Part shown: positions 1 through 64,000 of the stretch, in pieces
How the letters are laid out: each line of letters starts with the position of its first letter
Numbering within the stretch: the stretch's first letter is position 1
DNA from: Treponemataceae bacterium
Lineage (GTDB): Bacteria; Spirochaetota; Spirochaetia; Treponematales; Rectinemataceae
DNA length: 64,000 nucleotides
Assembly: GCA_963678065.2 (NCBI GenBank)
Contig: CAXXVZ010000005.1
Coordinates: 832,001 to 896,000, forward strand
Direction of reading: 5' to 3'
The notes under the pieces: model-generated
Database searches by the model: none
What the model was told of the DNA's origin: nothing
The model's input: the letters and a program-made list of their open reading frames with translations, nothing else
Position numbers and translations under genes: made by a program

Positions 1-1
1 C

Positions 2-61
2 ATATGTAAAATTTTTAGGTCGAGCGAGAAATCGCTTCACAAGCTTTTCATCTTTGCTCAT
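2..61 (-). CDS. HicA-like toxin, 5' part only (runs off window start)
   Basis: MSKDEKLVKRFLARPKNFTY resembles a HicA-family N-terminus; gcaact/agttgc palindrome upstream (92-110). Confidence 0.5.
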   Translation of the reverse strand, partial: MSKDEKLVKRFLARPKNFTY

Positions 62-139
62 ATAGCAATGTACCATAAATTCAGGAGAATAGCAACTATT
101 TTTCAGTTGCATACATCGTATTCTCTCGCGCCTTATTTC

Positions 140-278
140 GCCTAACGTTCTGCCTGTTTGCGACGATGGCGCGAGCATCGGCGAGCGCCATTGTGCCTGA
201 GCGGAATGAGCGCATGCGAGTGCAGCGATGGCCGAAGAGGGAGCCTGCGACCGATGAGCGTGAACAGCGCTGTTAGTT
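140..278 (-). repeat. attC site, variant A (29 copies; found only with the ORF-less mini-cassette)
   Basis: gcctAAC gttctgc ctgtttgcg ... cgtgaacag cgct GTTagtt; internal atggcgc/gcgccat stem. Confidence 0.88.
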
Positions 279-403
279 GCAGTCGTGACCTTCGAGCGCG
301 CTTGGATGGGGAGACTTGTCTCTCCATCCAATACTCTATCTTGCGCGCGTTCTTCTCTTCCTCTTTTCTTACCCTTATTTTTTCTTTCACGATTGCAACT
401 AAC
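272..403. repeat. ORF-less mini-cassette type I (~132 bp; 30 copies)
   Basis: gttagttgcagtcgtga...tcacgattgcaactaac. Copies start near 272,529,1962,2220,2477,19616,23771,26433,32116,32372,32631,34961,38537,40586,41788,42044,43010,43268,45438,48245,49166,49687,55890,56147,56404,58658,58917,60145,61485,61744. Confidence 0.92.
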
Positions 404-655
404 GTTCTGCCTGTTTGCGACGATGGCGCGAGCATCGGCGAGCGCCATTGTGCCTGAGCGGAATGAGCGATAGCGAGTGCAGCGATGGCCGAAGAGGGAG
501 CCTGCGACCGATGAGCGTGAACAGCGCTGTTAGTTGCAGTCGTGACCTTCAAGCGCGCTTGGATGGGGAGACTTGTCTCCTCATCCAATACTATATCTTG
601 CGCGCGTTCTTCTCTTTCTCTTTTCTTAACCCTTATTTTTCTCTTTCACGATTGC

Positions 656-797
656 AACTAACGTTCGCCTGCCTACGACGTTGTGGCGAGCATCGGCGAG
701 CCACAATGTGCCTGAGCGGAATGAGCGTCAGCGAGTGCAGCGATGGCCGAAGAAGGAGCCGAAAGGCGACTGATGAGCGTGGGCAGTGCTGTTAGCC
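656..797 (-). repeat. attC site, variant B (commonest with gene cassettes)
   Basis: taAC gttcgc ctgcctacg ... cgtgggcag tgct GTTag; internal ttgtggc/gccacaa stem. Confidence 0.88.
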
Positions 798-831
798 GCT
801 GCCACCTTCGTGTCATCCCAATACTATGTAC

Positions 832-860
832 TTGCTTATAGCAAGCTTTATGTGTATCAT
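832..860 (+). promoter_or_regulatory. Sigma70 promoter of the MarR-GNAT cassette with overlapping operator-like palindrome
   Basis: TTGCTT-17bp-TATCAT; cttgct-tat-agcaag inverted repeat at 831-845; ATG at 869. Confidence 0.6.
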
Positions 861-868
861 TCGTCTAT

Positions 869-1303
869 ATGAGTAGTATCAATGCGGTAAAAGACGTCAG
901 AACATTTAACCGTTTCTATACCAACATCATTGGCGTTATTGACCGTCATATCCTCGATAGTCCGTATTCATTGACTGAAGCAAGAATTCTCTATGAAATC
1001 TATAATAACCATACTATGACAGCTCGAAAAATAAAGAAGTATCTCCACATTGATGAAGGTTATCTGAGTCATGCACTAGAAAAAATGATCAAGAATGGCT
1101 TACTCATACGACAAAAATCCAAAGATGATAGAAGACTCAATCTCTTATCCTTAACTCAGAAGGGTGAAACTGAGTTTTTAGCACTAAGTTTGCGTTCTGA
1201 ACATGCAATTGCATCCCTTATCAAAGATCTGACCGGTAATGAACTAGAAAGGCTCACAGCTGCAATGCGGGAAATTACGTTTTTACTCACCAAAGAGGGG
1301 TAA
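869..1303 (+). CDS. MarR-family transcriptional regulator
   Basis: VRTFNRFYTNIIG, SLTEARILYEI, DDRR..LSLTQKG motifs. Confidence 0.88.
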   Translation: MSSINAVKDVRTFNRFYTNIIGVIDRHILDSPYSLTEARILYEIYNNHTMTARKIKKYLHIDEGYLSHALEKMIKNGLLIRQKSKDDRRLNLLSLTQKGETEFLALSLRSEHAIASLIKDLTGNELERLTAAMREITFLLTKEG

Positions 1304-1307
1304 TCTT

Positions 1308-1805
1308 ATGGTAACACTGGATGATATCACGATTCGAAATGAATTAGTGCCCGGCGACATTGGTTATATAATCTATCTGCATGGACTGCTGTATAGTACA
1401 GAAAATGCTTATGGACTTCAATTTGAAGCATATGTAACCGAAGGTTTGTTAGAATTTGTAAAAAGATACGATCCCTCTATAGATCGTGTATGGGTATGTG
1501 AACACAATACCCATATTGTAGGATTTATTTTGCTCATGCATCGCGATAACAATGCAGCTCAACTACGCTATTTCCTTATCCATCCGCAGTATCGGGGTAT
1601 TGGCTTAGGGAAAAGGCTTATTGAGTTGTATATGCAATTCTTACATCACTGTAACTACAGTACATCATATCTTTGGACAACCACTGAGCAGAAAACCGCT
1701 ATATCCTTATATAGGAGATATGGATTTTGTTTAACCGAGGAAAAAAAGTCATCGTTATTCGGGAAACCTTTACGTGAACAACGTTTTGACTTGGTTATTC
1801 GGTAG
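1308..1805 (+). CDS. GNAT acetyltransferase
   Basis: PGDIGYIIYLHG and AQLRYFLIHPQYRGIGLGKRL motifs. Confidence 0.9.
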   Translation: MVTLDDITIRNELVPGDIGYIIYLHGLLYSTENAYGLQFEAYVTEGLLEFVKRYDPSIDRVWVCEHNTHIVGFILLMHRDNNAAQLRYFLIHPQYRGIGLGKRLIELYMQFLHHCNYSTSYLWTTTEQKTAISLYRRYGFCLTEEKKSSLFGKPLREQRFDLVIR

Positions 1806-2735
1806 AGTTTGGGGGCTCGAAGGTGGTTGCGGCTAACGTTCTGCCTGTTTGCGACGATGGCGCGAGCATCGGCGAGCGCCATTGTGCCTGAGCGGAATGA
1901 GCAGAGCGAGTGCAGCGATGGCCGAAGAGGGAGCTTGCGACCGATGAGCGTGAACAGCGCTGTTAGTTGCAGTCGTGACCTTCGAGCGCGCTTGGATGGG
2001 GAGACTTGTCTCTCCATCCAATACTCTATCTTGCGCGCGTTCTTCTCTTCTTCTTCTCTTACCCTTATTTTTTTCTTTCACGATTGCAACTAACGTTCTG
2101 CCTGTTTGCGACGATGGCGTGAGCATCGGCGAACGCCATTGTGCCTGAGCGGAATGAGCGAATGCGAGTGTAGCGATGGCCGAAGAGGGAGCCTGCGACC
2201 GATGAGCGTGAACAGCGCTGTTAGTTGCAGTCGTGACCTTCGAGCGCGCTTGGATGGGGAGACTTGTCTCCTCATCCAATACTATATCTTGCGCGCGTTC
2301 TTCTCTTCCTCTTCTCTTACCCTTATTTTTTTCTTTCACGATTGCAACTAACGTTCTGCCTGTTTGCGACGATGGCGTGAGCATCGGCGAACGCCATTGT
2401 GCCTGAGCGGAATGAGCAAAGCGAGTGTAGCGATGGCCGAAGAGGGAGCTTGCGACCGATGAGCGTGAACAGCGCTGTTAGTTGCAGTCGTGACCTTCGA
2501 GCGCGCTTGGATGGGGAGACTTGTCTCCTCATCCAATACTCTATCTTGCGCGCGTTCTTCTCTTCCTCTTCTCTTACCCTTATTTTTTCTTTCACGATTG
2601 CAACTAACGTTTGCCTGCCTACGACGTTGTGGCGAGCATCGGCGAGCCACAATGTGCCTGAGCAGAATGAGCGACAGCGAGTGCAGCGATGGCCGAAGAA
2701 GGAGCTGAAGGCGACTGATGAGCGTGGGCAGTGCT

Positions 2736-3348
2736 GTTATGTGCTGTGTTTTTGGGGCACACCCTGTTTCTTCTCTTCATTTCTATAATTCTTATTCCTT
2801 TACTCTTAACCCTTTATCTTTGCATTTTAATACTTTATTCAGATACATACGCACTTTATTTCTCTATACCATAGTTATTTATTTACTTTGACAGTGCCTC
2901 TTTTCTTATATCCTACTACCTATATATTTTATCCTTAAATTCATATTTACGTTTTCGACTATTATAGTTCAGTACATGTTTTTCGATGTTTCCAATTCAA
3001 AAATCTACCATTTTTACTCATAAACCATATAGTAATAATGCCACTACTCAATATGTTTCTATACTTCAAAAATCACATTTTTTAGATTCAAATAGTTCAT
3101 GAGAAAAACAGCAGCATCTTCGAAAGGCGTTTTGAAATCTATGATAATCCTATACCCAGAAATCCTATTTTTTATCTATACCATTTTTGTACTGCATATA
3201 CTACCAACACTGAATATAGCACTGATCCACAATTACTACAGAATTGTGTATAAACCCAATATCAGAAGATTCTATTTTTGAATGCTCTGACGTCATTCAG
3301 AATCATATAGTTTCGCACGAGATCCGCCCCAAAAACATTGCACATAAC
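2736..3348. other. Long ORF-less cassette (family L)
   Basis: AT-rich, no credible ORF; homologous to 9517-10141 and 54266-54896. Confidence 0.75.
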
Positions 3349-3687
3349 GTTTGCCTGCCTACGACGTTGTGGCGAGCATCGGCGAGCCACAATGTGCCTG
3401 AGCGGAACGAGCGCATGCGAGTGCAGCAATTGGAAATGGCAAGTAGTTTTCCCCACCATATGGCAACTAGGAATCCCCACCCGGTAGAGGGTTATTCCTC
3501 CTTCTTTGCAGAGATGCGATATGACTCCCCTGACAGGGAGAAAATCTTTGCGTGATGCATGAGACGATCCAACAGGGCTGCGGTCATAACCTCGTCGCCC
3601 ATGAGTTCTGACCAAGAGTTCAGGTCCTTGTTGCTCGTCACGACGATAGAGGCACGTTCATAGAGATCCGAGACGAAGGTGAAAAAG

Positions 3688-4961
3688 GGCTCTTCGCTGT
3701 TTCATGTGGGTAACTGCCCCAGTTTACCGGCGACAATGTAGGTCATGATCTTGAGATTTTTGATAGTTCGGAATCCTCTGGCTCTGGTCTTTGCTGACTG
3801 AATCAGACTATTCAACGATTCAAGAAGCCCATTTGTCACTCCGGATGTAAGCCACCGAACGACTCCATTCCAGTGTCGTTTGAGCATCGCAGCAAAATTG
3901 ATGATTGGGGTAAGCTGTGATCGTGTTGCCCATACTCTCCATTTTTTAAGTTCTTCTATGGCTCGAGAAGCCGAGAATTCGAAAAGTCCCTTGAAAATGT
4001 TCATCATTCGCCATGCTCGCCCTGTTTTTAACTGTAATCCTGACAAGGTGTTGAGACGGGCCAAATTCTTAACCGACAGATTGTAGGGGTTGCTCAACCA
4101 GACATATTTCGAACCTCTGAGTACCGTTTCCATCGTTGATTCTTCTTTCCGCACGTCGTTGACTGCTTCACCCAGAAGCTTCATGACATGAAACCGATCA
4201 AACGTGAGAGCAGCCTGGGGAAGATGCTCTTCGATCCCGGACATGAACGCCGGCGACATATCGGTACAGACCGTCCGTGATAGCAGTTTTCGAGCCTCCA
4301 TGGGCTTCCAGATGCTCTGTAAAGGCTTTTATAGTGGATGCATCCTTGCCTTCGGTCACATATATGGCTTTCCCTGTATCGAGATCGGCCACAACGGTGA
4401 TGTATGAGTGTCCGCGTTTGGCTGCTGTTTCGTCGATTCCGATTCGTGTGGTTTTCGATAAATCTTGTGTAGCCACGTCTTCGGAAACATAATGGTCCAT
4501 AATTCGCCACACTCGCGTATCGGTGGTAGCTGTCAGTCTGGAAACTGCCTTGACGCTCATTTCCTTGACCATGATCATCATGAGGGCTTCGTACAGCAGG
4601 GTAAATCCCGATCCTTTACGCGCCCACGGGATATCAATCAGATGAACGCCATGCTCAGGACAGTCTATCCGCGGAACTCGTGCATGCAGATAGGCTTCAT
4701 GCTGGAAAAAATTGAGGTGACGCCATGTTTTGGGCATCGTATCGTAGGCTGTACCCTTGTAATCGCAGGAAAAACACGGAAAACGACTCCCGGGCTTGAA
4801 CCCAAGCTGTATATCAAGCCGATGTTCTGTTGGTTTGAACTCTATGTTCTCAACAATCCAGGGTTCAGATAATCCAAGCGCAAGGGCGAATAGTTCTACG
4901 TCTTTCATGCTGCTCATCCTACCATGCTTCCTTGGTTACCCACACGATTCGTTGAAGAGCC
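3688..4961 (-). mobile_element. ISL3-family IS
   Basis: GGCTCTTC ends; 8-bp target duplication tgaaaaag at 3680-3687 and 4962-4969. Confidence 0.92.
3702..4917 (-). pseudogene. ISL3 transposase, frameshifted
   Basis: WRHLNFFQHEAYLHARVPR, IGIDET, DMSPAF, FDRFHV, TNGLLESLNS motifs split over two frames; one extra C at ~4271. Confidence 0.85.
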
Positions 4962-5510
4962 TGAAAAAGAGATTGGCTTCCTTGCGCTCGATAGGAGTGT
5001 AGCCAATCTCATCAATGATCATGAGGTTGGCCTTCGCGAGCCGGCTTAGCCTGAACTGAGCGCTGCGTGCGGCGTCAGAGCGCACGAGGAGCTTCACCAG
5101 TGAGGTCATGCGCTCGTAACAAACCGAATAGCCTTTGCGTACGGCCACATGGCCAAGAGCGATTGCGAGATGGGTCTTTCCGAGTCCAGGAGGCCCGAAG
5201 AGCAGAAGGTTCTCGTGACGGTCTATCCAAGAGCACTCGGTGAGCTCAGAGAGGTCTCGTTTTCCAATTCCTGCTACTCGGCCGAGTTTGAAATCCTCGA
5301 GGCGCTTTACGACGGGAAAATGGGCCATGGCGAGGCCTCGTTTGAGGCGCCTGTCGCCGCGATCCTGTAGTTCGACGTCCACGAGGGTCTCGAGGAAGGC
5401 AAGGCATGTCAGTCCCCCGCTTTCAGCTTGTTTAAGAAGCTCAGGAAGCCGTGACGACGCGCCACGAAGCCGCAGGGACTCCAGTTTACGAGCGGATTCT
5501 GCGAGGGCGC

Positions 5511-7058
5511 TCATTCTTCGTGCCTCTGCGTATCGACGAGCGCGTCGAGGAATCGCTGATACTCGCTGACCGAGCGTGTGGCAACTAGTGGAAGGTCTCT
5601 GGTTTGATGAAGGCCGCGGTACGGCGAAGGCGCCACTGCGGGCACTGGCGTCGTGCTGTTGACCGCGTCGATGAGATCCTGGGCGCTTGCAAGTCCTCTA
5701 TCCAGGCAGAACTTCAATGCAAGCACGAGTTTCTCTCTGTCGATGTTGCGCTTGAGAAGCTTCCGAAGTCGGCCAGCGTGCTCCCGGAAGTAGCGTCGAT
5801 ACTCGGTATAGATACCATCGACGAAGCTCCCCCACTCGGGAAGATCATCTACTGCGGCGACAAGATCCGCGCGGAGCGTTTCCTGGGATCCTTCGCGATC
5901 GCGATAGTGAGCCTTGTCCAGCACCGTTCCGCCGGGTGTTGCCGCTTCGCGATGCGCCGCGATCTGGATACCCGTCTTCGTATCGAATACCAGGATGAGT
6001 CCGTCCTTGCGCTCGATAGTGACCTCGTTGAGCCGGTACGAGTTCGGCACCGAGTACCTGGTCGCGGCGATCGATATAAGGCTTTTCTGATCCACGTTAC
6101 GGCTCTCTCGGCAGCCCGATGCGGTGTCCGCGCGGAAAATAGACGCTCGGAGCGCCCGCAAGACGGGTTTCTCGTGCGCTTCGAAGTCCGCGAGCGGCAT
6201 GAGACGCGTGGCTTGGCTCAGTTTTGCGTTCACTCGTAAGAGCCATTTGCGCATGCCTGCCTGGAGTTCGTCGAAGGTCGCGAAGCTGCGGCTCGAGAAA
6301 TAGCTCGTTTTGACGTATTTGACCGCATTCTCGACCTTTCCTTTCGATTCCGGATCGGCCGCACGGCAGACACGGAGCCGCAGTCCCTGTTCTGCGACGA
6401 ACTCAGCAAAGGCTTTTGTCGTCGTGAGGTCGCCAAGGTTTTCCGTCACAATCATTGTCCGGTCCTGATCCATGACGAGTTCTTCGGTGATACCGCCAAA
6501 AAACTCGAAGGCGTCCAGGAGATGGCCGATCACATCCTCGCTGGTAAAGGGCCTGGATTGGGCCGCTACGTAGCGGTAACGGCTTCGTGAGAGTACTACG
6601 ACAACAAACCAAGCCTTTCCGATGTTCGTCGTCTCTACGCCGAAATCAATCTGAGCCTGCTTGCCGTAGGCCAGAGGCTCCACAGGACGATATTCCCGAC
6701 ACAGGCCCACCTTAATCGCACCGGATGCCTTGAGATACGTCAGGTAGTTCCGCAACGTACGGTCCGAGCCTGGAAGCTCTCCGTATTTCTCGCTTAAGTA
6801 GTCGTGGACGGACGATGAGTAGACCATTCTGCCTTCGTGGTTCTTTTTAAAAATCTCGAGGATTTCGTCCTTGTAGACCGAAAAAGCCTTACCGCGTTCT
6901 GCCATTCGCTCGAGATACCGTAAGAATTGGTCATTGTCCATGCGCAGGTACTTTCTCACGGTCTTGCGGTCCTTGCCAAGTTTTACCGCTAGTGCGCTGA
7001 CTGTGAGTCCTTGCCTGTGCCCTGTTCGTACGATGTTGTAGTCCTTCATGGTACTCAT
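5511..7058 (-). CDS. istA: IS21 transposase IstA
   Basis: HTH N-terminus, QAQIDFG, PESKGKVENAVKYVK, RYSVP motifs; overlaps istB start. Confidence 0.92.
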   Translation of the reverse strand: MSTMKDYNIVRTGHRQGLTVSALAVKLGKDRKTVRKYLRMDNDQFLRYLERMAERGKAFSVYKDEILEIFKKNHEGRMVYSSSVHDYLSEKYGELPGSDRTLRNYLTYLKASGAIKVGLCREYRPVEPLAYGKQAQIDFGVETTNIGKAWFVVVVLSRSRYRYVAAQSRPFTSEDVIGHLLDAFEFFGGITEELVMDQDRTMIVTENLGDLTTTKAFAEFVAEQGLRLRVCRAADPESKGKVENAVKYVKTSYFSSRSFATFDELQAGMRKWLLRVNAKLSQATRLMPLADFEAHEKPVLRALRASIFRADTASGCRESRNVDQKSLISIAATRYSVPNSYRLNEVTIERKDGLILVFDTKTGIQIAAHREAATPGGTVLDKAHYRDREGSQETLRADLVAAVDDLPEWGSFVDGIYTEYRRYFREHAGRLRKLLKRNIDREKLVLALKFCLDRGLASAQDLIDAVNSTTPVPAVAPSPYRGLHQTRDLPLVATRSVSEYQRFLDALVDTQRHEE

Positions 7059-7390
7059 TTCTTGTGCCGCATGCTCGCAAGCATAGCGGCCAAGGCCCCT
7101 GTGGGTGGGGAATCCTATTTGCCAACTGCTGGGGAATTCAGTTTACCATTTCCAGAGCGTATGCGAGTGCAATGAAGGCCGAAGAAGGAGCCGAAGGCGA
7201 CTGATGAGCGTGGGCAGTGCTGTTAGGCGACGTGTTGTTTTGCGTTTCTTCAAAATACACAATTACGTTGATACAGTTGTCAGATGTATTTTATCTACTG
7301 CTTTGCTGTTACCTAAAAATGGGGACTATATCATAAATGATTTCCTACTGATGTTTTAGTCTAATCAATGCTTGAAGTCATCTAAACATA

Positions 7391-7912
7391 CTATGCTGTA
7401 CAATAAGCTTCTTTTATTGACCTAATAGTTTTTAGTGCCCAGTCATAATGGCTGGATGTTGCTGATACTAGATATGCACCTAACGATGTTGTTCCTGTCC
7501 ATGCGTACTTTTTTTTAGTAAATAATTCATCATCACTATGTTTTTGTATTATTTCTATCATTTCTTTATGACTTTTCTTTATTAGCTTTATTGCTTCATT
7601 TAATTCTGTTCCTTTATACTTTTCATAAATTCTATGATTTAGGACAGGCAAGGTTTGCCAGGTAACATCTTCTGCCGGAATAGCTGGCTTCTTGCCGGAC
7701 ATTCCAATTTTATACCAATTCTTCATCATCGAATGCCATTCATGTAAATGACAAATCACATCAGCTATTGTCTTATCTCTATCATTGAGTTCATTATTTT
7801 CGTATGATTTAACTTGATATTCTTTGGGTAGCGATTCAATGAACACTAATAGTTTTGTAAGGTTTTCATCGCCAAGCGACAGTAGCTCTGCTTTGTTGGT
7901 TGGTCTAGGCAT
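7391..7912 (-). CDS. ClbS/DfsB-family (DUF1706) four-helix-bundle protein, copy 1
   Basis: MPRPTNKAELL, RDKTIADVICHLHEWH, TGTTSLGAYLVSATSSHYDWA. Confidence 0.8.
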   Translation of the reverse strand: MPRPTNKAELLSLGDENLTKLLVFIESLPKEYQVKSYENNELNDRDKTIADVICHLHEWHSMMKNWYKIGMSGKKPAIPAEDVTWQTLPVLNHRIYEKYKGTELNEAIKLIKKSHKEMIEIIQKHSDDELFTKKKYAWTGTTSLGAYLVSATSSHYDWALKTIRSIKEAYCTA

Positions 7913-8202
7913 GTAATTCTCCTAAATTAATTCGCGCCAAAGGCGTCCTGTTAACAGCATTTACCGTGATACATATAAACCTATTTGTATAAGTGGTAAA
8001 ACACTAAAATGGTAATCTCTGGAAGGATCGCGCAAAACAATATGTCGCCTAACGTTCGCCTGCCTACGACGTTGTGGCGAGCATCGGCGAGCCACAATGT
8101 GCCTGAATGGAACGAGCGTATGCGAGTGGAGTGAAGGCCGAAGAAGGAGCCGAAGGCGACTGATGAGCGTGGGCAGTGCTGTTAGGTGAAGTTGTTCAGG
8201 CA

Positions 8203-9072
8203 CTATCTCCCGTAATACTCAATTACTTCTCTCGCCCTTCTTGTAATGAACTCATTTTTATCTGTATTTCCGATTGATATTACCAAATCTTTAATCTGAC
8301 GCTCTATTTCCCACGTCGAATCTGGTTTCATTTTGCTTCTTAATAGATCCAACGCTTTCGTAATATGTACCGATTCCACCTTTTCCCGTTTCAAAAGCCA
8401 GAGTATTTCCAGATAATCTCCTTGATACATATTCGGAAATGTAAGCTTTTTTATAGTGGTATGGATAAACGATGTACTATCATGCGAACTGAAGCAAACA
8501 TCATGCAGTAAAATAAAGGCTATACACTGAGCACGTAGCTTTTTAGCATTTTCTGATCGTTTGTTCTCAGGAATAAAGGATAATCCCTTCAAGAGCTTCA
8601 CAATTCCCCAATAACAGGTATGTTTTCCATAGCAACTACGATTCGAACAATACGGAAAGGAAGAAGGAGTCTTGAAATCCCCATCATCAAATCGTTGGTA
8701 GTCTGCAAAAAAGTCTATGATGCTTGTAATAACAGATTCATTTTCAAAATGAAAATATGAATGCACATACAGCATATTCCCATTCAAGCACGGAATTGGG
8801 AAATGAGTTTTCCCCAAAGAGTAAATATTCACGGTTCGATCGAGAAAATGATTTGCTATCGTCTGCAAAGGTCTGATTAGGCTAGTTATTCTATAATCGC
8901 AGTGCATATCAGCTAACAGGATGAGCGTCCATAAGGTGGATTTATAATTGGGTACGTAATAATTCAACGCTGGGTAATGCGTATCCCTTTTATCCAGAAC
9001 GTTCCAACATCCATTTTCATCCTGCAATTCAAGTATCTTTGACGTAAGTGATTGTGCTAAATCTGTAGTCAT
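8203..9072 (-). CDS. Hypothetical protein, prenyltransferase/squalene-cyclase-like repeat fold
   Basis: QDENGCW, PNYKSTLWTL, PCLNGN, LTFPNMYQGDYLEIL; 289-aa ORF fills the cassette. Confidence 0.6.
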   Translation of the reverse strand: MTTDLAQSLTSKILELQDENGCWNVLDKRDTHYPALNYYVPNYKSTLWTLILLADMHCDYRITSLIRPLQTIANHFLDRTVNIYSLGKTHFPIPCLNGNMLYVHSYFHFENESVITSIIDFFADYQRFDDGDFKTPSSFPYCSNRSCYGKHTCYWGIVKLLKGLSFIPENKRSENAKKLRAQCIAFILLHDVCFSSHDSTSFIHTTIKKLTFPNMYQGDYLEILWLLKREKVESVHITKALDLLRSKMKPDSTWEIERQIKDLVISIGNTDKNEFITRRAREVIEYYGR

Positions 9073-9117
9073 ACTGATTTCCCACTAAACGAGTGTGTGG
9101 TGTGCCTGAACAATTTC

Positions 9118-9258
9118 ACCTAACGTATGCCTGCCTGCGACGTTTTGGCCCGCATCGGCGGGACAAAATGTGCTTGAGCGGAACGAGCGAATGCGAGTGA
9201 AGTGAAAGCCGAAGAAGGAGCCGAAGGCGACTGATGAGCGGGGGCAGCGCTGTTATGT
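9118..9258 (-). repeat. attC site, variant D
   Basis: Same frame as other attCs; internal ttttggcc cgcatcggcg ggacaaaa stem. Confidence 0.85.
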
Positions 9259-9389
9259 GCTGTCGCGATCTTGGTTTAGCGCACTGAAAGGTGGTGGCTG
9301 GATGCCACCACTTTTCAAGAAATATCCTGTGCGCGTTCTTTCTTTATCTTCTCTTCACTTTAGATACATTCCTCGCGATTGCACATAAC
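9252..9389. other. ORF-less mini-cassette type II, copy 1
   Basis: 138 bp, nested inverted repeats, near-identical copy at 49425-49562. Confidence 0.8.
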
Positions 9390-9516
9390 GTTCGCCTGCC
9401 TACGACGTTGTGGCGAGCATCGGCGAGCCGCAATGTGCCTGAATGAAACGAGCGAATGCGAGTGAAATGAAGGCCGAAGAAGGAGCCACAGGCGACTGAT
9501 GAGCGTGGGCAGTGCT

Positions 9517-10141
9517 GTTATGTGCTGTGTTTTTGGGGCACACCCTGTGTCTTTTCTTCATTTCTATTATTCTTATTCCTTTACTCCTTACCCTTTTTCT
9601 TTGCAGTTTATTACTTTATTCAGATTCATACATGTTTTATTCCTCTATACCATAGCTAGTTTTATTTTTGGCAGTATCTCTTTTCTTATATCCTAATACC
9701 TGTTTACTTCCCCCCTTACTTTATCTATGTTTTTTTACTATCATTTTTTAACACACTTTTTAATAGATAGTTCCAATTCCAGAATCCACTGTTTTTACTC
9801 ATAAAAAATACAGTACATATTCCCACTACTCAATATTTTCTATACTTCAAAAATCACTTTTTGGGATTCACCTATTTCATGGCACATATCTCATGAGAAA
9901 AATTGCAGCACCTTAGAAAGATGTTTTGAACTTTATGATAATCCATATTCAAAAATCGTATTTTTTATTTATACCATTTTTGTATTGCACATACCAATAA
10001 CACTGAATATAGCACTGATCCACAATTACTACAGGATTGTTCATAAACCCAGTATCAGGAGATCCTATTTTTGAATACTCTGACGTCATTCAGAATCATA
10101 CAGTTCAGTAAGAGATCCGCCCCAAAAACATTGCACATAAC
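9517..10141. other. Long ORF-less cassette (family L)
   Basis: Same ends and colinear homology with 2736-3348. Confidence 0.75.
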
Positions 10142-10294
10142 GTTCGCCTGCCTACGACGTTGTGGCGAGCATCGGCGAGCCACAATGTGCCTGAGCGGAA
10201 TGAGCGAATGCGAGTGGAGTGAAGGCCGAAGAAGGAGCCACAGGCGACTGATGAGCGTGGGCAGTGCTGTTAGGCGATGTTCCAGCGCGATCTT

Positions 10295-10570
10295 CTATTC
10301 AATTTTGATCAATAATTTCTTCCCAAATACTTCTGCTACTTTCTCCAAGGTCGATAACCGAATATCTTCTGCATGATTTTCCATCCGAGATATGACACTT
10401 TTCTTTGTCTGTAATCGTGTTGCCAATTCTTCCTGGGTCATTCCTTCATTTTTCCTGAGTTCTTTAAGCATGATTCCTATCTTAAATTCCTCATATCCTT
10501 TCTCATATCCTATGCCAAATTCCGGATCTTTCTTTTTCCTGTTTTCAATATAGACAGATAAATCACTCAT
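10295..10570 (-). CDS. XRE/HTH antitoxin (HigA-like)
   Basis: [16 protein letters not shown]...VISRMEN; ATGA overlap with the toxin. Confidence 0.85.
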
Positions 10571-11109
10571 TTTTTTACCCTCGTAAAATACTCTGTACGA
10601 TATTTTTCTGCCCTTTGGATCTCATCTCGTGGTGTTTTCTGAGTCTTTTTACCAAACCCATTAGTCAGAACAACTAGATTTCCAGAATCCATAAAGCACA
10701 ATATCCTATATGCCATCCGACCTACATCGATTCGACATTCCCATAGTTCATCAGTTCCCGATAGTTTCTTGAAATACTGAATCGGAACTCTGTCCATTTC
10801 TTCTACAATCCGTAATACCCAGGTTATCTTTTGTAATTCTTTACCTGATACAGAATCAAAAAACTCTTCTATGGGACATCGTCCTTCCTGATTTCCCGGA
10901 AAATTGTAGCTATGAATAAATATGTCTATATTATAAATAGAAATGATTCACCATCCGAGAGCGTTGCATAGCTGTATTTGTAGCTATACTTCTTGCCCAT
11001 GAAAATATGTAACTTCTATTTGGATATGAAGTTACCAATTCCCTAGTTACAATGCGCCGGGAAATCAAGGTCCTTCGGAAGTCCTATAGAAGATTATTGT
11101 TCTCTTCAT
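10567..11109 (-). pseudogene. RelE/HigB (Gp49-like) toxin interrupted by a MITE
   Basis: MKRTIIFYRTSEG | RCPIEEFFDS...LWECRI...GFGKKTQKTP rejoins in frame when 10887-11075 is removed. Confidence 0.85.
10887..11069. mobile_element. 183-bp non-autonomous element (MITE), IS1634-like ends
   Basis: IRs cctgatttcccgg..attgtagcta / tagttacaat..ccgggaaatcaag; 6-bp duplication gtcctt at 10881-10886 and 11070-11075. Confidence 0.85.
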
Positions 11110-11115
11110 GTATAC

Positions 11116-11144
11116 ATGTTAGCACATATGCTAACTACCGTCAA
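11116..11144 (-). promoter_or_regulatory. TA promoter with operator palindrome
   Basis: TTGACG-17-TAACAT; gttagca-cata-tgctaac at 11118-11135; ATG 6 nt after -10. Confidence 0.6.
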
Positions 11145-11330
11145 GTTTCTTTTCTCCTCTTCGCGCTGGAATTTCGCCTAACGTTTTGTGCCTACGACGT
11201 TTCGGACCGCATCGGCGGGCCGAAATGTGCCTGAGTGAAGTGAGCGCATGCGAGCGGAACGATGGCCGAGGAGCCATGAAATGGCGACGAGCAGGGGCAC
11301 GGTGTTAGGCGATGTGTGTGCGCGACTGTC

Positions 11331-11729
11331 TTACCAAATTACTTTTAGTCCATCTTCTTCATATTTTTTAAAATTTTCATCTTTACTTATTATTCCCATC
11401 TTTCTATGAAGTGCTTGCCATATCAACATTCGATCAAATGGATCTTTATGATCCTCATAATAACTCAATTCATTATATGTACTGGATTCATCTTCATCCA
11501 AAGTAATTATTGAACCCAATTGTTTCGCATATTTTGGTAAATCCTTGATCTCTATTCCTTCCAAGGTATATCGGTGCATTCGAACTTTTATCGCTATTTC
11601 CCAAAATGAAATAGTGCTGATATAGATTCCAGTATCTTTATTTTTAAGTATATCAGATACTCTTTTACTTAACTTATCAGAATCCAATATAGACCAAATA
11701 AATGTATGTGTATCAAGTAAATACATCAT
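11331..11729 (-). CDS. vapC: PIN-domain toxin (VapC-like)
   Basis: YLLDTHTFIW, STISFWEIAIK, HKDPFDRMLIWQA. Confidence 0.9.
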   Translation of the reverse strand: MMYLLDTHTFIWSILDSDKLSKRVSDILKNKDTGIYISTISFWEIAIKVRMHRYTLEGIEIKDLPKYAKQLGSIITLDEDESSTYNELSYYEDHKDPFDRMLIWQALHRKMGIISKDENFKKYEEDGLKVIW

Positions 11730-11732
11730 ATT

Positions 11733-11960
11733 TTATCCCAAAAACTCTTCAACAGTAATTTTCCCATCTCCCATGATGGAAAATGATGCTTTCCCATTGA
11801 GCATACCTATTTTTCGTTGTTTTTTTTCTTCATTCGGTACAAGCATTGCGATAGGTTTTTTTGCTTTCCCATACAGTATCCTAACTTTTTCTCCATGCTT
11901 TACGAGTTCAAGGAGTTCAGAAAAGTGGCTCTTGAATTCTCCAACCGTCATCTCATTCAT
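11733..11960 (-). CDS. Phd/YefM-family antitoxin
   Basis: MNEMTVGEFKSHFSELLELVKHGEKVRI. Confidence 0.85.
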   Translation of the reverse strand: MNEMTVGEFKSHFSELLELVKHGEKVRILYGKAKKPIAMLVPNEEKKQRKIGMLNGKASFSIMGDGKITVEEFLG

Positions 11961-11966
11961 ATCCCA

Positions 11967-11995
11967 AGTATACGTTATTCTTTTCAAGTTGTCAA
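11967..11995 (-). promoter_or_regulatory. Sigma70 promoter, leaderless arrangement
   Basis: TTGACA-17-TATACT, 6 nt before ATG at 11960. Confidence 0.7.
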
Positions 11996-12226
11996 CTATA
12001 TCTCGCGCACACATTTCGCCTAACGTTCGCCTGCCTACGACGTTGTGGCGAGCATCGGCGAGCCACAATGTGCCTGAGCGCAATGAGCGTTAGCGAGTGC
12101 AGCGATGGCCGAAGAAGGAGCCGCAGGCGACTGATGAGCGTGGGCAGTGCTGTTAGCTGATGGTTTGCCCCCCATCCATGTCTTTTCTCTCTTCACCTTA
12201 TTCATTGTTTTTCAATATCTTATACC

Positions 12227-12736
12227 TTATATCTTTATCCAATAATAACAATGTTCATGTTCTATCTTTTCCAATATCCCATTATTCCATTCTATTACTT
12301 TTCTTGATCCTCTGTTGGTTTCATCACAGGTTATCAATACATCATTCACATCACGTTTCTTTATTTCGTTCAATGTCAGTTCCAATAACTTCTTCCCATA
12401 CCCCTTATTTCGTTGTTCTTTCCGAATCCCATATCCTATATGCCCACCATGAGCACGCAATTTATCGGTTAAGTAATGCCTCATTTTTGAGTACCCTAGT
12501 ACTTCTTCATCATCCATAAGCCAATATATTGTTTGTGGCACATATCCTTTTTCAAGCTCAGGAGCTTCATACTGCGCAATAAGTTTTTCGATATATCCCG
12601 GATACTCTTCCCATGAGATCCCATATCCACCATTCATAAATCCATTTTCTTCTTGATCAATCGATTGTAGCATCTGATAAATGTTTCTATTCGTTGTATC
12701 ACGTTCAGAAACCTTCTGAAGATAAATCCTACCCAT
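12227..12736 (-). CDS. GNAT acetyltransferase, copy 1
   Basis: GGHIGYGIRKEQRNKGYGK, LITCDETNRGSRKVIE. Confidence 0.9.
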   Translation of the reverse strand: MGRIYLQKVSERDTTNRNIYQMLQSIDQEENGFMNGGYGISWEEYPGYIEKLIAQYEAPELEKGYVPQTIYWLMDDEEVLGYSKMRHYLTDKLRAHGGHIGYGIRKEQRNKGYGKKLLELTLNEIKKRDVNDVLITCDETNRGSRKVIEWNNGILEKIEHEHCYYWIKI

Positions 12737-13087
12737 AATAATTCCTTAAAAGAACAATACTGTATCACACAATCAAATAGTGCAAAACATATGTAAATTC
12801 ACCATCCAAAGTCTCAAGCCGACACTACATTTGATACAGTTTGAAAATATTGATATCGGCATATCGGATCTCGGGGGGCAAACTTTCAGCTAACGTTTCC
12901 GGCCTGCGACGTTTGCGACCGCATCGGCGGGCGCAAATGTGCCTGAACGGAATGAGCGACTGCGAGTGGAGTGAAGGCCGAAGAAGGAGCCGCAGGCGAC
13001 TGATGAGCGTGGGCCGTGTTGTTAGGTGACGTTTTAGAGGCGAATTTAGAGAAGGCGCGCCGTCGGCCGGAGGTCCGGCGCGCTAAA

Positions 13088-13945
13088 CTATCTTGAAGTA
13101 GCATTAACCATATTCCTAATCTCATCTACAGTATAATTTGGCTTTTTACTATGAATTATTGCATGACAATTTGGGCATAACGGAATTAGATCCTTCACCG
13201 GATCTATACTATGAGCTTTATCAGTCCCTGCAATAGCTACAATATGATGAACATGGATTATTTCAGTAATACTTATTCCATATGCGCTTTTTGAATCAAA
13301 TCCGCAGATTGCACACTTAGCTCCATAGTATTCAAGGCACTTATCTCTTGCAGCTCGATTCCTTCCATAGTCATTAATTTGCCTTATTTCCCTATACCCC
13401 TCAATATATCGAAGTTCGATTTCTCCAATATCATTAGCATTTTTCACATCCTGCCTTTCAGAATATTTACTTTTTGCATAATCTATTAAGCCCTGAAAAT
13501 TGCTTTTCTTGAATATTGCTGAAAAAGGCTTTCCGCCCTTTGTTATCGCAACTTTATCAACAAAGCCTTTGTGATAAGGCCAAAGTGTTTCACTTACTTT
13601 ATCAAACTCAGTGTAATCACCACAGAATGCGCATTGATCAACTTGGACAGTTTTATAATGACTTTCTTCATATTCGGAGCCAATAAAGGGTCCCTTACCA
13701 TATTTTCCAATACAATTTAGCCTTACAAAGTCTTCGCCTACAATATAAACTTCAACCCTTCCAACATTTAAGCGGAATATATTGCTATATAGAGTTACAC
13801 TCCAAACTTGGCCAGCTATTTCTTCAACATAGGCAATTGTCTTGAGCAGTTGAGATAATACAATTCGCTCTTGTTCAGGGCTAGTTATAAATCCAGACAA
13901 TATCAATGCAGCATCTGAAGAATCATTTGGATCAATTTCTTTCAT
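13088..13945 (-). CDS. HNH endonuclease (McrA-like C-terminus)
   Basis: CAICGFD...IHVHHI...DLIPLCPNCHAIIH. Confidence 0.85.
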   Translation of the reverse strand: MKEIDPNDSSDAALILSGFITSPEQERIVLSQLLKTIAYVEEIAGQVWSVTLYSNIFRLNVGRVEVYIVGEDFVRLNCIGKYGKGPFIGSEYEESHYKTVQVDQCAFCGDYTEFDKVSETLWPYHKGFVDKVAITKGGKPFSAIFKKSNFQGLIDYAKSKYSERQDVKNANDIGEIELRYIEGYREIRQINDYGRNRAARDKCLEYYGAKCAICGFDSKSAYGISITEIIHVHHIVAIAGTDKAHSIDPVKDLIPLCPNCHAIIHSKKPNYTVDEIRNMVNATSR

Positions 13946-14227
13946 TTTCTTCCTTCTATTGCGCCCGACGGCCGGAGGCCCGGGCGCTCTTCAATTTTCG
14001 ACAGAGCCTCTAAAATGTCACCTAACGTTCGCCTGCCTACGACGTTGTGGCGAGCATCGGCGAGCCACAATGTGCCTGAGCGGAATGAGCGTATGCGAGT
14101 GCAGCGATGGCCGAAGAAGGAGCCGCAGGCGACTGATGAGCGTGGGCAGTGCTGTTAGACGAAGTTATTCCATTCTTACATCGATATACTTTTTTAATTA
14201 CTAGCGATACTTATCGTTGTAATATTT

Positions 14228-15019
14228 CTATATAGCATCTCTATCTTCAACAATTGCACTTTTTCCCAAAGAAAATATATCCAAATATCCAAGAATTGTA
14301 TAAATTGCGAATCTTCTGCGTTTTTCTATTATTACAAATATTGTCGTACACATTAATGCGATTATTAATAGCATCCACAAATAATTCATATAAGTATATT
14401 TTACTAAAAGTATACTTATCATCATTACTATTATTTGCAGATAATAGACTTCTCTTATTTCATCACGAAGTTGATCCCTTTTAACTTGTTCTTGTGTTAC
14501 AGAACTATAATAATCTGCATACTCAATATACCTTATTTCACTAAGTCCATCAATATGCTTTTCTATTCCTTCAATTTGTTTTTTTAAGGTATTCATTTTA
14601 CCCTTAGATTCTGGTTGCGCCCAACATTTCAGAGAGTAGTACTCATTTATACTTTTGCAATGATTTTTAAAATATCTTTTTGCTAATTCTGGTATTGGAA
14701 CAAATAACAATGCAATTACTTCTTTTTTAAAAAACACCTTACCTATTATTTTTTTAAATAAAATATAGACAAATGAGCCTATTGCAGTTGTTATTGTCTC
14801 TAGTAGGAATAGACCTAATGCACCAATTATTGCAATAAAAAAAATTATAAGAATACTTGGTGTCAAGCTGTTTATTATTTTGAAATCAATTTTTTTAATA
14901 CTTTCAATAAACATATTTATTAAATTACGATCATCAGCTAAAACTACACACAGTATAACAAATATTAATCCCAGAAACAGCCTAAGTAAAAAATTCCAGA
15001 ATCTAATAAATGCTTCCAT
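14228..15019 (-). CDS. Hypothetical membrane protein
   Basis: 263-aa ORF fills cassette; hydrophobic segments at both ends. Confidence 0.7.
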   Translation of the reverse strand: MEAFIRFWNFLLRLFLGLIFVILCVVLADDRNLINMFIESIKKIDFKIINSLTPSILIIFFIAIIGALGLFLLETITTAIGSFVYILFKKIIGKVFFKKEVIALLFVPIPELAKRYFKNHCKSINEYYSLKCWAQPESKGKMNTLKKQIEGIEKHIDGLSEIRYIEYADYYSSVTQEQVKRDQLRDEIREVYYLQIIVMMISILLVKYTYMNYLWMLLIIALMCTTIFVIIEKRRRFAIYTILGYLDIFSLGKSAIVEDRDAI

Positions 15020-15052
15020 GCTTCTTGCCTCTTTTTCTCATGGAATAATTTC

Positions 15053-15187
15053 GTCTAACGTTTTGTGCCTCTGACGTTTCGGACCGCATCGGCGGGCCGA
15101 AATGTGCCTGAGTGAAGTGAGCGAATGCGAGCGAAACGATGGCCGAAGAGCCCTGAAAGGGCGATGAGCAGGGGCACGGTGTTAGGC
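15053..15187 (-). repeat. attC site, variant C
   Basis: gtgcctctg/caggggcac outer stem; tttcggac/ggccgaaa inner stem. Confidence 0.85.
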
Positions 15188-15201
15188 GCTGTTCTGCTAA
15201 T

Positions 15202-15951
15202 TCATGATCCTATTCGGCATACCTTTCTTTTTCTTCTTCTTGAGTATGGCTGTGATTTTAAATAGAATAATGAACAGAATATATTAATTTGATATCTCAT
15301 CTCTAATTCCATTTTTATTTTACTTGTATGAATATTCGATGATCCAGAAAGCATCAATGAAGGTGCTAAATGCAGAGGATCTTTCATTACGTTTGTGCTA
15401 TAAAAAGATTTAGTATGAATTTCATTTATTATACCTATAAAATTAAAAAGCAATTCGGGGAATGGATTGAGATTTTTTGATTCGAAAAAAGTGATTAAGT
15501 TTCTATTTTTTACAGAAGAATAATTCCTTCCACTAATATAGAAATCATTTGTATTGGAAATTGAATTAACATCAATTACCGATACATCAGGTGTAACAAA
15601 AATACTCTGCGATCTAGCTGATTCAATAGCAATATTATGATGTATTTCGAATTCAAATATTTTATTATTTCTAATATATTTTTTACTAACAATAAAATAA
15701 GAGAAATTTTTAGGATTCCCTGCTGGAGATAATTTATACCGAAATACATTATTTACTATATTTTTAGCACATGCAACAAAATTATTATTTCTATAGTATT
15801 GAACCACACTATTATATACAGAGATTTCAAAGTAATCACTTATCCTTTTTGCATGATTATAGCTATTTATATTATATCCAGAAAGGAACCCGTTAATTTC
15901 GTGCATAAATTCATTAATATCTTTAAATGGATTATTCATATTTTTACTCAT
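15202..15951 (-). CDS. Hypothetical protein, possible PD-(D/E)XK nuclease
   Basis: TPDVSVI...FFESKNL; ATGA overlap with upstream gene. Confidence 0.6.
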   Translation of the reverse strand: MSKNMNNPFKDINEFMHEINGFLSGYNINSYNHAKRISDYFEISVYNSVVQYYRNNNFVACAKNIVNNVFRYKLSPAGNPKNFSYFIVSKKYIRNNKIFEFEIHHNIAIESARSQSIFVTPDVSVIDVNSISNTNDFYISGRNYSSVKNRNLITFFESKNLNPFPELLFNFIGIINEIHTKSFYSTNVMKDPLHLAPSLMLSGSSNIHTSKIKMELEMRYQINIFCSLFYLKSQPYSRRRKRKVCRIGS

Positions 15952-16373
15952 GCATAATGATCATATATTTTTATATGATCATTAATCTTCTTTAAGAATG
16001 TCTTTGCATCAGAATAATCAAATAACTCCGATGTTATTCTATATTTTAGTAATAATTTATTAAATTCAAATATTTTGTTTTGTAAACTAAGATATTCTTC
16101 AATTCCATATTTACTATTTCCAATTTCAATGCTCTTTACTTCATGGCTATCTCGTAGCTTGACAGAATATTCACACATTGATTCAAGAATTGAGATATAA
16201 TTTCTATAATATATTGATAATGCAAGAATATAATATATTGATTGACCAAATTCGTGCAAACTACTCTCGTTCTGCTTAAGCAAATAGTCAATTTCCGTTT
16301 TTCTGGATGAATACTCTTTTTTCATTTTATCGGATAAAAAATATGGTAAATCTCTACAAAATGAGTCAATCAT
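15948..16373 (-). CDS. Hypothetical protein
   Basis: 141 aa with GAGGA RBS; first gene of a two-gene cassette. Confidence 0.7.
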   Translation of the reverse strand: MIDSFCRDLPYFLSDKMKKEYSSRKTEIDYLLKQNESSLHEFGQSIYYILALSIYYRNYISILESMCEYSVKLRDSHEVKSIEIGNSKYGIEEYLSLQNKIFEFNKLLLKYRITSELFDYSDAKTFLKKINDHIKIYDHYA

Positions 16374-16550
16374 TTAAGTCCTCTTAGCAGAATTGCGCCT
16401 AACGTTTGCCTGCCTACGACGTTGTGGCGAGCATCGGCGAGCCACAATGTGCCTGAGCGGAACGAGCGCAAGCGAGTGTAGCGATGGCCGAAGAAGGAGC
16501 CGACAGGCGACTGATGAGCGTGGGCAGTGCTGTTAGGTGAAGTACGCCCG

Positions 16551-16862
16551 CTATCTTTTCCCCAATCGTTTTCCTATTGTTCTATAAATCTCTTCTTTAT
16601 CCCTTTTACCTATTCCCCAAATTTCAACTATCTCAATTTTATCTGGAGTTATAAGCTTATAGACTATTCTATGTTTTTTATTATTTACATAAATCTTAAA
16701 AAATCCTGTAAGGTCTATATTGAACTTATGTCCTAATCGTTCTCCCAAAAACGGATTTTGAGATAATTCTTCAAGCTTTTTATCTACCTGGTTCCGCACA
16801 CTCCCATCCAATTCCTTATAATCTTTGGCTGCCTCACGTACAAATTCTACGGGATAGCTCAT
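16551..16862 (-). CDS. RelE/ParE-family toxin
   Basis: YPVEFVREAAKDYKELD, HRIVYKL, IWGIGKRD. Confidence 0.85.
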   Translation of the reverse strand: MSYPVEFVREAAKDYKELDGSVRNQVDKKLEELSQNPFLGERLGHKFNIDLTGFFKIYVNNKKHRIVYKLITPDKIEIVEIWGIGKRDKEEIYRTIGKRLGKR

Positions 16863-17134
16863 AGTTCTTGCCTCAGGCTCTCCCAGCTAACATTCTCTTT
16901 AGTATCATAGGAAGTCATTCTTTTCTTAATCATTTCATCTATTTCAAAGTATTCAAACATCTCTTCAAGATTGACAAGATGCTTATACTCATCAAAGGAG
17001 ACTAATACAGCTTCCATATTGTTGTTCTTGAGAATATAGACCGGTTCTCCCGTTGCAGATAATTCACGAATCTTTTTCGTCAATTCTTTCTGTAATCTAG
17101 TAATAGGTATAACATTATCAGAATCTACTAACAT
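16859..17134 (-). CDS. Phd/YefM-family antitoxin
   Basis: IPITRLQK, EPVYILKNNNMEAVLVSFDEY; GGAGG RBS. Confidence 0.85.
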   Translation of the reverse strand: MLVDSDNVIPITRLQKELTKKIRELSATGEPVYILKNNNMEAVLVSFDEYKHLVNLEEMFEYFEIDEMIKKRMTSYDTKENVSWESLRQEL

Positions 17135-17395
17135 AGATGCCTCCATATAATACATATTATACTATATATTATAACAATTAGTCAAATATGTTGTATTTCT
17201 TATAATCCTGATCTTAGCGGGCGTATTTCACCTAACGTATGCCTGCCTGCGACGTTTTGGCCCGCATCGGCGGGACAAAATGTGCCTGAGTGGAACGAGC
17301 GAATGCGAGTGGAATGAAGGCCGAAGAAGGAGCCAAAGGCGACTGATGAGCGTGGGCAGCGCTGTTATACGCTGTTGGGGAATTATCTTAATTAA

Positions 17396-18790
17396 GAGGC
17401 TTTTTCAAAACTTCGTAATCCGCTTTGTAAAAAAGCGAGTTATTGTAACTGAAGCTTCGTTTTTGCACAGTAAAAATTACATGTGCAGTAAAAAGGGCTC
17501 TCTTTTCAGTGCAAAAGATGGACTACCCCTACAAAATCCGGTTCTGCCGGATTGCCCGGTTACGATTTCTGCAGTTCGGGAAGGATGAAGTACTGCAAAG
17601 CCTTGACGGCCGCCAGAACCACTACCCCGCACATGAGCAGGAATGATACTTTCTCAAATCCCCGTACAAATATCTGACCCGGTATGAGCCAATCCTTCAA
17701 ATGCGAGTTTGCACGTTCAACCGTTGTCCTGATTGTGTACCGCTCCTTCTGTGACGGCGAAAATGGTTCCCGTTCCGTCCCACGACGCGTATTCCGATCA
17801 ATCAGCGGAACACGCCCACGTCCCTGGATATAGGTCGCGATGGGATCCGCATCGTATGCAGCGTCCATGACTGAATACAGATGTCGGACCTTTTTCTCTG
17901 TTATCTTTTCCAGAGGAATCGCTACTTGCGAATCATGAACATTGGCGCCGGTTACGACTGCTGAAATAGGGAATCCTGTGTCGCTGACATCAAGGTGCAA
18001 CTTGTATCCTTTCCATGTTTCCCTATTCCCCTGGCTGTTCTTCTTGCATCCCCATGCACAGTCTTTGGATAGTTCTGACAAGGATTTCCTGACGCTTTGG
18101 CCGACTTGCTTTTCTATCTGTGTCGGCTCCTTCACAGGCCGAACTTCTCCTTTTCGGGGACGACCTCGTTTCCGTTGCGGTGTCACGGAAGAAACAGCTT
18201 CACGTTTGGCAGGTACAGGTTTTTCTCGTGCTCGTATCTCCGTCGCATCCCGATTTATGTGTCCGACGATATGGCCGTCATGACAATCCTTCACCATGGT
18301 ATTCAAAGTCTGAATCAGCGGAGTCTTTTTTGAAAACTCCGCGTAGCGACGCGAAAAGGTCGCAGAGCTTGGAACGGAGGTGAAGCCGCATATCCTCCGC
18401 AGATTCGGATCGTTGATCAGCCTGTTCCTAAGGTCCGTGACTGTCGCTATGTGGAATACCGTTCGGGCGAAAAACGCCCGCATGATCGGTTCGTTCCGAT
18501 GTGGAGGACGGCCAGTCCGTGCACATGGTGATGTAATCCGTGGCTGAGCATCTTCAATGACTCTGAGCAGGGCGATAAAAAAGCGATGCTCGTCGGTGAG
18601 ATATTCTTCGAAACATCGCTGGATATCGTAGGAAATCGGCAAAAGTATTTGCGCTCCGCCCAGTATTTCTGGTATGGTTTTCATCAGCGGGGGCTCCTCC
18701 TGGTGACGTTTGTGTTGCAACATCATCATACAGGTTCTGTCCCCGCTTTTCATTAAAATTCGTTCATCTCATGACTTTTGAAAGAGCCTC
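17396..18790 (-). mobile_element. IS with DDE transposase (IS5/IS1182-like)
   Basis: IRs gaggctttttcaaaa / ttttgaaagagcctc; TAA duplicated at 17393-17395 and 18791-18793. Confidence 0.85.
17560..18684 (-). CDS. DDE transposase
   Basis: INRDATEI, GYKLHL, ANVHDSQ, MDAAYD, RTTVERANSHLK; GGAGGAG RBS before MKTIPE. Confidence 0.9.
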   Translation of the reverse strand: MKTIPEILGGAQILLPISYDIQRCFEEYLTDEHRFFIALLRVIEDAQPRITSPCARTGRPPHRNEPIMRAFFARTVFHIATVTDLRNRLINDPNLRRICGFTSVPSSATFSRRYAEFSKKTPLIQTLNTMVKDCHDGHIVGHINRDATEIRAREKPVPAKREAVSSVTPQRKRGRPRKGEVRPVKEPTQIEKQVGQSVRKSLSELSKDCAWGCKKNSQGNRETWKGYKLHLDVSDTGFPISAVVTGANVHDSQVAIPLEKITEKKVRHLYSVMDAAYDADPIATYIQGRGRVPLIDRNTRRGTEREPFSPSQKERYTIRTTVERANSHLKDWLIPGQIFVRGFEKVSFLLMCGVVVLAAVKALQYFILPELQKS

Positions 18791-19466
18791 TAAGTTTATT
18801 TTTTAATAAAATAATATTCTTCGCAATTGGACCTAGGATAAAAACAAATACTCCTACTTCAAAATACATAGCTAATATTATGTGTCTATATAATTGTTGA
18901 CTTAATAATCCATTTTCCTTACTAAACATTGTAGATATTAGGCTACCACCTGAAACTAGTAACGGGAAGTTTATGCTAATTGGACATAGCAATTTCATTA
19001 AATCCCAAAGCTCTTGATATATTTTCTCATTATTTTGTTTTTCCCCATTTTTAGGGAAAAATTCGTTTCTAATTGATAATCCAATAAATACTATTAGAGA
19101 GAAAAAAAATTCGTAAATAAACCTAATCATGCTGGAAAATAGAAACTGAGAAAAAATGCTTAGTACTATTGAAACGCAAAAACCTTTTTTAAATACAACT
19201 ATTCCATCTATAGCTTTAAGTGATTTTAATATCACCAACATTAATAAAAAAGCTAATATCGTTAGTATGCTGCTACATATATAAACTAATATTATGGAAG
19301 GTTGAGTTATAGATATTTTTAGTATATTCCACCACGTTTGAAGCGAAGTATTTCCTCGTCCTTTATAGACAGAAATATTTAAATATTGACTTAAAAATAA
19401 CCCAAGAGCTATATAAATAGAACCGAGATAGTAAGTATATTCCTTATTCCTAACATCTGTTTTCAC
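18753..19466 (-). CDS. Hypothetical membrane protein (C-terminus extended into the IS)
   Basis: Multiple hydrophobic helices; without the IS the gene ends KNKLN-stop. Confidence 0.65.
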   Translation of the reverse strand: MKTDVRNKEYTYYLGSIYIALGLFLSQYLNISVYKGRGNTSLQTWWNILKISITQPSIILVYICSSILTILAFLLMLVILKSLKAIDGIVVFKKGFCVSIVLSIFSQFLFSSMIRFIYEFFFSLIVFIGLSIRNEFFPKNGEKQNNEKIYQELWDLMKLLCPISINFPLLVSGGSLISTMFSKENGLLSQQLYRHIILAMYFEVGVFVFILGPIAKNIILLKNKLRGSFKSHEMNEF

Positions 19467-19908
19467 TGCTAATTCCCCAATTGCGTATAACGTTCTGCCT
19501 GTTTACGACGATGGCGCGAGCATCGGCGAGCGCCATTGTGCCTGAGCGGAACGAGCAAAGCGAGTGTAGCGATGGCCGAAGAGGGAGCCTGCGACCGATG
19601 AGCGTGAACAGCGCTGTTAGTTGCAGTCGTGACCTTCGAGCGCGCTTGGATGGGGAGACTTGTCTCCTCATCCAATACTCTATCTTGCGCGCGTTCTTCT
19701 CTTCCTCTTCTCTTACCCCTATTTTTTTCTTTCACGATTGCAACTAACGTTCGCCTGCCTACGACGTTGTGGCGAGCATCGGCGAGCCACAATGTGCCTG
19801 AGCGGAATGAGCGCATGCGAGTGCAGCGATGGCCGAAGAAGGAGCCGATAGGCGACTGATGAGCGTGGGCAGTGCTGTTAGCTGATGTACACCCCACTCT
19901 TCCATCTT

Positions 19909-20436
19909 TCAATTCTTTTCTATTCCTATTCCTATTCCAAAATACTCTCTTTCGTTTTTATCCATCACAACTTTTTTGTAATTTACTATCGTCATCTTTT
20001 CATTGATAACCGTTTCTTCTCCTGTTTTTATATACCCCATTTTCTCATATACATAACAATTACCTTTTTCTTGAAGTATGGTATCAAGCTTCCAGATAGA
20101 ATATTCCGTATACATAGCTTCGATTATTTTAAATACAGTTTGAGCAATTCCTCTTCCTTGACACGCTGGAAGTACGAATATCGGACTTATTCTATAGACT
20201 TGTTCATGTTCCAATCGAATAATCCGTATGGCTCCTACAACACAGGTATCATTCAGTATCAAATAGTAATCCGTCGTTTTTTGATCAAATCTTCTATATA
20301 TTTTTTCTATAGGTTCATTCCCGGGACTCATTTCATAATCATGATATTTTTCAAGTAATGATGCAAATGCTTCACGTTGCATGGTATGAATCAACGGACA
20401 GTCTTCACGAATCGCTTTTCTTAACGATATACCCAT
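19909..20436 (-). CDS. GNAT acetyltransferase
   Basis: RISPIFVLPACQGRGIAQ, LDTILQEKGNCYVYEKMGY. Confidence 0.88.
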   Translation of the reverse strand: MGISLRKAIREDCPLIHTMQREAFASLLEKYHDYEMSPGNEPIEKIYRRFDQKTTDYYLILNDTCVVGAIRIIRLEHEQVYRISPIFVLPACQGRGIAQTVFKIIEAMYTEYSIWKLDTILQEKGNCYVYEKMGYIKTGEETVINEKMTIVNYKKVVMDKNEREYFGIGIGIEKN

Positions 20437-20785
20437 ATATCTATTCCATAAATCCTTGAGCCTGAGAATTCTGTTCAAAACATATCAGAAGTTGTTTTAC
20501 TAGTATAAACACAATCGAGCATATCTATCGATGGATGTATACGGTGGAGAAGGAATGCCGTAGGTCTGATTATTGAAAATATCTTTTCTTCTCTCGTGGG
20601 GTGTATTTCAGCTAACGTTTGTGCCTACGACGTTTTGGCCCGCATCGGCGGGGCAAAATGTGCCTGAGTGAAGTGAGCGCATGCGAGCGAAACGATGGCC
20701 GAAGAGCCCGAACGGGCGATGAGCGCGGGCACGGTGTTAGGTGCTGTACCGCCCAGATCTTAATACCCAATATTTGTATTGTATT

Positions 20786-21676
20786 TCATTTTAACATTTT
20801 GCTAATAATTCCGATACATTCAGGCCTAGATAAAAAAGAAAATGCTCCTACTAATACATTTCCACCAATAGCTTTAATTTTTTCGAAGATTCTATTTATT
20901 TTATTTGTATCAATTTCAATTCTATTTATTTCATTTGCCAATTCTTTGATATCATCTCTGATTTTATCAATCAGAGAAATATCAATTCCCTTTTTTAACA
21001 ATTCTCTTATTATTTCACTTTCACTTATACCAACAGTATTATGTTGTGCAATATTAGATCCAATGGCAACATTACCGTTTTCATTGTTAACTGTTATATA
21101 CTGATGTTTATCATCATGATTCATGAACAACCTCTCAAATTCTTCAAGATTATTTATACCTCTTTCAAATGTTATATAGGCTCGACTATCCATTTTTATG
21201 TTTGAGAATACTGAACAAGCAATTCCCGAAGCATCTCTATGATCACTTTTCTCATATGATAGTACACTAATTTCTTTTAAATACTCTAATATTACATGGT
21301 ATTCATTTTTACTATTGGTATAACAACACTGATATGGTATTTTTACTATTTTTGATCCAAGTCCATTTTCCATAGTTTTTTTATAACAATACTCTGCCAA
21401 TTTATATGCTTTAAACGCTATTCGGCCTTTTTCATTGATATCGATTTTTTGTATACACTTGGAATCGATAATGAACACATCGCGATTATTTTGTGTATTT
21501 TCAAATATCTCTCCAACAATAATGCCTTTTATATTTTCAGAAATGCTTGCAGGAAACACTGACAAAGCCTGAAATGTGACTTTATATTCTCCACAAGCAT
21601 CACATCTTATATGGATATATGCACCTAAAGGAGCAATATCCTCTGTAATATTTCCACAAAAATAACATTTGCTCAT
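20786..21676 (-). CDS. Hypothetical protein with N-terminal zinc ribbon
   Basis: CYFC...CDACGEY; GGAG RBS. Confidence 0.7.
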   Translation of the reverse strand: MSKCYFCGNITEDIAPLGAYIHIRCDACGEYKVTFQALSVFPASISENIKGIIVGEIFENTQNNRDVFIIDSKCIQKIDINEKGRIAFKAYKLAEYCYKKTMENGLGSKIVKIPYQCCYTNSKNEYHVILEYLKEISVLSYEKSDHRDASGIACSVFSNIKMDSRAYITFERGINNLEEFERLFMNHDDKHQYITVNNENGNVAIGSNIAQHNTVGISESEIIRELLKKGIDISLIDKIRDDIKELANEINRIEIDTNKINRIFEKIKAIGGNVLVGAFSFLSRPECIGIISKMLK

Positions 21677-21926
21677 TCACTTCTCCAATATAACAATAAC
21701 TATAATAACCAATATTTACAGTGCAAGCCATCCCTCTCTTCTGGGCGGTATTGCACCTAACGTTCGCCTGCCTACGACGTTGTGGCGAGCATCGGCGAGC
21801 CACAATGTGCCTGAATGGAACGAGCGCATGCGAGTGCAATGAAGGCCGAAGAAGGAGCCGCAGGCGACTGATGAGCGTGGGCAGTGCTGTTATGCGCTGT
21901 TGCATTATTTTCCCATATTCAACATC

Positions 21927-22403
21927 TTATGTTTTATTCCTATTTTCATATTCTTTTATCTCTTCTACCCTTTTCTCAAATAATTCCTTATGCCACTTCA
22001 TATGCCTGAAATAATCTTCAACAAGATAGTTCAAACTTTTTCCTTCATCGTTTATTTTCCAATAATTCTTCATATCTTCATCTTTAATGTTTTTAATTAT
22101 ATACACTATAAATACATTATAAGATTTCCAGAATGATACGAGAAACTCGTAATCCATTCTTCCAATATCTGATACGTTTTTCCACTCTTCCTCATTATAT
22201 CCTGGAAATTCTATTGTTTGGTTTATCTGAAGACGGATGAACCTCTGATGATTGTTTGATGCGGAATCTATCAGATGTCCAACCATCTCCTGTAATGTCC
22301 ATTTATTCGTTTCAATACGCACAGATGCACTATCCTTATACTGAAGCATTACGACCTGGAATTCATTGATAAGGTTTTCATAATGTTGAATAGCAAATGG
22401 CAT
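21927..22403 (-). CDS. DinB-family protein
   Basis: KWTLQEMVGHLIDSASNNHQRF, DYFRHMKWH. Confidence 0.85.
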   Translation of the reverse strand: MPFAIQHYENLINEFQVVMLQYKDSASVRIETNKWTLQEMVGHLIDSASNNHQRFIRLQINQTIEFPGYNEEEWKNVSDIGRMDYEFLVSFWKSYNVFIVYIIKNIKDEDMKNYWKINDEGKSLNYLVEDYFRHMKWHKELFEKRVEEIKEYENRNKT

Positions 22404-22965
22404 ATTTCTCTCCAGATAAAGCTTTTAATCGTGATTCCTAAATCATAGCACAAAATTCTTTAATTCATTTCATACATACACGATAGCAAAATATCAAACA
22501 CGGAATAAATACGTACTGAATCATGGTTTTCAGATCTTAACCCTGAGATCTTCAATACCCGGGTACGAGACATCATGACGTGTACAATGACAAAAACACA
22601 AAATGGCTACAATTCTTATTTAGCTTCTTGCCATGATAGTATTGTTACAGTTTATTCTTCAAATAATGCAATTGCGCATAACGTTTGCCTGCCTACGACG
22701 TTGTGGCGAGCATCGGCGAGCCACAATGTGCCTGAATGGAACGAGCGTATGCGAGTGGAGTGAAGGCCGAAGAAGGAGCCGAAGGCGACTGATGAGCGTG
22801 GGCAGTGCTGTTAGGCGACGTGTTGTTTTGCGTTTCTTCAAAATACACAATTACGTTGATACAGTTGTCAGATGTATTTTATCTACTGCTTTGCTGTTAC
22901 CTAAAAATGGGGACTATATCATAAATGATTTCCTACTGATGTTTTAGTCTAATCAATGCTTGAAG

Positions 22966-23499
22966 TCATCTAAACATACTATGCTGTACAATAAGCTTCT
23001 TTATTGGCCTAATAGTTTTTAGTGCCCAGTCATAATGGCTGGATGTTGCTGATACTAGATATGCACCTAACGATGTTGTTCCTGTCCATGCGTACTTTTT
23101 CTTAGTAAATAATTCATCATCACTATGTTTTTGTATTATTTCTATCATTTCTTTATGACTTTTCTTTACTAGCTTTATTGCTTCATTTAATTCTGTTCCT
23201 TTATACTTTTCATAAATTCTATGATTTAGGACAGGCAAGGTTTGCCAGGTAACATCTTCTGCCGGAATAGCTGGCTTCTTGCCGGACATTCCAATTTTAT
23301 ACCAATTCTTCATCATCGAATGCCATTCATGTAAATGACAAATCACATCAGCTATTGTCTTATCTCTATCATTGAGTTCATTATTTTCGTATGATTTAAC
23401 TTGATATTCTTTGGGTAGCGATTCAATGAACGCTAATAGTTTTGTAATGTTTTCATCGCCAAGCGACACTAGCTCTGCTTTGTTGGTTGGTCTAGGCAT
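22966..23499 (-). CDS. ClbS/DfsB-family protein, copy 2
   Basis: Near-identical to 7391-7912. Confidence 0.8.
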   Translation of the reverse strand: MPRPTNKAELVSLGDENITKLLAFIESLPKEYQVKSYENNELNDRDKTIADVICHLHEWHSMMKNWYKIGMSGKKPAIPAEDVTWQTLPVLNHRIYEKYKGTELNEAIKLVKKSHKEMIEIIQKHSDDELFTKKKYAWTGTTSLGAYLVSATSSHYDWALKTIRPIKKLIVQHSMFR

Positions 23500-24046
23500 G
23501 TAATTCTCCTAAATTAATTCGCGCCAAAGGCGTCCTGTTAACAGCATTTACCGTGATACATATAAACCTATTTGTATAAGTGGTAAAACACTAAAATGGT
23601 AATCTCTGGAAGGATCGCGCAAAACAATATGTCGCCTAACGTTTTGCCTGTTTGCGACGATGGCGCGAGCATCGGCGAGCGCCATTGTGCCTGAGCGGAA
23701 TGAGCGCATGCGATGCGAGTGCAGCGATGGCCGAAGAGGGAGCTTGCGACCGATGAGCGTGAACAGCGCTGTTAGTTGCAGTCGTGACCTTCGAGCGCGC
23801 TTGGATGGGGAGACTTGTCTCCTCATCCAATGCTATATCTTGCGCGCGTTCTTCTCTTCCTCTTCTCTTAACCCTTATTTTTTTTTCACGATTGCAACTA
23901 ACGTTCGCCTGCCTACGACGTTGTGGCGAGCATCGGCGAGCCACAATGTGCCTGAGCGGAACGAGCGCATGCGAGTGCAGCGATGGCCGAAGAAGGAGCC
24001 GATAGGCGACTGATGAGCGTGGGCAGTGCTGTTATGTGCAGTTGCT

Positions 24047-25222
24047 CTAATCCACCATTCCAATACTTGTACAGGAATTAAATCTACAAAACCTTTCAAA
24101 ACAGGTGTTGAGAGCATCACGCAGTCGCTTGTTTTTCTTTACTCCATCCTCATACCAAAGATGCTTCACTTCAAGTGTTTGACTTTTCTTATTGTTGACT
24201 ATTTCAGCCCTGCCAATAAACCGATCTCCTGATACGATCGGTACTACATAATAGCCATATACTCGTTGTTTCTCGGGTGTATAGATTTCCCACTTGTATT
24301 CAAAATCAAAAATGCACCGTATCAGTTTTCTGTCCCATAATAAATTATCAAGAGGCGCAAGCAATTCTGTCCGCTCCTCAAAACCATCAGTATGTACTGC
24401 CGATTCCACTAATGTGCTATCTGATTTTAGGCAATAGAGCTTTTCTTGTATCCCTTCAACAGAAATTTCCATAATCATTTCTTCATCCAGTAGCTGCCCG
24501 AAAACGATATCGCGTTCACCACTTTTGAGATTCCGTATATTCAAATATGCATCAGATGCTTTATTCCATAGCATTCCAACCGACGATATTCTTCTGAGAA
24601 CCCGCCATTTCATATGACTTAGTTCCTCTTTTAATGGATCCTCTGCCTGAAGTATCTCATGTGGAATATAATCTTCTGAGCATGCGTAATACTTTATTGA
24701 GCCCTTTTTATGATGGATTATCAGATCCCCACGAAAATATAAGGTTTCGAGCGCTGCTCGTGCAAGATTTGTGCTGGACCAATACCAATCTACCTTATGC
24801 TTCAGGTCAAAGTCTTTTGAGCACACCGGACCCTTTTCTTTTATTGTCTGGATTATGGTATCGGCAACTGTTTTCACCTCTTCATAACCTCGTCCATTTT
24901 TCCGATGGGCTTCACGTATTCGTTCAAAATACTTCCAATCACTCAGTTGTATGATCGAAAGATTTTTATCAAAATAATCAACTAATTCCCTATCCTCATA
25001 CAAAAGTTCATACAACATTGACTTGGTAAAGCCTTCTACTCTGGACTGGAGGACCAGTTCTGCATTTTTCCCACATATATCAATAGGATCAAATTGGATA
25101 CAGCCGGCCTGACGTACAAAATCAATGATACCGTGCTTTAGTGAGAACCTGTAGGTACCACATAATCCATGCTTCAGCAAAAGGAACTGGCGTGCTTGCT
25201 GTTTTGACAGTGTTTTCTGCAT
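24047..25222 (-). CDS. YcaQ/AlkZ-family winged-helix DNA glycosylase (crosslink repair)
   Basis: CIQFDPIDICGKNAELVLQSR, LLAPLDNLLWDRK, YKWEIYTPEKQRVYGYYV. Confidence 0.85.
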   Translation of the reverse strand: MQKTLSKQQARQFLLLKHGLCGTYRFSLKHGIIDFVRQAGCIQFDPIDICGKNAELVLQSRVEGFTKSMLYELLYEDRELVDYFDKNLSIIQLSDWKYFERIREAHRKNGRGYEEVKTVADTIIQTIKEKGPVCSKDFDLKHKVDWYWSSTNLARAALETLYFRGDLIIHHKKGSIKYYACSEDYIPHEILQAEDPLKEELSHMKWRVLRRISSVGMLWNKASDAYLNIRNLKSGERDIVFGQLLDEEMIMEISVEGIQEKLYCLKSDSTLVESAVHTDGFEERTELLAPLDNLLWDRKLIRCIFDFEYKWEIYTPEKQRVYGYYVVPIVSGDRFIGRAEIVNNKKSQTLEVKHLWYEDGVKKNKRLRDALNTCFERFCRFNSCTSIGMVD

Positions 25223-25455
25223 GTACTTTCCATGATAACTGCTGATTAGAGCAATTGCACATAACGTTTTGTGCCTCTGACGTGTGCGACCGCACAGGCG
25301 GGCGCACATGTGCCTGAGCGGAATGAGCGCAAGCGAGTGCAGCGATGGCCGAGGAGCCATGAAATGGCGACGAGCAGGGGCACGGTGTTAGGCGCTTTTA
25401 TTTTTTTCTTAATTCAACTTCTCTGTAAAAACATAATGTATTTATAAATATTTCA

Positions 25456-26247
25456 TCAAACTTCCCAACATTTATCCACAATTTCTTTATCCCAAATCTT
25501 TAGCTTTTCTCCAAATAATGATAATAAACAGTGAAAAAATGTAGAAGCATTGCTGAATACATTCCCAATATCGAATTCATCTGTTTGAAGTGTCCATATC
25601 ATTGATTCTTGATTGATTCTCAAAAACCTGTCAATTTCTTCAATATCACCATGAACAAATGATGATAAAAAGGTATAAAAATAGTCATATGATTCAAGAT
25701 GATCTACATTTTCCGCCATTTCTCTGATACTTTTACCAGACCAATTAGAAAATTCTATATTTTTACCTTTTCTAGTTTTTCTAGAATAATTTCCAATTAC
25801 TTCTTCATATTCCCTGTCTATTGTCTCTTTTTCATCATCCCAACAGTCATCCCATTCCATATTTAATGCATATTTCCAGTCTTCCTTTTTAGTATTTAGA
25901 TGTTTTTTACATACCTCCATTCGATTTTTTTTTATGACCTTTTTATAGAAAATATATTGCCTAGATCGTTCTGTAGGCCTTTCAGAAATATAATGGGCAT
26001 TTATGTCAATTTCCAGCATTGATCTGCACATAACATATCCGACTGTTGACGGATAATATTGTGGGTTTACACTATCGTAAAGCCTTATTAATGAATTTGA
26101 TATTGATAATTCCTGCAATAAAAAGCAAATCATTATTGATTTATATGAAATGTTCTCAGTTTCAATACGCTTTATATCAACATTTTTACCAATTTTTATA
26201 AGATTTTTTAAGACAGAAATATGTTGTTCAAATGTAAGTGCTTTCAT
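25456..26247 (-). CDS. Hypothetical protein (DUF5677/HEPN-like)
   Basis: RSMLE, NWSGKSIREMAE, YTFLSSFVHG. Confidence 0.65.
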   Translation of the reverse strand: MKALTFEQHISVLKNLIKIGKNVDIKRIETENISYKSIMICFLLQELSISNSLIRLYDSVNPQYYPSTVGYVMCRSMLEIDINAHYISERPTERSRQYIFYKKVIKKNRMEVCKKHLNTKKEDWKYALNMEWDDCWDDEKETIDREYEEVIGNYSRKTRKGKNIEFSNWSGKSIREMAENVDHLESYDYFYTFLSSFVHGDIEEIDRFLRINQESMIWTLQTDEFDIGNVFSNASTFFHCLLSLFGEKLKIWDKEIVDKCWEV

Positions 26248-26778
26248 GTTTTTCCTAATTGTATGTTTGGCAAACAAGATAAAGCTAAAAAAATAATTGC
26301 GCCTAACGTTCTGCCTGTTTGCGACGATGGCGTGAGCATCGGCGAACGCCATTGTGCCTGAGCGGAATGAGCGTATGCGAGTGTAGCGATGGCCGAAGAG
26401 GGAGCTTGCGACCAATGAGCGTGAACAGCGCTGTTAGTTGCAGTCGTGACCTTCGAGCGCGCTTGGATGGGGAGACTTGTCTCCCCATCCAATACTATAT
26501 CTTGCGCGCGTTCTTCTCTTCCTCTTCTCTTAACCCTTATTTTTTCTTTCACGATTGCAACTAACGTTTTGTGCCTCTGACGTTTCGGACCGCATCGGCG
26601 GGCCGAAATGTGCCTGAGTGGAGTGAGCGTATGCGAGCGGAACGATGGCCGAAGAGCCCTGAAAGGGCGATGAGCAGGGGCACGGTGTTAGCTGCAGTGC
26701 AAATTGCCTTCAGGAAGACGGAGTTTCACAGGTTGAAAGTTCGATGTTAATCCATAGTTCTTTATTTATTCAAATCTA

Positions 26779-27384
26779 CTACTTTATAAACAGGATACTT
26801 CTGTAATCACTATTATGCGATGTACTTCGATGTATTAAGACACTACTATTTTTAATCTCAATACTATGTCCGGCTTTACCGAGAAAACCGTTCATTATTT
26901 TTAATATTTTATCATTATTCGTACAAATTTGAAAGCCGCTCTTTTCAATACACTTTATTACATTTACTAAAGAAGGATCTACTTCAATAACCCATCTATT
27001 TTTTTTGCTTGCAGTAAGCAAGATAAGCATTCGTGTTAGCAGGCTTTGCTTACTAAGAATGAATTTTTTGCTAATGCCGCCCTCTAGAATTTTTGACCAA
27101 AACTCTCCATCAATCTCAATGTAATCGCTGAAAATATTATATCCGCACATGCGCGATAATAAATAGTATATTTGGATACGCTTCATAGGAATATCATAGT
27201 AAGGGTTATTACAGGACTGAACCCATTCATCTATAGGTACAGTTGTGCCGTATTTGCCATATATTTCAAGATACATGCTATATATATGCATTCTTTCATT
27301 TTTTGATAACTGGCCAAAGCAAATAATACGCGAGCTTTCTATTATCGATCTTTTCATAACTGGCTGTAATAATATATTTATCAT
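26779..27384 (-). CDS. Hypothetical protein
   Basis: ATGA overlap with upstream gene; fills cassette. Confidence 0.6.
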   Translation of the reverse strand: MINILLQPVMKRSIIESSRIICFGQLSKNERMHIYSMYLEIYGKYGTTVPIDEWVQSCNNPYYDIPMKRIQIYYLLSRMCGYNIFSDYIEIDGEFWSKILEGGISKKFILSKQSLLTRMLILLTASKKNRWVIEVDPSLVNVIKCIEKSGFQICTNNDKILKIMNGFLGKAGHSIEIKNSSVLIHRSTSHNSDYRSILFIK

Positions 27385-27845
27385 TTGTTGTAGTAGGAAA
27401 ACAAAAAATATGCAAGAGAATTCGCCACTAATATTATTAGGTAAAACATTAAGTTGTGCCATCTATCTTTTTTGAAAATCAGTCTTAATATTTTTCTTAT
27501 AGAAGGTGCCCTAATAACGTGTCCCAAACCAAACTCGTATGGGTATACTGCATTAACGTTTCCTTTTATCGAGTTTTGTATCATATCTTCTAGTTTATAC
27601 GTTCTCATAATTGCATCTTCCTGGAAGCATTTCCAAGAGTATTCCAAAAAAATGAAACAGAAGATGAGAAAGTAATTGGTTAACAAAATAGTTGCCTTGT
27701 TCTCTGAAACAGCATATGCAATGATCGCAGATGATGTAGCCACTGCTAGGTTCCTAATAGAAAAAATGTACTGATCCATTCGAGAAATGAAGTCTTGAGT
27801 AGAATGATAATCCTCAAAGGCTATGTCTAGGGTATCCATATTCAA
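27381..27845 (-). CDS. Hypothetical membrane protein
   Basis: GGAGG RBS; about three hydrophobic segments. Confidence 0.7.
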   Translation of the reverse strand: MNMDTLDIAFEDYHSTQDFISRMDQYIFSIRNLAVATSSAIIAYAVSENKATILLTNYFLIFCFIFLEYSWKCFQEDAIMRTYKLEDMIQNSIKGNVNAVYPYEFGLGHVIRAPSIRKILRLIFKKDRWHNLMFYLIILVANSLAYFLFSYYNK

Positions 27846-28201
27846 AGTAGTAACCTCCTAAATGTGGGGTTTATTAGAATTAACATTGATTTATTACTTC
27901 GGTACATTCCCTATATTTCGTCCAAAAACAAACGTCAGCTGCTGTTATCAATTTTTCGGAGCAATTTGCATTGCAGCTAACGTTCGCCTGCCTACGACGT
28001 TGTGGCGAGCATCGGCGAGCCACAATGTGCCTGAGCGGAACGAGCGCATGCGAGTGCAGCGATGGCCGAAGAAGGAGCCGCAGGCGACTGATGAGCGTGG
28101 GCAGCGCTGTTAGGCGACGTTGTTCTGGGCGCTCTCCCTACCCTTTCGTTTGTATCGTCCTCGTCACGATGGCGAGGATGTTCAGTATTTATACAGTTCC
28201 T

Positions 28202-28774
28202 TTAGTTTACTCGATATTCCCTACCCGAACTCCATCCCTGTCCTAGTTCCTTTCCAACTTCACAATACCTATTTTCTAAACCTAAAAAACACAGCGGATT
28301 CATTTTTCTACTATCGATCCTTTTATCATCAGATACATACTCCTCATTAATATATACTTGAACAACTTCTCCAAAATAAACCCTATCCATAGCAAATTCC
28401 ACTACTTTATCTATGAACCTACATTCACATGTAATCGGAAATTCCTGAATCATTGGAGCCGTTCCTAATTCCCCATAAAATGAAGTAAATATTTTTGATT
28501 TACTGGTTTTCCTTCCACTCACAAGACCACAAAAATCTGTTTCGACAACATACTCCGCTGATGGAAAATTGATACTGAATGTTTTGTTTTCAATAATTCC
28601 CTCAGAAGTATAGTGATTTCTATTTATACTTATATAGACAATAGCTGGATTACTATTCACTCCATTCGTAAATCCTATCGTTGCATAATTAGGCTCATTT
28701 TCGATGTTTGTACCAACGAGTGCTATAGGAGCAATTGGAAAAGGAATAAACGCTCCAGTCTTAATCTTATTCAT
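28202..28774 (-). CDS. Flavin reductase-like protein
   Basis: PIALVGT, TFSINFPS, DFCGLVSGRK, APMIQEFPITCEC. Confidence 0.88.
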   Translation of the reverse strand: MNKIKTGAFIPFPIAPIALVGTNIENEPNYATIGFTNGVNSNPAIVYISINRNHYTSEGIIENKTFSINFPSAEYVVETDFCGLVSGRKTSKSKIFTSFYGELGTAPMIQEFPITCECRFIDKVVEFAMDRVYFGEVVQVYINEEYVSDDKRIDSRKMNPLCFLGLENRYCEVGKELGQGWSSGREYRVN

Positions 28775-29622
28775 TGAAGTACTCTCCTTGCAGTGTTTGC
28801 GGATCATGAACTGCTAATGAGATACTTCAGTATACTAAAACATTTGTCAAACCTTTTTTTAAACTTATTCTATTTCATTATCCTCAATAGATTAGAATGA
28901 TTCGTATACAACTCGAATTGTGGTATGCAGCCCGCTAGGACGGCTGGCTGTTGCAAAGACTGCGCCCAGAATAATGTCGCCTAACGTTCGCCTGCCTACG
29001 ACGTTGTGGCGAGCATCGGCGAGCCACAATGTGCCTGAGTGGAACGAGCGCATGCGAGTGTAGCGATGGCCGAAGAAGGAGCCAAAGGCGACTGATGAGC
29101 GTGGGCAGTGCTGTTAGGCGAAGTATGGATTCCCTTTTTTGCATCTTTCTCCGCGCCGAACGCCCGGAGGGCGAGGTGCGGAGATGCCCTTATACTATTA
29201 CCCGATAGACTAAAGAACATTAAGTAATTTTTCAGTTCACGTATTTACCAAATATCCCTTTCTTACACATTCATCTATTAAATACTTGAAAAAGTCCCAT
29301 ATTTCTTCTGAACCTTCTGCTATATGTTTATTCTTTTCTAGAATCATACTCTTCGTAATTCCATTTTTCTTCCAAGTATATCCTTCGGTTTTATAGTTCT
29401 GTAATACTGGTTCCAGTCTATCAAATACCGCTGCGTATTTAGATTCATTCGTTTTTCGTTTCTCAAATTCATTCCACAATTCATATAATTCTTTTGTTTG
29501 ATCCTCTGGAAGTATTCCAAAGATTCGTTTTGCAGCGAGTTCTTCTCTTGCATGTGCTGAATCACGTTCGTGTGAATATAAGAATGTATCCCCAGCATCA
29601 ATTTCTACAATGTCATGAACTA

Positions 29623-30763
29623 GTGTTCCGTCTTTTACAGATTGCCTAATAGCCCTTGGCAGTTGCAATGCTCGAAGAAATTTGTTCAGCAGATTTTACC
29701 CATTTGAATTTACGACCTGATGTATTCCAGCCTTTGATGAAATCGTCTATCGCCTTTTCAAGTTCATCAACACTGGTCCAACTATCGCGCCGAATTCGCT
29801 TAGTGGTGATTTCTCCAAACCAGCGTTCAACAAGATTCAGCCATGAAGAATGTGTCGGTATGAAGTGCTCAACAAATCGACCATTCATCGAATCCAGATA
29901 TTTCCTGACCTCTTGAGTTTTATGTGCAGAATAATTATCCGCAACGATATGAAGCGTCTTTCCCTTAGGGCTCTTGCGATTGACCATCTTCAAGAAAGAA
30001 ATATAGTCAGCTGCCTTGTGTTGTTCCTTGCAGTCGCCGATTACTTTCCCGCTCACGACATTTAATGCTGCAAAAAGCGTTGTTGTACCATGGCGATAGT
30101 AGTCGTGAGATTGACGTTCAGGAACACCGGGAAGCAACGGTAGAATCGGCTGCGATCGCTCTACGGCTTGAATCTGTGATTTCTCGTCCACACAAAGAAC
30201 TATCGAGTTCTCGGGAGGATTGAGATACAAGCCGACGACATCTTCCAGCTTCTTTTCAAAATCAGGATCGGTGCTGAATTGAAAATGCTTCACCAGATGG
30301 GGCTTTAGTCCTCGTTCGCGAAGAATGGTATTCACCGAGGAATGCCCTATGCCAAGTTTTTTTGCCAACTCTCTCGTACTCCAATGCGTTCCCTGTTCAG
30401 GTTTTTCATTGCAGACAAGCGTACAAAGCTCATTCTTTACTTCGATTGGAATTGGCTGTTTCCCTGGTTTTCTTGTTTTGTCAGTGAGTAAGGACTTTAA
30501 TCCGCCCTCATTGTACCGGTGGACATACCGGCTCACCGTGACATTATTAATCCCAAGAAACGCTGCTGTGTCGTTCGTTGATCGGTTATGGGCTCTGCTT
30601 AGGACGGTTTGAAGACGTACAGCATATTTGTGCTGAATATCCCCGATAGCTAAAATCTTTTCCATAAGGATAACGTCTTCTTTGGTCGTGTTCGGTTTTA
30701 CTTCTTTCGCCATGTGGTAAGTATAGCATACTTTTATTAGGTTGTCTGTATTGGACAGTACAC
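29623..30763 (-). mobile_element. IS630-family IS
   Basis: TA duplication within CTAG; IRs gtgttccgtc / gacagtacac. Confidence 0.85.
29646..30713 (-). CDS. IS630 transposase
   Basis: VLCVDEKSQIQA, HDYYRHGTTTLFAAL, ADNYSAHK, SWLNLVERWF. Confidence 0.92.
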   Translation of the reverse strand: MAKEVKPNTTKEDVILMEKILAIGDIQHKYAVRLQTVLSRAHNRSTNDTAAFLGINNVTVSRYVHRYNEGGLKSLLTDKTRKPGKQPIPIEVKNELCTLVCNEKPEQGTHWSTRELAKKLGIGHSSVNTILRERGLKPHLVKHFQFSTDPDFEKKLEDVVGLYLNPPENSIVLCVDEKSQIQAVERSQPILPLLPGVPERQSHDYYRHGTTTLFAALNVVSGKVIGDCKEQHKAADYISFLKMVNRKSPKGKTLHIVADNYSAHKTQEVRKYLDSMNGRFVEHFIPTHSSWLNLVERWFGEITTKRIRRDSWTSVDELEKAIDDFIKGWNTSGRKFKWVKSAEQISSSIATAKGY

Positions 30764-31244
30764 TAGTAGCATTACTATCACTTTTTCTATGTTTATGGTT
30801 GTATTTGAGTATTCTTTTAGTAGAATAGCCATTATGCAGATTGTCCAAGAGTGCTCAGCATCATTTTCAAATCGAGAAGAATCAAAGAGTTTTGATTTTC
30901 TAATTATGCTTTTGACCTTATCTACTTCGAATATGAAATTGAGTTGTGTTTCAAATCTATTTCTGTCCATATATTCCCCAAATCACAAATATCCTATCTA
31001 TTTTTTATTTTCTACATATGCGCGAGCCCGACGGCCGGAGGCCCGGGCGAGCTCTACTACAAACAGATGCAGGGAATCCATATTTCGCCTAACGTTCGCC
31101 TGCCTACGACGTTGTGGCGAGCATCGGCGAGCCACAATGTGCCTGAGCGGAATGAGCGACAGCGAGTGGAGCGATGGCCGAAGAAGGAGCCGAAGGCGAC
31201 TGATGAGCGCGGGCAGTGCTGTTAGCTGATGTGTCTGCGCGATC

Positions 31245-31637
31245 TTACTCTATCCAATTCTCTATTCTTAACTCTTTTATCTCTTTATAATGTTTCATAT
31301 TCCCTGTAATTAATCGATTGCATTCGACTAATGCACATGCTGCCACAAATATATCTGCATCTTCTTGTCGTTTACCTTTTAACTCCAATTTCCCTTTCAG
31401 TTCCCCAAACTTTTTACATATCCTCATATCTGATTCGATGATATTTACACTTAATAAAAACTTTTCCACCACTATTTTCATCTGTTCTTGTAGTTTCGAT
31501 TTTTCTGCACCATAATACAATTCTGCAACTGTTATAAACGATACTGCGACAGCATCATTGACTACTTTCCGATGTTCAAGAACTTTTTCATTCCCATGCA
31601 ACAATTCCACACAAACATCGGTATCTAAAAGAATCAT
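31245..31637 (-). CDS. vapC: PIN-domain toxin (VapC)
   Basis: ILLDTDVCV, ITVAELYYGA, DIFVAACA, LITGNMKHY. Confidence 0.9.
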   Translation of the reverse strand: MILLDTDVCVELLHGNEKVLEHRKVVNDAVAVSFITVAELYYGAEKSKLQEQMKIVVEKFLLSVNIIESDMRICKKFGELKGKLELKGKRQEDADIFVAACALVECNRLITGNMKHYKEIKELRIENWIE

Positions 31638-31912
31638 AGATCAACCTTTCTTCCCTTAGTACGACGTGTATAGATATCAGTTATTATTTCATCTGAACTC
31701 CGTCCATCGTTCCATTTTCCACAGACATCATTCCAGATACTCAGTTGCAGTTCTTTATCGTATATCATCATAGGCTTTTGATCATAGCATTTCAGGCCAT
31801 TTTCCAGGATCATGAGAATCTCATTATTTAAGCTTCGGCGTTCTACTTCAGAGAGGACTCTGATCTTATCAAGAATCATATCGGGAATATTTCGTACTGT
31901 TAAGCTTGCCAT
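31634..31912 (-). CDS. FitA/Arc-like ribbon-helix-helix antitoxin
   Basis: MASLTVRNIPD...RRSLNNEIL. Confidence 0.8.
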   Translation of the reverse strand: MASLTVRNIPDMILDKIRVLSEVERRSLNNEILMILENGLKCYDQKPMMIYDKELQLSIWNDVCGKWNDGRSSDEIITDIYTRRTKGRKVDL

Positions 31913-31932
31913 ATAATAACCACCATAGTTTT

Positions 31933-31961
31933 ATTATAGTTCCAGGGTATCTGATTGTCAA
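31933..31961 (-). promoter_or_regulatory. Consensus sigma70 promoter
   Basis: TTGACA-17-TATAAT upstream of the antitoxin. Confidence 0.8.
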
Positions 31962-32890
31962 GATTCTTCGCGCAGACATTTCAGCTAACGTTTTGCCTGT
32001 TTGCGACGATGGCGCGAGCATCGGCGAACGCCATTGTGCCTGAGCGGAATGAGCGACAGCGAGTGGAGCGAATGGCCGAAGAGGGAGCCTGCGACCGATG
32101 AGCGTGAACAGCGCTGTTAGTTGCAGTCGTGACCTTCAAGCGCGCTTGGATGGGGAGACTTGTCTCCTCATCCAATACTCTATCTTGCGCGCGTTCTTCT
32201 CTTCCTCTTTTCTTAACCCTTATTTTTTTTCACGATTGCAACTAACGTTCTGCCTGTTTGCGACGATGGCGTGAGCATCGGCGAACGCCATTGTGCCTGA
32301 GCGGAATGAGCAAAGCGAGTGTAGCGAATGGCCGAAGAGGGAGCCTGCGACCGATGAGCGTGAACAGCGCTGTTAGTTGCAGTCGTGACCTTCGAGCGCG
32401 CTTGGATGAGGAGACTTGTCTCCCCATCCAATACTCTATCTTGCGCGCGTTCTTCTCTTCCTCTTTTCTTACCCTTATTTTTTTCTTTCACGATTGCAAC
32501 TAACGTTCTGCCTGTTTGCGACGATGGCGCGAGCATCGGCGAGCGCCATTGTGCCTGAGCGGAATGAGCGCATGCGAGTGCAGCGAATAGCCGAAGAGGG
32601 AGCCTGCGACCGATGAGCGTGAACAGCGCTGTTAGTTGCAGTCGTGACCTTCGAGCGCGCTTGGATGGGGAGACTTGTCTCCTCATCCAATACTATATCT
32701 TGCGCGCGTTCTTCTCTTCCTCTTCTCTTACCCTTATTTTTCTCTTTCACGATTGCAACTAACGTTTCCGGCCTACGACGTTTGCGACCGCACAGGCGGG
32801 CGCAAATGTGCCTGAGCGGAATGAGCGAATGCGAGTGAAGCGATGGCCGAAGAAGGAGCCGAAGGCGACTGATGAGCGTGGGCCGTGTTG

Positions 32891-33892
32891 TTATGCGCAG
32901 TTATTTTTGAATATGTCATTAATAATATCAATCACTTCATTACTAAAACTATTTTGCTGATCTTCATTTATTATTATTTCCTTTTTTATTTTTACATAAA
33001 TCCAATCACTATCTTCGCAATACTCAAATCTCGAAGTATCAATATTCCAATTTTCATTTAGTGTATCTTTTTTCAGAGCGACACTAAGTATATATTCCCA
33101 ATATTGTGCGCCTTTATCTACCAAATTTAAATTCAAACCAATAAATATATCATCATTTTTTTTATACTTAATATATCGTCCTTTCGTTGTATCATCATAA
33201 AAATCATTAGCCCATGTTGATAACTCGAAATCCGATCCGATACCATCAATAATCATTTTCCCCGACTTCTCGACCAATTGAATAATCTTACACATAACCT
33301 TTAAAGATTCATGAATATCTTTTGGATTATAAAGCATAGCAACCTCATAAGGTGAAAGGATGGTATCAATTGATGATTTTATTATTAATTCTGATAACAG
33401 GTTTAGTGCTTCAGCTATAATATAAGAATCTTTTTGTAGATCATAACTGAACAAATATCTAATTAGGTCGTCCCAAATTACAATTTTAATAAACGAATAT
33501 TTTAATTTCGCATTTTCAATCTTATCTAGATGTTTATAGTTTTTAGGCAAAATAAATATTTGTCCTTTATAAGGCTTTTTACTATTTATTACCATTTCTG
33601 GATAACTATATATTTGATTGTCCTGCAATGGAGTGTCGATTCGAATTTTGTTTTCAATTAAGTAATAAGCTTTGCTATTAGTAATTACCAAATCAGGAAT
33701 GCCAGTATTATACCTTATCTGAGTAGAACAATGATTTAAATCTATAGAATCAATAGCATTCATATCTATTTTTAAATATGAAAATAATATATCTCTAAAA
33801 TATCTATATTTCAAAAGATTACATAAAATCTCTGTAGATGTATTTTCATCTTCTTTTGTTAGCCCATAAAATATTGATGTAGACCTATTCAT
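32891..33892 (-). CDS. PD-(D/E)XK nuclease-family protein
   Basis: ENTSTEIL, IPDLVI...YLIENKI...LQDNQIYSY; stop codon lies in the attC R'' box. Confidence 0.75.
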   Translation of the reverse strand: MNRSTSIFYGLTKEDENTSTEILCNLLKYRYFRDILFSYLKIDMNAIDSIDLNHCSTQIRYNTGIPDLVITNSKAYYLIENKIRIDTPLQDNQIYSYPEMVINSKKPYKGQIFILPKNYKHLDKIENAKLKYSFIKIVIWDDLIRYLFSYDLQKDSYIIAEALNLLSELIIKSSIDTILSPYEVAMLYNPKDIHESLKVMCKIIQLVEKSGKMIIDGIGSDFELSTWANDFYDDTTKGRYIKYKKNDDIFIGLNLNLVDKGAQYWEYILSVALKKDTLNENWNIDTSRFEYCEDSDWIYVKIKKEIIINEDQQNSFSNEVIDIINDIFKNNCA

Positions 33893-34069
33893 ATAATATA
33901 TATATATCCTTCAAAAATAATTGCGCATAACGTTCGCCTGCCTACGACGTTGTGGCGAGCATCGGCGAGCCACAATGTGCCTGAGCAGAATGAGCGATAG
34001 CGAGTGCAGCGAAGGCCGAAGAAGGAGCCGATAGGCGACTGATGAGCGTGGGCAGTGCTGTTAGCCGCT

Positions 34070-34795
34070 TTAGCAAAAGATCCTATCCATATCCCCATTC
34101 TCTGATACTTTTTCTTTTTCTATCTTTCCGTTATTCCCATATACTATATACGCATTTTTACTTTTATCACTTCGGATTATCTGATAGCGATTATTCTCAA
34201 GTACCAATGCACAATTGTCTTCAATCCCAAGAACTTTTTTGTCATGTGTCTTCATAAACTCTATAAACTTTCCTTCCTGCTCTCGCGCGTTAAGATGAGG
34301 ACTATGACATCCACGCATTAGTCCAAGTCCATTTATATATGAATAATTCCATCCATCAGTATTTCCAAAACTTTCTGTATCACTAACTCCATACTCAAAC
34401 CAACATACTGATCCTGCACTTAATCCACTTAAAATAGTCCCTTTTTGAGATGCTTTTACTAGTAAATCTTGTATCCCATATTTTCTCCAAATATCCAACA
34501 TCATTTTCGTATCACCACCACCAACATATATAATATCTGCCATTTTTATTTTTGTTTCTATTTCACAATCATCAATATTTCTGTCCTTTAAACATAACAC
34601 ATCACAGTTACAGCCAAGTTTCTTACCATATACTTCTTGCACAGTCTGAATATATCCTTCCGGTTCTCCACTGGCTGTAGGAATAAAAAGATGGTGAGGA
34701 GATTTCTTTGAACACTTTTCGACAATATAACTATCGATCTCGAATGTTTCACCTGTGCGGATTTCTCCTCCACCAATGGCAATGATTATACTCAT
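34070..34795 (-). CDS. pepE: Peptidase E (S51 family)
   Basis: IAIGGGE, LFIPTAS, IYVGGGDT, GLSAGS, HSPH. Confidence 0.85.
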   Translation of the reverse strand: MSIIIAIGGGEIRTGETFEIDSYIVEKCSKKSPHHLFIPTASGEPEGYIQTVQEVYGKKLGCNCDVLCLKDRNIDDCEIETKIKMADIIYVGGGDTKMMLDIWRKYGIQDLLVKASQKGTILSGLSAGSVCWFEYGVSDTESFGNTDGWNYSYINGLGLMRGCHSPHLNAREQEGKFIEFMKTHDKKVLGIEDNCALVLENNRYQIIRSDKSKNAYIVYGNNGKIEKEKVSENGDMDRIFC

Positions 34796-35257
34796 GTGGA
34801 ACTATTCCTCTCCATCTTTTGCTATTGCGGCTAACGTTCTGCCTGTTTACGACGATGGCGTGAGCATCGGCGAGCGCCATTGTGCCTGAGCGGAATGAGC
34901 GCATGCGAGTGCAGCGATGGCCGAAGAGGGAGCCTGCGACCGATGAGCGTGAACAGCGCTGTTAGTTGCAGTCGTGACCTTCGAGCGCGCTTGGATGGGG
35001 AGACTTGTCTCTCCATCCAATACTATATCTTGCGCGCGTTCTTCTCTTCCTCTTCTCTTACCCTTATTTTTTCTTTCACGATTGCAACTAACGTTCGCCT
35101 GCCTACGACGTTGTGGCGAGCATCGGCGAGCCACAATGTGCCTGAGCGGAATGAGCGCATGCGAGTGGAGCGATGGCCGAAGAAGGAGCCGATAGGCGAC
35201 TGATGAGCGTGGGCAGTGCTGTTAGGCGCTGGCTTTGCTCTTATTAAGATATACAAC

Positions 35258-36604
35258 CTACAATTTTAATCTCTCAGATATAACACTAGCCAGAAGATCA
35301 ACCATATCAATAAATACTGTTTTATCATTAATATCTTTCTTATTTATTAAGTTTCTTATAGCTTTTTCTTTCTGTGTATAATAATATTCTTGATTATTTA
35401 TTTCCCGTAGAGAATTAAAAGTCTGTCCAATATTCATTAACAATGCGGGGCTATCTTTAAAAAGGCTTAAATAATTCGTTGTGTTCCCAAAACCAGAAAT
35501 AAAGCTAACAATATTAAGCGCAAATGATACTGAAATACTACCAAGTTGTTTCGCTTGCTTTAACGCCCTATGTTTCATATGTTTAGGCAATTCTTCTTGA
35601 ATTTGGACTCTAAAAGTATTATCAAGATCTTTTCTAATTGTTTCCAATTCATTTATACTAAATATCTTACTAAATTCATTTAAATGTATTTTGTTTATTC
35701 CGCTAATTAAGTCATTGTATTTTAATTGGAATTTTGATTCTAACAACGGCTTTCGTATTTGTATAATATCATGAAACGATAAATTATCAATAATGCCATA
35801 AGAAACCATATATTTCTGCAATGAATCACATACATATTCAATTAATAATTTTGATAATATCTGATCTTCAGACAACCTTGATCTTTTTTGTGTAAGATCA
35901 GTAATATCATAATCAATATAATTCTCCTGAGGTAAGGCACTTTCACAGTTTACTACTCGGGCACCAGAAATATGATATAATAATTCTCTAGATATTTGTA
36001 TTATTGTTCTCTCTTTCGTTGATAAATCTCGTGTACAATCATCAATAAGACCTCGATCTAAAACATTGCTATTTTTAATTTTATTACATATACTTGTTAT
36101 TTTATCTTGATTCCTAATGGAAATATGACTTCGTACTACAGATTTCTCATCATTTAACTCTTCTAAAAATCTTTCTTTAAACCAACTAGAGTTTTCTTCT
36201 AATGGCCAGTCAACTGTCTTTACTATATTGTCTTTATAAAATTGTATGGCATTGTTTTTGTTTTCAAACTCTTTGTTTTGAAATATTTCAGAAATATCAT
36301 CTTTATCTGACCGAAGAGCAGGAATAATTATTCCTGTATTTAGCAACTCAGGATTTTCTTTAAAAAATTGATATACAAAATCTGAGGCTAAATGCGAAGC
36401 AGCAAATATGATATTACTTTTTACTAACAATAATGCTTTTATTTTTCTTTCACCATTTCTTTTTAGCTTTTCTAAATCAACTGTTCTATCAATGATTCTG
36501 TGATCAAAATCAGTAAAATATGCACGCGGACCATTCAAAGTCCTAGGATCTATTCGATACATAGCATTTACCTCATTTTTGTCTTTGCTTCTTGTTTTAA
36601 ACAT
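35258..36604 (-). CDS. Hypothetical protein (448 aa)
   Basis: Long ORF filling the cassette; start may be the downstream Met. Confidence 0.75.
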   Translation of the reverse strand: MFKTRSKDKNEVNAMYRIDPRTLNGPRAYFTDFDHRIIDRTVDLEKLKRNGERKIKALLLVKSNIIFAASHLASDFVYQFFKENPELLNTGIIIPALRSDKDDISEIFQNKEFENKNNAIQFYKDNIVKTVDWPLEENSSWFKERFLEELNDEKSVVRSHISIRNQDKITSICNKIKNSNVLDRGLIDDCTRDLSTKERTIIQISRELLYHISGARVVNCESALPQENYIDYDITDLTQKRSRLSEDQILSKLLIEYVCDSLQKYMVSYGIIDNLSFHDIIQIRKPLLESKFQLKYNDLISGINKIHLNEFSKIFSINELETIRKDLDNTFRVQIQEELPKHMKHRALKQAKQLGSISVSFALNIVSFISGFGNTTNYLSLFKDSPALLMNIGQTFNSLREINNQEYYYTQKEKAIRNLINKKDINDKTVFIDMVDLLASVISERLKL

Positions 36605-36781
36605 TTAGCCAAGAGCAAAGCTTGCGCCTAACGTTCGCCTGCCTACGACGTTGTGGCGAGCATCGGCGAGCCACAATGTGCCTGAATGGAACGAGCGCAT
36701 GCGAGTGCAATGAAGGCCGAAGAAGGAGCCAAAGGCGACTGATGAGCGTGGGCAGCGCTGTTATGCGAAGGATGACAATCT

Positions 36782-37657
36782 TCACAAGGGCGTTTTATTA
36801 TGCATTTTAGTCTTATTTTCTTTTATATGTTTGATCAATTCATCTAGTTCGTCTTCATCTATAGAAGGAGGAATATTAAATTTAGATACATCAAATATTT
36901 TCCATTTTTCAAGATTAAATTTATTTCCATTTATTTTATAATTTCTTCCTAAATCGTAAATATTTGAATCAAATATTTCTAGATTAAAATTTTCGAAGTT
37001 ATCCTTCAACCTAAAATAGTCGATTGATATAATGAAAACTAAAGAAATATTTTGAATTAAAAAATACACGTACACAACAAAATAGAAAAATATGCACATT
37101 AATAATATCTGAAATTTTAATTCCGGAGATATTTTAATCGTATCCAAATAAAACAATAAATATATTATATTTATAATTAAAACACTTAATTGCAAGACAT
37201 AATATACTGTTGTTTTCCATTTTTTATCTGTATGAACATTCCAAAGTTTTTTTAAATATATGGTCTTTTTTTGAAATAATTTTATAGCAATTAATCCACA
37301 ACAAGAAATAGTACAACTTAAAATTACTCCTAATAATGTTATCCCATTAAACATTAAAACGCTAAATAAAATCATCATAGAAATAATTATCATCAGAAAA
37401 GCAATAAAAATGAATGAATATACAAATTGTGATAATTTTATTATTAAATCACCGATCAATATTGCAAAGGTATCTTTTTTAAATTCAACATCGTCTAAGT
37501 TTTTTATATAAACAATTGGTTCTGAAAATTTTGGTCTCAAAATCGTAAATAAATATACTAATAGTATAAAAAGAAAACCTAATACCGTAAAACTAGAGTT
37601 CAGTATTACTGAAAATAGGTTTTGAAGATAAACTGTCTTTGGATCGAATAATGTCAT
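36782..37657 (-). CDS. Hypothetical membrane protein
   Basis: Several hydrophobic helices; downstream of the GT2 gene. Confidence 0.6.
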   Translation of the reverse strand: MTLFDPKTVYLQNLFSVILNSSFTVLGFLFILLVYLFTILRPKFSEPIVYIKNLDDVEFKKDTFAILIGDLIIKLSQFVYSFIFIAFLMIIISMMILFSVLMFNGITLLGVILSCTISCCGLIAIKLFQKKTIYLKKLWNVHTDKKWKTTVYYVLQLSVLIINIIYLLFYLDTIKISPELKFQILLMCIFFYFVVYVYFLIQNISLVFIISIDYFRLKDNFENFNLEIFDSNIYDLGRNYKINGNKFNLEKWKIFDVSKFNIPPSIDEDELDELIKHIKENKTKMHNKTPL

Positions 37658-38374
37658 TTTTGTACCCCAACAAATTATGTATATTCATAATCATACACTC
37701 GATAAGTAAATACTTTAGTATTTTTAACCCGTCTACAAATATTTTTAGTTTTGAAATTCCTTTTCTTTCTTCATAAATTGAATATAATTCTTTATATTTT
37801 AGATATTTATATCTATTTGCCATTATTTTTATTTCTGAAGAAAACTCCATTTCGGTTGTTTTATATTTTAAAGATTTGAATACATTATACTTAAAAATGT
37901 ACATACCAGATTGAGAATCTTTCAGCTTCAAAGAAAACAATATGTTTATAATACTTGTAACCATCATATTGCCATAATAGTTTATTTTTTTCATAGATTT
38001 TTATTTATTAATGGAAACCTTGACAAACAAAGGAAATCAATATTTTCAGAAATAATTTTGTCTAAATAACTATGTAATTTTGACAATGAATATGTCCCAT
38101 CTCCATCTATAATTATGACATAATCAGATTGCACTGATACACTTTCTATTCCTTTCCTACATGCATTACCATATCCGTTGTTTTTTTCTTCAACTATTAC
38201 AAAATTATATTTTCTAGCCACTGATTTGGTCTTATCGACAGAATTATTATCAATGACAATAATCTCGTCTATGCATTTTGGTATTTGCGACCCAATATAA
38301 TCAAGTCCTAATTCTTCATTTTTACACGGTATAACAAGGCTAATAAATAAATTGTTATACAACATATCCTCCAT
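37593..38374 (-). pseudogene. Glycosyltransferase family 2, frameshifted
   Basis: SLVIPCKNEE, IDNNSVD, DGDGTY in one frame; DSQSGM, ERKGISKL in the next; shift at an A run near 37997. Confidence 0.8.
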
Positions 38375-38883
38375 TTGGTATTGGTTGCTATTTTGTCATC
38401 TTTCGCATAACGTTCTGCCTGTTTGCGACGATGGCGTGAGCATCGGCGAGCGCCATTGTGCCTGAGCGGAATGAGCGTATGCGAGTGGAGCGATGGCCGA
38501 AGAGGGAGCTTGCGACCGATGAGCGTGAACAGCGCTGTTAGTTGCAGTCGTGACCTTCGAGCGCGCTTGGATGGGGAGACTTGTCTCCTCATCCAATACT
38601 CTATCTTGCGCGCGTTCTTCTCTTCCTCTTCTCTTACCCTTATTTTTTTCTTTCACGATTGCAACTAACGTTTGCCTGCCTACGACGTTGTGGCGAGCAT
38701 CGGCGAGCCACAATGTGCCTGAATGGAACGAGCTCATGCGAGTGCAATGAAGGCCGAAGAAGGAGCCGACAGGCGACTGATGAGCGTGGGCAGTGCTGTT
38801 AGCCGATGTGCCCCGCTCTCCCATTGTTACACTTTTCACATTTTCATTTACAAAATATACTTTTTATATACTATCTTTAGTTC

Positions 38884-39144
38884 TTAATTTTGCTCTATCA
38901 ATTTCCCATTCACATACTTATGAAGAATACTTGCCACAAGTGTCTGATACGGAATCCCTTCTTCCAATGCCTTTGTCTTAAGCCCATCCAAATCCTTTTT
39001 CGCGATTCGGATATTCATTCGTTGATCTTTTAACATCGTATTTTTTGCGGCTTCTTGTAATTGCTTAGTAAGCTCTTTTCTATTTTTTACACTTTTCCAC
39101 TCATCATTCTCTATCGAATTAAGGAGGTCCATTTCTTCTACCAT
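38884..39144 (-). CDS. BrnA/CopG-like antitoxin
   Basis: KDQRMNIRI, KALEEGIPYQTLVASILHKYV. Confidence 0.85.
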   Translation of the reverse strand: MVEEMDLLNSIENDEWKSVKNRKELTKQLQEAAKNTMLKDQRMNIRIAKKDLDGLKTKALEEGIPYQTLVASILHKYVNGKLIEQN

Positions 39145-39146
39145 TT

Positions 39147-39428
39147 CTATTTCCTCCTCTTTCCAGGAAAATATTTATCGGTATATTTCCTACTCGGAAA
39201 AATTGTCTTCATAAAATACCCTTGTTCTGTACATACCACAGGCACCACATATGCATAATCATCTATTCCTACAATGATTAATAATTGATTATTGTATTGT
39301 TCCGTATTTGGATGTTCTAAAACATCCACTATTCCTCCTTCTTCTATCGCAATGACGATTCTTTCGAATCCTATGCTTCGTTCTTTCTTGAGCTGAAGAT
39401 TTTTTTCTTCGTTCCAGTCAAAAACCAT
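39147..39428 (-). CDS. brnT: BrnT-family toxin
   Basis: FDWNEEKNLQLKKERSIGFE, KTIFPSRK. Confidence 0.85.
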   Translation of the reverse strand: MVFDWNEEKNLQLKKERSIGFERIVIAIEEGGIVDVLEHPNTEQYNNQLLIIVGIDDYAYVVPVVCTEQGYFMKTIFPSRKYTDKYFPGKRRK

Positions 39429-39674
39429 ATTCTAAAACTAGACCAATGTGTGCCTTTTGTCAATACATGCATTTCTTTTTTTGCATGGCTTTGAAAGCAA
39501 CCCATCGCATATCTTGTCTTCATCTTGGCGGGGCATTTCGGCTAACGTTCGCCTGCCTACGACGTTGTGGCGAGCATCGGCGAGCCACAATGTGCCTGAG
39601 CGGAATGAGCGACAGCGAGTGCAGCGATGGCCGAAGAAGGAGCCGCAGGCGACTGATGAGCGTGGGCCGTGCTG

Positions 39675-40082
39675 TTAGCCGATGTTTATCGCGCTCTTCC
39701 CTTCACCCATTTTTTTGATCTTATTCTCTACCCATTTTACACAATACTCGGAAACCTTTACTGCATCATGATATTCTTGTTCACTGACGGGAGTATATTC
39801 CCCTGGATATCGTGTTTGTACCGCATAATCATTGAGAATCACAACATCTTTCAGTTCATGTGGTAGTTCAGAATATTTAGCTACTTCTCCCAATAAGGTC
39901 ACCATATTATGAATTTTAGGTGCTTCAACATCATGGAATAACAGAAATGCCTTAATCGCTTTTTCTGCTGCTTGTTGTGCCTGAAAACATAAATCTTCAC
40001 GACATATTTCATCAGATACTACTATTTTAGCTAAAGCAAGATTGCTTTTTGCCCGAAGAAGCCATTCCGCATGATTACTCAT
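39675..40082 (-). CDS. HEPN-domain protein
   Basis: CFQAQQAAEKAIKA, KIHN, YAVQTRYP. Confidence 0.88.
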   Translation of the reverse strand: MSNHAEWLLRAKSNLALAKIVVSDEICREDLCFQAQQAAEKAIKAFLLFHDVEAPKIHNMVTLLGEVAKYSELPHELKDVVILNDYAVQTRYPGEYTPVSEQEYHDAVKVSEYCVKWVENKIKKMGEGKSAINIG

Positions 40083-40395
40083 ACACAACAACACCTTCTC
40101 GTGCGATTGTTTTGTAAATCATTCCTGTTTCAAATTTCAATTTCTCATATTTGTCCGTATCAACCGCAATAAGGTCTATCGGGATTCCAATATTTTCAGT
40201 TACTAACATTCTATATACTTTTTGAGTAATTTCTCGTTCGTTCGTTATGTTATTTTTAAGAATGAGAAGATCATAATCGCTATTCTCGGAATTATCGCCA
40301 CGTGCCCTGGACCCAAACAAGATCACTTTGTATGGATGTACTGATTGAGCAATGACTTCCACAGCACGTCCCAGTTGTCCAACGGCAGCTTTCAT
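40075..40395 (-). CDS. Minimal nucleotidyltransferase (MNT)
   Basis: VILFGSRARGD...SDYDLLI. Confidence 0.88.
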   Translation of the reverse strand: MKAAVGQLGRAVEVIAQSVHPYKVILFGSRARGDNSENSDYDLLILKNNITNEREITQKVYRMLVTENIGIPIDLIAVDTDKYEKLKFETGMIYKTIAREGVVVYE

Positions 40396-40875
40396 AACTC
40401 CATTGTATCCTATGGTTTACCGAAAAACCAGATATCTCCGCGCGATAAATTTCGGCTAACGTTTTGCCTGTTTGCGACGATGGCGCGAGCATCGGCGAGC
40501 GCCATTGTGCCTGAGCGGAATGAGCGCATGCGAGTGCAGCGATGGCCGAAGAGGGAGCTTGCGACCGATGAGCGTGAACAGCGCTGTTAGTTGCAGTCGT
40601 GACCTTCGAGCGCGCTTGGATGGGGAGACTTGTCTCCTCATCCAATGCTATATCTTGCGCGCGTTCTTCTCTTCCTCTTCTCTTAACCCTTATTTTTTTT
40701 TCACGATTGCAACTAACGTTCGCCTGCCTACGACGTTGTGGCGAGCATCGGCGAGCCACAATGTGCCTGAGCGGAATGAGCGCATGCGAGTGCAGCGATG
40801 GCCGAAGAAGGAGCCGATAGGCGACTGATGAGCGTGGGCAGTGCTGTTATGTGAAGTTTCCCCCGATCTTCAACC

Positions 40876-41328
40876 CTATTCCTTTATCTTTTCCTGTTTT
40901 TTATCTTTTATCTCATGCTTCATGATTTCCAAATATTCTTCTGCATTTACTATACTCATCTCCTTTCCAACATAATCATCCCCATTTCTTGTTATCAAAA
41001 CACTGATGCCATGTTCAAGTGCTGCATAATATTGTATTGCATCTTCTAGATCTTTGAACTTCGATGCCAATACCAAATCTATTATTTTTTCATCAACATT
41101 CACTAGTTTGGTTAATAATCTTAATTTTCGAAGATGCAGCAAGGCTAGTTCTTGCCCTAACCCTTTTTTCACTATGTAATACAAATTTGAAAATATCACA
41201 GGACTGATATACGCTTCAATTTTTCCCTTTTCTGCCAGTGAGAATAGTGTTGCTGCCGCTGGATAAAATGGCTGACGTTTCAGAAACATATCCAGGATGA
41301 TATCCGTATCGATAAATACCTTATTCAT
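40876..41328 (-). CDS. PIN-domain protein
   Basis: KVFIDTDIILD, DLEDAIQY, LITRNGDDY. Confidence 0.88.
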   Translation of the reverse strand: MNKVFIDTDIILDMFLKRQPFYPAAATLFSLAEKGKIEAYISPVIFSNLYYIVKKGLGQELALLHLRKLRLLTKLVNVDEKIIDLVLASKFKDLEDAIQYYAALEHGISVLITRNGDDYVGKEMSIVNAEEYLEIMKHEIKDKKQEKIKE

Positions 41329-41570
41329 TTGTATTTATCCGTGAGATAGTCCACATATCCATCATCCATTGCCGAAATATCCACAGCATCAAGAATTCCA
41401 GATAATTCCATAACCAGAGGCGAATAGTGGGGTTCAGTTTTATCTTCAAGCGCAAGGATCTTGAAGTAGTCCTCAACTAATCGGGAAAGACTTCGTTTCC
41501 GTTTTTGAGCATATACTTTGGCGGTTTCTATTACTGTTTGATCCAGTTTGAGCGTCAGTTTTGTTTCCAT
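41325..41570 (-). CDS. RHH antitoxin (DUF6364-like)
   Basis: METKLTLKLD...AKVYA...SLSRLVEDYF. Confidence 0.8.
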   Translation of the reverse strand: METKLTLKLDQTVIETAKVYAQKRKRSLSRLVEDYFKILALEDKTEPHYSPLVMELSGILDAVDISAMDDGYVDYLTDKYK

Positions 41571-41590
41571 ACATTACCTCAATACGTATA

Positions 41591-41619
41591 ATACTAATAA
41601 ATAAAATACGTATTGTCAA
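41591..41619 (-). promoter_or_regulatory. TA promoter with two AATACGTAT operator-like boxes
   Basis: TTGACA-17-TAGTAT; aatacgtat at 41581 and 41605. Confidence 0.6.
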
Positions 41620-42301
41620 TATCTTTCTCGTACTCTCTCTCGGGGGAAATTTCACATAACGTTCTGCCTGTTTGCGACGATGGCGTGAGCATCGGCGAGC
41701 GCCATTGTGCCTGAGCGGAATGAGCGCATGCGAGTGCATGCGAATGGCCGAAGAGGGAGCCTGCGACCGATGAGCGTGAACAGCGCTGTTAGTTGCAGTC
41801 GTGACCTTCGAGCGCGCTTGGATGGGGAGACTTGTCTCCTCATCCAATGCTATATCTTGCGCGCGTTCTTCTCTTCCTCTTCTCTTACCCTTATTTTTTC
41901 TTTCACGATTGCAACTAACGTTCTGCCTGTTTGCGACGATGGCGCGAGCATCGGCGAGCGCCATTGTGCCTGAGCGGAATGAGCAAAGCGAGTGCAGCGA
42001 TGGCCGAAGAGGGAGCCTGCGACCGATGAGCGTGAACAGCGCTGTTAGTTGCAGTCGTGACCTTCGAGCGCGCTTGGATGGGGAGACTTGTCTCCCCATC
42101 CAATACTATATCTTGCGCGCGTTCTTCTCTTCCTCTTCTCTTACCCTTATTTTTTCTTTCACGATTGCAACTAACGTTTCCGGCCTGCGACGTTTTGGCC
42201 CGCACAGGCGGGACAAAATGTGCCTGAATGGAACGAGCGAATGCGAGTGCAATGAAGGCCGAAGAAGGAGCCAAAGGCGACTGATGAGCGTGGGCCGCGG
42301 T

Positions 42302-42885
42302 GTTAGTTGCTGTGTTTGGGGGGCTCTTTTTCTTCCATTTTTTAAAACGTTTTCTCTTCTCTTACCCTGAGATCTTCATTCTCATAACTCTATAACCGAT
42401 ACTTTCAGAGCATTTATTTTATAGAGTTCTGAATCTTCAACTGTATAAATTGATTTTCCCTCTTTTTCTTTAAAATTCTCAAAACCTTTTTTTTAAATCT
42501 TCTACCATATTCCATAAATATTTTACCTGAAAACAAATATGCCTGATTCCTGTTTCAGAATCTTCATTTTTAAAGATCCCATTTTTTTAATTTTTGAGTT
42601 TGTAACTCGATTATACAATCATTGAGTTGTAGCCAGGTATTATTCGCTCTTCCATGAAATCCTGTAGTCTCATGAAGAATCTTAAATCCCAACATCTCAT
42701 ATTACTATGATATATTTTCATTATATCTATCAGTTTCTATGCAGACAGATAAAATGACTCAATCATTGAAGTTTCTCGAAAAATATCTTTTCTCTTGATC
42801 CCATATTCCCATGAGATATTTATAGCAAACAAAAATGATCTCACTCAGGATGCAAAATTTCCGCCCCCCAAATATTGCAACTAAC
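42302..42885. other. Long ORF-less cassette
   Basis: No credible ORF; ends related to family L. Confidence 0.65.
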
Positions 42886-43557
42886 GTTCTGCCTGTTTGC
42901 GACGATGGCGTGAGCATCGGCGAACGCCATTGTGCCTGAGCGGAATGAGCAGAGCGAGTGCAGCGATGGCCGAAGAGGGAGCCTGCGACCGATGAGCGTG
43001 AACAGCGCTGTTAGTTGCAGTCGTGACCTTCGAGCGCGCTTGGATGGGGAGACTTGTCTCCTCATCCAATACTCTATCTTGCGCGCGTTCTTCTCTTCCT
43101 CTTCTCTTACCCTTATCTTTTTCTTTCACGATTGCAACTAACGTTCTGCCTGTTTGCGACGATGGCGTGAGCATCGGCGAGCGCCATTGTGCCTGAGCGG
43201 AATGAGCGCATGCGAGTGTAGCGATGGCCGAAGAGGGAGCCTGCGACCGATGAGCGTGAACAGCGCTGTTAGTTGCAGTCGTGACCTTCGAGCGCGCTTG
43301 GATGGGGAGACTTGTCTCCTCATCCAATACTCTATCTTGCGCGCGTTCTTCTCTTTCTCTTTTCTTAACCCTTATTTTTCTCTTTCACGATTGCAACTAA
43401 CGTTTGCCTGCCTACGACGTTGTGGCGAGCATCGGCGAGCCACAATGTGCCTGAGCGGAACGAGCGCAAGCGAGTGCAGCGATGGCCGAAGAAGGAGCCG
43501 CAGGCGACTGATGAGCGTGGGCAGTGCTGTTAGCGGCTGTTTTGCTGCGCTCTTCTC

Positions 43558-43968
43558 TTATCCTCTATATACCTTTATCTTCCCATGTTTTTCCATATTT
43601 TCAAAATCACTATCGTTATGCAGTACTGGTACTTTGGCCATATTTGCATACGTAGCTATTAGGCAATCATATGGTTTTCGTATCGTTACGCCTTTTTTTC
43701 TCAATCCTCTATACAGATCTATTGCATTTTTTGTCACTTCAAGAATATCAAAATCCAACATATGATAACTTTCCATAATCTCTTTCATATCTTTATACAC
43801 TTTTTCTTCTCGTATACCCTGTAAGATCTCTTGATATATTATAGGACATAGAATTATTTTCTGATTATTGAGTAACAGATCATGCAGCATATCTACTTCA
43901 GGTAGTGCTTCTTTAGTTTCACCAAAATATTCTATCCAGACTGACGTATCGACTACTACTCCTGTCAT
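43558..43968 (-). CDS. vapC: PIN-domain toxin (VapC)
   Basis: VVVDTSVWIEYF, QEILQG, DCLIA, LHNDSDF. Confidence 0.9.
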   Translation of the reverse strand: MTGVVVDTSVWIEYFGETKEALPEVDMLHDLLLNNQKIILCPIIYQEILQGIREEKVYKDMKEIMESYHMLDFDILEVTKNAIDLYRGLRKKGVTIRKPYDCLIATYANMAKVPVLHNDSDFENMEKHGKIKVYRG

Positions 43969-44159
43969 CTCATTGTTCTCATTTCTTCAAGATTTCCTTC
44001 CCAAATATTTTTTCCTCGATACTTTATTATTCTTTTCCGAGTATATGCCCGAATATATTCTTCAAGAGCCAGGTTGATAATAGCTTTTTTTGTTGTCACG
44101 CCACTAAGGTCCATAGCTTCCTTAACGAGAGTATCATCAAGTTCAATATTGGTTCTCAT
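43965..44159 (-). CDS. vapB: VapB-type antitoxin
   Basis: MRTNIELDDTLVKEAM...TKKAIINLALEEYI; GGAGG RBS. Confidence 0.85.
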   Translation of the reverse strand: MRTNIELDDTLVKEAMDLSGVTTKKAIINLALEEYIRAYTRKRIIKYRGKNIWEGNLEEMRTMR

Positions 44160-44440
44160 ACTAATCCTCCATACACATTTTATATATAATACATACACAT
44201 ACATGAGTCAAGACTTTAGTAAGTACATTTACAGGATAACACTATATTCAATCTGATCTCGCGCAGCAATATTGCCGCTAACGTTTGCCTGCCTACGACG
44301 TTGTGGCGAGCATCGGCGAGCCACAATGTGCCTGAGCGGAATGAGCGACAGCGAGTGAAGCGATGGCCGAAGAAGGAGCCGCAGGCGACTGATGAGCGTG
44401 GGCAGCGCTGTTAGGCGCAGTTCGAAAACATATTTTCAGA

Positions 44441-45292
44441 TTAATTGATTTCTATTTCAGCATTTATCCTATCAATTTCATATCTAATTAATTTAATATC
44501 GTCTTCTATTTTTGATATTTCAAAATCTTTTGGTATATTATAATTATTTTTATTATCAATAAGAGATGTTGTTAACAATATACTTTTAATCATTCTTGTT
44601 TTCATTTTGTTAATTATCTTTTCATATTCCATACTATCTATAATAATAAAATACTCAATAACCGAATTAACTTCTTTATACCATTTATCGAATTTTTTGC
44701 GTTCAAATTCAATAATATCATCAAAATCTTTAGTTGATATATATTTGAGATCAATTTTAGTACATACAATTTCACAATCAATCCTAAAGCGTAAGAAATC
44801 TAGTTCAATGTTTTTTTGAATTAATGTTTTAGTGTTTATATTCAATTTTATCAACAAATCATATATTTTATTTGACAATGAATCATCACCAATATCTTTA
44901 TAGTATTTTTTTATTGCTCTGCATCTCAATATTTCTTCTCTTGTTTGTTTCCACAATATGTTAGCTTTATTTAATAATGTATTGTAATTATTTTTGGGGG
45001 AATAATAGTATTTTTTTCTAGTATCTTCAGAATATTCAACGTTTTTATAAACGTATCCACAAAAATCACAACATTGTTGATTGTCATTTAAAAATGAAAA
45101 GCAAACTTTACATACTTTTATTTTAATATTATTTGGTATATACTTTTCAACTGTAATAGTTGGTATTGGCAGTTTTTCATTGCTTTTAATATTGATAGAA
45201 TCAGTCTTATTTATCCAGTATTTTATAAATGAATATATAATTATTAATATAGTTATAAAAGCAACCATTTTATTCATACTCCTGGTTTTCAT
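44441..45292 (-). CDS. Hypothetical protein (N-terminal TM, zinc ribbon)
   Basis: Hydrophobic N-terminus; CKVC...CDFCG. Confidence 0.65.
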   Translation of the reverse strand: MKTRSMNKMVAFITILIIIYSFIKYWINKTDSINIKSNEKLPIPTITVEKYIPNNIKIKVCKVCFSFLNDNQQCCDFCGYVYKNVEYSEDTRKKYYYSPKNNYNTLLNKANILWKQTREEILRCRAIKKYYKDIGDDSLSNKIYDLLIKLNINTKTLIQKNIELDFLRFRIDCEIVCTKIDLKYISTKDFDDIIEFERKKFDKWYKEVNSVIEYFIIIDSMEYEKIINKMKTRMIKSILLTTSLIDNKNNYNIPKDFEISKIEDDIKLIRYEIDRINAEIEIN

Positions 45293-45755
45293 GTTTTCGT
45301 ATTGCGCCTAACGTTTTGCCTGTTTGCGACGATGGCGCGAGCATCGGCGAGCGCCATTGTGCCTGAGCGGAATGAGCGCATGCGAGTGCAGCGAGGGCCG
45401 AAGAGGGAGCTTGCGACCGATGAGCGTGAACAGCGCTGTTAGTTGCAGTCGTGACCTTCGAGCGCGCTTGGATGGGGAGACTTGTCTCCTCATCCAATGC
45501 TATATCTTGCGCGCGTTCTTCTCTTCCTCTTCTCTTAACCCTTATTTTTTTTTCACGATTGCAACTAACGTTTGCCTGCCTACGACGTTGTGGCGAGCAT
45601 CGGCGAGCCACAATGTGCCTGAGCGCAATGAGCGATAGCGAGTGAAGCGAATGGCCGAAGAAGGAGCCGCAGGCGACTGATGAGCGTGGGCAGCGCTGTT
45701 AGGCGACGTGTTGTTTTGCGTCTTTTTAACTATTGTACAAATTTCATTTTTCTTA

Positions 45756-46817
45756 TTAATTTGAAGCAGTTGTTATGTTTCTATTTTTTTGCATAAATAA
45801 TTTTTCAACATTTTTCAATATCATCATTGGTAATTCTTTTATTAAAATATAATCATCTTTATTGTTCATAATGTAATCATCGTACATCATCATGTTTCTA
45901 TTATTCATTAATAATTCTTTAAATAAATAATAAACTTCTTTTGAATCTGTATCCGAATTATCATCGCAACTGTTAACTAAGTAATTACCTTCTTCATATA
46001 CCCACGGTAAAACTTCTTTATAAAAACTTAATCCTATCCTAATGCTTAATCTAGGATTTTCATTCATATGCATCATTTCTTCAATCATTCCAGGATGCAT
46101 TCGCCGTCTTCTCATTTTATTCTCATTATATGATATTTTATCTAACCTTGATGGAAGATCTTTGAACATTATTTTTATTTCTTCAAATAATTTTACAGAG
46201 GTATTTTCAATATCATTAACAACCATGTCCGTGGTTGTGGTTTTTGTTTTGCTTGTTGAGTCTAGTTTTTTAAGTATTTCTTGTATACTTGTCTTAAATT
46301 TTCCTACTTGGAATTTTATTGTGTCTTTATCAGGTTCAGAATTTGGGATTCTATTAACTAATTGAAAAACAAGTTTTGTTAATGAATCCTCATCATCAGC
46401 GCAGTTTTGAAACTGTGCGAATGGACCCGATGAAACATCTTTTAATTCAACACCCAGTGCAACCCCAAGAATTGGGGTGTCCAGCTTTCCTTTTGCCATA
46501 CCTGCTTCAAATAGTAGCCATGGTCTATCAATACTTCGTTTAGTTAATAAACATACCACATCTGAAGCACATTGAATGTTTTTTATAATTTCCGGATACC
46601 ATTCAATCCCATATTCAATTCCTTGATTTCCCTTTTTATCAGATGAGCGAAATGATTTTAAAACCCCAGCACTAACACTCTTTAATAGAGCACTAAAAGC
46701 TTCAGCTAATTCTGCATCTCTAGTGTCATGACTAATAAAAACTAAAGGATTAGTAGCTTTTGTCGTTGCAACTTCTTTTTCTTCATTACCCACAACATAC
46801 CCCTTGTTATTATTCAA
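45756..46817 (-). CDS. TIR-domain protein
   Basis: LVFISHDTRD, CLLTKRSIDRPWLLFEAGMAKG. Confidence 0.8.
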   Translation of the reverse strand: MNNNKGYVVGNEEKEVATTKATNPLVFISHDTRDAELAEAFSALLKSVSAGVLKSFRSSDKKGNQGIEYGIEWYPEIIKNIQCASDVVCLLTKRSIDRPWLLFEAGMAKGKLDTPILGVALGVELKDVSSGPFAQFQNCADDEDSLTKLVFQLVNRIPNSEPDKDTIKFQVGKFKTSIQEILKKLDSTSKTKTTTTDMVVNDIENTSVKLFEEIKIMFKDLPSRLDKISYNENKMRRRRMHPGMIEEMMHMNENPRLSIRIGLSFYKEVLPWVYEEGNYLVNSCDDNSDTDSKEVYYLFKELLMNNRNMMMYDDYIMNNKDDYILIKELPMMILKNVEKLFMQKNRNITTASN

Positions 46818-47122
46818 TCTTCGACTGCCGAAGGTGTAAACCTAACGGTATTTATCTTGATACAGATAAACTGATTTATAAAATATTTAATAAAATAGAA
46901 AAACATGAAAGTTTCATTCAACCCGTCAGATATTAATTTTACAAAGACCTCGCAAAACAATATGTCGCCTAACGTTTGCCTGCCTACGACGTTGTGGCGA
47001 GCATTGGCGAGCCACAATGTGCCTGAGCGGAATGAGCGTATGCGAGTGAAGCGAAGGCCGAAGAAGGAGCCGACAGGCGACTGATGAGCGTGGGCAGCGC
47101 TGTTAGCTGATGTTGCGCCTCT

Positions 47123-47521
47123 TCAATTCTTTTGATCCATCTTTTCCGTTATATCTTCATGTACTCTCTCGATATGCCTACCAAGGTTACTTAGTGTGAT
47201 TACCTTCTCATCTTTTGTCACTATTCGTAGTACTTTCCCTATCCTTTCAACATTTTTTATGTCTCTATACCGAATTGTATCTGGATCGTAATACCCTTCT
47301 TTTGATGCATGAATGTGTATCTTTTCAGGATCCGATGCATAGAGTAGACTATGTTTCTTCATATGAGCATATGCTAAATAGCTCATAATCAGAACAATAC
47401 CCTCCATTCCCATCGAATACGCCCATGTCATCCGTTGTAGAATGAGTTGCCCTATTGGCATGATTGATAGCACAAAACAGCGCGCAAGTGATTCTGCCAT
47501 GTAATGCGTTCGTATCTCCAT
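47123..47521 (-). CDS. Hypothetical membrane protein
   Basis: GGAG RBS; two hydrophobic segments. Confidence 0.6.
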   Translation of the reverse strand: MEIRTHYMAESLARCFVLSIMPIGQLILQRMTWAYSMGMEGIVLIMSYLAYAHMKKHSLLYASDPEKIHIHASKEGYYDPDTIRYRDIKNVERIGKVLRIVTKDEKVITLSNLGRHIERVHEDITEKMDQKN

Positions 47522-47558
47522 CAGCGCTCCACACATCTATTGGTTTTGAATACTGCGT

Positions 47559-48041
47559 TTATACTTCCGCAAATGCTACTATGTAATTGTGTCCATATTT
47601 CTTTGCACACTTCGGGCATGTTGTGTAGTAAAAATAATACTTTTTTGCAGCCTTTCCATTTCTCCTTACGTACTGCTCCATCTCTTCCATATACTTTGGT
47701 ACATTTTGATATGGTCCGTCGAACACCTTACTCATGTACGTTCCTGTCATTTTCACGACTGCTGCTTCGGTATGTTCCTTTGTAACAGACATGTATAGCT
47801 CTGATTTCCATGGGGTAGGATCATATGCCAATAGAAGAAAGTCTTTCATATCGGGTGCGATAGCAAGTTTTTGTGCCTTTTCCCACATACGAGTAATTGC
47901 TTTATTCAGTACTCCGGGAAGCGGCATATGGAATAGTTGGGGTATTGTTTCAGTAAGAAATAGTTTATCGTTCCATTCATGCGTTACTTCGTTCCACGGT
48001 TTTGGATCAAATACGGGGCAGCACTCTTTTTCTTCTGACAT
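47559..48041 (-). CDS. Hypothetical protein, GyrI-like
   Basis: ECCPVFDPKPW, SKVFDGPY, YYTTCPKCAKKYGHNY. Confidence 0.65.
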   Translation of the reverse strand: MSEEKECCPVFDPKPWNEVTHEWNDKLFLTETIPQLFHMPLPGVLNKAITRMWEKAQKLAIAPDMKDFLLLAYDPTPWKSELYMSVTKEHTEAAVVKMTGTYMSKVFDGPYQNVPKYMEEMEQYVRRNGKAAKKYYFYYTTCPKCAKKYGHNYIVAFAEV

Positions 48042-48503
48042 AGTATCTTCCCTCCTATAACTGCATTCTCTATTCTCTAGCATAGTCCCTTTCTTTTCTT
48101 GGCGCAATTTCAGCTAACGTTCTGCCTGTTTGCGACGATGGCGTGAGCATCGGCGAGCGCCATTGTGCCTGAGCGGAATGAGCGCATGCGAGTGCAGCGA
48201 ATGGCCGAAGAGGGAGCCTGCGACCGATGAGCGTGAACAGCGCTGTTAGTTGCAGTCGTGACCTTCGAGCGCGCTTGGATGGGGAGACTTGTCTCCTCAT
48301 CCAATACTCTATCTTGCGCGCGTTCTTCTCTTCCTCTTCTCTTACCCTTATTTTTCTCTTTCACGATTGCAACTAACGTTTCCGGCCTGCGACGTTTTGG
48401 CCCGCATCGGCGGGACAAAATGTGTCTGAATGGAACGAGCGTATGCGAGTGGAATGAAGGCCGAAGAAGGAGCCAAAGGCGACTGATGAGCGTGGGCCGC
48501 GGT

Positions 48504-49039
48504 GTTATCTGCTTTGTTTTTGGGGCTCATCCATTTTCTTCTCTTCATTTAAAAACTTTTCTTTCTTACTTCTTCAATCTTGCCCTTATATCCTATATTT
48601 ATATACTTTATACAGATATCGAATATTTTAATTATCTATATTATAGTTATTTAGTAGTTTTTCTCATCAAATATTTTATTATTATATTTTAAGTCCATGA
48701 TTTTATGTAACAAGTATATATTACAGTATTAGCCAATACTATAAATTTCAATATTTATAATTTTCACCCAACAAAAAGATCAGCTTTGAAAGGTCCTTGT
48801 CTTCTCCTGGAATCCCATATTCAAGAATCCCATATTCAAGAATCCCATATTCAAGAATCCCATATTCAAGATTTTTAACTTCATGATCCCTAACATTTCA
48901 GAAACTATATATTTTCCCAAGAGATTAATACTGTATTAACAAAATATCTGGAATCTATGATTCTAGTTTTTAACAATTTGTCGTCATTCAGAATAACAAG
49001 GTTCAACAAAAGATCCGCCCCAAAAATATTGCAGATAAC
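48504..49039. other. Long ORF-less cassette (divergent family L)
   Basis: Right end gtcattcagaat..agatccgccccaaaaa shared with family L. Confidence 0.65.
48810..48869. repeat. 15-bp tandem repeat x4
   Basis: (GAATCCCATATTCAA)4, perfect. Confidence 0.95.
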
Positions 49040-49424
49040 GTTTCCGGCCTGCGACGTTTTGTCCCGCATCGGCGGGACAAAATGTGCCTGAATGAAACGA
49101 GCGCATGCGAGTGCAATGAAGGCCGAAGAAGGAGCCACAGGCGACTGATGAGCGTGGGCAGTGCTGTTAGTTGCAGTCGTGACCTTCAAGCGCGCTTGGA
49201 TGGGGAGACTTGTCTCTCCATCCAATACTCTATCTTGCGCGCGTTCTTCTCTTCCTCTTTTCTTACCCTTATTTTTTCTTTCACGATTGCAACTAACGTA
49301 TGCCTGCCTACGACGTTTTGGCCCGCATCGGCGGGACAAAATGTGCTTGAGCGAAACGAGCGAATGCGAGTGAAGTGAAAGCCGAAGAAGGAGCCGAAGG
49401 CGACTGATGAGCGTGGGCAGCGCT

Positions 49425-49562
49425 GTTATATGCTGTCGCGATCTTGGTTTAGCGCACTGAAAGATGGTGGCTGGATGCCACCATTTTTCAAGGAACATCC
49501 TGTGCGCGTTCTTTCTTTATCTCCTCTTCACTTTAGATACATTCCTCGCGATTGCATATAAC
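49425..49562. other. ORF-less mini-cassette type II, copy 2
   Basis: Homolog of 9252-9389 with compensatory changes. Confidence 0.8.
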
Positions 49563-50373
49563 GTTCTGCCTGTTTGCGACGATGGCGCGAGCATCGGCGA
49601 GCGCCATTGTGCCTGAGCGGAATGAGCAAAGCGAGTGCAGCGATGGCCGAAGAGGGAGCCTGCGACCGATGAGCGTGAACAGCGCTGTTAGTTGCAGTCG
49701 TGACCTTCGAGCGCGCTTGGATGGGGAGACTTGTCTCCCCATCCAATACTATATCTTGCGCGCGTTCTTCTCTTCCTCTTCTCTTACCCTTATTTTTTCT
49801 TTCACGATTGCAACTAACGTATGCCTGCCTACGACGTTGTGGCGAGCATCGGCGAGCCACAATGTGCCTGAGCGGAATGAGCGCATGCGAGTGGAGTGAA
49901 GGCCGAAGAAGGAGCCGAAGGCGACTGATGAGCGTGGGCAGTGCTGTTAGGCGTAGTTATTTCCATCTTCATTCATTTATTCTACCCTATTCAATTCTCT
50001 TTTATCACGATTTTGAAATATTCTATCAGTGACAATACATCAGGTACAGAGAATACTGCCTTCTCTATTCTATTGTTCCTCGGATCTATTTCATATCCGT
50101 GGGCTTTATAAAATGATGCTTTTCGTAGATCTGCATTATGAAAAAGCGTTGTTCGGAAAAAGCTTCCTGTAAAGTCGGATTCAACAAGATAAGTATTCTG
50201 AAACGCACAATCTACTAGTTCACAGTGTACGAATTTACTTTTTTTCATTGATACATCAGTAAAGTTACAGGCAACTATCCTACATTCATCGAAATCCATA
50301 TCAAATGTTGTTTGATCACAATAGTAATAGTTTATACCTAATACTTTACTTTTAACAAACCTTACCCCTATAA

Positions 50374-52100
50374 CCTGGATTCCCGGGAATTTATACCCAC
50401 AATTCAATAAAGCATTGTAATTACAGTAAATAATTGGTGACAGCAATCTAAATGGGGTATAATATATACCCCATGGAGGATTGTATGCCACAAGGAACAC
50501 AAGTCATCCATGGTGTTGAATATGTTTACGAATATGATTCAAAGCGAATCGCTGAAAAGAACTACAACACGCACAAAAGACACTACATCGGGAAAATGGT
50601 AGATGGTATCTTTGTTCCCACTAAAAACTACCAACTTCAGCAAGCACTCGAGCGGGCAACGTCAATTTCTCCTGGCCCTGTTTCTTCGGTGCTTCATACC
50701 CGAAACTTTTTCGGAGCAACCTATCTGTTTGATGCAATCGGAGAAAAGCTGGGGATAACTGGTGATCTCTGTGTTTGTTTTCCTGATCTCTGGAAACAGA
50801 TACTCTCTATTGCATACTTTTTGATTCTGGAAGACAGGAACTCCATAAGCCGTTTCCCGCGATGGGCTGTACATCATGCGCACCCCTATGGGAACTCGAT
50901 ACCCTCCCAAAGGTCCAGCGAGTTATTCGCCTGTATTGATGAGGACGCCAGGCGACGGTTTTTTCTCAAGCAGGCAAATCGAAGACTCGAGACTGAATAT
51001 CTTGCCTACGATATCACTTCTATTTCTTCGTATTCTCGACTGCTTTCCCAGGTTCGCTATGGCAGGAATAAGGATCATGATCCTTTACCCCAAATCAATT
51101 TGGCGATGCTCTACGGTGATACTTCAAGACTACCGGTTTATTATCGTACATTGCCCGGTAACATCGCCGATGTCACGACGATTCGTACGCTCCTTACTGA
51201 CATTGATCTTCTCAAGCTGGGCAAAGTCAAGTTGGTTTTGGATCGAGGGTTCTACAGCGAAGAGAATATCAACACCCTGTACCATCATCACTATAAGTTC
51301 CTGATAGCAGTTCCAAAGCACTTACGGTTGATTCAGGATGTCCTTGATGATGTTCGAATGTCTATGCGCACGAGAGCCTGTTACTCAAGCCGGTACAGGA
51401 TCAATACATACTCACGGACTATCGAATGGTCATACCATCATCGAAAACCTCGTTCAGGGGATCTGGATGAAGGATCAAGGAGGCTGTATCTCCATCTGTT
51501 CTTCAATGACCAACGGGCAGTGGATGATAAGGCTGCGTTCAATACCCTTTTAGACACGCTTGAAACGGAACTGTATTCCGGAAAACTTGATCCTGAACAT
51601 GAAAAGCTCTATCGGAAATATTTCGAGTACGCTGCAACGCCTGTTCGCGGCATGCAGGTAACACCAATTCAATCTTCAATCGACGAAGCTGAAAAAAACT
51701 ACGGCTATTTTGCTCTCATATCGAATGACATAAAGGATCCTTTGGAAGCGCTTAGAATTTATCGATCTAAGGATCTGATTGAAAAGGCTTTCGGAAATCT
51801 CAAAGAGCGGCTTAACCTGCGCAGAACATCGGTGTCTTCAGAAGAAAACCTCGAGGGCAAGCTCTTTGTCCAATTCATCGCGCTTATGTATCTCTCATAC
51901 ATCGATAAGATGATGGATGAACAGAATCTATATAAGGACTATACGTTACACGAACTTCTTGATGAACTCGATGTGATTGAATGTTTTGGCCATCCTGGTC
52001 GTAGACTTCAAATCGGTGAAATCACTAAGAAACAAACTGAGCTATTTACGAAGTTAGACGTTCCCGTTCCTCTTGGGGTATAAATTCATGGGAATTCAGG
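50374..52100 (+). mobile_element. IS1634-family IS
   Basis: IRs cctggattcccgggaatttataccc / gggtataaattcatgggaattcagg; 6-bp duplication ctataa. Confidence 0.9.
50485..52083 (+). CDS. IS1634 transposase
   Basis: AYDITSISSYS, LPQINL, PGNIADV, LDRGFYS, IEKAFGNLKERL; GGAGG RBS. Confidence 0.9.
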   Translation: MPQGTQVIHGVEYVYEYDSKRIAEKNYNTHKRHYIGKMVDGIFVPTKNYQLQQALERATSISPGPVSSVLHTRNFFGATYLFDAIGEKLGITGDLCVCFPDLWKQILSIAYFLILEDRNSISRFPRWAVHHAHPYGNSIPSQRSSELFACIDEDARRRFFLKQANRRLETEYLAYDITSISSYSRLLSQVRYGRNKDHDPLPQINLAMLYGDTSRLPVYYRTLPGNIADVTTIRTLLTDIDLLKLGKVKLVLDRGFYSEENINTLYHHHYKFLIAVPKHLRLIQDVLDDVRMSMRTRACYSSRYRINTYSRTIEWSYHHRKPRSGDLDEGSRRLYLHLFFNDQRAVDDKAAFNTLLDTLETELYSGKLDPEHEKLYRKYFEYAATPVRGMQVTPIQSSIDEAEKNYGYFALISNDIKDPLEALRIYRSKDLIEKAFGNLKERLNLRRTSVSSEENLEGKLFVQFIALMYLSYIDKMMDEQNLYKDYTLHELLDELDVIECFGHPGRRLQIGEITKKQTELFTKLDVPVPLGV

Positions 52101-52566
52101 CTATAAATCGTGCCTTGTTGATTTTTGAATTACTGATGTTACACGTATCAAACACACAGTTTTCAAATTGACTTCCAATCAATATCGTTTCAGTGAAATT
52201 GCAGTCAATAAACTGGCATTCAGTAAATTCCTTATGTGCCAATTCTATACCGGTAAAATTGATACCTTTGAATTCTTTGCCTTCATAGTGAGATTCAAGA
52301 AACCCATTCATGATGGTTATAGTATCCTATTCATATACTCTACACTATAGATTCTCTGGAAATAATTACGCCTAACGTTTCCGGCCTACGACGTTTGCGA
52401 CCGCATCGGCGGGCGCAAATGTGCCTGAATGGAACGAGCGTATGCGAGTGAAATGAAGGCCGAAGAAGGAGCCAAAGGCGACTGATGAGCGTGGGCCGTG
52501 TTGTTATCTGATGTTTGAACGCGCTCTTCTCTTCCATCTTCCCATTTTTAAAACCTTTCTTTCTCT

Positions 52567-53148
52567 TCATTTCTTCATTTCAAATTTTTCAATTCCTATT
52601 TTCATTTCCTTATTTTTAACCCATTCTTCTTCCAAAATTCCAAATACCATATCGTCTTTCCATTCATTTTGTATCAAAATACTTTTTACAAAATATCCCT
52701 CATTTCTGAACCCAAGATCTTTCAATAATCGTATTGATGCTGTATTGTCTGGATCTACTGACGCAATAACCCTGTGTTTTTTCAAGGATGTAAATATATA
52801 GTCTATAATTGCTTGAACGGATTCTTTTCCAAATCCCTTATGGTGATCCTTTTGCCCTATTGTATACCCAATCTCACATTGTTGATTTTCTGGATCTATA
52901 AAATGAATCCCACTATCTCCAATAATTGTATCTTCATAATAGATCCCGATCTGAAACCATGTATTCACAACATTGAAGAAAAGTGTGTTATTTTTAATGA
53001 ATGATTCCACATCATTGATGGATGTAGGTTTGAAGGACTGAAACTCCATACTTGAAGGATCAGATCGGTATTCAAACATTTTCAAAGAATCTTCCAGAAC
53101 TATATCTTTCAAAACCAAACGGTTTGTCAGAATGTTAATATAGCCCAT
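52567..53148 (-). CDS. GNAT acetyltransferase (RimL type)
   Basis: CEIGYTI...HHKGFGKE, HRVIASVDPDNTASIRLL. Confidence 0.88.
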   Translation of the reverse strand: MGYINILTNRLVLKDIVLEDSLKMFEYRSDPSSMEFQSFKPTSINDVESFIKNNTLFFNVVNTWFQIGIYYEDTIIGDSGIHFIDPENQQCEIGYTIGQKDHHKGFGKESVQAIIDYIFTSLKKHRVIASVDPDNTASIRLLKDLGFRNEGYFVKSILIQNEWKDDMVFGILEEEWVKNKEMKIGIEKFEMKK

Positions 53149-53632
53149 TGTTTTTTCCCTGATCTCGCGCGTTCAAATTTCAGATAACGTTCGCCTGCCT
53201 ACGACGTTGTGGCGAGCATCGGCGAGCCACAATGTGCCTGAATGGAACGAGCGCATGCGAGTGGAGTGAAGGCCGAAGAAGGAGCCGACAGGCGACTGAT
53301 GAGCGTGGGCAGTGCTGTTAGCTGCTGTTGCGTACCCTCTTCGCCTGAACCAAGGACGGCGAAGGCGATTCATACTATGTATCAGAATCTTACCATATTC
53401 CAATCTATCATTCTTTTCTCTAAATTTTCATTTTCTTTATTTGCTTCTATTTCTAATATAGAGCTTGAACACTTATCTGCAGATAACATTACTTATGTAT
53501 CTTTCCATCAATCATTTTTGATATTTCGACATTTGTATTCCAACGACCATTTCTCATCGTTATTGATTTTGCAGATATCTGATGTCCATTATACTCCATC
53601 GTTCTATCAACTCTTAATGCAGTATTTAAATA

Positions 53633-54067
53633 CTACTTCAATGTGTTTGTCTTTTTATAATAGATTATCTCAGGATCATTATAGTCAAGATTATTTATAA
53701 CACCGGATTCAACATAACCATTTTTGTGTAGCATCATTTTCATTGGATAATTACTAGAATTCGTTGAAGTAAATACTTCTCCAGTATTTTCAAATGACTC
53801 AAAATATTTGATTAGTTTATCTCCCAATCCTTTCCTTTGATGATCCTTATGAATAATCAATTGATTAATAAATCTCTTTCCAAAGAAATGAGTAGAAAAT
53901 ATAAGAAATCCTTGAATCTTTTCATTTTCAAGAATAACTAAACATTGTTTGCTATTAATGGATTCTAAAATATCACTTCGCCCATTGAATGAACCAATAA
54001 CAGAATAATCAACATCACAAATTTCTGAGATATCTTCATTTTGGGCTAGTTTTATGACATATTCCAC
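53633..54067 (-). CDS. GNAT acetyltransferase
   Basis: IHKDHQRKGLG, VFTSTNSSNYPM, DPEIIYYK; probable GTG start. Confidence 0.8.
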   Translation of the reverse strand: MEYVIKLAQNEDISEICDVDYSVIGSFNGRSDILESINSKQCLVILENEKIQGFLIFSTHFFGKRFINQLIIHKDHQRKGLGDKLIKYFESFENTGEVFTSTNSSNYPMKMMLHKNGYVESGVINNLDYNDPEIIYYKKTNTLK

Positions 54068-54265
54068 ACCAATTCCTTTATTGTTGTGCGCCAGAACGTG
54101 TGCGTTTTGGGCAGTTGGGTACGCAATAGCAGCTAACGTTCGCCTGCCTACGACGTTGTGGCGAGCATCGGCGAGCCACAATGTGCCTGAATGGAGCGAG
54201 CGCATGCGAGTGCAATGAAGGCCGAAGAAGGAGCCGATAGGCGACTGATGAGCGTGGGCAGTGCT

Positions 54266-54896
54266 GTTATGTGCTGTGTTTTTGGGGCACACCCTGTGTC
54301 TTCTCTTCATTTCTATAATTCTTATTCCTTGGTTCTTTACTCTTAACCCTTTGTCTTTGCTTTTCAATACTTTATTCTAATACATAAGTATTTTATTTCT
54401 CTATACCATAGCTATTTATATACTTTGACCTTGCCTCTTTTATCGTATCCTGTTACCTATATATTTTATCCCTAACTTTATATTTATGGTTCGACTATTA
54501 TAGTTCAGTACACGTTTTTCGATGTTTCCAATTCAAAAATCTATCATTTTTACTCATAAACCATATAGTACATAATACCACTCAATATTTTTCTCTACTT
54601 CAAAATCACTTTTTTTGGATTCACCTATTTCATGGGACATATCTTATGAGAAAAATAGCAGCACCTTCGAAAAGCGTTTTGAACTCTATGATTATCCCAT
54701 ACTCAAGAATAGTATCTTTTATCTATACCATTTTTTGTACTGCACATACCAACAACACTGAATATGGCACTGATCCACAATTACTACAGGATTGTTCATA
54801 AACCCAATATCAAGAGATTCTATTTTTAAATACTATGATGTCATTCAGAATCATACAGTTCAGTAAGAGATCCGCCCCAAAAACATTGCACATAAC
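54266..54896. other. Long ORF-less cassette (family L)
   Basis: Homologous to 2736-3348 and 9517-10141. Confidence 0.75.
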
Positions 54897-55097
54897 GTTC
54901 GCCTGCCTACGACGTTGTGGCGAGCATCGGCGAGCCACAATGTGCCTGAGCGGAATGAGCGCATGCGAGTGCAGCGATGGCCGAAGAAGGAGCCGACAGG
55001 CGACTGATGAGCGTGGGCAGTGCTGTTAGCTGATGGTTTGCCCCCCATCTATATCTTTTCTTTTCCCTCTTCACCTTATTCATTGTTCTTCACTATC

Positions 55098-55607
55098 TTA
55101 TATCTTTACCCAATAGTAACAATGTTCATGTTCTATCTTTTCCAATACCCCATTATTCCATTCTATTACTTTCCGTGATCCACTGTTCTTTTCATCACAG
55201 GTTATCAATACATCATTTATATTGAGTTTCTTTATTTCGCTCAATGTCAATTCCAATAACTTCTTCCCATATCCCTTATTCCGTTGTTCTTTCCGAATCC
55301 CATATCCTATATGCCCACCATGGGCACGCAATTTATCGGTTAAGTAATGCCTCATTTTTGAATACCCTAGCACTTCTTCATCATCCATAAGCCAATATAT
55401 TGTTTGTGGCACATATCCTTTTTCAAGCTCAGGAGCTTCATACTGCGCAATAAGTTTTTCGATATATCCTGGATATTCTTCCCATGAGATCCCATATCCA
55501 CCATTCATGAATCCATTTTCTTCTTGATCAATCGATTGTAGCATCTGATAAATGTTTCTATTCGTTGTATCACGTTCAGAAACCTTCTGAAGATAAATCC
55601 TACCCAT
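55098..55607 (-). CDS. GNAT acetyltransferase, copy 2
   Basis: Paralog of 12227-12736. Confidence 0.9.
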   Translation of the reverse strand: MGRIYLQKVSERDTTNRNIYQMLQSIDQEENGFMNGGYGISWEEYPGYIEKLIAQYEAPELEKGYVPQTIYWLMDDEEVLGYSKMRHYLTDKLRAHGGHIGYGIRKEQRNKGYGKKLLELTLSEIKKLNINDVLITCDEKNSGSRKVIEWNNGVLEKIEHEHCYYWVKI

Positions 55608-56750
55608 AATAATTCCTTAAAAGAACAATACTGCATCACACAATCAAATAGTGCAAACCATATGTAAATTCACTATCCAAAGTCTCAAGCCGATACTACA
55701 GTTCATGCACTTTGAAAACAGTGGTATCGGCCTATCTGATCTCGGGGGGCAAACTTTCAGCTAACGTTCTGCCTGTTTGCGACGATGGCGTGAGCATCGG
55801 CGAACGCCATTGTGCCTGAGCGGAATGAGCAAAGCGAGTGTAGCGATGGCCGAAGAGGGAGCTTGCGACCGATGAGCGTGAACAGCGCTGTTAGTTGCAG
55901 TCGTGACCTTCGAGCGCGCTTGGATGGGGAGACTTGTCTCCTCATCCAATACTCTATCTTGCGCGCGTTCTTCTCTTCCTCTTCTCTTACCCTTATTTTT
56001 TCTTTCACGATTGCAACTAACGTTCTGCCTGTTTGCGACGATGGCGCGAGCATCGGCGAGCGCCATTGTGCCTGAGCGGAATGAGCGACAGCGAGTGCAG
56101 CGATGGCCGAAGAGGGAGCTTGCGACCGATGAGCGTGAACAGCGCTGTTAGTTGCAGTCGTGACCTTCGAGCGCGCTTGGATGGGGAGACTTGTCTCCCC
56201 ATCCAATGCTATATCTTGCGCGCGTTCTTCTCTTCCTCTTCTCTTACCCTTATTTTTTTCTTTCACGATTGCAACTAACGTTCTGCCTGTTTGCGACGAT
56301 GGCGTGAGCATCGGCGAGCGCCATTGTGCCTGAGCGGAATGAGCGGAGCGAGTGAAGCGATGGCCGAAGAGGGAGCCTGCGACCGATGAGCGTGAACAGC
56401 GCTGTTAGTTGCAGTCGTGACCTTCGAGCGCGCTTGGATGGGGAGACTTGTCTCCTCATCCAATGCTATATCTTGCGCGCGTTCTTCTCTTCCTCTTCTC
56501 TTACCCCTATTTTTTTCTTTCACGATTGCAACTAACGTATGCCTGCCTGCGACGTTTTGGCCCGCATCGGCGGGACAAAATGTGCCTGAATGAAACGAGC
56601 GAATGCGAGTGGAATGAAGACCGAAGAAGGAGCCGAAGGCGACTGATGAGCGTGGGCAGCGCTGTTAGCTGCTTTACGAATCGCTCTTCATCAATATCTT
56701 TGTTTCTAATATTCGGAGCGCGCAGTGTACATGTAAATAGTTTTCTGTAT

Positions 56751-57560
56751 TTATCGTTTCAAAATGCTTTCAATCTTTTTCTTTTTTAGTTCTATCATTT
56801 TTGATATAAATTGATCATATTCTTCTGAAGGATAAAAAAGGTTTGGAATAAATTCACGGCTTTTAACTGTCATTGGATTAATGCTTTCCATAAGCTTACT
56901 CACAGTTGATGACCAGATATCATTTTCATATGTAACATTATATTTCCCTTTTTCAATTTGCTTATATAATATTTTAAGTTGTGAAAAATGTTCTTCCAAT
57001 TTCAACTCAGTTGAACTACTATAACCATTCCTAATTCTTTCTGTGATTATTTGCTGTATCTGTTCATAATTAGCTTCTTCTGTATTTACGTTACTCCTAA
57101 CATAGATTCGATTTTTAGCTAATTCTTCACCATCACATTCAGCAACAAATGGTATGTACTCCTTTTCATAATTTACAAATATTACTTGGAATTTTTTTCC
57201 AACTAATTTCCCATATTCACTATCAGCATATATAAAATCAACAATCTCATATCTTAAGTTTTTAGGTAAATATTTTTGAATACTTTTCCCAATAACTGTT
57301 TTATCTTCAACCTTGGTTAAGCCAATTGATTCCAAACTTCCATCATTGTTTTGTTTTACTCCAAAAATTAAAGCGCCATCTCCAGTATTAGCAATTCCTA
57401 AAATATGTTTAGCAATTTTTGAATAGGAACAATAATCTTGCTTAAAATCTAAATCATTAAATTCACCAAGATTGTTTTTTAGTAGATCACGCAATTTTGT
57501 TCTATTTGGATCATCAAAGAAATTAAAAAAATCTTCTTTAAAGCTTTTTTTTGTCTCCAT
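56751..57560 (-). CDS. AlbA_2/Schlafen-domain protein
   Basis: GEFNDLDFKQ, IAKHILGIANTGDGALIFGV, IYVRSN. Confidence 0.82.
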   Translation of the reverse strand: METKKSFKEDFFNFFDDPNRTKLRDLLKNNLGEFNDLDFKQDYCSYSKIAKHILGIANTGDGALIFGVKQNNDGSLESIGLTKVEDKTVIGKSIQKYLPKNLRYEIVDFIYADSEYGKLVGKKFQVIFVNYEKEYIPFVAECDGEELAKNRIYVRSNVNTEEANYEQIQQIITERIRNGYSSSTELKLEEHFSQLKILYKQIEKGKYNVTYENDIWSSTVSKLMESINPMTVKSREFIPNLFYPSEEYDQFISKMIELKKKKIESILKR

Positions 57561-57865
57561 TATTTTTTCTCCTAAACATTTTCTCAATTAATACATGAAC
57601 CATACAGACGAAGAATAGGACGCTATGAGAAGTCTCAACTCTCGCGATTCGTATTGCAGCTAACGTTCGCCTGCCTACGACGTTGTGGCGAGCATCGGCG
57701 AGCCACAATGTGCCTGAGCGGAATGAGCGCATGCGAGTGCAGCGATGGCCGAAGAAGGAGCCGACAGGCGACTGATGAGCGTGGGCAGTGCTGTTAGCTG
57801 ATGGTTTGCCCCCCATCTATATCTTTTCTTTTCCCTCTTCACCTTATTCATTGTTCTTCACTATC

Positions 57866-58375
57866 TTATATCTTTACCCAATAGTAACAATGTTCATGTT
57901 CTATCTTTTCCAATACCCCATTATTCCATTCTATTACTTTCCGTGATCCACTGTTCTTTTCATCACAGGTTATCAATACATCATTTATATTGAGTTTCTT
58001 TATTTCGCTCAATGTCAATTCCAATAACTTCTTCCCATATCCCTTATTCCGTTGTTCTTTCCGAATCCCATATCCTATATGCCCACCATGGGCACGCAAT
58101 TTATCGGTTAAGTAATGCCTCATTTTTGAATACCCTAGCACTTCTTCATCATCCATAAGCCAGTATATTGTTTGTGGCACATATCCTTTTTCAAGCTCAG
58201 GAGCTTCATACTGCGCAATAAGTTTTTCGATATATCCTGGATATTCTTCCCATGAGATCCCATATCCACCATTCATGAATCCATTTTCTTCTTGATCAAT
58301 CGATTGTAGCATCTGATAAATGTTTCTATTCGTTGTATCACGTTCAGAAACCTTCTGAAGATAAATCCTACCCAT
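57866..58375 (-). CDS. GNAT acetyltransferase, copy 3
   Basis: Protein identical to 55098-55607. Confidence 0.9.
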   Translation of the reverse strand: MGRIYLQKVSERDTTNRNIYQMLQSIDQEENGFMNGGYGISWEEYPGYIEKLIAQYEAPELEKGYVPQTIYWLMDDEEVLGYSKMRHYLTDKLRAHGGHIGYGIRKEQRNKGYGKKLLELTLSEIKKLNINDVLITCDEKNSGSRKVIEWNNGVLEKIEHEHCYYWVKI

Positions 58376-59178
58376 AATAATTCCTTAAAAGAACAATACT
58401 GCATCACACAATCAAATAGTGCAAACCATATGTAAATTCACTATCCAAAGTCTCAAGCCGATACTACAGTTCATGCACTTTGAAAACAGTGGTATCGGCC
58501 TATCTGATCTCGGGGGGCAAACTTTCAGCTAACGTTCTGCCTGTTTGCGACGATGGCGTGAGCATCGGCGAGCGCCATTGTGCCTGAGCGGAATGAGCGG
58601 AGCGAGTGAAGCGATGGCCGAAGAGGGAGCCTGCGACCGATGAGCGTGAACAGCGCTGTTAGTTGCAGTCGTGACCTTCGAGCGCGCTTGGATGGGGAGA
58701 CTTGTCTCCTCATCCAATGCTATATCTTGCGCGCGTTCTTCTCTTCCTCTTCTCTTACCCCTATTTTTTTCTTTCACGATTGCAACTAACGTTCTGCCTG
58801 TTTGCGACGATGGCGTGAGCATCGGCGAGCGCCATTGTGCCTGAGCGGAATGAGCGCATGCGAGTGCAGCGAATGGCCGAAGAGGGAGCTTGCGACCGAT
58901 GAGCGTGAACAGCGCTGTTAGTTGCAGTCGTGACCTTCGAGCGCGCTTGGATGGGGAGACTTGTCTCCCCATCCAATGCTATATCTTGCGCGCGTTCTTC
59001 TCTTCTTCTTCTCTTACCCTTATTTTTTTCTTTCACGATTGCAACTAACGTTCGCCTGCCTACGACGTTGTGGCGAGCATCGGCGAGCCACAATGTGCCT
59101 GAGCGGAATGAGCGATAGCGAGTGCAGCGATGGCCGAAGAAGGAGCCGAAAGGCGACTGATGAGCGTGGGCAGTGCTG

Positions 59179-59976
59179 TTAGGTGCTGTTTTTCGGGCTA
59201 ACCTGGATCCTATCCCGTATCGTTTCTATTTTCTCTTTTGCCTTTTTTAGAAACGTTTTATTCTCTTCTCCATTTTTAGTTACTACTTCTAATGTATAGA
59301 TTCCCGTATATGTTTTCGGAAATTTCTGTATCATCATATCCCACTCAATAATTCCTTCATCAGGCAACCAATGCGAATCATTAATTCCATCATTATCTGA
59401 TAAATGCACACATAACAATTTATCTTTATACGTTTCTACTATTTCATAAGGAGTACGTGCATATAATTTGTCATGAGAACTATCATAACAGAAACCTAAA
59501 TACTCTGAATGTATGGTTTCATATATTTTATCAAGAAGAATAGGAACTCTGGTATTTTCAAGCGCAATTTTTACATTTTTATCTTCAGCTAACTTTACCA
59601 GATCGTGTAGTATACTGATTCCAGAATCGTTTATTTCCTGTATCTGATACCCTTTCGATATATGCATCACCAGTATTGGAATGGCATGTTTTGAACAAAA
59701 CTCTATATACGTTCTATATTCATTTTTTATACTATTTGCCTTAACAGTATCCAATGACCATATATCATTACATGCATCAAATGGAATATGAGCATTTTCA
59801 AGAAAGAGCCCAGAATCCCGGACTATATACGGCATATCATCCATTTTGTTATGTTTCACCAAGGAATCTTCTTCCCCAATCCACATGGATGTTGCATCAA
59901 AACCTGTTTCTTTTATGGAACTGATTCTCTCTATAAACGGCTTATCTATTCCATACCAAGAAAATATTCCAATCAT
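59179..59976 (-). CDS. Sugar phosphate isomerase/epimerase (TIM barrel)
   Basis: KIALENT, GFCYDSSH, VHLSDNDG..DSHWLP; stop in the attC R'' box. Confidence 0.85.
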   Translation of the reverse strand: MIGIFSWYGIDKPFIERISSIKETGFDATSMWIGEEDSLVKHNKMDDMPYIVRDSGLFLENAHIPFDACNDIWSLDTVKANSIKNEYRTYIEFCSKHAIPILVMHISKGYQIQEINDSGISILHDLVKLAEDKNVKIALENTRVPILLDKIYETIHSEYLGFCYDSSHDKLYARTPYEIVETYKDKLLCVHLSDNDGINDSHWLPDEGIIEWDMMIQKFPKTYTGIYTLEVVTKNGEENKTFLKKAKEKIETIRDRIQVSPKNST

Positions 59977-60420
59977 TTTATTGTTACCCCTAGAGGCAGC
60001 CCGAAAAATTGCACCTAACGTTCTGCCTGTTTGCGACGATGGCGTGAGCATCGGCGAACGCCATTGTGCCTGAGCGGAATGAGCGCATGCGAGTGGAGCG
60101 ATGGCCGAAGAGGGAGCCTGCGACCGATGAGCGTGAACAGCGCTGTTAGTTGCAGTCGTGACCTTCGAGCGCGCTTGGATGGGGAGACTTGTCTCCCCAT
60201 CCAATACTATATCTTGCGCGCGTTCTTCTCTTCCTCTTCTCTTAACCCTTATTTTTTCTTTCACGATTGCAACTAACGTTTTGTGCCTCTGACGTTTCGG
60301 ACCGCATCGGCGGGCCGAAATGTGCCTGAGTGGAGTGAGCGAATGCGAGCGGAACGATGGCCGAAGAGCCCTGAAAGGGCGATGAGCAGGGGCACGGTGT
60401 TATGCGCTGTTATTTTATTT

Positions 60421-60933
60421 TTATTTTGGATTGATATAAATAGTCCAATAGTTTTCACTACTATTACTCTCTATGCATAATATTATCTGTAATTTTTCTG
60501 GCATAGATAGCATCATCCATCCGGTTCTTCCTGATTTATAAGTTACTTGGCCGGAAGATAATATATTTTTACCTAATTTGCTTCCCTTTGGAATCATTGA
60601 AATTGCTGGCGCTTTCCCTGCATCAACATATTTCATTCCATCAAGAAATGGAATATAAGAATTATCATTATAAAATACTGTAGATTTTTCCCAAATAATT
60701 CGCGCTATAGATAAAGAATTATTTGCAATACTTACTTCAACCCACCCAATACCTGGTTTGTCATCTAAGGGGAATTGATATTCTATATGCGGAATAGTGA
60801 CAGTTACTCCTGAACTTTTTTTCTCACTTTCAACAACAATGTTAAAATCGCTAGTATTTCTCCATTGAAAATCTTGTGCAAACAAAATTTGAGTTGCAAA
60901 AAATATTAATCCAATAAATGCAATCTTTTTCAT
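60421..60933 (-). CDS. Hypothetical secreted protein
   Basis: Signal peptide MKKIAFIGLIFFATQILFA-QD. Confidence 0.7.
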   Translation of the reverse strand: MKKIAFIGLIFFATQILFAQDFQWRNTSDFNIVVESEKKSSGVTVTIPHIEYQFPLDDKPGIGWVEVSIANNSLSIARIIWEKSTVFYNDNSYIPFLDGMKYVDAGKAPAISMIPKGSKLGKNILSSGQVTYKSGRTGWMMLSMPEKLQIILCIESNSSENYWTIYINPK

Positions 60934-62067
60934 ATATCCCTTCTTTTTATAAAAATATGAAGCCTCCAACGGAGGCAATATTAAGCGATATTTATTAATA
61001 TTACAGATGAAACCCATATGATTATAGACATAATATTTTATTTTGTCATGTTTACAAATACGATCTCATAATAATCGTAATGACATAATGAAATTGAAGC
61101 ACGAAATTTAAAATGTACTTATGCATATATAACTAATATAATTTTAATTGCACGAATTAAATATCTTACTTAGTTTGTAAACATTTAATAATGTATTACT
61201 GGTTTTTCATTAGCAAGACAACGTGAGTTACAATATTCCCCAATGAACACAAGGTAAATTCAAGAGTCATGTTGTGCTAAAAAAGAAAGAGTTAGTAACA
61301 AACAACATTTTTAAGTGACATAAGGTATATTTTAAAAAAATAAAATAATTGCGCATAACGTTCTGCCTGTTTGCGACGATGGCGCGAGCATCGGCGAGCG
61401 CCATTGTGCCTGAGCGAAACGAGCGCATGCGAGTGCAGCGATGGCCGAAGAGGGAGCCTGCGACCGATGAGCGTGAACAGCGCTGTTAGTTGCAGTCGTG
61501 ACCTTCGAGCGCGCTTGGATGGGGAGACTTGTCTCCTCATCCAATACTCTATCTTGCGCGCGTTCTTCTCTTCCTCTTTTCTTACCCTTATTTTTTTCTT
61601 TCACGATTGCAACTAACGTTCTGCCTGTTTACGACGATGGCGTGAGCATCGGCGAGCGCCATTGTGCCTGAGCGGAATGAGCGCATGCGAGTGCAGCGAT
61701 GGCCGAAGAGGGAGCCTGCGACCGATGAGCGTGAACAGCGCTGTTAGTTGCAGTCGTGACCTTCGAGCGCGCTTGGATGGGGAGACTTGTCTCTCCATCC
61801 AATACTATATCTTGCGCGCGTTCTTCTCTTCCTCTTCTCTTACCCTTATTTTTTCTTTCACGATTGCAACTAACGTTCGCCTGCCTACGACGTTGTGGCG
61901 AGCATCGGCGAGCCACAATGTGCCTGAGCGGAATGAGCGACAGCGAGTGCAGCGAAGGCCGAAGAAGGAGCCGATAGGCGACTGATGAGCGTGGGCAGTG
62001 CTGTTAGGCGCCGTTATCTATTTATATCTATACAATTCTAATGTCAGATATTGCATTTTCTAGTTAC

Positions 62068-62340
62068 TTATTCATCATGCGGAATACTCTCGAGTATTGT
62101 GTTTAAATCTGTAACAACATTTACTACTTTATTTTCCTCTATTTCAGTAATAATTTTATTTATCTTATCAATAAGTAGTTGATAATCTTTTGTTCTAGCC
62201 CCATAGCGATTCAACACCTCTTCTATTTCTGATTCGAAAAGCATTTCTTTTGCTTCTCGTGCTTTTTGTCTTTGTGACTCATTCGAATCATCAGAGGTAA
62301 TAATTCTTTGAAGCCTATCTAATTCTGATTGATAATCCAT
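62068..62340 (-). CDS. Hypothetical coiled-coil protein
   Basis: GGAGG RBS; downstream of lipoprotein. Confidence 0.7.
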   Translation of the reverse strand: MDYQSELDRLQRIITSDDSNESQRQKAREAKEMLFESEIEEVLNRYGARTKDYQLLIDKINKIITEIEENKVVNVVTDLNTILESIPHDE

Positions 62341-62357
62341 ACATTCCTCCTATAAGA

Positions 62358-63470
62358 TTATAGATTAAAAACACCTGCTTTATCTAATGCATCAAGATCA
62401 CGTTTTACGCTAAAAATAAACGAACTTAATTCATAGGTTTGCTGCGCTATATCTATGGGTTCATTAATTAATACAAGTATGTTACTCAACGCTACTTTTG
62501 TTTTAGCTAATAATTGACTATATGATACAATTAATTTGTATAATGCAACTTGAGTATCGATGACTACACGATACCTGATCGCATCATCATTAGCTTTTAT
62601 TGTACATTGTTCAATGTAACTAATAATAAGTTCATCAAGTATTTTCCCCGTACCATAAACTAATATTTCTTTATTTTCAGTTAATTCAACACTATCGTAT
62701 ATTTTTCGCATTTTTGTTTGAACTTCATCTAACCTTGATTTTTGCAAGCCCGAAGGCTCCAAATACTCGCGTAAAATATTTTTTATATTACGTAAAGCAG
62801 TTGCAACATTATCTTGATACTCAGTTAGCATTCTATCAGATTGCAACGCTTTTAATCTATAAAAATCTTCTCCATCCTTTGCAAACAAGAGCAAGATATC
62901 TTGTATTATCGGTTCAGTAATTTTCATTGTAGCAATAAATTGCTCGCGATTATTCGCTTCAGTCAATTTTGCAACTATAGTTGCTAAAATATTGCCAGAA
63001 ATTGAAAGTATTTCATTTGAGAATAGCGATGATGTTAATTTATTTATATTATTTATTAGTGAATTACTTATTGATTTTACATCTTCTATATTTTTCCCTT
63101 CAGCAAGTGCAGTTAACAATGAATTATAATTTGATATTGCCAATAAGGCATCAAAACGATAATCCAAATCACTTTTTACGTTTCTACCTTGAACCGTAGA
63201 TGTTATATCTACCTCATGTGGATATTCCTTATAACTTGTTTTTGTTTCTTTTTTCCCATCTGTATCAACTTTAGTACTTTTCTTTTTTTCTTCTGCTAAC
63301 TTAGCTTTATCAAATTCAAGTAATACTTGTCCTGTGATATCTTTTGTCTCTTTAAAGACATCATTGTATGCTTGCCATTCTCTTTGTGGAATACTTACAC
63401 ATCCCCATAATCCAGATAGTATCATCAAGATTATTCCATAAGTACCTAATCTTCTTCCATTCATACACAT
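62358..63470 (-). CDS. Putative lipoprotein
   Basis: Hydrophobic N-terminus then LWGC lipobox-like motif; GGAGG RBS. Confidence 0.7.
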   Translation of the reverse strand: MCMNGRRLGTYGIILMILSGLWGCVSIPQREWQAYNDVFKETKDITGQVLLEFDKAKLAEEKKKSTKVDTDGKKETKTSYKEYPHEVDITSTVQGRNVKSDLDYRFDALLAISNYNSLLTALAEGKNIEDVKSISNSLINNINKLTSSLFSNEILSISGNILATIVAKLTEANNREQFIATMKITEPIIQDILLLFAKDGEDFYRLKALQSDRMLTEYQDNVATALRNIKNILREYLEPSGLQKSRLDEVQTKMRKIYDSVELTENKEILVYGTGKILDELIISYIEQCTIKANDDAIRYRVVIDTQVALYKLIVSYSQLLAKTKVALSNILVLINEPIDIAQQTYELSSFIFSVKRDLDALDKAGVFNL

Positions 63471-63735
63471 CCTCCTTCGATATAATAGAATTTAGAGTTA
63501 TGCTAATGTAAATAGATTATGGCGCCTAACGTTCGCCTGCCTACGACGTTGTGGCGAGCATCGGCGAGCCACAATGTGCCTGAATGGAACGAGCGGATGC
63601 GAGTGGAGTGAAGGCCGAAGAAGGAGCCGAAGGCGACTGATGAGCGTGGGCAGTGCTGTTAGGCGCTGTACCAATTCCCCGTCTTAATTGAACCATCTCC
63701 GCGCCGGACGCCCGGAGGGCGAGGCGCGGAGATAT

Positions 63736-64000
63736 GGCTCTTCGACGAATCGTGTGGGTAACCAAGGAAGCATGGTAGGATGAGCAGGATGAAAGACGTA
63801 GAACTATTCGCCCTTGCGCTTGGATTATCTGAACCCTGGATTGTTGAGAACATAGAGTTCAAACCAACAGAACATCGGCTTGATATACAGCTTGGGTTCA
63901 AGCCCGGGAGTCGTTTTCCGTGTTTTTCCTGCGATTACAAGGGTACAGCCTACGATACGATGCCCAAAACATGGCGTCACCTCAATTTTTTCCAGCATGA
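63736..64000 (+). mobile_element. Second ISL3 copy (partial)
   Basis: Starts GGCTCTTC; near-identical to reverse complement of 4697-4961; transposase ATG at 63780. Confidence 0.9.

Follow-up and report, generated by a model that had tools for sequence, protein, structure and literature searches.

A folded, gene-less mini-cassette amplified in an integron-like array of a Treponemataceae bacterium

The array and its recombinase

The window, that is the whole stretch of 64,000 nucleotides analysed (1..64000), covers the central third of a cassette array of 179 sites on the - strand (G000:C5, about 754700-931571). Both the attI-like site and the recombinase are located about 36 kb past the right end of the window. 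For the attI-like half-site, at C5 about 931571, a matching motif can be read by eye in 10 relatives; the layout of the site, about 11-6-11, is dif-like. The recombinase, P0001 (C5:931895-933076, - strand), is co-oriented with the array. When aligned with the genome's own IntI, it does not feature the I2 insertion, and it scores 197 bits, against a TIGR02249 cut-off of 265.

The attC-like sites are hairpins with R and L boxes, biased toward the bottom strand: an ungapped L stem of 8–9 bp, with no extrahelical base in the L box, is found on the + strand in 157 of 170 cores, while on the - strand the stem is 5 bp or shorter in all 170. Array cassettes also bear their own inverted ends, 17–25 bp long, flanked on the inner side by pyrimidine-rich sequences (69% and 66% C+T on the + strand, versus 57% at mid-cassette, in 87 gene-sized cassettes). 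The cassettes are AT-rich and the genes they carry are of TA, GNAT and HEPN type, toxin-antitoxin cassettes being many.

The initial annotation had taken the array for an integron. Because its head recombinase lacks the I2 insertion and scores below the TIGR02249 cut-off, the array is integron-like rather than canonical. Contig C3 carries a canonical IntI that has an attC class of its own; the two classes were unmixed in our searches, and the C3 enzyme could act in trans on the array. Noise in the GC skew prevented the array from being positioned with respect to replication. The host may be a free-living spirochaete, FlaA being uninformative for typing it. A hammerhead-like CTGATGAG in attC-B was rejected, being devoid, by eye, of a matching core and missing from attC-A; no Rfam match was obtained.

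Distribution and folding of the M1 unit

A gene-less unit of 257 bases (range 253–262 bp), here indicated as M1, makes up 30 of the 79 complete cassettes (38%) within the window, and 52 of the 179 (29%) across the whole 177-kb array. The copy number in the window had already been reported, and is confirmed by exact search, where both M1 17-mers give exactly 30 matches, on the + strand, at the same places; a share of nearly 40%, in contrast, holds for the window and not for the array. By BLAST over the whole genome, the 52 full-length matches all fall within C5:764357-931571, with no copy outside the array and no target-site duplication. The cassette adjoining the attI-like site is an M1 copy. 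M1 junctions feature the crossover motif, TAAC followed by GT(T/A), in 49 of the 50 copies with a full core.

All window copies lie on the - strand. Tandem pairs are found at 147..662, 41661..42175, 42886..43401, 58534..59049 and 61360..61874, and runs of three at 1838..2608, 31990..32763 and 55766..56536. Single copies are located at 19492..19748, 23641..23902, 26308..26565, 34836..35092, 38412..38669, 40461..40717, 45313..45569, 48119..48377, 49563..49818 and 60020..60277. One more, at 49040..49297 (body 49166-49297), is the sole window copy with a non-A attC; the other 29 of the 30 carry variant A. The body is indeed ORF-less, as first described: the longest in-body ORF is 20–40 aa, none exceeds 150 bp, and frames from every start codon differ so widely in length among the 52 copies that none is conserved.

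In the first copy, the attC variant A core (147..271, - strand, between TAAC and GTT) forms an ungapped 9-bp L stem, without extrahelical base, on the + (bottom) strand. The body (272..403, - strand) folds on the + strand into a 17-bp terminal stem, P1 (272-288 with 387-403), with a G.T pair at position 11; an inner stem, P2 (296-301 with 343-348); a 14-bp hairpin, P3 (302-315 with 318-331); and a bulge (332-342), followed by a pyrimidine tract (349-386). When two M1 copies were folded as + strand DNA, the body scored a z of about -7 to -8 against dinucleotide shuffles, and of -6.5 to -9.3 when the terminal stem is removed, in agreement with the structured body originally proposed.

Some details of that proposal need correction. 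The hairpin exists on the + strand, but is 14 rather than 13 bp long. Its variants keep Watson-Crick or G.T pairing in 51 of 52 copies (15 perfect, 36 with one G.T on the + strand), the remaining one, in the middle of the run at 31990..32763, having an A.C mismatch (window 32372). The 17-bp terminal stem is a general trait: 117 of 122 complete non-M1 cassettes have inverted repeats of at least 15 bp (median 22) at their ends, and the G.T at position 11 on the + strand occurs in 160 of 174 complete cassettes. The G.T wobbles of both P1 and P3 lie on the + strand, and in attC-A one stem pair varies as C-G (17 copies), T-A (15), T.G (14) and C.A (2; Fisher p 0.005, the copies not being independent). 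Pairing thus favours the + strand, which is the attC bottom strand.

Two rarer cassettes, M2 (1 copy) and M3 (3 copies), have the size and the inner fold of M1 with a different sequence. Two M3 copies, overlooked by the initial annotation, fall in the window on the - strand, at 9125..9389 (attC core 9125-9251, body 9252-9389) and 49298..49562 (body 49425-49562). Covariation is seen: in the fold shared by M1, M2 and M3, both partners have changed in 16 of 37 pairs, including 10 of the 14 in P3, although this comparison involves three lineages only and does not discriminate between RNA and single-stranded DNA.

Relationships among copies and occurrence elsewhere

Among 48 full M1 units, 38 sequences are distinct, and five identical copies lie dispersed. 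Tandem neighbours are not more alike than other pairs (9.7 versus 10.3 differences; 13 pairs, p 0.70). Tandem runs, found where they had been indicated, are as frequent as expected by chance (15 M1-M1 adjacencies observed, 14.8 expected), and no depletion of three-copy runs is visible. The four-gamete test is positive for 118 of 171 site pairs. M1 copies came singly, at random ranks, and were scrambled by recombination or conversion.

Words of the stretch are found in 20 public runs from 12 studies, six of which contain half or more of them. A pattern scan of metagenome contigs gave 99 matches, only one of them real: this contig, L143, carries a tandem M1 on the opposite side of a cassette common to the present array. 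In DNA run X5 the M1 body reaches a depth of about 40, versus about 2–4 for flank contigs, contig depth being no measure of copy number; in run X16, a head-to-tail 257-nt contig is as well explained by a circle as by a tandem pair. In the RNA runs, M1 contigs are nowhere near 52-fold deeper than scattered housekeeping contigs, contig depth being, again, no measure of level or copy number.

In 68 other family genomes, most of them fragmented assemblies, model R1 of the M1 fold found no instance among the 48 candidates scored per genome; nor did it in the loci of 17 relatives or in two other loci of the same genome. Only weak end-stem matches were seen, in G636 and G039. By DNA search of 60 relatives, parts of attC were detected in two and the M1 body in none. 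The attC search of 400 genomes of the class, with two candidates scored in each, found none; of 38 pattern matches in viral contigs none passes R1, and plasmids gave no M1 DNA match. A GTDB-wide scan with P0001 alone returned two loci, without an array.

In the distant relative G636, seven of the 17 array cassettes belong to one gene-less family of 147–150 bp, unrelated to M1, whose inner fold is weaker and different. Three of the seven stand first at attI, and the family was counted as a convergent case for a selfish reading.

Possible roles of M1 and comparison with known systems

M1 shares the crossover motifs of gene cassettes, has its own attC subtype, holds the newest position next to the attI-like site and is found only within the array; with crossover motifs, an attC-like site and paralogous copies within one array, it corresponds in these respects to an amplified non-coding cassette family. 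We lean, by a small measure, toward M1 being a minimal cassette of selfish, near-neutral character that spread through independent insertions by the recombinase, with selection for its single-stranded circle in folded form. The integrase-propagated parasite of the initial annotation is retained, as the best reading, for a structured unit without a gene but with an attC subtype of its own, whose movement by the recombinase we infer, indirectly, from its first rank at the attI-like site, its random ranks and its different order in L143.

The adjacent I2-less tyrosine recombinase P0001 would excise and re-insert M1, selection acting on the folded bottom (+) strand. Replicative resolution (cassette duplication by replication is proposed in PMC3458562) would add copies, as would uptake from the pool of cassettes in the population. 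The 17-bp end stem is predicted to clamp attC-A into the recombinogenic shape when M1 is a 257-nt circle: in three M1 circles, predicted pairing is 0.97–0.98 for the R box and 0.61–0.67 for L. In the array, the body ends are predicted to pair with each other, masking both flanking R boxes: in 22 single copies P1 pairs at 0.94 and the copy's own R box at 0.00. At the attC to the right of M1, predicted R-box pairing is 0.00 (18 sites), versus a mean of 0.30 in 30 controls (p 0.0005). This lock is predicted for equilibrium, and the control attCs are themselves weakly folded in long context (median 0.04). A low folding probability lowers excision in PMC5371416. M1 may thus behave as a ratchet, easy to insert and hard to remove; tandem runs, at whose junctions R-box pairing is predicted at 0.90 (10 junctions), would be the likely source of new circles, and the inner P2/P3 rod and the pyrimidine tract may keep the remaining strand from invading attC. 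Size and fold alone fail to explain 52 copies, because M2 and M3 are alike yet rare; in two folded M3 circles the attC did not form (R 0.13 and 0.02). Moreover, attC-A reaches lower folding values than the other attCs, including when self-closed (L 0.60 versus 0.80–0.83).

The predicted masking of R boxes to the right of M1 is also what would be expected of a recombination brake or spacer, kept because it slows the loss of neighbouring gene cassettes and so benefits the host, and the conservation of the fold across three lineages, together with the convergent family in G636, would fit it. Yet placement is random, in 15 adjacencies M1 guards only another M1, and many toxin-antitoxin cassettes are already in the array; such a role, although compatible with the selfish one, seems unlikely as the explanation. 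A regulatory cassette is equally unlikely: M1 would then encode a small structured RNA, transcribed from the + strand and thus antisense to the array, or hold an internal promoter or terminator. Promoter activity in gene-less Vibrio and oral Treponema cassettes, and an sRNA in a Xanthomonas cassette, are reported in 10.1101/2023.11.21.568050 and PMC6557892; G.U-type wobbles on the + strand suit an antisense RNA as well as DNA, and M1 contigs occur in all three RNA libraries examined, where DNA or read-through is possible. Three tandem copies, however, feature neither a sigma-70 promoter nor an intrinsic terminator, no Rfam match falls on M1 at E up to 5 (window 1-10000), and 52 randomly placed copies exceed the need of an RNA gene. 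The + strand bias, besides, is common to the attC and ends of nearly all cassettes, and therefore points to a DNA substrate.

An empty chassis for making new gene cassettes should look like M1, which ends in inverted repeats and has pyrimidine-rich inner flanks, as is general for cassettes; this early suggestion is nevertheless very improbable, since none of 127 non-M1 cassettes shares the M1 end beyond 9 nt (three share just those 9), and half of attC-A is found in a single non-M1 cassette, a chimera. That M1 is an assembly artefact, a local slippage repeat, a MITE or a small-peptide gene is scarcely credible: tandem runs and 17-bp terminal inverted repeats are present, but the units are mostly distinct, interspersed with unique cassettes and no more alike when adjacent, words of the stretch recur in an independent contig and in the public runs, frame lengths vary, and the lack of both target duplication and genome-wide dispersal tells, as the initial annotation had foreseen, against a MITE.

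Returning to the selfish cassette, the fixed 14-bp P3 with its 11–13-nt bulge looks more specific than passive folding needs. A bolder version, offered tentatively and less probable than its simpler form, is that M1, M2 and M3 are minimal, self-locking DNA parasites, defined by their fold, and that they live on a second, undescribed kind of integron, characterized by an I2-less Xer-like recombinase, attCs without extrahelical bases and long, cassette-specific inverted ends. The nearly fully paired circle would be an ideal integration substrate; the inserted form would mask both sides, accumulate and freeze its neighbours; and the stem with its bulge would be a shape recognized by a host or element protein.

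Since 2006 it has been unsettled if amplified non-coding cassettes are selfish or useful. M1, which can be synthesized at 257 bp, offers a case for testing this: M2 and M3 are natural variants of its structure, its attC is private, and the prediction of easy insertion and hard removal is concrete. Among natural substrates it is also the smallest on which to ask if an I2-less recombinase can run a 179-cassette array. The I2 helix is held necessary for cassette capture in PMC7790495, and no I2-less cassette platform was found described in the literature searched, most subscription papers and bioRxiv supplements being outside its scope.

Canonical integrons, especially the reverse type of Treponema (PMC3607928), share with this array a co-oriented tyrosine recombinase, an attI-like site, AAC/GTT-bounded hairpin sites and AT-rich cassettes whose genes are of TA, GNAT and HEPN type; they differ in the I2 insertion, the extrahelical bases of the L stem and the absence of own 17–25-bp inverted cassette ends. 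The promoter-bearing cassettes of Vibrionaceae and oral Treponema are, like M1, gene-less and found in chromosomal arrays, which in Treponema have the same co-oriented integrase layout (10.1101/2023.11.21.568050 and PMC6557892); M1, unlike them, has no sigma-70 consensus, is GC-stemmed and is highly repeated. An empty Xanthomonas cassette also occurs several times in one array, but in a canonical integron and with a function just suggested, the comparison being made without a structural description (10.1101/2025.06.18.660453).

The amplification of M1, for which the initial annotation knew of no precedent, has one in Vibrio: according to Boucher et al. 2006 (PMC1382264), a single non-coding family accounts for 45 of the 219 cassettes of one V. 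vulnificus strain and for 34 of the 187 of another, and gene conversion, selfishness and a promoter or RNA role are proposed there. As with M1, one gene-less family is amplified, with high identity, within one array. The M1 share is higher (52/179), its body very small, and its recombinase and attC non-canonical; its private attC subtype and its fold, kept with compensatory change in three lineages, set it further apart, in a comparison made without a structural description of the Vibrio families. Amplified empty cassettes being already known from Vibrio, what M1 adds is a fold kept across unrelated sequences, in an unusual integron-like system.

Census of the array and of M1

The source genome (5.27 Mb, 5 contigs, 58–62% GC) contains 180 sites matching a profile of the inter-cassette repeats: 179 form one co-oriented array on contig C5, about 754700-931571, and a single partial site lies on C2. 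Fifty-six of the 179 array cassettes have a body under 200 bp, and 52 of these are M1, the gene-less mini-cassette of about 257 bp, which totals 13.1 of the 176.9 kb; no ORF of 70 aa is found in 65 of the 179 bodies. The full-length BLAST matches of M1 are all inside the array (52 out of 52), where M1 is also the first cassette, adjoining the attI-like site. Within the window, which spans C5:832001-896000, M1 makes up 30 of 79 cassettes, and the 30 copies initially counted are confirmed, each terminal 17-mer having 30 exact matches on the + strand. The private attC proposed for M1 is borne out as well: the body-proximal end of this subtype, attC-A, is present in 49 of the 50 M1 with an intact core and in no other cassette, while its other half occurs in one non-M1 cassette.

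Bigger gene-less cassette families (507-724 bp) are also repeated, at window 2736-3348, 9517-10141 and 54266-54896 (7 array copies), with further ones at 42302-42885 and 48504-49039. The cassette at window 791-1837 carries MarR and GNAT genes, both oriented against the array. A GC-rich hairpin motif (CGGCCGGAGGCCCGG type) is located just inside one or both ends of several gene cassettes (window 13021-14026, 29113-31093 and others), and in relatives. Five attC sites are split centrally by insertions of 2.4-3.7 kb (window 3431-7155; C5:761855, 788044, 822896, 796681), which look like attC-targeting IS; four of the five have their ends in common, and the one in the window contains IS21-family genes with a nested ISL3.

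Fold and strand bias of the M1 body

On the + strand, the M1 body folds into a 17 bp stem, P1, and a 6 bp stem, P2, stacked on a 14 bp one, P3, with an 11-nt bulge and a 38-nt pyrimidine tract. P1, initially listed among the traits of M1, is not peculiar to it: inverted ends of their own are found in 117 of 122 complete non-M1 cassettes (median 22 bp). A G.T at position 11 on + is present in 160 of 174 cassettes, and pyrimidine-rich inner flanks are general in the array. The special part of M1 is the inner rod, not P1.

The same architecture, with other sequences, is featured by two rarer mini-cassettes, M2 (one copy, C5:804589) and M3 (three copies, two in the window). When 5 of the 52 M1 are aligned with M2 and the three M3, both sides change in 16 of 37 pairs, 10 of 14 in P3, which is always 14 bp; slid controls give 1-6. 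The paired change that the initial annotation proposed to look for is therefore present, and is suggestive of a fold kept across lineages rather than statistical proof, because the lineages are three and the structure was drawn from those same sequences.

Pairing of the hairpin on +, Watson-Crick or G.T, is kept as first described in 51 of 52 M1 copies: in P3, 36 are G.T, 15 perfect and one A.C. At one stem pair of attC-A, C.A is avoided (2 of 48). Of 170 cores, 157 have an ungapped L stem of 8-9 bp on +; on - no L stem exceeds 5 bp. Selection on single-stranded DNA is the simplest reading of this bias, since + is the attC bottom strand; antisense RNA would give the same pattern.

Spread of M1 and its possible roles

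Copies were compared on 48 aligned full M1 units, omitting four (two IS-split, two with chimeric or foreign attC). An assembly artefact is largely ruled out: 38 of the 48 are distinct; a metagenome contig, the one real match among 99 pattern matches in such contigs, has tandem M1 flanking the opposite side of a cassette that the C5 array also contains; and 20 public runs from 12 studies hold words from a stretch of three copies (half or more of them in 6 of the 20), with contigs covering the M1 body in all four of those examined. The junctions consist of crossover motifs and show no target duplication, which excludes a MITE, and frame lengths vary widely from every start codon, which excludes a peptide gene; none of the three objections set beforehand holds.

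Tandem neighbours (13 pairs, 9.7 differing columns) are no more alike than any pair (10.3; p 0.70), M1 copies adjoin one another as often as shuffling predicts (15 adjacencies against 14.8), and five identical copies are scattered (divergence versus distance, rho -0.04). The runs thus reflect independent insertions that came to lie side by side by chance rather than slippage. Of 171 site pairs, 118 are positive in the four-gamete test, indicating recombination, conversion or recurrent mutation. The three-M1 run at C5:814514-815432 is bounded by two reciprocal chimeric attCs, as if it had entered as a multimer through a crossover mid-attC.

In three M1 circles, folded with DNA parameters, predicted pairing is 0.97-0.98 for the R box and 0.61-0.67 for the L box of attC. 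In array context, folded with 140-nt flanks at a random 80 of the 169 sites, the two ends of a single M1 pair with each other (0.94), leaving the R box at 0.00 in its own attC (22) as well as in the one flanking its other end (18); control R boxes have mean 0.30 and median 0.04 (30), and tandem M1 junctions remain folded (0.90; 10). For canonical integrons, a passage of PMC3458562 proposes that cassettes are duplicated by replicative recombination, and one of PMC5371416 describes poorly folding attCs as excising less. On this basis M1 may behave as an easy-in, hard-out ratchet, the folded circle entering readily and the array form resisting removal. Against it, the foldings are predictions for equilibrium, M2 and M3 share the design yet are rare, attC is unfolded in two M3 circles, the best-folding attC subtype is not attC-A, and runs of three M1 are not depleted. 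That M1 in particular swept may be history.

Other gene-less cassettes offer a precedent for a role as promoter or RNA, as presented in parts of 10.1101/2023.11.21.568050 and PMC6557892, but M1 features no sigma-70 or terminator consensus and no Rfam match. M1 contigs occur in RNA runs, with strand and level unreadable; a 257-nt head-to-tail contig in run X16 could stem from a circle or from a tandem. The purine-rich sense strand might let M1 pass transcription harmlessly, because cassettes can be polar (so a section of PMC11511950). A host-useful brake on cassette loss would use the same end-pairing lock as the ratchet, but sits badly with the random placement of M1. The empty chassis for new cassettes, initially suggested, fails: no gene cassette has M1 ends.

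The recombinase platform and known systems

The array runs on the - strand from a co-oriented tyrosine recombinase, P0001 (C5:931895-933076), with HARP-like, SAM-like and catalytic domains. Its score of 197 bits falls short of the 265 set as cut-off for integron integrases, and it has no I2 insertion, unlike the true IntI on C3. P0001 has relatives in 15 of the 68 family genomes and in 20 of the 400 from the phylum. Thirteen of the family loci were fetched: in six, the attC class is shared or cassettes with inverted ends follow downstream, another five stop just past an attI-like site and the beginning of a cassette, and two have none; for 13 of the 20 phylum loci, the cassettes are at least two in six, one candidate in five and none in two. 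P0001 and its relatives (L045-L058, L255-L273) are I2-less and HARP-bearing, with an 11-6-11 attI-like site; each of their cassettes has inverted ends of its own (17-25 bp), and the attC sites carry no extrahelical bases. The platform is widespread in the phylum sample. As part of PMC7790495 has it, I2 is needed for cassette capture and reads extrahelical bases; here its absence coincides with attCs devoid of them and with long paired ends, which could provide a more duplex-like arm. Literature searches found no published description of such an I2-less platform, whose importance possibly exceeds that of M1. A conserved non-coding motif around GATCCTGTTTCGGCGGAC lies between recombinase and attI-like site in L047, L049, L051 and L054-L057, and L045, L050, L058 and the source genome have a form akin to it; it may be the promoter region of the cassettes, or a small RNA.

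The genome has another integron, a canonical one (IntI of 450 bits, C3:96956-98140; downstream to about 125000), of a distinct attC class, with scattered sites at C3 about 2366000-2370600, C3:823319-823430 and C2 about 660700. Searches found neither its class in the C5 array nor the C5 class in the C3 array. Compared with a canonical integron, the M1 array differs in two tested features and is otherwise built alike.

In G636, a genome of the same phylum and another family, 7 of 17 complete cassettes belong to one gene-less family of 147-150 bp (76-89% identity to the query copy), with three copies first at attI and an inner fold weaker than, and different from, that of M1; we regard it as convergence. 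Five more cassettes there (176-313 bp) have no ORF above 51 aa. This array (G636:C25, about 3174500-3185100; L258) is rich in short gene-less cassettes, its distal half being inverted relative to the recombinase. Another relative, G086, has a 299-bp cassette (L049:5996-6294) that seems to be structured and to lack a gene; by R1, the search model built on the M1 fold, it is unrelated to M1.

Amplification of this kind, for which no comparable array was initially known, has precedent: in the portion of Boucher et al. 2006 (PMC1382264) drawn on here, one non-coding family accounts for 45 of the 219 cassettes in one V. vulnificus strain and for 34 of the 187 in another, with selfishness, promoters and RNA already named; M1 is of the same kind. 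Amplified non-coding cassette families are already known, while the fold conservation of M1 across lineages, its private attC, the predicted self-lock and the I2-less setting are new.

Follow-up and report, generated by a model that had tools for sequence, protein, structure and literature searches.

Among the described systems, the Vibrio cholerae repeats (VCR) come closest to the repeats reported here. They are homogeneous attC sites of 120-140 nt in a large chromosomal array, with one site per cassette, and their purine-rich bottom strand folds into a hairpin with a YAAC/GTTR core and a G|TT crossover. The terminal structure of attC sites is called variable and largely dispensable, and its deletion from VCR is described as hardly changing recombination (Bouvier 2009, PMC2727003; PMC5371416; PMC6393395). 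The I2 domain of the integrase and the extrahelical bases of the site are held to be essential for recombination of single strands, and their origin has been called a chicken-and-egg paradox (Escudero 2016, PMC4792948). CTXphi and IMEX, which are recombined via XerCD, use a folded single strand without extrahelical bases and an enzyme without I2 (Escudero 2016, PMC4792948). Sedentary chromosomal integrons, including the co-oriented Treponema type, combine a tyrosine recombinase and an attI-like crossover, with the enzyme gene co-oriented (Wu 2013, PMC3607928; Ghaly 2022), with a long array of short genes, toxin-antitoxin pairs and ORF-less cassettes. Outside recombination, DNA mini-hairpins (GCGNAGC, GCGNNAGC) and hairpins with CGAG blocks are reported to be highly stable, to resist nucleases and to be weak binding partners of SSB (PMC13037366, PMC10085684).

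The locus described here, a stretch of 64,000 nucleotides from a Treponemataceae bacterium (hereafter the window), shares with VCR the listed features of hairpin, core, crossover and array, and with sedentary integrons the listed features of enzyme and cassettes together with a putative attI-like crossover. However, its sites differ from VCR in three respects: they have no extrahelical G in the L box, their spacer is 4-5/1 and not about 6/5, and an outer stem of ~11 bp runs into a gap-free four-way junction with a conserved core and up to six tandem GA pairs. Unlike in sedentary integrons, the enzyme at the array head has no IntI insertion and lies outside the IntI clade in a quick tree, and it fails the published definition of IntI (PMC8352920, bioRxiv 2022.02.06.479319). 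The array resembles CTXphi and IMEX in its predicted folded strand and I2-less enzyme, but it has a dedicated enzyme beside it, hundreds of cassettes, a branched site and no dif target. The loops and the sheared-type context of the tandem G·A pairs are those of the mini-hairpins and CGAG-block hairpins, whereas here many such modules follow one another along the three junction arms of a recombination site. The literature searched, with most subscription journals and supplements, where such sites may be drawn, outside its scope, reports no four-way or tandem-GA attC fold and no I2-less arrays.

The cassette array and the architecture of its sites

The window is the interior of a chromosomal cassette array, whose repeat of 127-138 nt was found by profile search in 178 copies on contig C5, all on the + strand. 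Within the window 78 intact copies lie between 143 and 63661 (+), and BLAST gave 80 matches, which are these 78 plus the two halves of one site split by an insertion sequence (IS); this agrees with the 79 sites counted in the initial annotation. A lone degenerate or partial copy lies outside the array (G000:C2:667428-667508). Long ORFs between the repeats are mostly on the - strand, 39 of 55 ORFs have a Pfam match, and the cargo is typical of cassettes, with GNAT acetyltransferases, PIN, ParE/Phd and HEPN-MNT pairs, HNH, TIR and Schlafen. At 869-1805 of the window a MarR and a GNAT gene lie on the + strand within one cassette, against the usual direction. Of the 163 cassettes measured, 52 do not exceed 300 bp, and most of these belong to an ORF-less family of ~257 bp, which often stands in tandem and also provides the first cassette at the array head. 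At the ends of this family the core is prolonged to form a long, imperfect inverted repeat; the family also has an internal hairpin and, on the top strand, a purine-rich tract. Joints in the sequencing runs were traced to the repeats, and no excision was seen.

Past GTTA, the two ends of a cassette agree for a further 4 nt in 159 of the 163 neighbouring pairs, compared with a mean of 28.5 and a maximum of 40 after shuffling, whereas the two ends of one site as it stands agree past GTTA in only 34 of 169. Because cassette ends match beyond GTTA in this way, the + strand is the bottom strand, as had been proposed, and the crossover is G|TT. The sites thus have R'' and R' cores that pair on the folded strand, a G|TT crossover and one site per cassette. 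The name attC used in the initial annotation fits the way the sites work, with their G|TT crossover, but neither their geometry, which is not the canonical one, nor the I2-less recombinase that accompanies them. An extrahelical G in the L'' box with a T 6-8 nt further on (Bouvier 2009) is found in none of the sites of the array, and instead of an unpaired spacer of ~5-6 nt on both arms most sites have 4-5 nt opposite 1 nt.

In all 169 intact sites the + strand reads as an outer stem of ~11 bp and three arms that meet without a single unpaired base, and the four pairs that close the junction are canonical in 169/169 (Table 1). These counts, like those below, come from a structure-blind alignment of the intact sites, with one IS-broken match dropped and eight partial sites excluded; it replaced regex parses that demanded GA and overlooked 20 and 24 of 170 sites. 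All elements annotated at 659-794, three hairpins and an outer stem, are present as described, and the point added here is their branch geometry, in which the arms abut without a free base. Since the closing pairs read from the sequence are G-C, A-T, G-C and C-G, branch migration would be impossible, and the predicted bottom-strand fold is a gap-free, immobile four-way junction. Covariation in stem and hairpins had been noted as well and was confirmed: among 14 hand-picked window variants 14 of 43 pairs changed on both sides and 98% of cells are paired, a score that is no probability, as the copies are related. None of 500 shuffles scored as high, and slid registers were 24-39% paired. The optional extra pyrimidine of the outer stem, 3 nt from the spacer, is absent in 19/169 sites. 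A T·G at the fourth outer-stem pair from the junction is present in 169/169 sites of this genome; it was rejected as a general determinant, as it is not kept in other genomes.

Table 1. Position of the array, its recombinase gene and selected features (window coordinates unless a contig is given; rows from R' to R'' describe the site at 659-794)
Feature	Position	Strand	Remarks
178-site array	G000:C5:754680-931444	+	from profile search
I2-less recombinase gene at the array head	C5:~931896-933077 (L005:1183-2364)	-	35 kb past the right end of the window
ORF-less short cassette, example	276..658	-	~257 bp including its site
R' half of core	659..662	+	YAAC on bottom strand; crossover G|TT on top
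Central spacer, 5' side	663..666	+	asymmetric, 4 nt opposite 1 nt at 790
Outer stem, 5' arm	667..677	+	11 nt; last base is the G of the junction G-C pair
Arm 1	678..709	+	junction pairs A-T, C-G, G·T; covarying 7-bp stem; tandem GA/GA; ATCG loop
Arm 2	710..747	+	GCC/GGC base; two invariant tandem GA/GA; GNA/GNA 3x3 loop; GNNA/GNAB apical loop
Arm 3	748..777	+	C-G junction pair; two GA/GA, optional third; GNA/GNNA or C(NN)G loop
Outer stem, 3' arm	778..790	+	optional extra pyrimidine at 787; 1-nt 3' spacer at 790
R'' half of core	791..794	+	GTTR
Site split by IS21-family element with nested ISL3	3345..7225	+	halves 3345-3430 and 7155-7225

Elements with the same ends, of the IS21 family in the window copy, lie in four sites, always in the 3' half of arm 2 or at the start of arm 3, and another, different element is inserted in arm 3 of a site. 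The IS positions within sites are 3431-7154 of the window and 761854, 788044, 822898-825338 and 796680-799117 of G000:C5. The ISL3 nested in the window copy is absent from other strains. The two halves that flank the window copy belong to different site variants, which suggests a deletion between two IS copies.

Tandem GA pairs, loops and strand preference

The three arms are built from the same few non-canonical elements. The tandem of arm 1 is GA/GA in 128, CC/GG in 40 and different in one of the 169 sites, so that GA/GA, which was thought to be kept in hairpin 1 of variants C and D, is not kept there. Arm 2 has GA in both slots, on the 5' side in 169/169 sites and on the 3' side in 153/153 in the standard register, a count that sets aside 16 sites with a small insertion; the middle bases of its GNA/GNA 3x3 loop vary freely. 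In arm 3 the two basal GA/GA slots are kept in 169/169 and 167/169 sites, the single pair between them covaries between A-T and G-C (164/5), and a third slot is present in 151/169. The hairpin-3 slot quoted in the initial annotation is missing in 18/169 sites, and what was given there as its variants are sequences of a slot nearer the base of the arm. A constant GA register across variants can therefore be upheld for arm 2 and for the basal slots of arm 3, which are near-invariant, but not for arm 1 with its swap. Altogether there are three more tandem-GA slots than first described and, in addition, one GNA/GNA 3x3 loop. The 20 G/A tandem positions show 2 minor alleles in total, compared with 5 at the 2 middle positions that are free to vary and 14 at 22 positions in stems.

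The apical loop of arm 2 is GNAB in 88, GNNA in 44, GNA in 2, ANA in 17 and another in 2 sites. It had been called hypervariable, but it is constrained, since all but two of the 134 loops of four bases (132) conform to GNNA or GNAB; where position 3 is not A, position 4 is A and vice versa, as these two types require (Fisher p 0.029, resting on 13 distinct loops in related copies). That only 10/134 four-base loops are of the GNRA type suggests DNA-type rather than RNA-type loops. The motifs cGNAg, cGNNAg, cGNABg and gCNNGc fit 134/153 loops of arm 2 and 131/151 of arm 3, whereas the loop of arm 1, ATCG or ACAG, fits none of them and is not the GNA-type loop it was taken for. The names cGNAg, cGNNAg and cGNABg for stable loops are those of Nakano 2002, and GNA loops, mini-hairpins and CGAG blocks are described as stable (PMC3201870, PMC13037366, PMC10085684). 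Three of the six GA slots have the pyrimidine-GA-purine context that is known to shear and two are purine-flanked; the basal slot of arm 2 is flanked by T·T in most sites.

A hairpin aligner without GA bonus, applied to 73 arms from 15 other genomes, identified GA/GA in 13 of the 17 loops of 2x2 type (9/304 in shuffles) and GNA/GNA in 5 of the 8 loops of 3x3 type (2/64 in shuffles); AG/AG or TC/TC was not seen among the 2x2 loops of these arms. This supports the original proposal of a selected, strand-specific fold of single-stranded DNA. It is nevertheless unlikely that the GA pairs themselves are the recognised feature, since they are swapped for Watson-Crick pairs in arm 1, arm lengths vary among genomes and the GA-GC-GNA-GC-GA module also occurs in canonical attC sites.

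Standard DNA energies make the main variant no better than its shuffles (z -0.31), with -0.25 for variant B and -2.84 for variant C, and thus give variants A and B no excess stability. They charge each GA/GA with +1.2 to +1.9 kcal, and the full fold with arms 2 and 3 is not returned. The predicted fold therefore rests on covariation and not on energy. When both strands are folded, the purine-rich bottom strand is the more stable one in 143/143 distinct sites, in line with canonical attC sites, but of the mean gap of -5.6 kcal shuffles reproduce -3.4, so that 60% of it is compositional. Rfam has no match in window positions 1-15000 at E up to 1, and none at the gathering threshold for sites in eight other loci.

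The I2-less recombinase and the distribution of the junction

Directly past the array head and co-oriented with the cassettes lies a gene for a tyrosine recombinase of 393 aa with an intact catalytic RKHRHY set (R248, K273, H337, R340, H363, Y372). The IntI-specific insertion, the I2 domain, is absent, with gaps of 31 and 10 residues against the IntI encoded on contig C3 of the same genome. The enzyme reaches 197.3 bits with TIGR02249 (cut-off 265), and 213.8 with the best model, NF040815 (cut-off 220). The first cassette starts with GTTAG ~300 bp past the recombinase gene at a putative attI-like crossover, and relatives show inverted-repeat cores there. In four of them (L023, L024, L025, L028) the attI-like sites, downstream of the recombinase, are dif-like, near-perfect inverted repeats with a spacer of 6 nt; the left half in the present genome (L005 ~858-875) is degenerate.

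Among relatives with more than 45% identity, an attI-like crossover or cassette sites lie behind the enzyme in six of seven loci. In ten genomes that were chosen for having junction sites, and not drawn blind, an I2-less enzyme is encoded on the site-bearing contig in 10/10, and TIGR02249 is above cut-off in 0/10 (completeness 93-100%). The gene is divergent in seven of them, co-oriented in two and at the array tail in one; in this last case (L146, G027:C136) it is convergent with the cassettes and its stop lies ~40 bp from a site. In the quick tree the enzymes of junction arrays form two groups, both apart from IntI. For 80 more distant relatives, many of whose loci end near the recombinase gene and so limit the test, a crude repeat test flagged six loci, with clear cassette-type sites in L040 and L047 and probable ones in L070. 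These three belong to I2-less Bacteroidota relatives (L040 and L047 Flavobacteriaceae), which are followed by cassette arrays of another site design. By eye, the sites of the Flavobacteriaceae systems look unbranched at the place of the junction, which is thus not universal among I2-less systems.

The same genome also has a canonical integron on contig C3, with a co-oriented, intact IntI gene (L001, G000:C3:96956-98140; 450 bits). Its array has at least 11 canonical attC sites (L151/L152) with a 6/5 spacer and the extrahelical G. Several of them carry the same GA-GC-GNA-GC-GA module but are branched in other ways. As far as the searches of both arrays reach, C5 and C3 have no site type in common.

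BLAST with a site matched 1/40 relatives. A pattern that combined the core with the junction words of arm 1 occurred in 27 of 400 other genomes of the phylum; of its 28 loci six were judged chance and one doubtful, and the reversed control pattern matches once or twice in many genomes. Out of 87 candidates from 20 other genomes, 60 parse as the same junction, 10 as another split and 17 not at all, by an anchored and hence partly circular parsing that was preferred to an automatic parser of four-way folds, which was run with shuffled controls, proved noisy and often gave other splits. Seven of the 17 are by eye the same junction misregistered by one base, and several are false candidates; true deviants are three sites of G027, with an arm 3 of only 4-5 nt, and three of G330 with another design. 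Arms in these genomes range from a GNA mini-hairpin of 9 nt to more than 70 nt, and a minimal arm 2 has a GNA loop in 29/29 cases, a loop that was outside the search pattern. Outer stems elsewhere are ~11 bp long, free in sequence at most positions, mostly unbulged (53/63 distinct) and followed by a 1-nt 3' spacer.

In metagenome and viral sequences, at least 123 distinct matches (128 + 4 stretches) were obtained with a pattern that fixed linear junction words only. Among the matches listed, the flip of arm 2 between GCC/GGC and GGC/GCC is compensated in 121/123, arm 1 has at least 7 consecutive pairs in 111/123, and the outer stem is found in 103/123 (the other 20 are truncated or have none), with arm 3 closing C-G directly against it in 101. 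These matches contain 73 different arm-1 and 58 different outer-stem sequences; positions 2-9 of the stem are Watson-Crick in 48-52 of 53 distinct stems, mostly with 3-4 pair types. The conservation of the junction words is partly built in, because these words belonged to the search patterns, and shared cassette ancestry could also preserve them. In the metagenome loci L178-L307 among the matches listed, the fifth stem pair counted from the junction is A-T in 50 and the sixth is T-A in 49 of the 53 distinct stems; this may be a binding motif, and the sites of the present genome lack it. Four recombinase genes, two of them truncated, are present in the 130 metagenome loci listed, and four viral contigs (L304-L307) among these matches have a site of the junction design. 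Plasmid searches gave no real match to the sites.

Proposed function and competing explanations

Taken together, these data argue for a real, selected architecture of single-stranded DNA and for a variant of the cassette site that is tied to a non-canonical recombinase, for which we propose a mechanism. With somewhat more confidence than doubt, we regard the repeats as sites of a sedentary integron-like array that is run by an I2-less recombinase and in which the conserved junction core is read as a signal. The bottom strand would fold whenever it becomes single-stranded, in replication, conjugation or repair, and would do so in two layers. In a generic layer, tandem G·A pairs, presumably sheared, GNA/GNA loops, G·T pairs and cGNAg, cGNNAg and cGNABg loops would stabilise the arms, and this on the bottom strand only, because TC/TC loops and A·C mismatches take their place in the complement; such modules could nucleate folding in vivo and resist SSB. 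In this respect the GA elements would extend the known effect of purine skew (PMC5027507) and the SSB model (PMC5737091). In a specific layer, the arms would lock into the immobile junction with its fixed core pairs. The distance between the junction and the 4-5/1 spacer, 11 bp or one helical turn, would put the junction at the outer border of the site occupied by the second recombinase monomer, which may contact it. As the enzyme beside the sites has no I2, the junction may be an alternative recognition signal: junction and lopsided spacer would take over from extrahelical bases and I2 and mark the polarity of the site, so that, as we propose, cleavage at the core is confined to one strand and cassette insertion to one orientation. 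We infer that they replace, in particular, the extrahelical bases which I2 reads to block the second cut. The GA pairs and loops, being swappable with Watson-Crick pairs, variable in number and common to canonical attC sites, would then stabilise the bottom strand in a generic way, and the junction core would be the conserved and probably recognised element.

The most serious alternative, which we consider rather unlikely, is that the GA-rich branched interior is an ordinary variable terminal structure that only aids folding, by favouring the recombinogenic stem and absorbing misfolding sequence. In that case no protein would read the junction, and its core words would be kept by descent or homogenisation. 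Precedents exist: the bottom strand is indirectly favoured when the terminal structure has a purine skew and G·T pairs (Nivina 2016, PMC5027507), GC-rich apical pairs hold attC partly folded against SSB (Grieb 2017, PMC5737091), and deletion of the VCR terminal structure had little effect (PMC2727003). The GA modules in the canonical attC sites of the same genome also speak for it, as does the fact that two enzyme clades with different N-terminal domains share the junction. However, a folding aid has no need of the geometry observed, in which the arms vary freely but the branch keeps its closing pairs, its lack of gaps and a fixed distance of 11 bp, and the canonical sites of this genome are branched in other ways. 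Improbable, in our view, is a narrower form of the preferred reading, in which a HARP-like N-terminal domain of the head enzyme reads the junction. This domain reaches 24.8 bits with Pfam PF07443 (cut-off 25), a profile of 13 N-termini matches SMARCAL1 HARP (4o66, E 0.0018), and its predicted model (pLDDT 86.6) aligns with the N-terminus of UvsW (Z 6.5, rmsd 3.5, 64 aligned), with XPB (Z 5.9) and with 4o66 (Z 4.3). Yet these Z scores are only moderate and are equalled by ACT-like domains, and a HARP-like extension is also present at the N-terminus of the canonical IntI of C3. When the first 110 residues were used to search for homologues, the query protein was the sole match. Moreover, six divergent enzymes beside the same junction sites have, by eye, an unrelated N-terminus, and because this enzyme group differs there, HARP is not the general reader.

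It is very unlikely that the IntI of C3 acts in trans on the repeats as on attC sites of an atypical kind, with the head recombinase as a bystander, although that IntI is intact, IntI enzymes accept diverse sites, and core and crossover are integron-like. As far as the searches reach, the two arrays share no site types; the repeats have neither an extrahelical G nor a real plasmid match, none of the ten other junction-site genomes examined has a canonical IntI, and attI-like crossovers and cassettes lie behind the genes for relatives of the head enzyme. We give hardly any weight to a fold that acts as RNA, be it a terminator, a stabiliser or an antisense transcript. RNA often contains tandem GA pairs, but the fold lies on the non-coding strand of most cassette genes, its loops are of the DNA type, Rfam has no match, and the stem is in fixed register with the crossover.

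The reading of the junction core as a signal has a wider form, which we put forward only tentatively and hold to be possible rather than probable, namely a second integron chemistry in which I2-less recombinases find both the identity and the polarity of a site in a four-way DNA junction of non-canonical pairs. An array of 178 cassettes without extrahelical bases or I2, whose branch geometry is fixed across many genomes, is a testable candidate for an alternative reading, and a minimal site of ~90 nt is usable for assays. The sites also provide a rule for finding arrays that IntI-based tools would label integrase-less, and a rare natural set of covarying structures of single-stranded DNA on which current energy models fail. 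If the wider form is true, the genome would run an orthogonal system alongside a classical integron and contain a selected natural tertiary motif of DNA, and such arrays would be a living answer to the question how cassettes were captured before the I2 domain arose.

Follow-up and report, generated by a model that had tools for sequence, protein, structure and literature searches.

The window, a 64,000-nucleotide stretch of contig C5 (C5:832001-896000), lies inside a 177-kb array of attC-like repeats that continues past both of its ends. A profile built from the 78 repeats of the window recovers 177 repeats on C5, all on a single strand between 754682 and 931442, and one partial copy on contig C2. 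The repeats contain AAC/GTT cores, R and L boxes, an unpaired spacer and a variable terminal structure. They delimit 176 intervals, 171 of which are complete; the remaining 5, in which the attC is split by an insertion, are left out. The longest ORF is on the minus strand in 72 of the 80 unique cassettes with an ORF, so that the cassette genes are co-oriented. Since these genes are mostly on minus and the array begins at its right, the minus strand is taken as the top strand and the plus strand as the bottom strand. The coordinates of the individual features are listed in Table 1.

Table 1. Features of the window and of the array head (window coordinates unless a contig is given).
Feature	Coordinates	Strand	Remarks
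Array share in window	143..63661	+	attC-like repeats of 127-138 nt on one strand, bounding 78 complete cassettes
Example ORF-less cassette (128-135-nt type)	272..403	-	shortest stem, 17 nt; G.T at 11
attC-like repeat of cassette 791-1837	659..794	+ (bottom strand)	7/5-nt central spacer; 9-bp L stem
3' (R'') arm of cassette 791-1837	791..810	+	positions 1-9 paired; T800/G801 bubble; 802-810 private outer stem
MarR-family regulator, cargo of cassette 791-1837	869..1303	+	PF01047, E 1e-12
GNAT acetyltransferase, second cargo gene of cassette 791-1837	1308..1805	+	PF00583, E 2e-16
5' (R') arm of cassette 791-1837	1818..1837	-	A at position 11 on top (minus) strand; T1827 on bottom
Following attC-like repeat	1834..1965	+	belongs to ORF-less cassette 1962-2094
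Cassette	2736..3348	-	23-nt terminal inverted repeat, G.T at 11
IS21-family element (istA, istB, ISL3 inside)	3431..7154	-	inserted in loop of attC-like repeat
Cassette	8181..9124	-	23-nt terminal inverted repeat, G.T at 11
Cassette, PIN-domain cargo	43529..44282	-	22-nt terminal inverted repeat; G.T at 11, T.T at 10 and 13
Cassette	59178..60019	-	22-nt terminal inverted repeat, G.T at 11
attI-like site	C5 about 931571-931660		about 36 kb right of window
Array-head recombinase, 393 aa	C5:931895-933076	-	about 36 kb right of window

The cassette bodies have a GC content of 34%. Pfam searches with 34 ORFs of the window return GNAT, PIN, TIR, HNH and Schlafen domains, transposases and many blanks, and an Rfam scan of window positions 1-20000 gives a single chance match and none that is real. 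Among the cassettes there are 16 multi-copy families, whose duplicates at scattered positions of the array suggest that cassettes move. ORF-less cassettes of 128-135 nt account for 50 copies, and 54 cassettes of 140 nt or less carry the terminal arms with no room for a normal gene. In the cassette at 791-1837, both cargo genes are on the plus strand, against the usual gene direction of the array. This cassette, including both arms, is spanned by contigs of three public runs, which may include the source DNA, and an assembly artefact is thereby ruled out. No circular cassette is seen in the contigs of these runs, whose cassette-end 'joints' most likely come from the ends of other cassettes.

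Each cassette is bounded by two arms, a 3' (R'') arm and a 5' (R') arm, which form a terminal inverted repeat. The first-pass annotation had described this repeat as about 17-24 bp long, specific to each cassette and marked by a G.T at position 11. The five end pairs that it named are exact in coordinates and letters, with stems ending at positions 20, 23, 23, 22 and 22, and a long cassette-specific repeat is present in all 78 complete cassettes of the window, with stems ending at 17-25. Extraction of the ends of all cassettes, as had been proposed, extends this to the whole array: 40 nt taken from each end of the 171 complete intervals give 85 non-redundant end pairs, in which pairing continues to about position 20 with no drop to background after 7-9 nt. 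Complementarity is 96-100% at positions 1-9, 44% at position 10 (mismatched in 56%) and 0% at position 11, rises to 85-98% at positions 12-20, declines to 72% at 21 and 54% at 22, and is at background beyond. Shuffled partners reach 25-31% at positions 13-20 and 80% at position 12, where T dominates. At least 7 of the 9 bases at positions 12-20 are paired in 77 of 85 end pairs, compared with a mean of 1.3 and a maximum of 6 in 1000 shuffles. Position 8 is G in 84 of the 85.

Position 11 is never Watson-Crick, and to this extent the fixed G.T holds; the partner is not always G, as T.T also occurs. The window contains 74 G.T and 4 T.T among its 78 complete cassettes, and the array as a whole, read on the bottom strand, contains 157 G.T, 14 T.T and no Watson-Crick pair among 171 intervals. 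A stands on the 5' arm in 171 of 171; on the 3' arm the base is G in 157 and T in 14. The invariant is therefore an A on the 5' arm and never an A on the 3' arm, rather than G.T itself. Stem mismatches at other positions show no bottom-strand G.T bias (4 versus 5 here, 5 versus 2 in relatives). The outer stem fails in 5 of the 171 intervals, all outside the window: one is slipped by 1 nt and four are 2.3-4.6 kb long. Of these long intervals, one hides a damaged repeat, and in the other three a convincing partner arm was sought and not found. Purine-rich, ribosome-site-like bases directly follow the 5' arm (304 of 400), and most of the last stop codons are outside the 3' arm or at its inner edge.

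Along the bottom strand, the site consists of the private stem, the mismatch at position 11, the R arm, two spacers of 5-8 and 4-5 nt, and an L stem of 8-9 bp. Among 169 complete repeats examined, the L stem is resolved in 165; in all common types it pairs without a bulge or an extrahelical base. At its own position 11 the L stem carries an A x G mismatch, with the A fixed by the anchor; this holds for 165 of 165 resolved sites and for 40 of 48 sites of relatives. The repeat at 659-794 has both the L stem without an extrahelical base and the A x G mismatch. For the cassette at 791-1837, the end of the private sequence and the attI junction place the probable crossover in TAA|C at 1836/1837.

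With 197 bits, the array-head recombinase stays below the TIGR02249 cut-off of 265. Aligned to VchIntIA (2A3V), it matches in two parts on either side of 2A3V residues 173-224, the I2 insertion, and 42 alignment columns are missing relative to IntI1 and a Vibrio IntI, with the catalytic R, K, H, R, H and Y kept. Judged from its sequence, the protein is a recombinase without the integron I2 insertion (~42 residues) and not an IntI. Its N-terminal domain is HARP-like. Its closest named homologs are from Spirochaetota, for example Rectinemataceae. The genome also encodes a separate Xer-like pair, which scores 280-285 bits on TIGR02225 versus 165 for the array recombinase, and an intact canonical IntI (450 bits) that heads its own array with canonical attC sites; no canonical attC is found in the 177-kb array. 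In a tree of 46 recombinases, which includes two long-branched Xer outgroups and shows neither ancestry nor loss, IntI forms one clade (100/99), the I2-less sequences do not group as a clade (14% of bootstraps), and the array recombinase is apart from the Xer pair of the genome. The predicted fold of P0002, a 50%-identical homolog (pTM 0.48), is closest to archaeal XerA and then to VchIntIA.

The first cassette starts about 325 nt after the recombinase gene, with no attC before it and two extra copies of the arm motif just upstream. The attI site consists of inverted arms around a 6-nt spacer in three relatives (L014, L015 and L023) and is degenerate here and in others. Arm-like words near attI have A at position 11 in only 22 of 42 cases (background 32%), and in this genome in only one of the two copies, so that attI lends no more than modest support to the reading of position 11. 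A search for a sigma-70 promoter between the recombinase and attI gives no match.

Canonical integrons provide the reference for these ends. The 7-bp baseline from which the first-pass annotation started is too short for standard attC: passages of Bouvier 2009 (PMC2727003) give 9-11 consecutive complementary nt in most cassettes, and 7-12 are measured here. With 'extended' defined as at least 5 of 6 pairs at positions 12-17, 80 of the 85 pairs of this array are extended, compared with 0 of 128 canonical cassettes tested, and the expectation that such an extension is not routine in described arrays is borne out. The canonical set comprises spirochaete arrays behind canonical IntI at 14 loci (runs of 7-9 nt; 0/84 unique cassettes extended, after 70 of 164 intervals were dropped for uncertain register from the repeat-based detector), the canonical integron on contig C3 of the same genome (exactly 8 nt in 7/7; 0/7 extended), Vibrio anguillarum, in line with the Vibrio comparison suggested at the outset (8-11 nt in 11/12; 0/12 extended), and Gemmatirosa (mostly 9-11 nt, with position 11 paired in 76%; 0/25 extended). 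The class 1 set holds a single cassette readable at both ends, dfrA7, with 7 nt, too few to compare. Canonical pairing is about 8-11 nt, not 7, and long mismatch-marked ends are absent from the canonical integrons tested, including the second integron of the same genome.

Homologs of the array recombinase at E 1e-45 or better occur in 145 of 401 Spirochaetota genomes, a count whose weak end may include other recombinases. Among 40 spirochaete homolog loci, 23 have marked cassettes, 11 reach a contig edge soon after the gene, and 6 are devoid of marked cassettes despite ample DNA; one cassette of a relative is exceptional in having A on both arms (L028, 13785-15059). Leaving position 11 unconstrained yields 54 end pairs at 9 loci, none of them Watson-Crick at this position; 49 are A/G, counting one reversed array whose ORFs also start at the A arm. 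Extended stems are present in 47 of the 54. For this count, 13 intervals were dropped for wrong detector register, L075, L095 and L150 were left out, and L043 was placed, here only, with the canonical set. In one family (f23), probably Leptospiraceae, 69 of 80 genomes encode the recombinase homolog and none of the 80 a canonical IntI, yet marked arrays are present. Of 33 Bacteroidota loci, 17 yield ORF-anchored pairs, 44 in all, of which 35 are A/G and 3 match at position 11. The strict repeat detector finds no chained cassettes in the 84 loci L073-L156, as the short outer stems of the Bacteroidota cassettes escape it; relaxed and ORF-anchored versions do detect some. At many loci of a set of 79, for example alphaproteobacterial ones, arrays are not seen.

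The outer stem ends at 14-15 in Bacteroidota, mostly at 15-19 in one spirochaete family, and at 17-25 here. The mismatch is family-wide, and stem length is lineage-specific, with this genome at the long end. Because the length of the outer stem varies between lineages, the long extension is not required throughout the family. Adjacency and co-occurrence of enzyme and site suggest that the position-11 mark belongs to the I2-less enzyme family.

The first-pass annotation expected the excised circle to form a longer stem than the array form, and fold prediction agrees. The mean energy is -43.6 kcal/mol for the circle form and -30.7 kcal/mol for the array form, a predicted difference of -12.9 kcal/mol, with the circle form lower in 149 of 156 cases. 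The predicted pairing probability of the R box is 0.97 in the circle form versus 0.42 in the array form, and one array-form example is no better folded than its shuffles (z 0.66). A bias toward integration is what these models would predict. The bottom strand is predicted to fold lower than the top strand in 168 of 168 sites, with -5.5 of the -7.6 kcal/mol bias coming from the repeat body. A stem is nevertheless predicted on the top strand as well (P 0.96), and strand choice cannot therefore come from folding alone. For 0.7-kb cassettes inside the array, pairing between the two ends of one cassette is predicted to prevail over the array-form R box in 4 of the 5 computed; in 14 ORF-less cassettes its mean P is 0.59. 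The contrast between circle and array is blurred by this own-end pairing. Stem length shows no correlation with cassette length (rho 0.17, p 0.13), nor does stem energy (rho -0.03).

The arms are near-constant between copies that have otherwise diverged. In 36 pairs of copies less than 98% identical, which are not independent, the bodies differ at 8.6% and the arm positions at 1.3%, about six times less. Two changes are made on both arms (at position 5 in one family and at position 6 in another), and two are one-sided. The cassette at 2736-3348 belongs to a 7-copy family in which the bodies diverge to 79% identity and the outer stems are identical. The outer stems have 48% GC compared with 34% for the bodies, and stem quality stays level with growing distance from attI (rho 0.06). 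Near-constant arms on diverging bodies indicate that the arms are under selection or active homogenisation.

The arms are hypothesized, with moderate confidence, to be the outer stem of a folded single-strand site that serves as the substrate of the I2-less recombinase, with the base-11 mismatch marking the strand to be cut. The structural part of this reading is firmer than the part that concerns T11. The R stem of the bottom strand would fold from both arms and, by analogy with integrons, be cut at TAA|C, where canonical attC is cut (PMC5027507). Positions 2-12 would constitute the binding arm of the enzyme, in a Xer-like manner, and the bottom-strand T11, kept by 171 of 171 cassettes, would be a needed contact. 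With any partner but A opposite T11, both the top-strand hairpin and the double-stranded 3' arm would lack this T and be ignored. G would be preferred opposite T11 because it retains a wobble with T; the tolerance of T.T in 14 cassettes, which has no wobble energy, favours a reading of the base over an effect of wobble energy. Extrahelical bases are docked by I2 in canonical integrons (PMC7790495, PMC2727003), and an enzyme without I2 cannot dock them as IntI does, so another strand cue would be needed. The mismatch at position 11 would take over the role of the extrahelical bases and I2, allowing insertion in one orientation. The L stem, with G and not T at the matching place, would stay uncut. 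Beyond the mismatch, the private stem of 6-14 bp would clamp the bubble and be complete only when the two ends of the same cassette meet. Recombination would then work better on the excised circle than on a site joining two neighbours, so that cassettes would tend to re-enter at attI and their loss from the 177-cassette array would be limited.

The own-end pairing predicted inside the array admits another, unlikely, reading, in which complete R stems at both cut sites form a junction-like structure that one strand exchange converts into a circle, and the extension serves excision as much as insertion. Besides the predicted success of such pairing, the array-form site is poorly folded, yet scattered duplicates suggest that cassettes move. 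These duplicates could equally come from homologous recombination between repeats, the equilibrium models ignore kinetics and SSB, and the independence of stem length and energy from cassette length is not what the closing of longer loops would give. The mismatch may instead be purely thermodynamic, with G.T stabilising the bottom hairpin and C.A weakening the top one and no base being read. The G partner in 157 of 171, the lower bottom-strand energy at every site and the strand-biased folding described for canonical attC (PMC5027507) are consistent with this. Against it, the T.T of 14 of 171 cassettes gives no such bias, mismatches at other stem positions favour neither strand, the top strand is predicted to form its stem all the same, and a position fixed across phyla is unneeded for energy alone; this account is considered quite unlikely.

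The repeat could be a scar of cassette birth with no later function, left when fold-back or template switching, around a fixed core resembling a primer, duplicated one end at the other. A private sequence with a sharp stop, and the placement of most last stop codons outside the 3' arm or at its inner edge, as with an added adaptor, fit such an origin. The footprint of cassette making, which the first-pass annotation had offered as an alternative, is disfavoured by the strong conservation of the arms between copies with bodies down to 79% identity, by changes made on both arms, by the GC enrichment of the stems and by their lack of decay away from attI. A copying step may still create the repeat, but it cannot explain its upkeep; as the sole cause it is largely refuted and very unlikely. 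It is highly improbable that the array is an ordinary integron served in trans by the canonical IntI, with the I2-less gene a bystander and the extension a local elaboration. The genome does have an intact IntI, and AAC/GTT cores and bottom-strand bias are common to both systems, but that IntI heads its own array with canonical attC and 8-nt pairing, no canonical attC is found in the 177-kb array, the marked arrays of the probable Leptospiraceae occur with the homolog and with no canonical IntI, and the L stems lack an extrahelical base. An action of the arms in RNA, such as base pairing between both ends of one cassette transcript, or through a separate host factor such as a second protein reading the bubble, is the most improbable of all: the ribosome-site-like bases after the 5' arm would suit an RNA role, but the transcribed strand has the weaker A.C at position 11, the 54 shortest cassettes carry arms with no room for a normal gene, and Rfam finds nothing in the first 20 kb.

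The array shares with canonical integrons, above all those of the Treponema type, an attI-like site and cassettes behind a tyrosine recombinase, attC architecture with AAC/GTT cores, complementary cassette ends, a bottom strand predicted to fold better, co-oriented genes and multi-copy families; the integrase of Treponema integrons is co-oriented with the cassettes, as here (PMC3607928). It differs from them in the absence of the I2 insertion, of the extrahelical base in the L'' box and of R'/R'' pairing confined to 7-11 nt. Canonical pairing runs without a break and ends at 7-12; here it reaches 17-25 nt with an obligatory mismatch at position 11, and G at position 8 and A at position 11 are conserved, unlike in canonical integrons. 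The array is an integron-like system that fails two defining tests of an integron, I2 and the extrahelical base, and most likely works like one.

With Xer/dif the system shares a predicted homolog fold nearest archaeal XerA; the attI of three relatives, though not the degenerate one of this genome, reads arm, 6 nt and arm. The arms of dif are 11 bp long. Unlike Xer/dif, the recombinase is dedicated to a 177-cassette array and not to chromosome-dimer resolution, the genome has a separate Xer-like pair, and the attC spacers are asymmetric (5-8 and 4-5 nt). CTXphi has been described to integrate in the form of a folded single strand that uses neither extrahelical bases nor I2 (PMC4792948).

Among published systems, rAID-1 of Bacteroidales (Ross et al., 10.1101/471110) comes nearest; it is described as having a XerD-like recombinase, genes that run in one direction and intergenic repeats resembling those of integrons. 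Its layout, a 5' XerD-like recombinase followed by two or more co-directional genes of 41% GC or less, is found here, and the position-11 mark recurs at Bacteroidota loci with that layout. The definition of rAID-1 also includes a recombinase more than 44% identical to BF9343_RS08045 and orphan immunity genes as cargo. The rAID-1 loci are immunity-gene clusters reported from Bacteroidales only, and the present array is in Spirochaetota. The relevant passages of that preprint describe no site structure, cassette boundary or terminal repeat; part of the arm may be visible in its motif figure S4. Smyshlyaev 2021 (PMC8138268) defines an 'integron-like' subgroup of tyrosine recombinases, relatives of IntI with an incompletely conserved insertion; its relevant passages assign no arrays or sites to such members and call the insertion essential for integrons. 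The authors of IntegronFinder judged recombinases without the IntI domain near attC to be 'not IntI' (PMC4889954). Descriptions of such ends or of I2-less integrons are absent from the PMC open-licence papers and bioRxiv preprints searched, with subscription papers outside this scope.

The I2 helix and the extrahelical bases are held to enable single-strand cassette recombination, and their origin has been presented as a chicken-and-egg problem (PMC4792948, PMC7790495). A 177-cassette array that has neither of them, but an invariant mismatch in a longer R stem, would represent a natural alternative to this pair. The chances appear even that it belongs to a second widespread class of gene capture, present in Spirochaetota, Bacteroidota, Ignavibacteriota and probably more, in which cassettes are folded single strands, no I2 is used, and a programmed mismatch in a private R stem sets strand and direction; this class may preserve a pre-IntI state and would include tet(X) among its cassettes. 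The position-11 mark offers a precise detector for arrays that IntI-based tools, as described for IntegronFinder (PMC4889954), set aside by definition. The mobility of tet(X) has been attributed to ISCR2 (PMC7722449). The tigecycline-resistance genes tet(X2) and tet(X3) are bounded by the same ends as the cassettes described here, which suggests that they began as cassettes of the I2-less system: on two Bacteroidota plasmids, tet(X2) is flanked by a 15-nt repeat that reads A/G at position 11, and tet(X3), which lies immediately after the homolog tnpF, also shows this mark, without a match at positions 5-7.

Among the 171 cassettes of the array, 50 are copies of a 128-135-nt cassette without an ORF, which frequently form tandem runs. 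One additional copy occupies the first array position, adjoining attI. This cassette carries the shortest of the stems (the terminal inverted repeats private to each cassette), at 17 nt, and could be a selfish minimal cassette, a spacer or a promoter unit. Another ORF-less family, a 138-nt cassette with three copies (window 9252-9389 and 49425-49562), has position 6 altered on both arms together.

Over the whole array, pyrimidines predominate on the bottom strand (plus in the window) among the five bases inside each stem end, making up 325/400 at one arm and 304/400 at the other, and the stem therefore ends abruptly. Some repeats are chimeric, combining the left half of one repeat type with the right half of another (e.g. 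window 49036-49169), which points to homologous exchange between repeats. Ends of the same IS21-family element are found at four of the five attC-like repeats split by insertions (in the window, and on contig C5 near 761855, 788043 and 822895). This recurrence suggests that the element has a target preference.

Features of the array, its repeats and related loci (G000, source genome; C2, C3 and C5, its contigs; L, fetched loci)
Feature	Position	Remark
ORF-less 128-135-nt cassette, example copy	window 272-403	other 49 copies within the array, G000:C5:754682-931570
IS21-family element	window 3431-7154	inside loop of attC-like repeat
Lone degenerate repeat copy	G000:C2:667432-667506	distant from array
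Hairpin-led canonical cassettes	L011 11400-18600 (G000:C3) and L053-L069	

The N-terminal domain of the array recombinase (G000:C5:931895-933076) gives a weak HARP match of 24.8 bits, below the cut-off of 25. HARP domains bind single/double-strand junctions. Domains alignable with this N-terminus are also present in the genome's own canonical IntI (C3, L001:1261-2445) and in a Chryseobacterium homolog. In canonical Treponema-type integrons, most cassettes start with a small GC-rich hairpin directly after the R' box.

In other loci, arms with the A/G mark at position 11 flank tet(X3) and tet(X2) (L073 10907-12092; L163 8001-9209; L164 3115-4323). Upstream of tet(X3) lies tnpF, with 49% identity to the array recombinase and, like it, lacking the integron I2 insertion. 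The orientation of the marked array relative to the recombinase gene is variable among loci: the array of L017 (290-5702, genome G021) is convergent, directed at the recombinase 3' end, and that of L041 is divergent, upstream of the gene.

HNH, TIR and Schlafen domains occur in the cargo at window 13088-13945, 45756-46817 and 56751-57587; these are possibly anti-phage cassettes.

Follow-up and report, generated by a model that had tools for sequence, protein, structure and literature searches.

Why large integron arrays accumulate repeated non-coding cassettes is a question dating from 2006, when selfish elements, promoters or RNAs were proposed for the paralogous non-coding cassettes of the Vibrio superintegron (Boucher et al. 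2006, PMC1382264). Promoter activity was later reported for many gene-less cassettes (10.1101/2023.11.21.568050, PMC6557892). The window analysed here, a stretch of 64,000 nucleotides from a Treponemataceae bacterium (C5:832001-896000, where C5 is a contig of genome G000), raises the same question and lies inside a single run of attC-like repeats (C5:754692-931448). A first-pass annotation of the window had described two copies of a second type of mini-cassette, type II, at 9252-9389 and 49425-49562, and both are present there. The mini-cassette family comprises 56 gene-less copies among the 173 cassettes of the array (52 of type I, 3 of type II and 1 of type III), or about a third of all cassettes, and each unit consists of an attC-like site and a 128-138-nt body. 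Thirty of the 52 type I copies are in the window; their bodies vary from 128 to 135 nt in length, so that any reading frame is broken. The mini-cassettes are complete, ORF-free and placed between two attC sites, and they are repeated in the array and restricted to this lineage, as is expected of gene-less cassettes. The type II cassette reads on the minus strand and its own attC therefore lies to the left of its body on the plus strand. One attC variant precedes all three type II copies, and its first 9 bases are also found in 4 gene cassettes. The features are as follows.

9121-9255, plus strand: attC-like site of type II copy 1, with TAAC...GTTA borders
9252-9389, plus strand: gene-less body of type II copy 1, 138 nt, as parsed, with no ORF of at least 70 aa overlapping it
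9252-9268, plus strand: left arm of the cassette-end stem (9 bp, T.T, G.T, 6 bp), pairing with 9373-9389
9279-9284, plus strand: 5' arm of the inner stem, GCGCAC, pairing with 9329-9334
9285-9317, plus strand: 14-bp hairpin stacked on the inner stem, with arms 9285-9298 and 9304-9317 and loop TGGAT at 9299-9303
9318-9328, plus strand: 11-nt bulge with the end ATCYT (same length in type I, 13 nt in type III)
9329-9334, plus strand: 3' arm of the inner stem, GTGCGC, pairing with 9279-9284
9335-9372, plus strand: pyrimidine-rich, mostly unpaired tract (purine-rich on the coding strand)
9373-9389, plus strand: right arm of the cassette-end stem, with terminal TAAC
9386-9520, plus strand: next attC-like site, belonging to the adjoining 625-nt gene-less cassette
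49166-49297, plus strand: body of the adjoining type I cassette to the left of type II copy 2
49294-49428, plus strand: attC-like site of type II copy 2
49425-49562, plus strand: body of type II copy 2
49687-49818, plus strand: body of the adjoining type I cassette to the right of type II copy 2
C5:816638-816775, outside the window: body of type II copy 3
C5:804589-804726, outside the window: type III body, single copy
C5:931898-933073, minus strand (the cassette strand), outside the window at the array end: integrase, a tyrosine recombinase

The 173 cassette bodies were parsed over 177 kb. Every body is bordered by GTTA...TAAC on the plus strand, with two irregular junctions; 117 of the 173 are at least 450 nt long, and some of these include more than a single cassette or carry insertion sequences; the other 56 are under 140 nt. 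Among 60 ORFs scanned, the cargo genes lie mainly on the minus strand and form the usual repertoire of cassette arrays (toxin-antitoxin pairs, acetyltransferases, HNH, TIR and Schlafen proteins). As in a canonical integron, the cassettes are co-oriented and are separated by attC sites with AAC/GTT cores. The array terminates in TAAC with no attC past it, the attI-like place being judged by position only, and the integrase stop codon is 326 bp past the last cassette; the same arrangement, the integrase being encoded on the strand of the cassettes, is reported for Treponema integrons (PMC3607928). The N-terminal domain of the integrase is HARP-like (24.8 bits against a cut-off of 25). When the protein was compared with VchIntIA (2a3v), the query jumped from residue 283 to 290 where the VchIntIA chain spans 172 to 225. 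By this alignment the integrase lacks about 45 residues at the I2 region of VchIntIA, and in this respect it departs from a canonical integron integrase (the role of the I2 region is treated in PMC4792948); its score against TIGR02249, 197 bits, is below the cut-off of 265. Since I2 is absent, the single-strand recombination pathway is an assumption for this system. Relatives of the integrase are found, among the matches listed, in Bacteroidota, Bacillota and archaea. Our literature search, whose scope excluded most subscription papers and supplements, found no paper on a HARP-bearing, I2-less cassette integrase.

Several other features of the array were recorded. Two direct repeats of ~20 nt just past the last cassette (L238:1660-1720, about C5:931598-931658) sit like the accessory integrase sites of attI1. 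Insertion sequences of ISL3, IstA/IstB and DDE type break the array at 3705-7058, 17563-18753, 29649-30848 and 50452-52083 of the window, and one insertion sequence sits inside an attC at ~3430. A cassette at 869-1805 carries MarR and GNAT genes on the plus strand, opposite to most cargo, and one array cassette contains a group II intron reverse transcriptase (C5:773261-776315, L214). Nine larger A+T-rich cassettes of 507-724 nt have no ORF at the 70-aa cut-off; those in the window are at 2736-3348, 9517-10141, 48504-49039, 54266-54896 and 42302-42885, and together they form repeated families with similar ends and are candidate promoter cassettes. Seven gene cassettes (window bodies starting at 13021, 29113 and 63658, and C5:799406, 900274, 926149 and 930247) have a G+C-rich hairpin motif in the 5' leader, to which a short motif close to the 3' end is partly complementary; this suggests a second, nested long-range stem.

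From compensatory changes between the two type II copies in the window, one in the terminal stem and one in the hairpin, the first-pass annotation had argued that the cassettes probably encode a structured nucleic acid. The terminal stem cannot serve that argument, being common to nearly all cassettes of the array. Across the whole array (C5:754807-931571), almost every cassette has self-pairing ends of ~22 positions. Among 89 distinct end pairs from long bodies, positions 1-9 are paired in 86-89 and positions 12-19 in 77-88, the letters of the latter being cassette-specific, whereas position 11 is G.T in 78, T.T in 11 and Watson-Crick in none. The stem reaches at least 18 positions in 85 of these 89 pairs, against 17 in the mini-cassettes. 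The same rule is seen in arrays of other genera and families, and beside related recombinases at distant loci it was found, among the matches listed, in 39 candidate cassettes (34 of 159 loci), 31 of the 39 having an A.C or G.T state. The terminal stem and most of the strand bias thus belong to the recombination site, and because the stem is generic, the first of the two compensations and the invariant G.T are uninformative about the mini-cassettes specifically. The tract is partly generic as well. On the minus strand its purine content is 78% in type II and 90% in types I and III, compared with averages of 56% in the first 40 inner bases and 71% in the last 40 of the gene cassettes; the mini-cassettes exceed the gene cassettes at the 5' side. 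Short segments with self-pairing ends and G.T at position 11 were also seen in eight viral contigs (L201, L202, L204, L205, L206, L208, L211 and L213); the segments in phage-like contigs are flanked by attC-like repeats and read like small-gene pieces.

The inner fold is a different matter. Type II copies 1 and 2 differ at 7 of 138 bases (95% identity). Four of the differing bases make up the two double compensatory changes that had been described, G-C at 9257/9384 versus A-T at 49430/49557 and G-C at 9291/9311 versus A-T at 49464/49484, and the other three are in the bulge and tract; copy 3 (C5:816638) has both A-T states. The chance of four changes among 72 paired positions landing as two pairs is 6e-4, before complementarity is required. 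On the plus strand the folds of the copies lie well beyond those of shuffled sequences (z of -9.3 and -6.9 with RNA parameters, -9.1 and -7.5 with DNA parameters), and both strands are far past their shuffles. Of 84 distinct long bodies (98.6 kb in total), only 5 have hairpins of at least 13 bp, and these hairpins are A+T-rich. The order of elements in type II is the same as in type I, as had been described. The hairpins of the two types had also been called unrelated in sequence, which is wrong, as the 14-bp arms of types I, II and III can be aligned without a gap. All three types have a 6-bp GCGCRC stem, a stacked 14-bp hairpin and an 11-13-nt bulge ending in ATCYT, and in all of them the hairpin apex reads G-R-C-T-[GGA]-T-G-Y-C, the GGA being absent in type I. 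Between types, identity is 58-69% in the core and 36-57% in the arms, and core alignments score 36-49 against 5-7 for shuffles (0 of 1000), scores that are inflated because the cores were cut at matching ends. Judging from these alignments, types I, II and III likely descend from one ancestor rather than being convergent builds.

Comparison of the three types shows changes on both sides in 11 of 20 pairs, 10 of them among the 14 pairs of the hairpin and 1 among the 6 of the inner stem. The alignment behind these counts contains 7 of the 56 sequences (2 of type II, 1 of type III and 4 of type I), which represent three lineages in one genome. Of its hairpin cells, 99% are still paired, compared with 28-49% in slid controls, and 0 of 500 shuffles match, a count that is not to be read as a probability. 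Within type I (52 copies), 4 of 72 paired columns are variable as against 15 of 60 unpaired columns (Fisher p 0.002), the variation in unpaired columns being inflated by slippage in the homopolymer tract. Fifteen of the type I hairpins are perfect, three haplotypes in 26, 9 and 1 copies have G.T on the plus strand and one copy has A.C. A conserved fold within a lineage-restricted, gene-less cassette family is real. The first-pass claim that selection acts on the fold is partly supported: the inner fold has been kept across three types, on stronger evidence than the two copies in the window could give, but one of the two cited compensations lies in the generic end stem. No paper on a covarying fold inside gene-less cassettes came up in the literature search, with most subscription papers and supplements outside its scope.

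Two-sided changes can also arise by template switching between inverted arms, which perfects short inverted repeats in bacteria and is reported to produce such changes without selection (PMC5941160). The hairpin would then be a self-correcting relic that spread by means of its attC. In keeping with this, types II and III are unamplified, type I has a private attC, and the covariation comes from three lineages in one genome. However, the 14-bp arms, the stacking of the 6-bp stem, the apex and ATCYT have stayed constant while the arms diverged to 36-57% identity, and an uncorrected G.T persists in 36 of 52 type I hairpins. The 6-bp stem, whose arms are 39-46 nt apart, has also changed on both sides once. 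We consider template switching a distinctly unlikely source of the changes.

Which strand carries the fold bears on what kind of molecule it is. At the one attC site that was folded, the energy is -28.3 kcal/mol (z -2.75) on the plus strand and -19.7 (z -0.51) on the minus strand, the better fold being on the strand opposite to the cargo genes. The type I-specific attC arm is to the left of the type I body at 48 of 48 sites. Together with the cargo genes on the minus strand, this identifies the plus strand as the integron bottom strand. In a study of 263 mobile-integron sites, G:T pairs were reported to favour the attC bottom strand, which is recombined as folded single-stranded DNA (PMC5027507). 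The first-pass annotation had G.T pairs favouring the plus strand, antisense to cargo; the preference is small in perfect copies, and the invariant G.T is generic. In perfect copies of types I and II the inner fold prefers the plus strand by 0.4-1.3 kcal/mol as DNA, and in type III the preference is slightly reversed. Among the 37 imperfect type I hairpins, 36 keep G.T on the plus strand and one has A.C, and the mismatches of the private type I attC on the plus strand are 14 T.G versus 2 C.A. Counted as independent states, the G.T bias of the inner fold comes down to five, split 4 to 1 (p 0.19), and the occasional mismatches in the end stems of gene cassettes are unbiased (7 G.T versus 5 A.C). 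With so few independent states and unbiased gene-cassette stems, the strand argument is suggestive only. GC skew gave no indication of which strand is lagging at the array. Given that plus is the bottom strand of the attC, folded DNA is favoured by the evidence no less than an encoded RNA.

The reading that we favour, with a probability of roughly 0.45, is that the inner fold of the mini-cassettes acts as single-stranded DNA on the strand used by the recombinase, and that the cassettes spread by copy-and-paste as passengers or parasites of the integrase. Folded single-stranded DNA in a self-copying cassette is the likelier possibility compared with an RNA, because the favoured strand is the integron bottom strand. 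In the RNA interpretation the body would be a small structured RNA, either from the minus-strand array transcript or as a plus-strand antisense, functioning in trans or as a signal for processing or stability. The fold is equally strong in RNA terms, its fixed helix lengths and conserved bulge motif resemble a recognised shape, and covariation is reported to be unable to separate RNA from single-stranded DNA (PMC5737381). Xanthomonas has a cassette-borne sRNA, sRNA-Xcc1, according to 10.1101/2025.06.18.660453, and a metatranscriptome contig (X21, 172 nt, depth 8) contains the attC of type I together with 52 bases from the start of the body, although it may be DNA carried into the library. On the other hand, the units have no Rfam match (none in the window at gathering score; one chance match, E 0.94, in attC), a sigma-70-like promoter is absent from both strands of the scanned units, and the strand that transcription of the array would read has an A.C mismatch in mid-hairpin in 36 of 52 type I copies. 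We regard an RNA as unlikely.

We also weighed an element working in cis, in double-stranded DNA or in the array transcript, such as an internal promoter, an operator for a dimeric protein, or a terminator or pause site that would divide the array into separately expressed parts. Gene-less cassettes are often promoters in Vibrio and Treponema according to the reports on both (10.1101/2023.11.21.568050, PMC6557892); an inverted repeat could bind a dimer, and a U-rich run follows the inner stem on the plus strand. In contrast, scans of 9100-9530 and 49020-49960 on either strand found 0 promoter-like sites (sigma-70 type only) and 0 terminator-like sites. The type II units thus have neither a match to a known Rfam family nor a plain intrinsic terminator, either of which would have argued against the structural claim. 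The letters of the arms vary while their pairing stays, which is the opposite of operator behaviour, and the neighbours of the mini-cassettes are diverse, with 30 kinds on one side and 31 on the other. A cis-acting role is quite improbable on this evidence. In its minus-strand layout of paired ends, purine-rich 5' part and long hairpin, the unit resembles the a1-msr-msd-a2 order of retron RNAs, and a reverse transcriptase could then copy bottom-strand DNA from the body, the copied DNA being the plus strand. Such a template is highly improbable, as the paired ends are generic to the array and the would-be msr is nearly all purine and unstructured in folds. Moreover, five of the six reverse transcriptases of the genome were scanned and matched the group II intron family best (four above cut-off), far under the retron cut-offs, and the sixth has four stops inside its match.

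Other candidates were discarded. The hairpin arms do not mimic attI direct repeats, the longest shared words of 7-8 nt being at chance level. Three further motifs, namely a GGA loop of CsrA type, a decoy for a GGATG restriction site and a pseudoknot between loop and bulge, were set aside, GGA being absent from the loop of type I. PhotoRC motifs were considered as integron-linked, which they are not according to PMC2864571.

If the mini-cassettes are folded single-stranded DNA, their spread could be pictured as follows. The plus (bottom) strand would be excised as a circle of about 256-265 nt, in which the end stem would form the outer half of the recombination site. The inner helix may lock the only G+C-rich part of the body and so keep the body from invading the recombination site; alternatively, it may present a bulged helix beside a single-stranded tract to a protein. 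Re-insertion at the attI-like end while the original stays would raise the copy number, and type I would owe its success mainly to its private attC and a cleanly folding circle, with types II and III as low-copy relatives. Copy-and-paste duplication arising from semi-conservative excision is reported for class 1 integrons (PMC8024014), and shorter cassettes are reported to be excised somewhat better, a modest effect seen only with certain sites (PMC5371416). The arrangement of the copies was examined across the array. Type I copies (52 of 173 cassettes) are scattered, and one of them is the first cassette next to the integrase. Two mini-cassettes stand side by side in 19 places, where 17.8 would be expected; type I units that are adjacent are no more alike (12.6 differing letters) than those that are not (12.5), and 40 of 50 full units are distinct. 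These neighbour counts, the diversity of the units and neighbours (30 kinds on one side and 31 on the other, as above) and the type I copy in first position fit repeated separate insertion and not tandem duplication.

The predicted excised circle was folded with DNA parameters in a model that takes no account of G.A pairs or of bound protein. In two copies of type I the end stem formed with a probability of 0.99, compared with averages of 0.62-0.68 when the inner body was shuffled, and 1 of 25 shuffles equalled the real copy in each case. For type III the probability was also 0.99, with a shuffle average of 0.93. The type II copies gave 0.02, 0.15 and 0.13, with 23, 15 and 8 of 25 shuffles equal or better, and in copy 1 the tract and end arms paired with the attC interior instead. 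In this model the type II circle misfolds, and type III folds cleanly but is single-copy; the inner fold is thus not enough for amplification, and outside type I a benefit from it is not evident. Misfolding of the circle, as modelled, could help explain the rarity of type II.

A covariance model (R1) was built from the seven sequences of types I, II and III, a search that had been proposed with the structural claim. In the genome it found exactly the 56 copies, all in the array and all on the plus strand. Among 150 relatives, many of them with fragmented genomes, it found none; the filters were stricter in that search, and 22 candidates were scored in each genome. The model gave two weak matches in 100 fetched loci, both without the hairpin. 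BLAST of the type II unit against 100 relatives matched attC parts only. A pattern for the end stem had 2 matches in 400 order-level genomes and 13 in viral contigs, none with the inner fold, and a pattern for the core had 5 matches in 400 phylum-level genomes and 1 in viral contigs, all with 6-9 of 14 arm pairs. No mini-cassette matched in plasmids, and those in phages were chance matches. All these negative results apply to the sequences that were searched. Contigs from three other sequencing runs (X6, X9 and X15) cover the type I body with few changes and may come from strains of the same species. None of the runs listed for the type II stretch was an RNA run, and type II and III bodies had no cover in four sequencing runs each, observations that have no bearing on their expression or absence.

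A different gene-less cassette of 298-299 nt is present in arrays of the same kind in genus g10 (L011:5996-6294; L012:16383-16680 and 17596-17894; L232; L234). It is whole in genomes G070 (1 copy) and G082 (2 copies) and is cut by contig ends in G082 and G028; it is repeated in G082 and stands first in the array of G028. It folds as a long rod; across three sequences, 6 of its pairs have changed on both sides, and 2 of these belong to the end stem. The rod is not homologous to the mini-cassettes, and folded gene-less cassettes thus recur in this system. A word of 10-13 nt in the central stem of the rod recurs in the spacer that separates the integrase from the attI-like site, and this could mark a decoy of a protein-binding site; a shared 12-mer was found in 2.75% of 400 random pieces.

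A bolder claim, which we consider somewhat unlikely, is that the mini-cassettes carry as their cargo not a gene but a shaped nucleic acid, a 20-bp bulged helix with a single-stranded tract that would be read by a protein on the excised circle or as RNA. The HARP-bearing integrase or a priming factor, for example, might read the bulged helix. If so, these would be the first integron cassettes with a fold as their selected function, and together with the unrelated 299-nt rods they would make up a class of structured elements that recurs with I2-less integrons as their parasites or regulators. The question of 2006 becomes testable here, since one fold exists in variants at 52, 3 and 1 copies, with a private attC that can be swapped and with natural two-sided changes in the helices as controls for breaking and restoring them. 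The recombinase is also without the domain thought to read single-stranded sites, and the same assay would show whether folded DNA is used.

Among known elements the mini-cassettes most resemble the repeated non-coding cassettes of Vibrio arrays, whose defining features they have. Like them, the Vibrio cassettes are gene-less, lineage-restricted and highly repeated, one family having 45 copies in V. vulnificus CMCP6 (PMC1382264). They differ in that the accessible part of that report mentions neither a fold nor covariation and never uses the term 'secondary structure', whereas three diverged types keep one fold here, and the present unit is ~260 nt long and accompanied by an integrase without I2. 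The promoter cassettes reported for Vibrionaceae and oral Treponema are gene-less too (10.1101/2023.11.21.568050, PMC6557892), but the mini-cassettes have no sigma-70-like promoter and conserve pairing rather than sequence. The cassette that encodes sRNA-Xcc1 likewise has a non-coding cargo read opposite to the array direction (10.1101/2025.06.18.660453); that cargo is a demonstrated RNA beside a symE gene, while the mini-cassettes are gene-free and known from DNA. With integron attC sites, as described in PMC5027507, the inner fold would share the character of folded single-stranded DNA whose bottom strand is favoured by G:T, the attC sites having in addition an AAC/GTT core. In contrast to an attC site, the fold described here is in the cassette body and has no AAC/GTT core of its own, and the cassette ends pair over 17 positions (~22 in gene cassettes) compared with the 7 of the R box.
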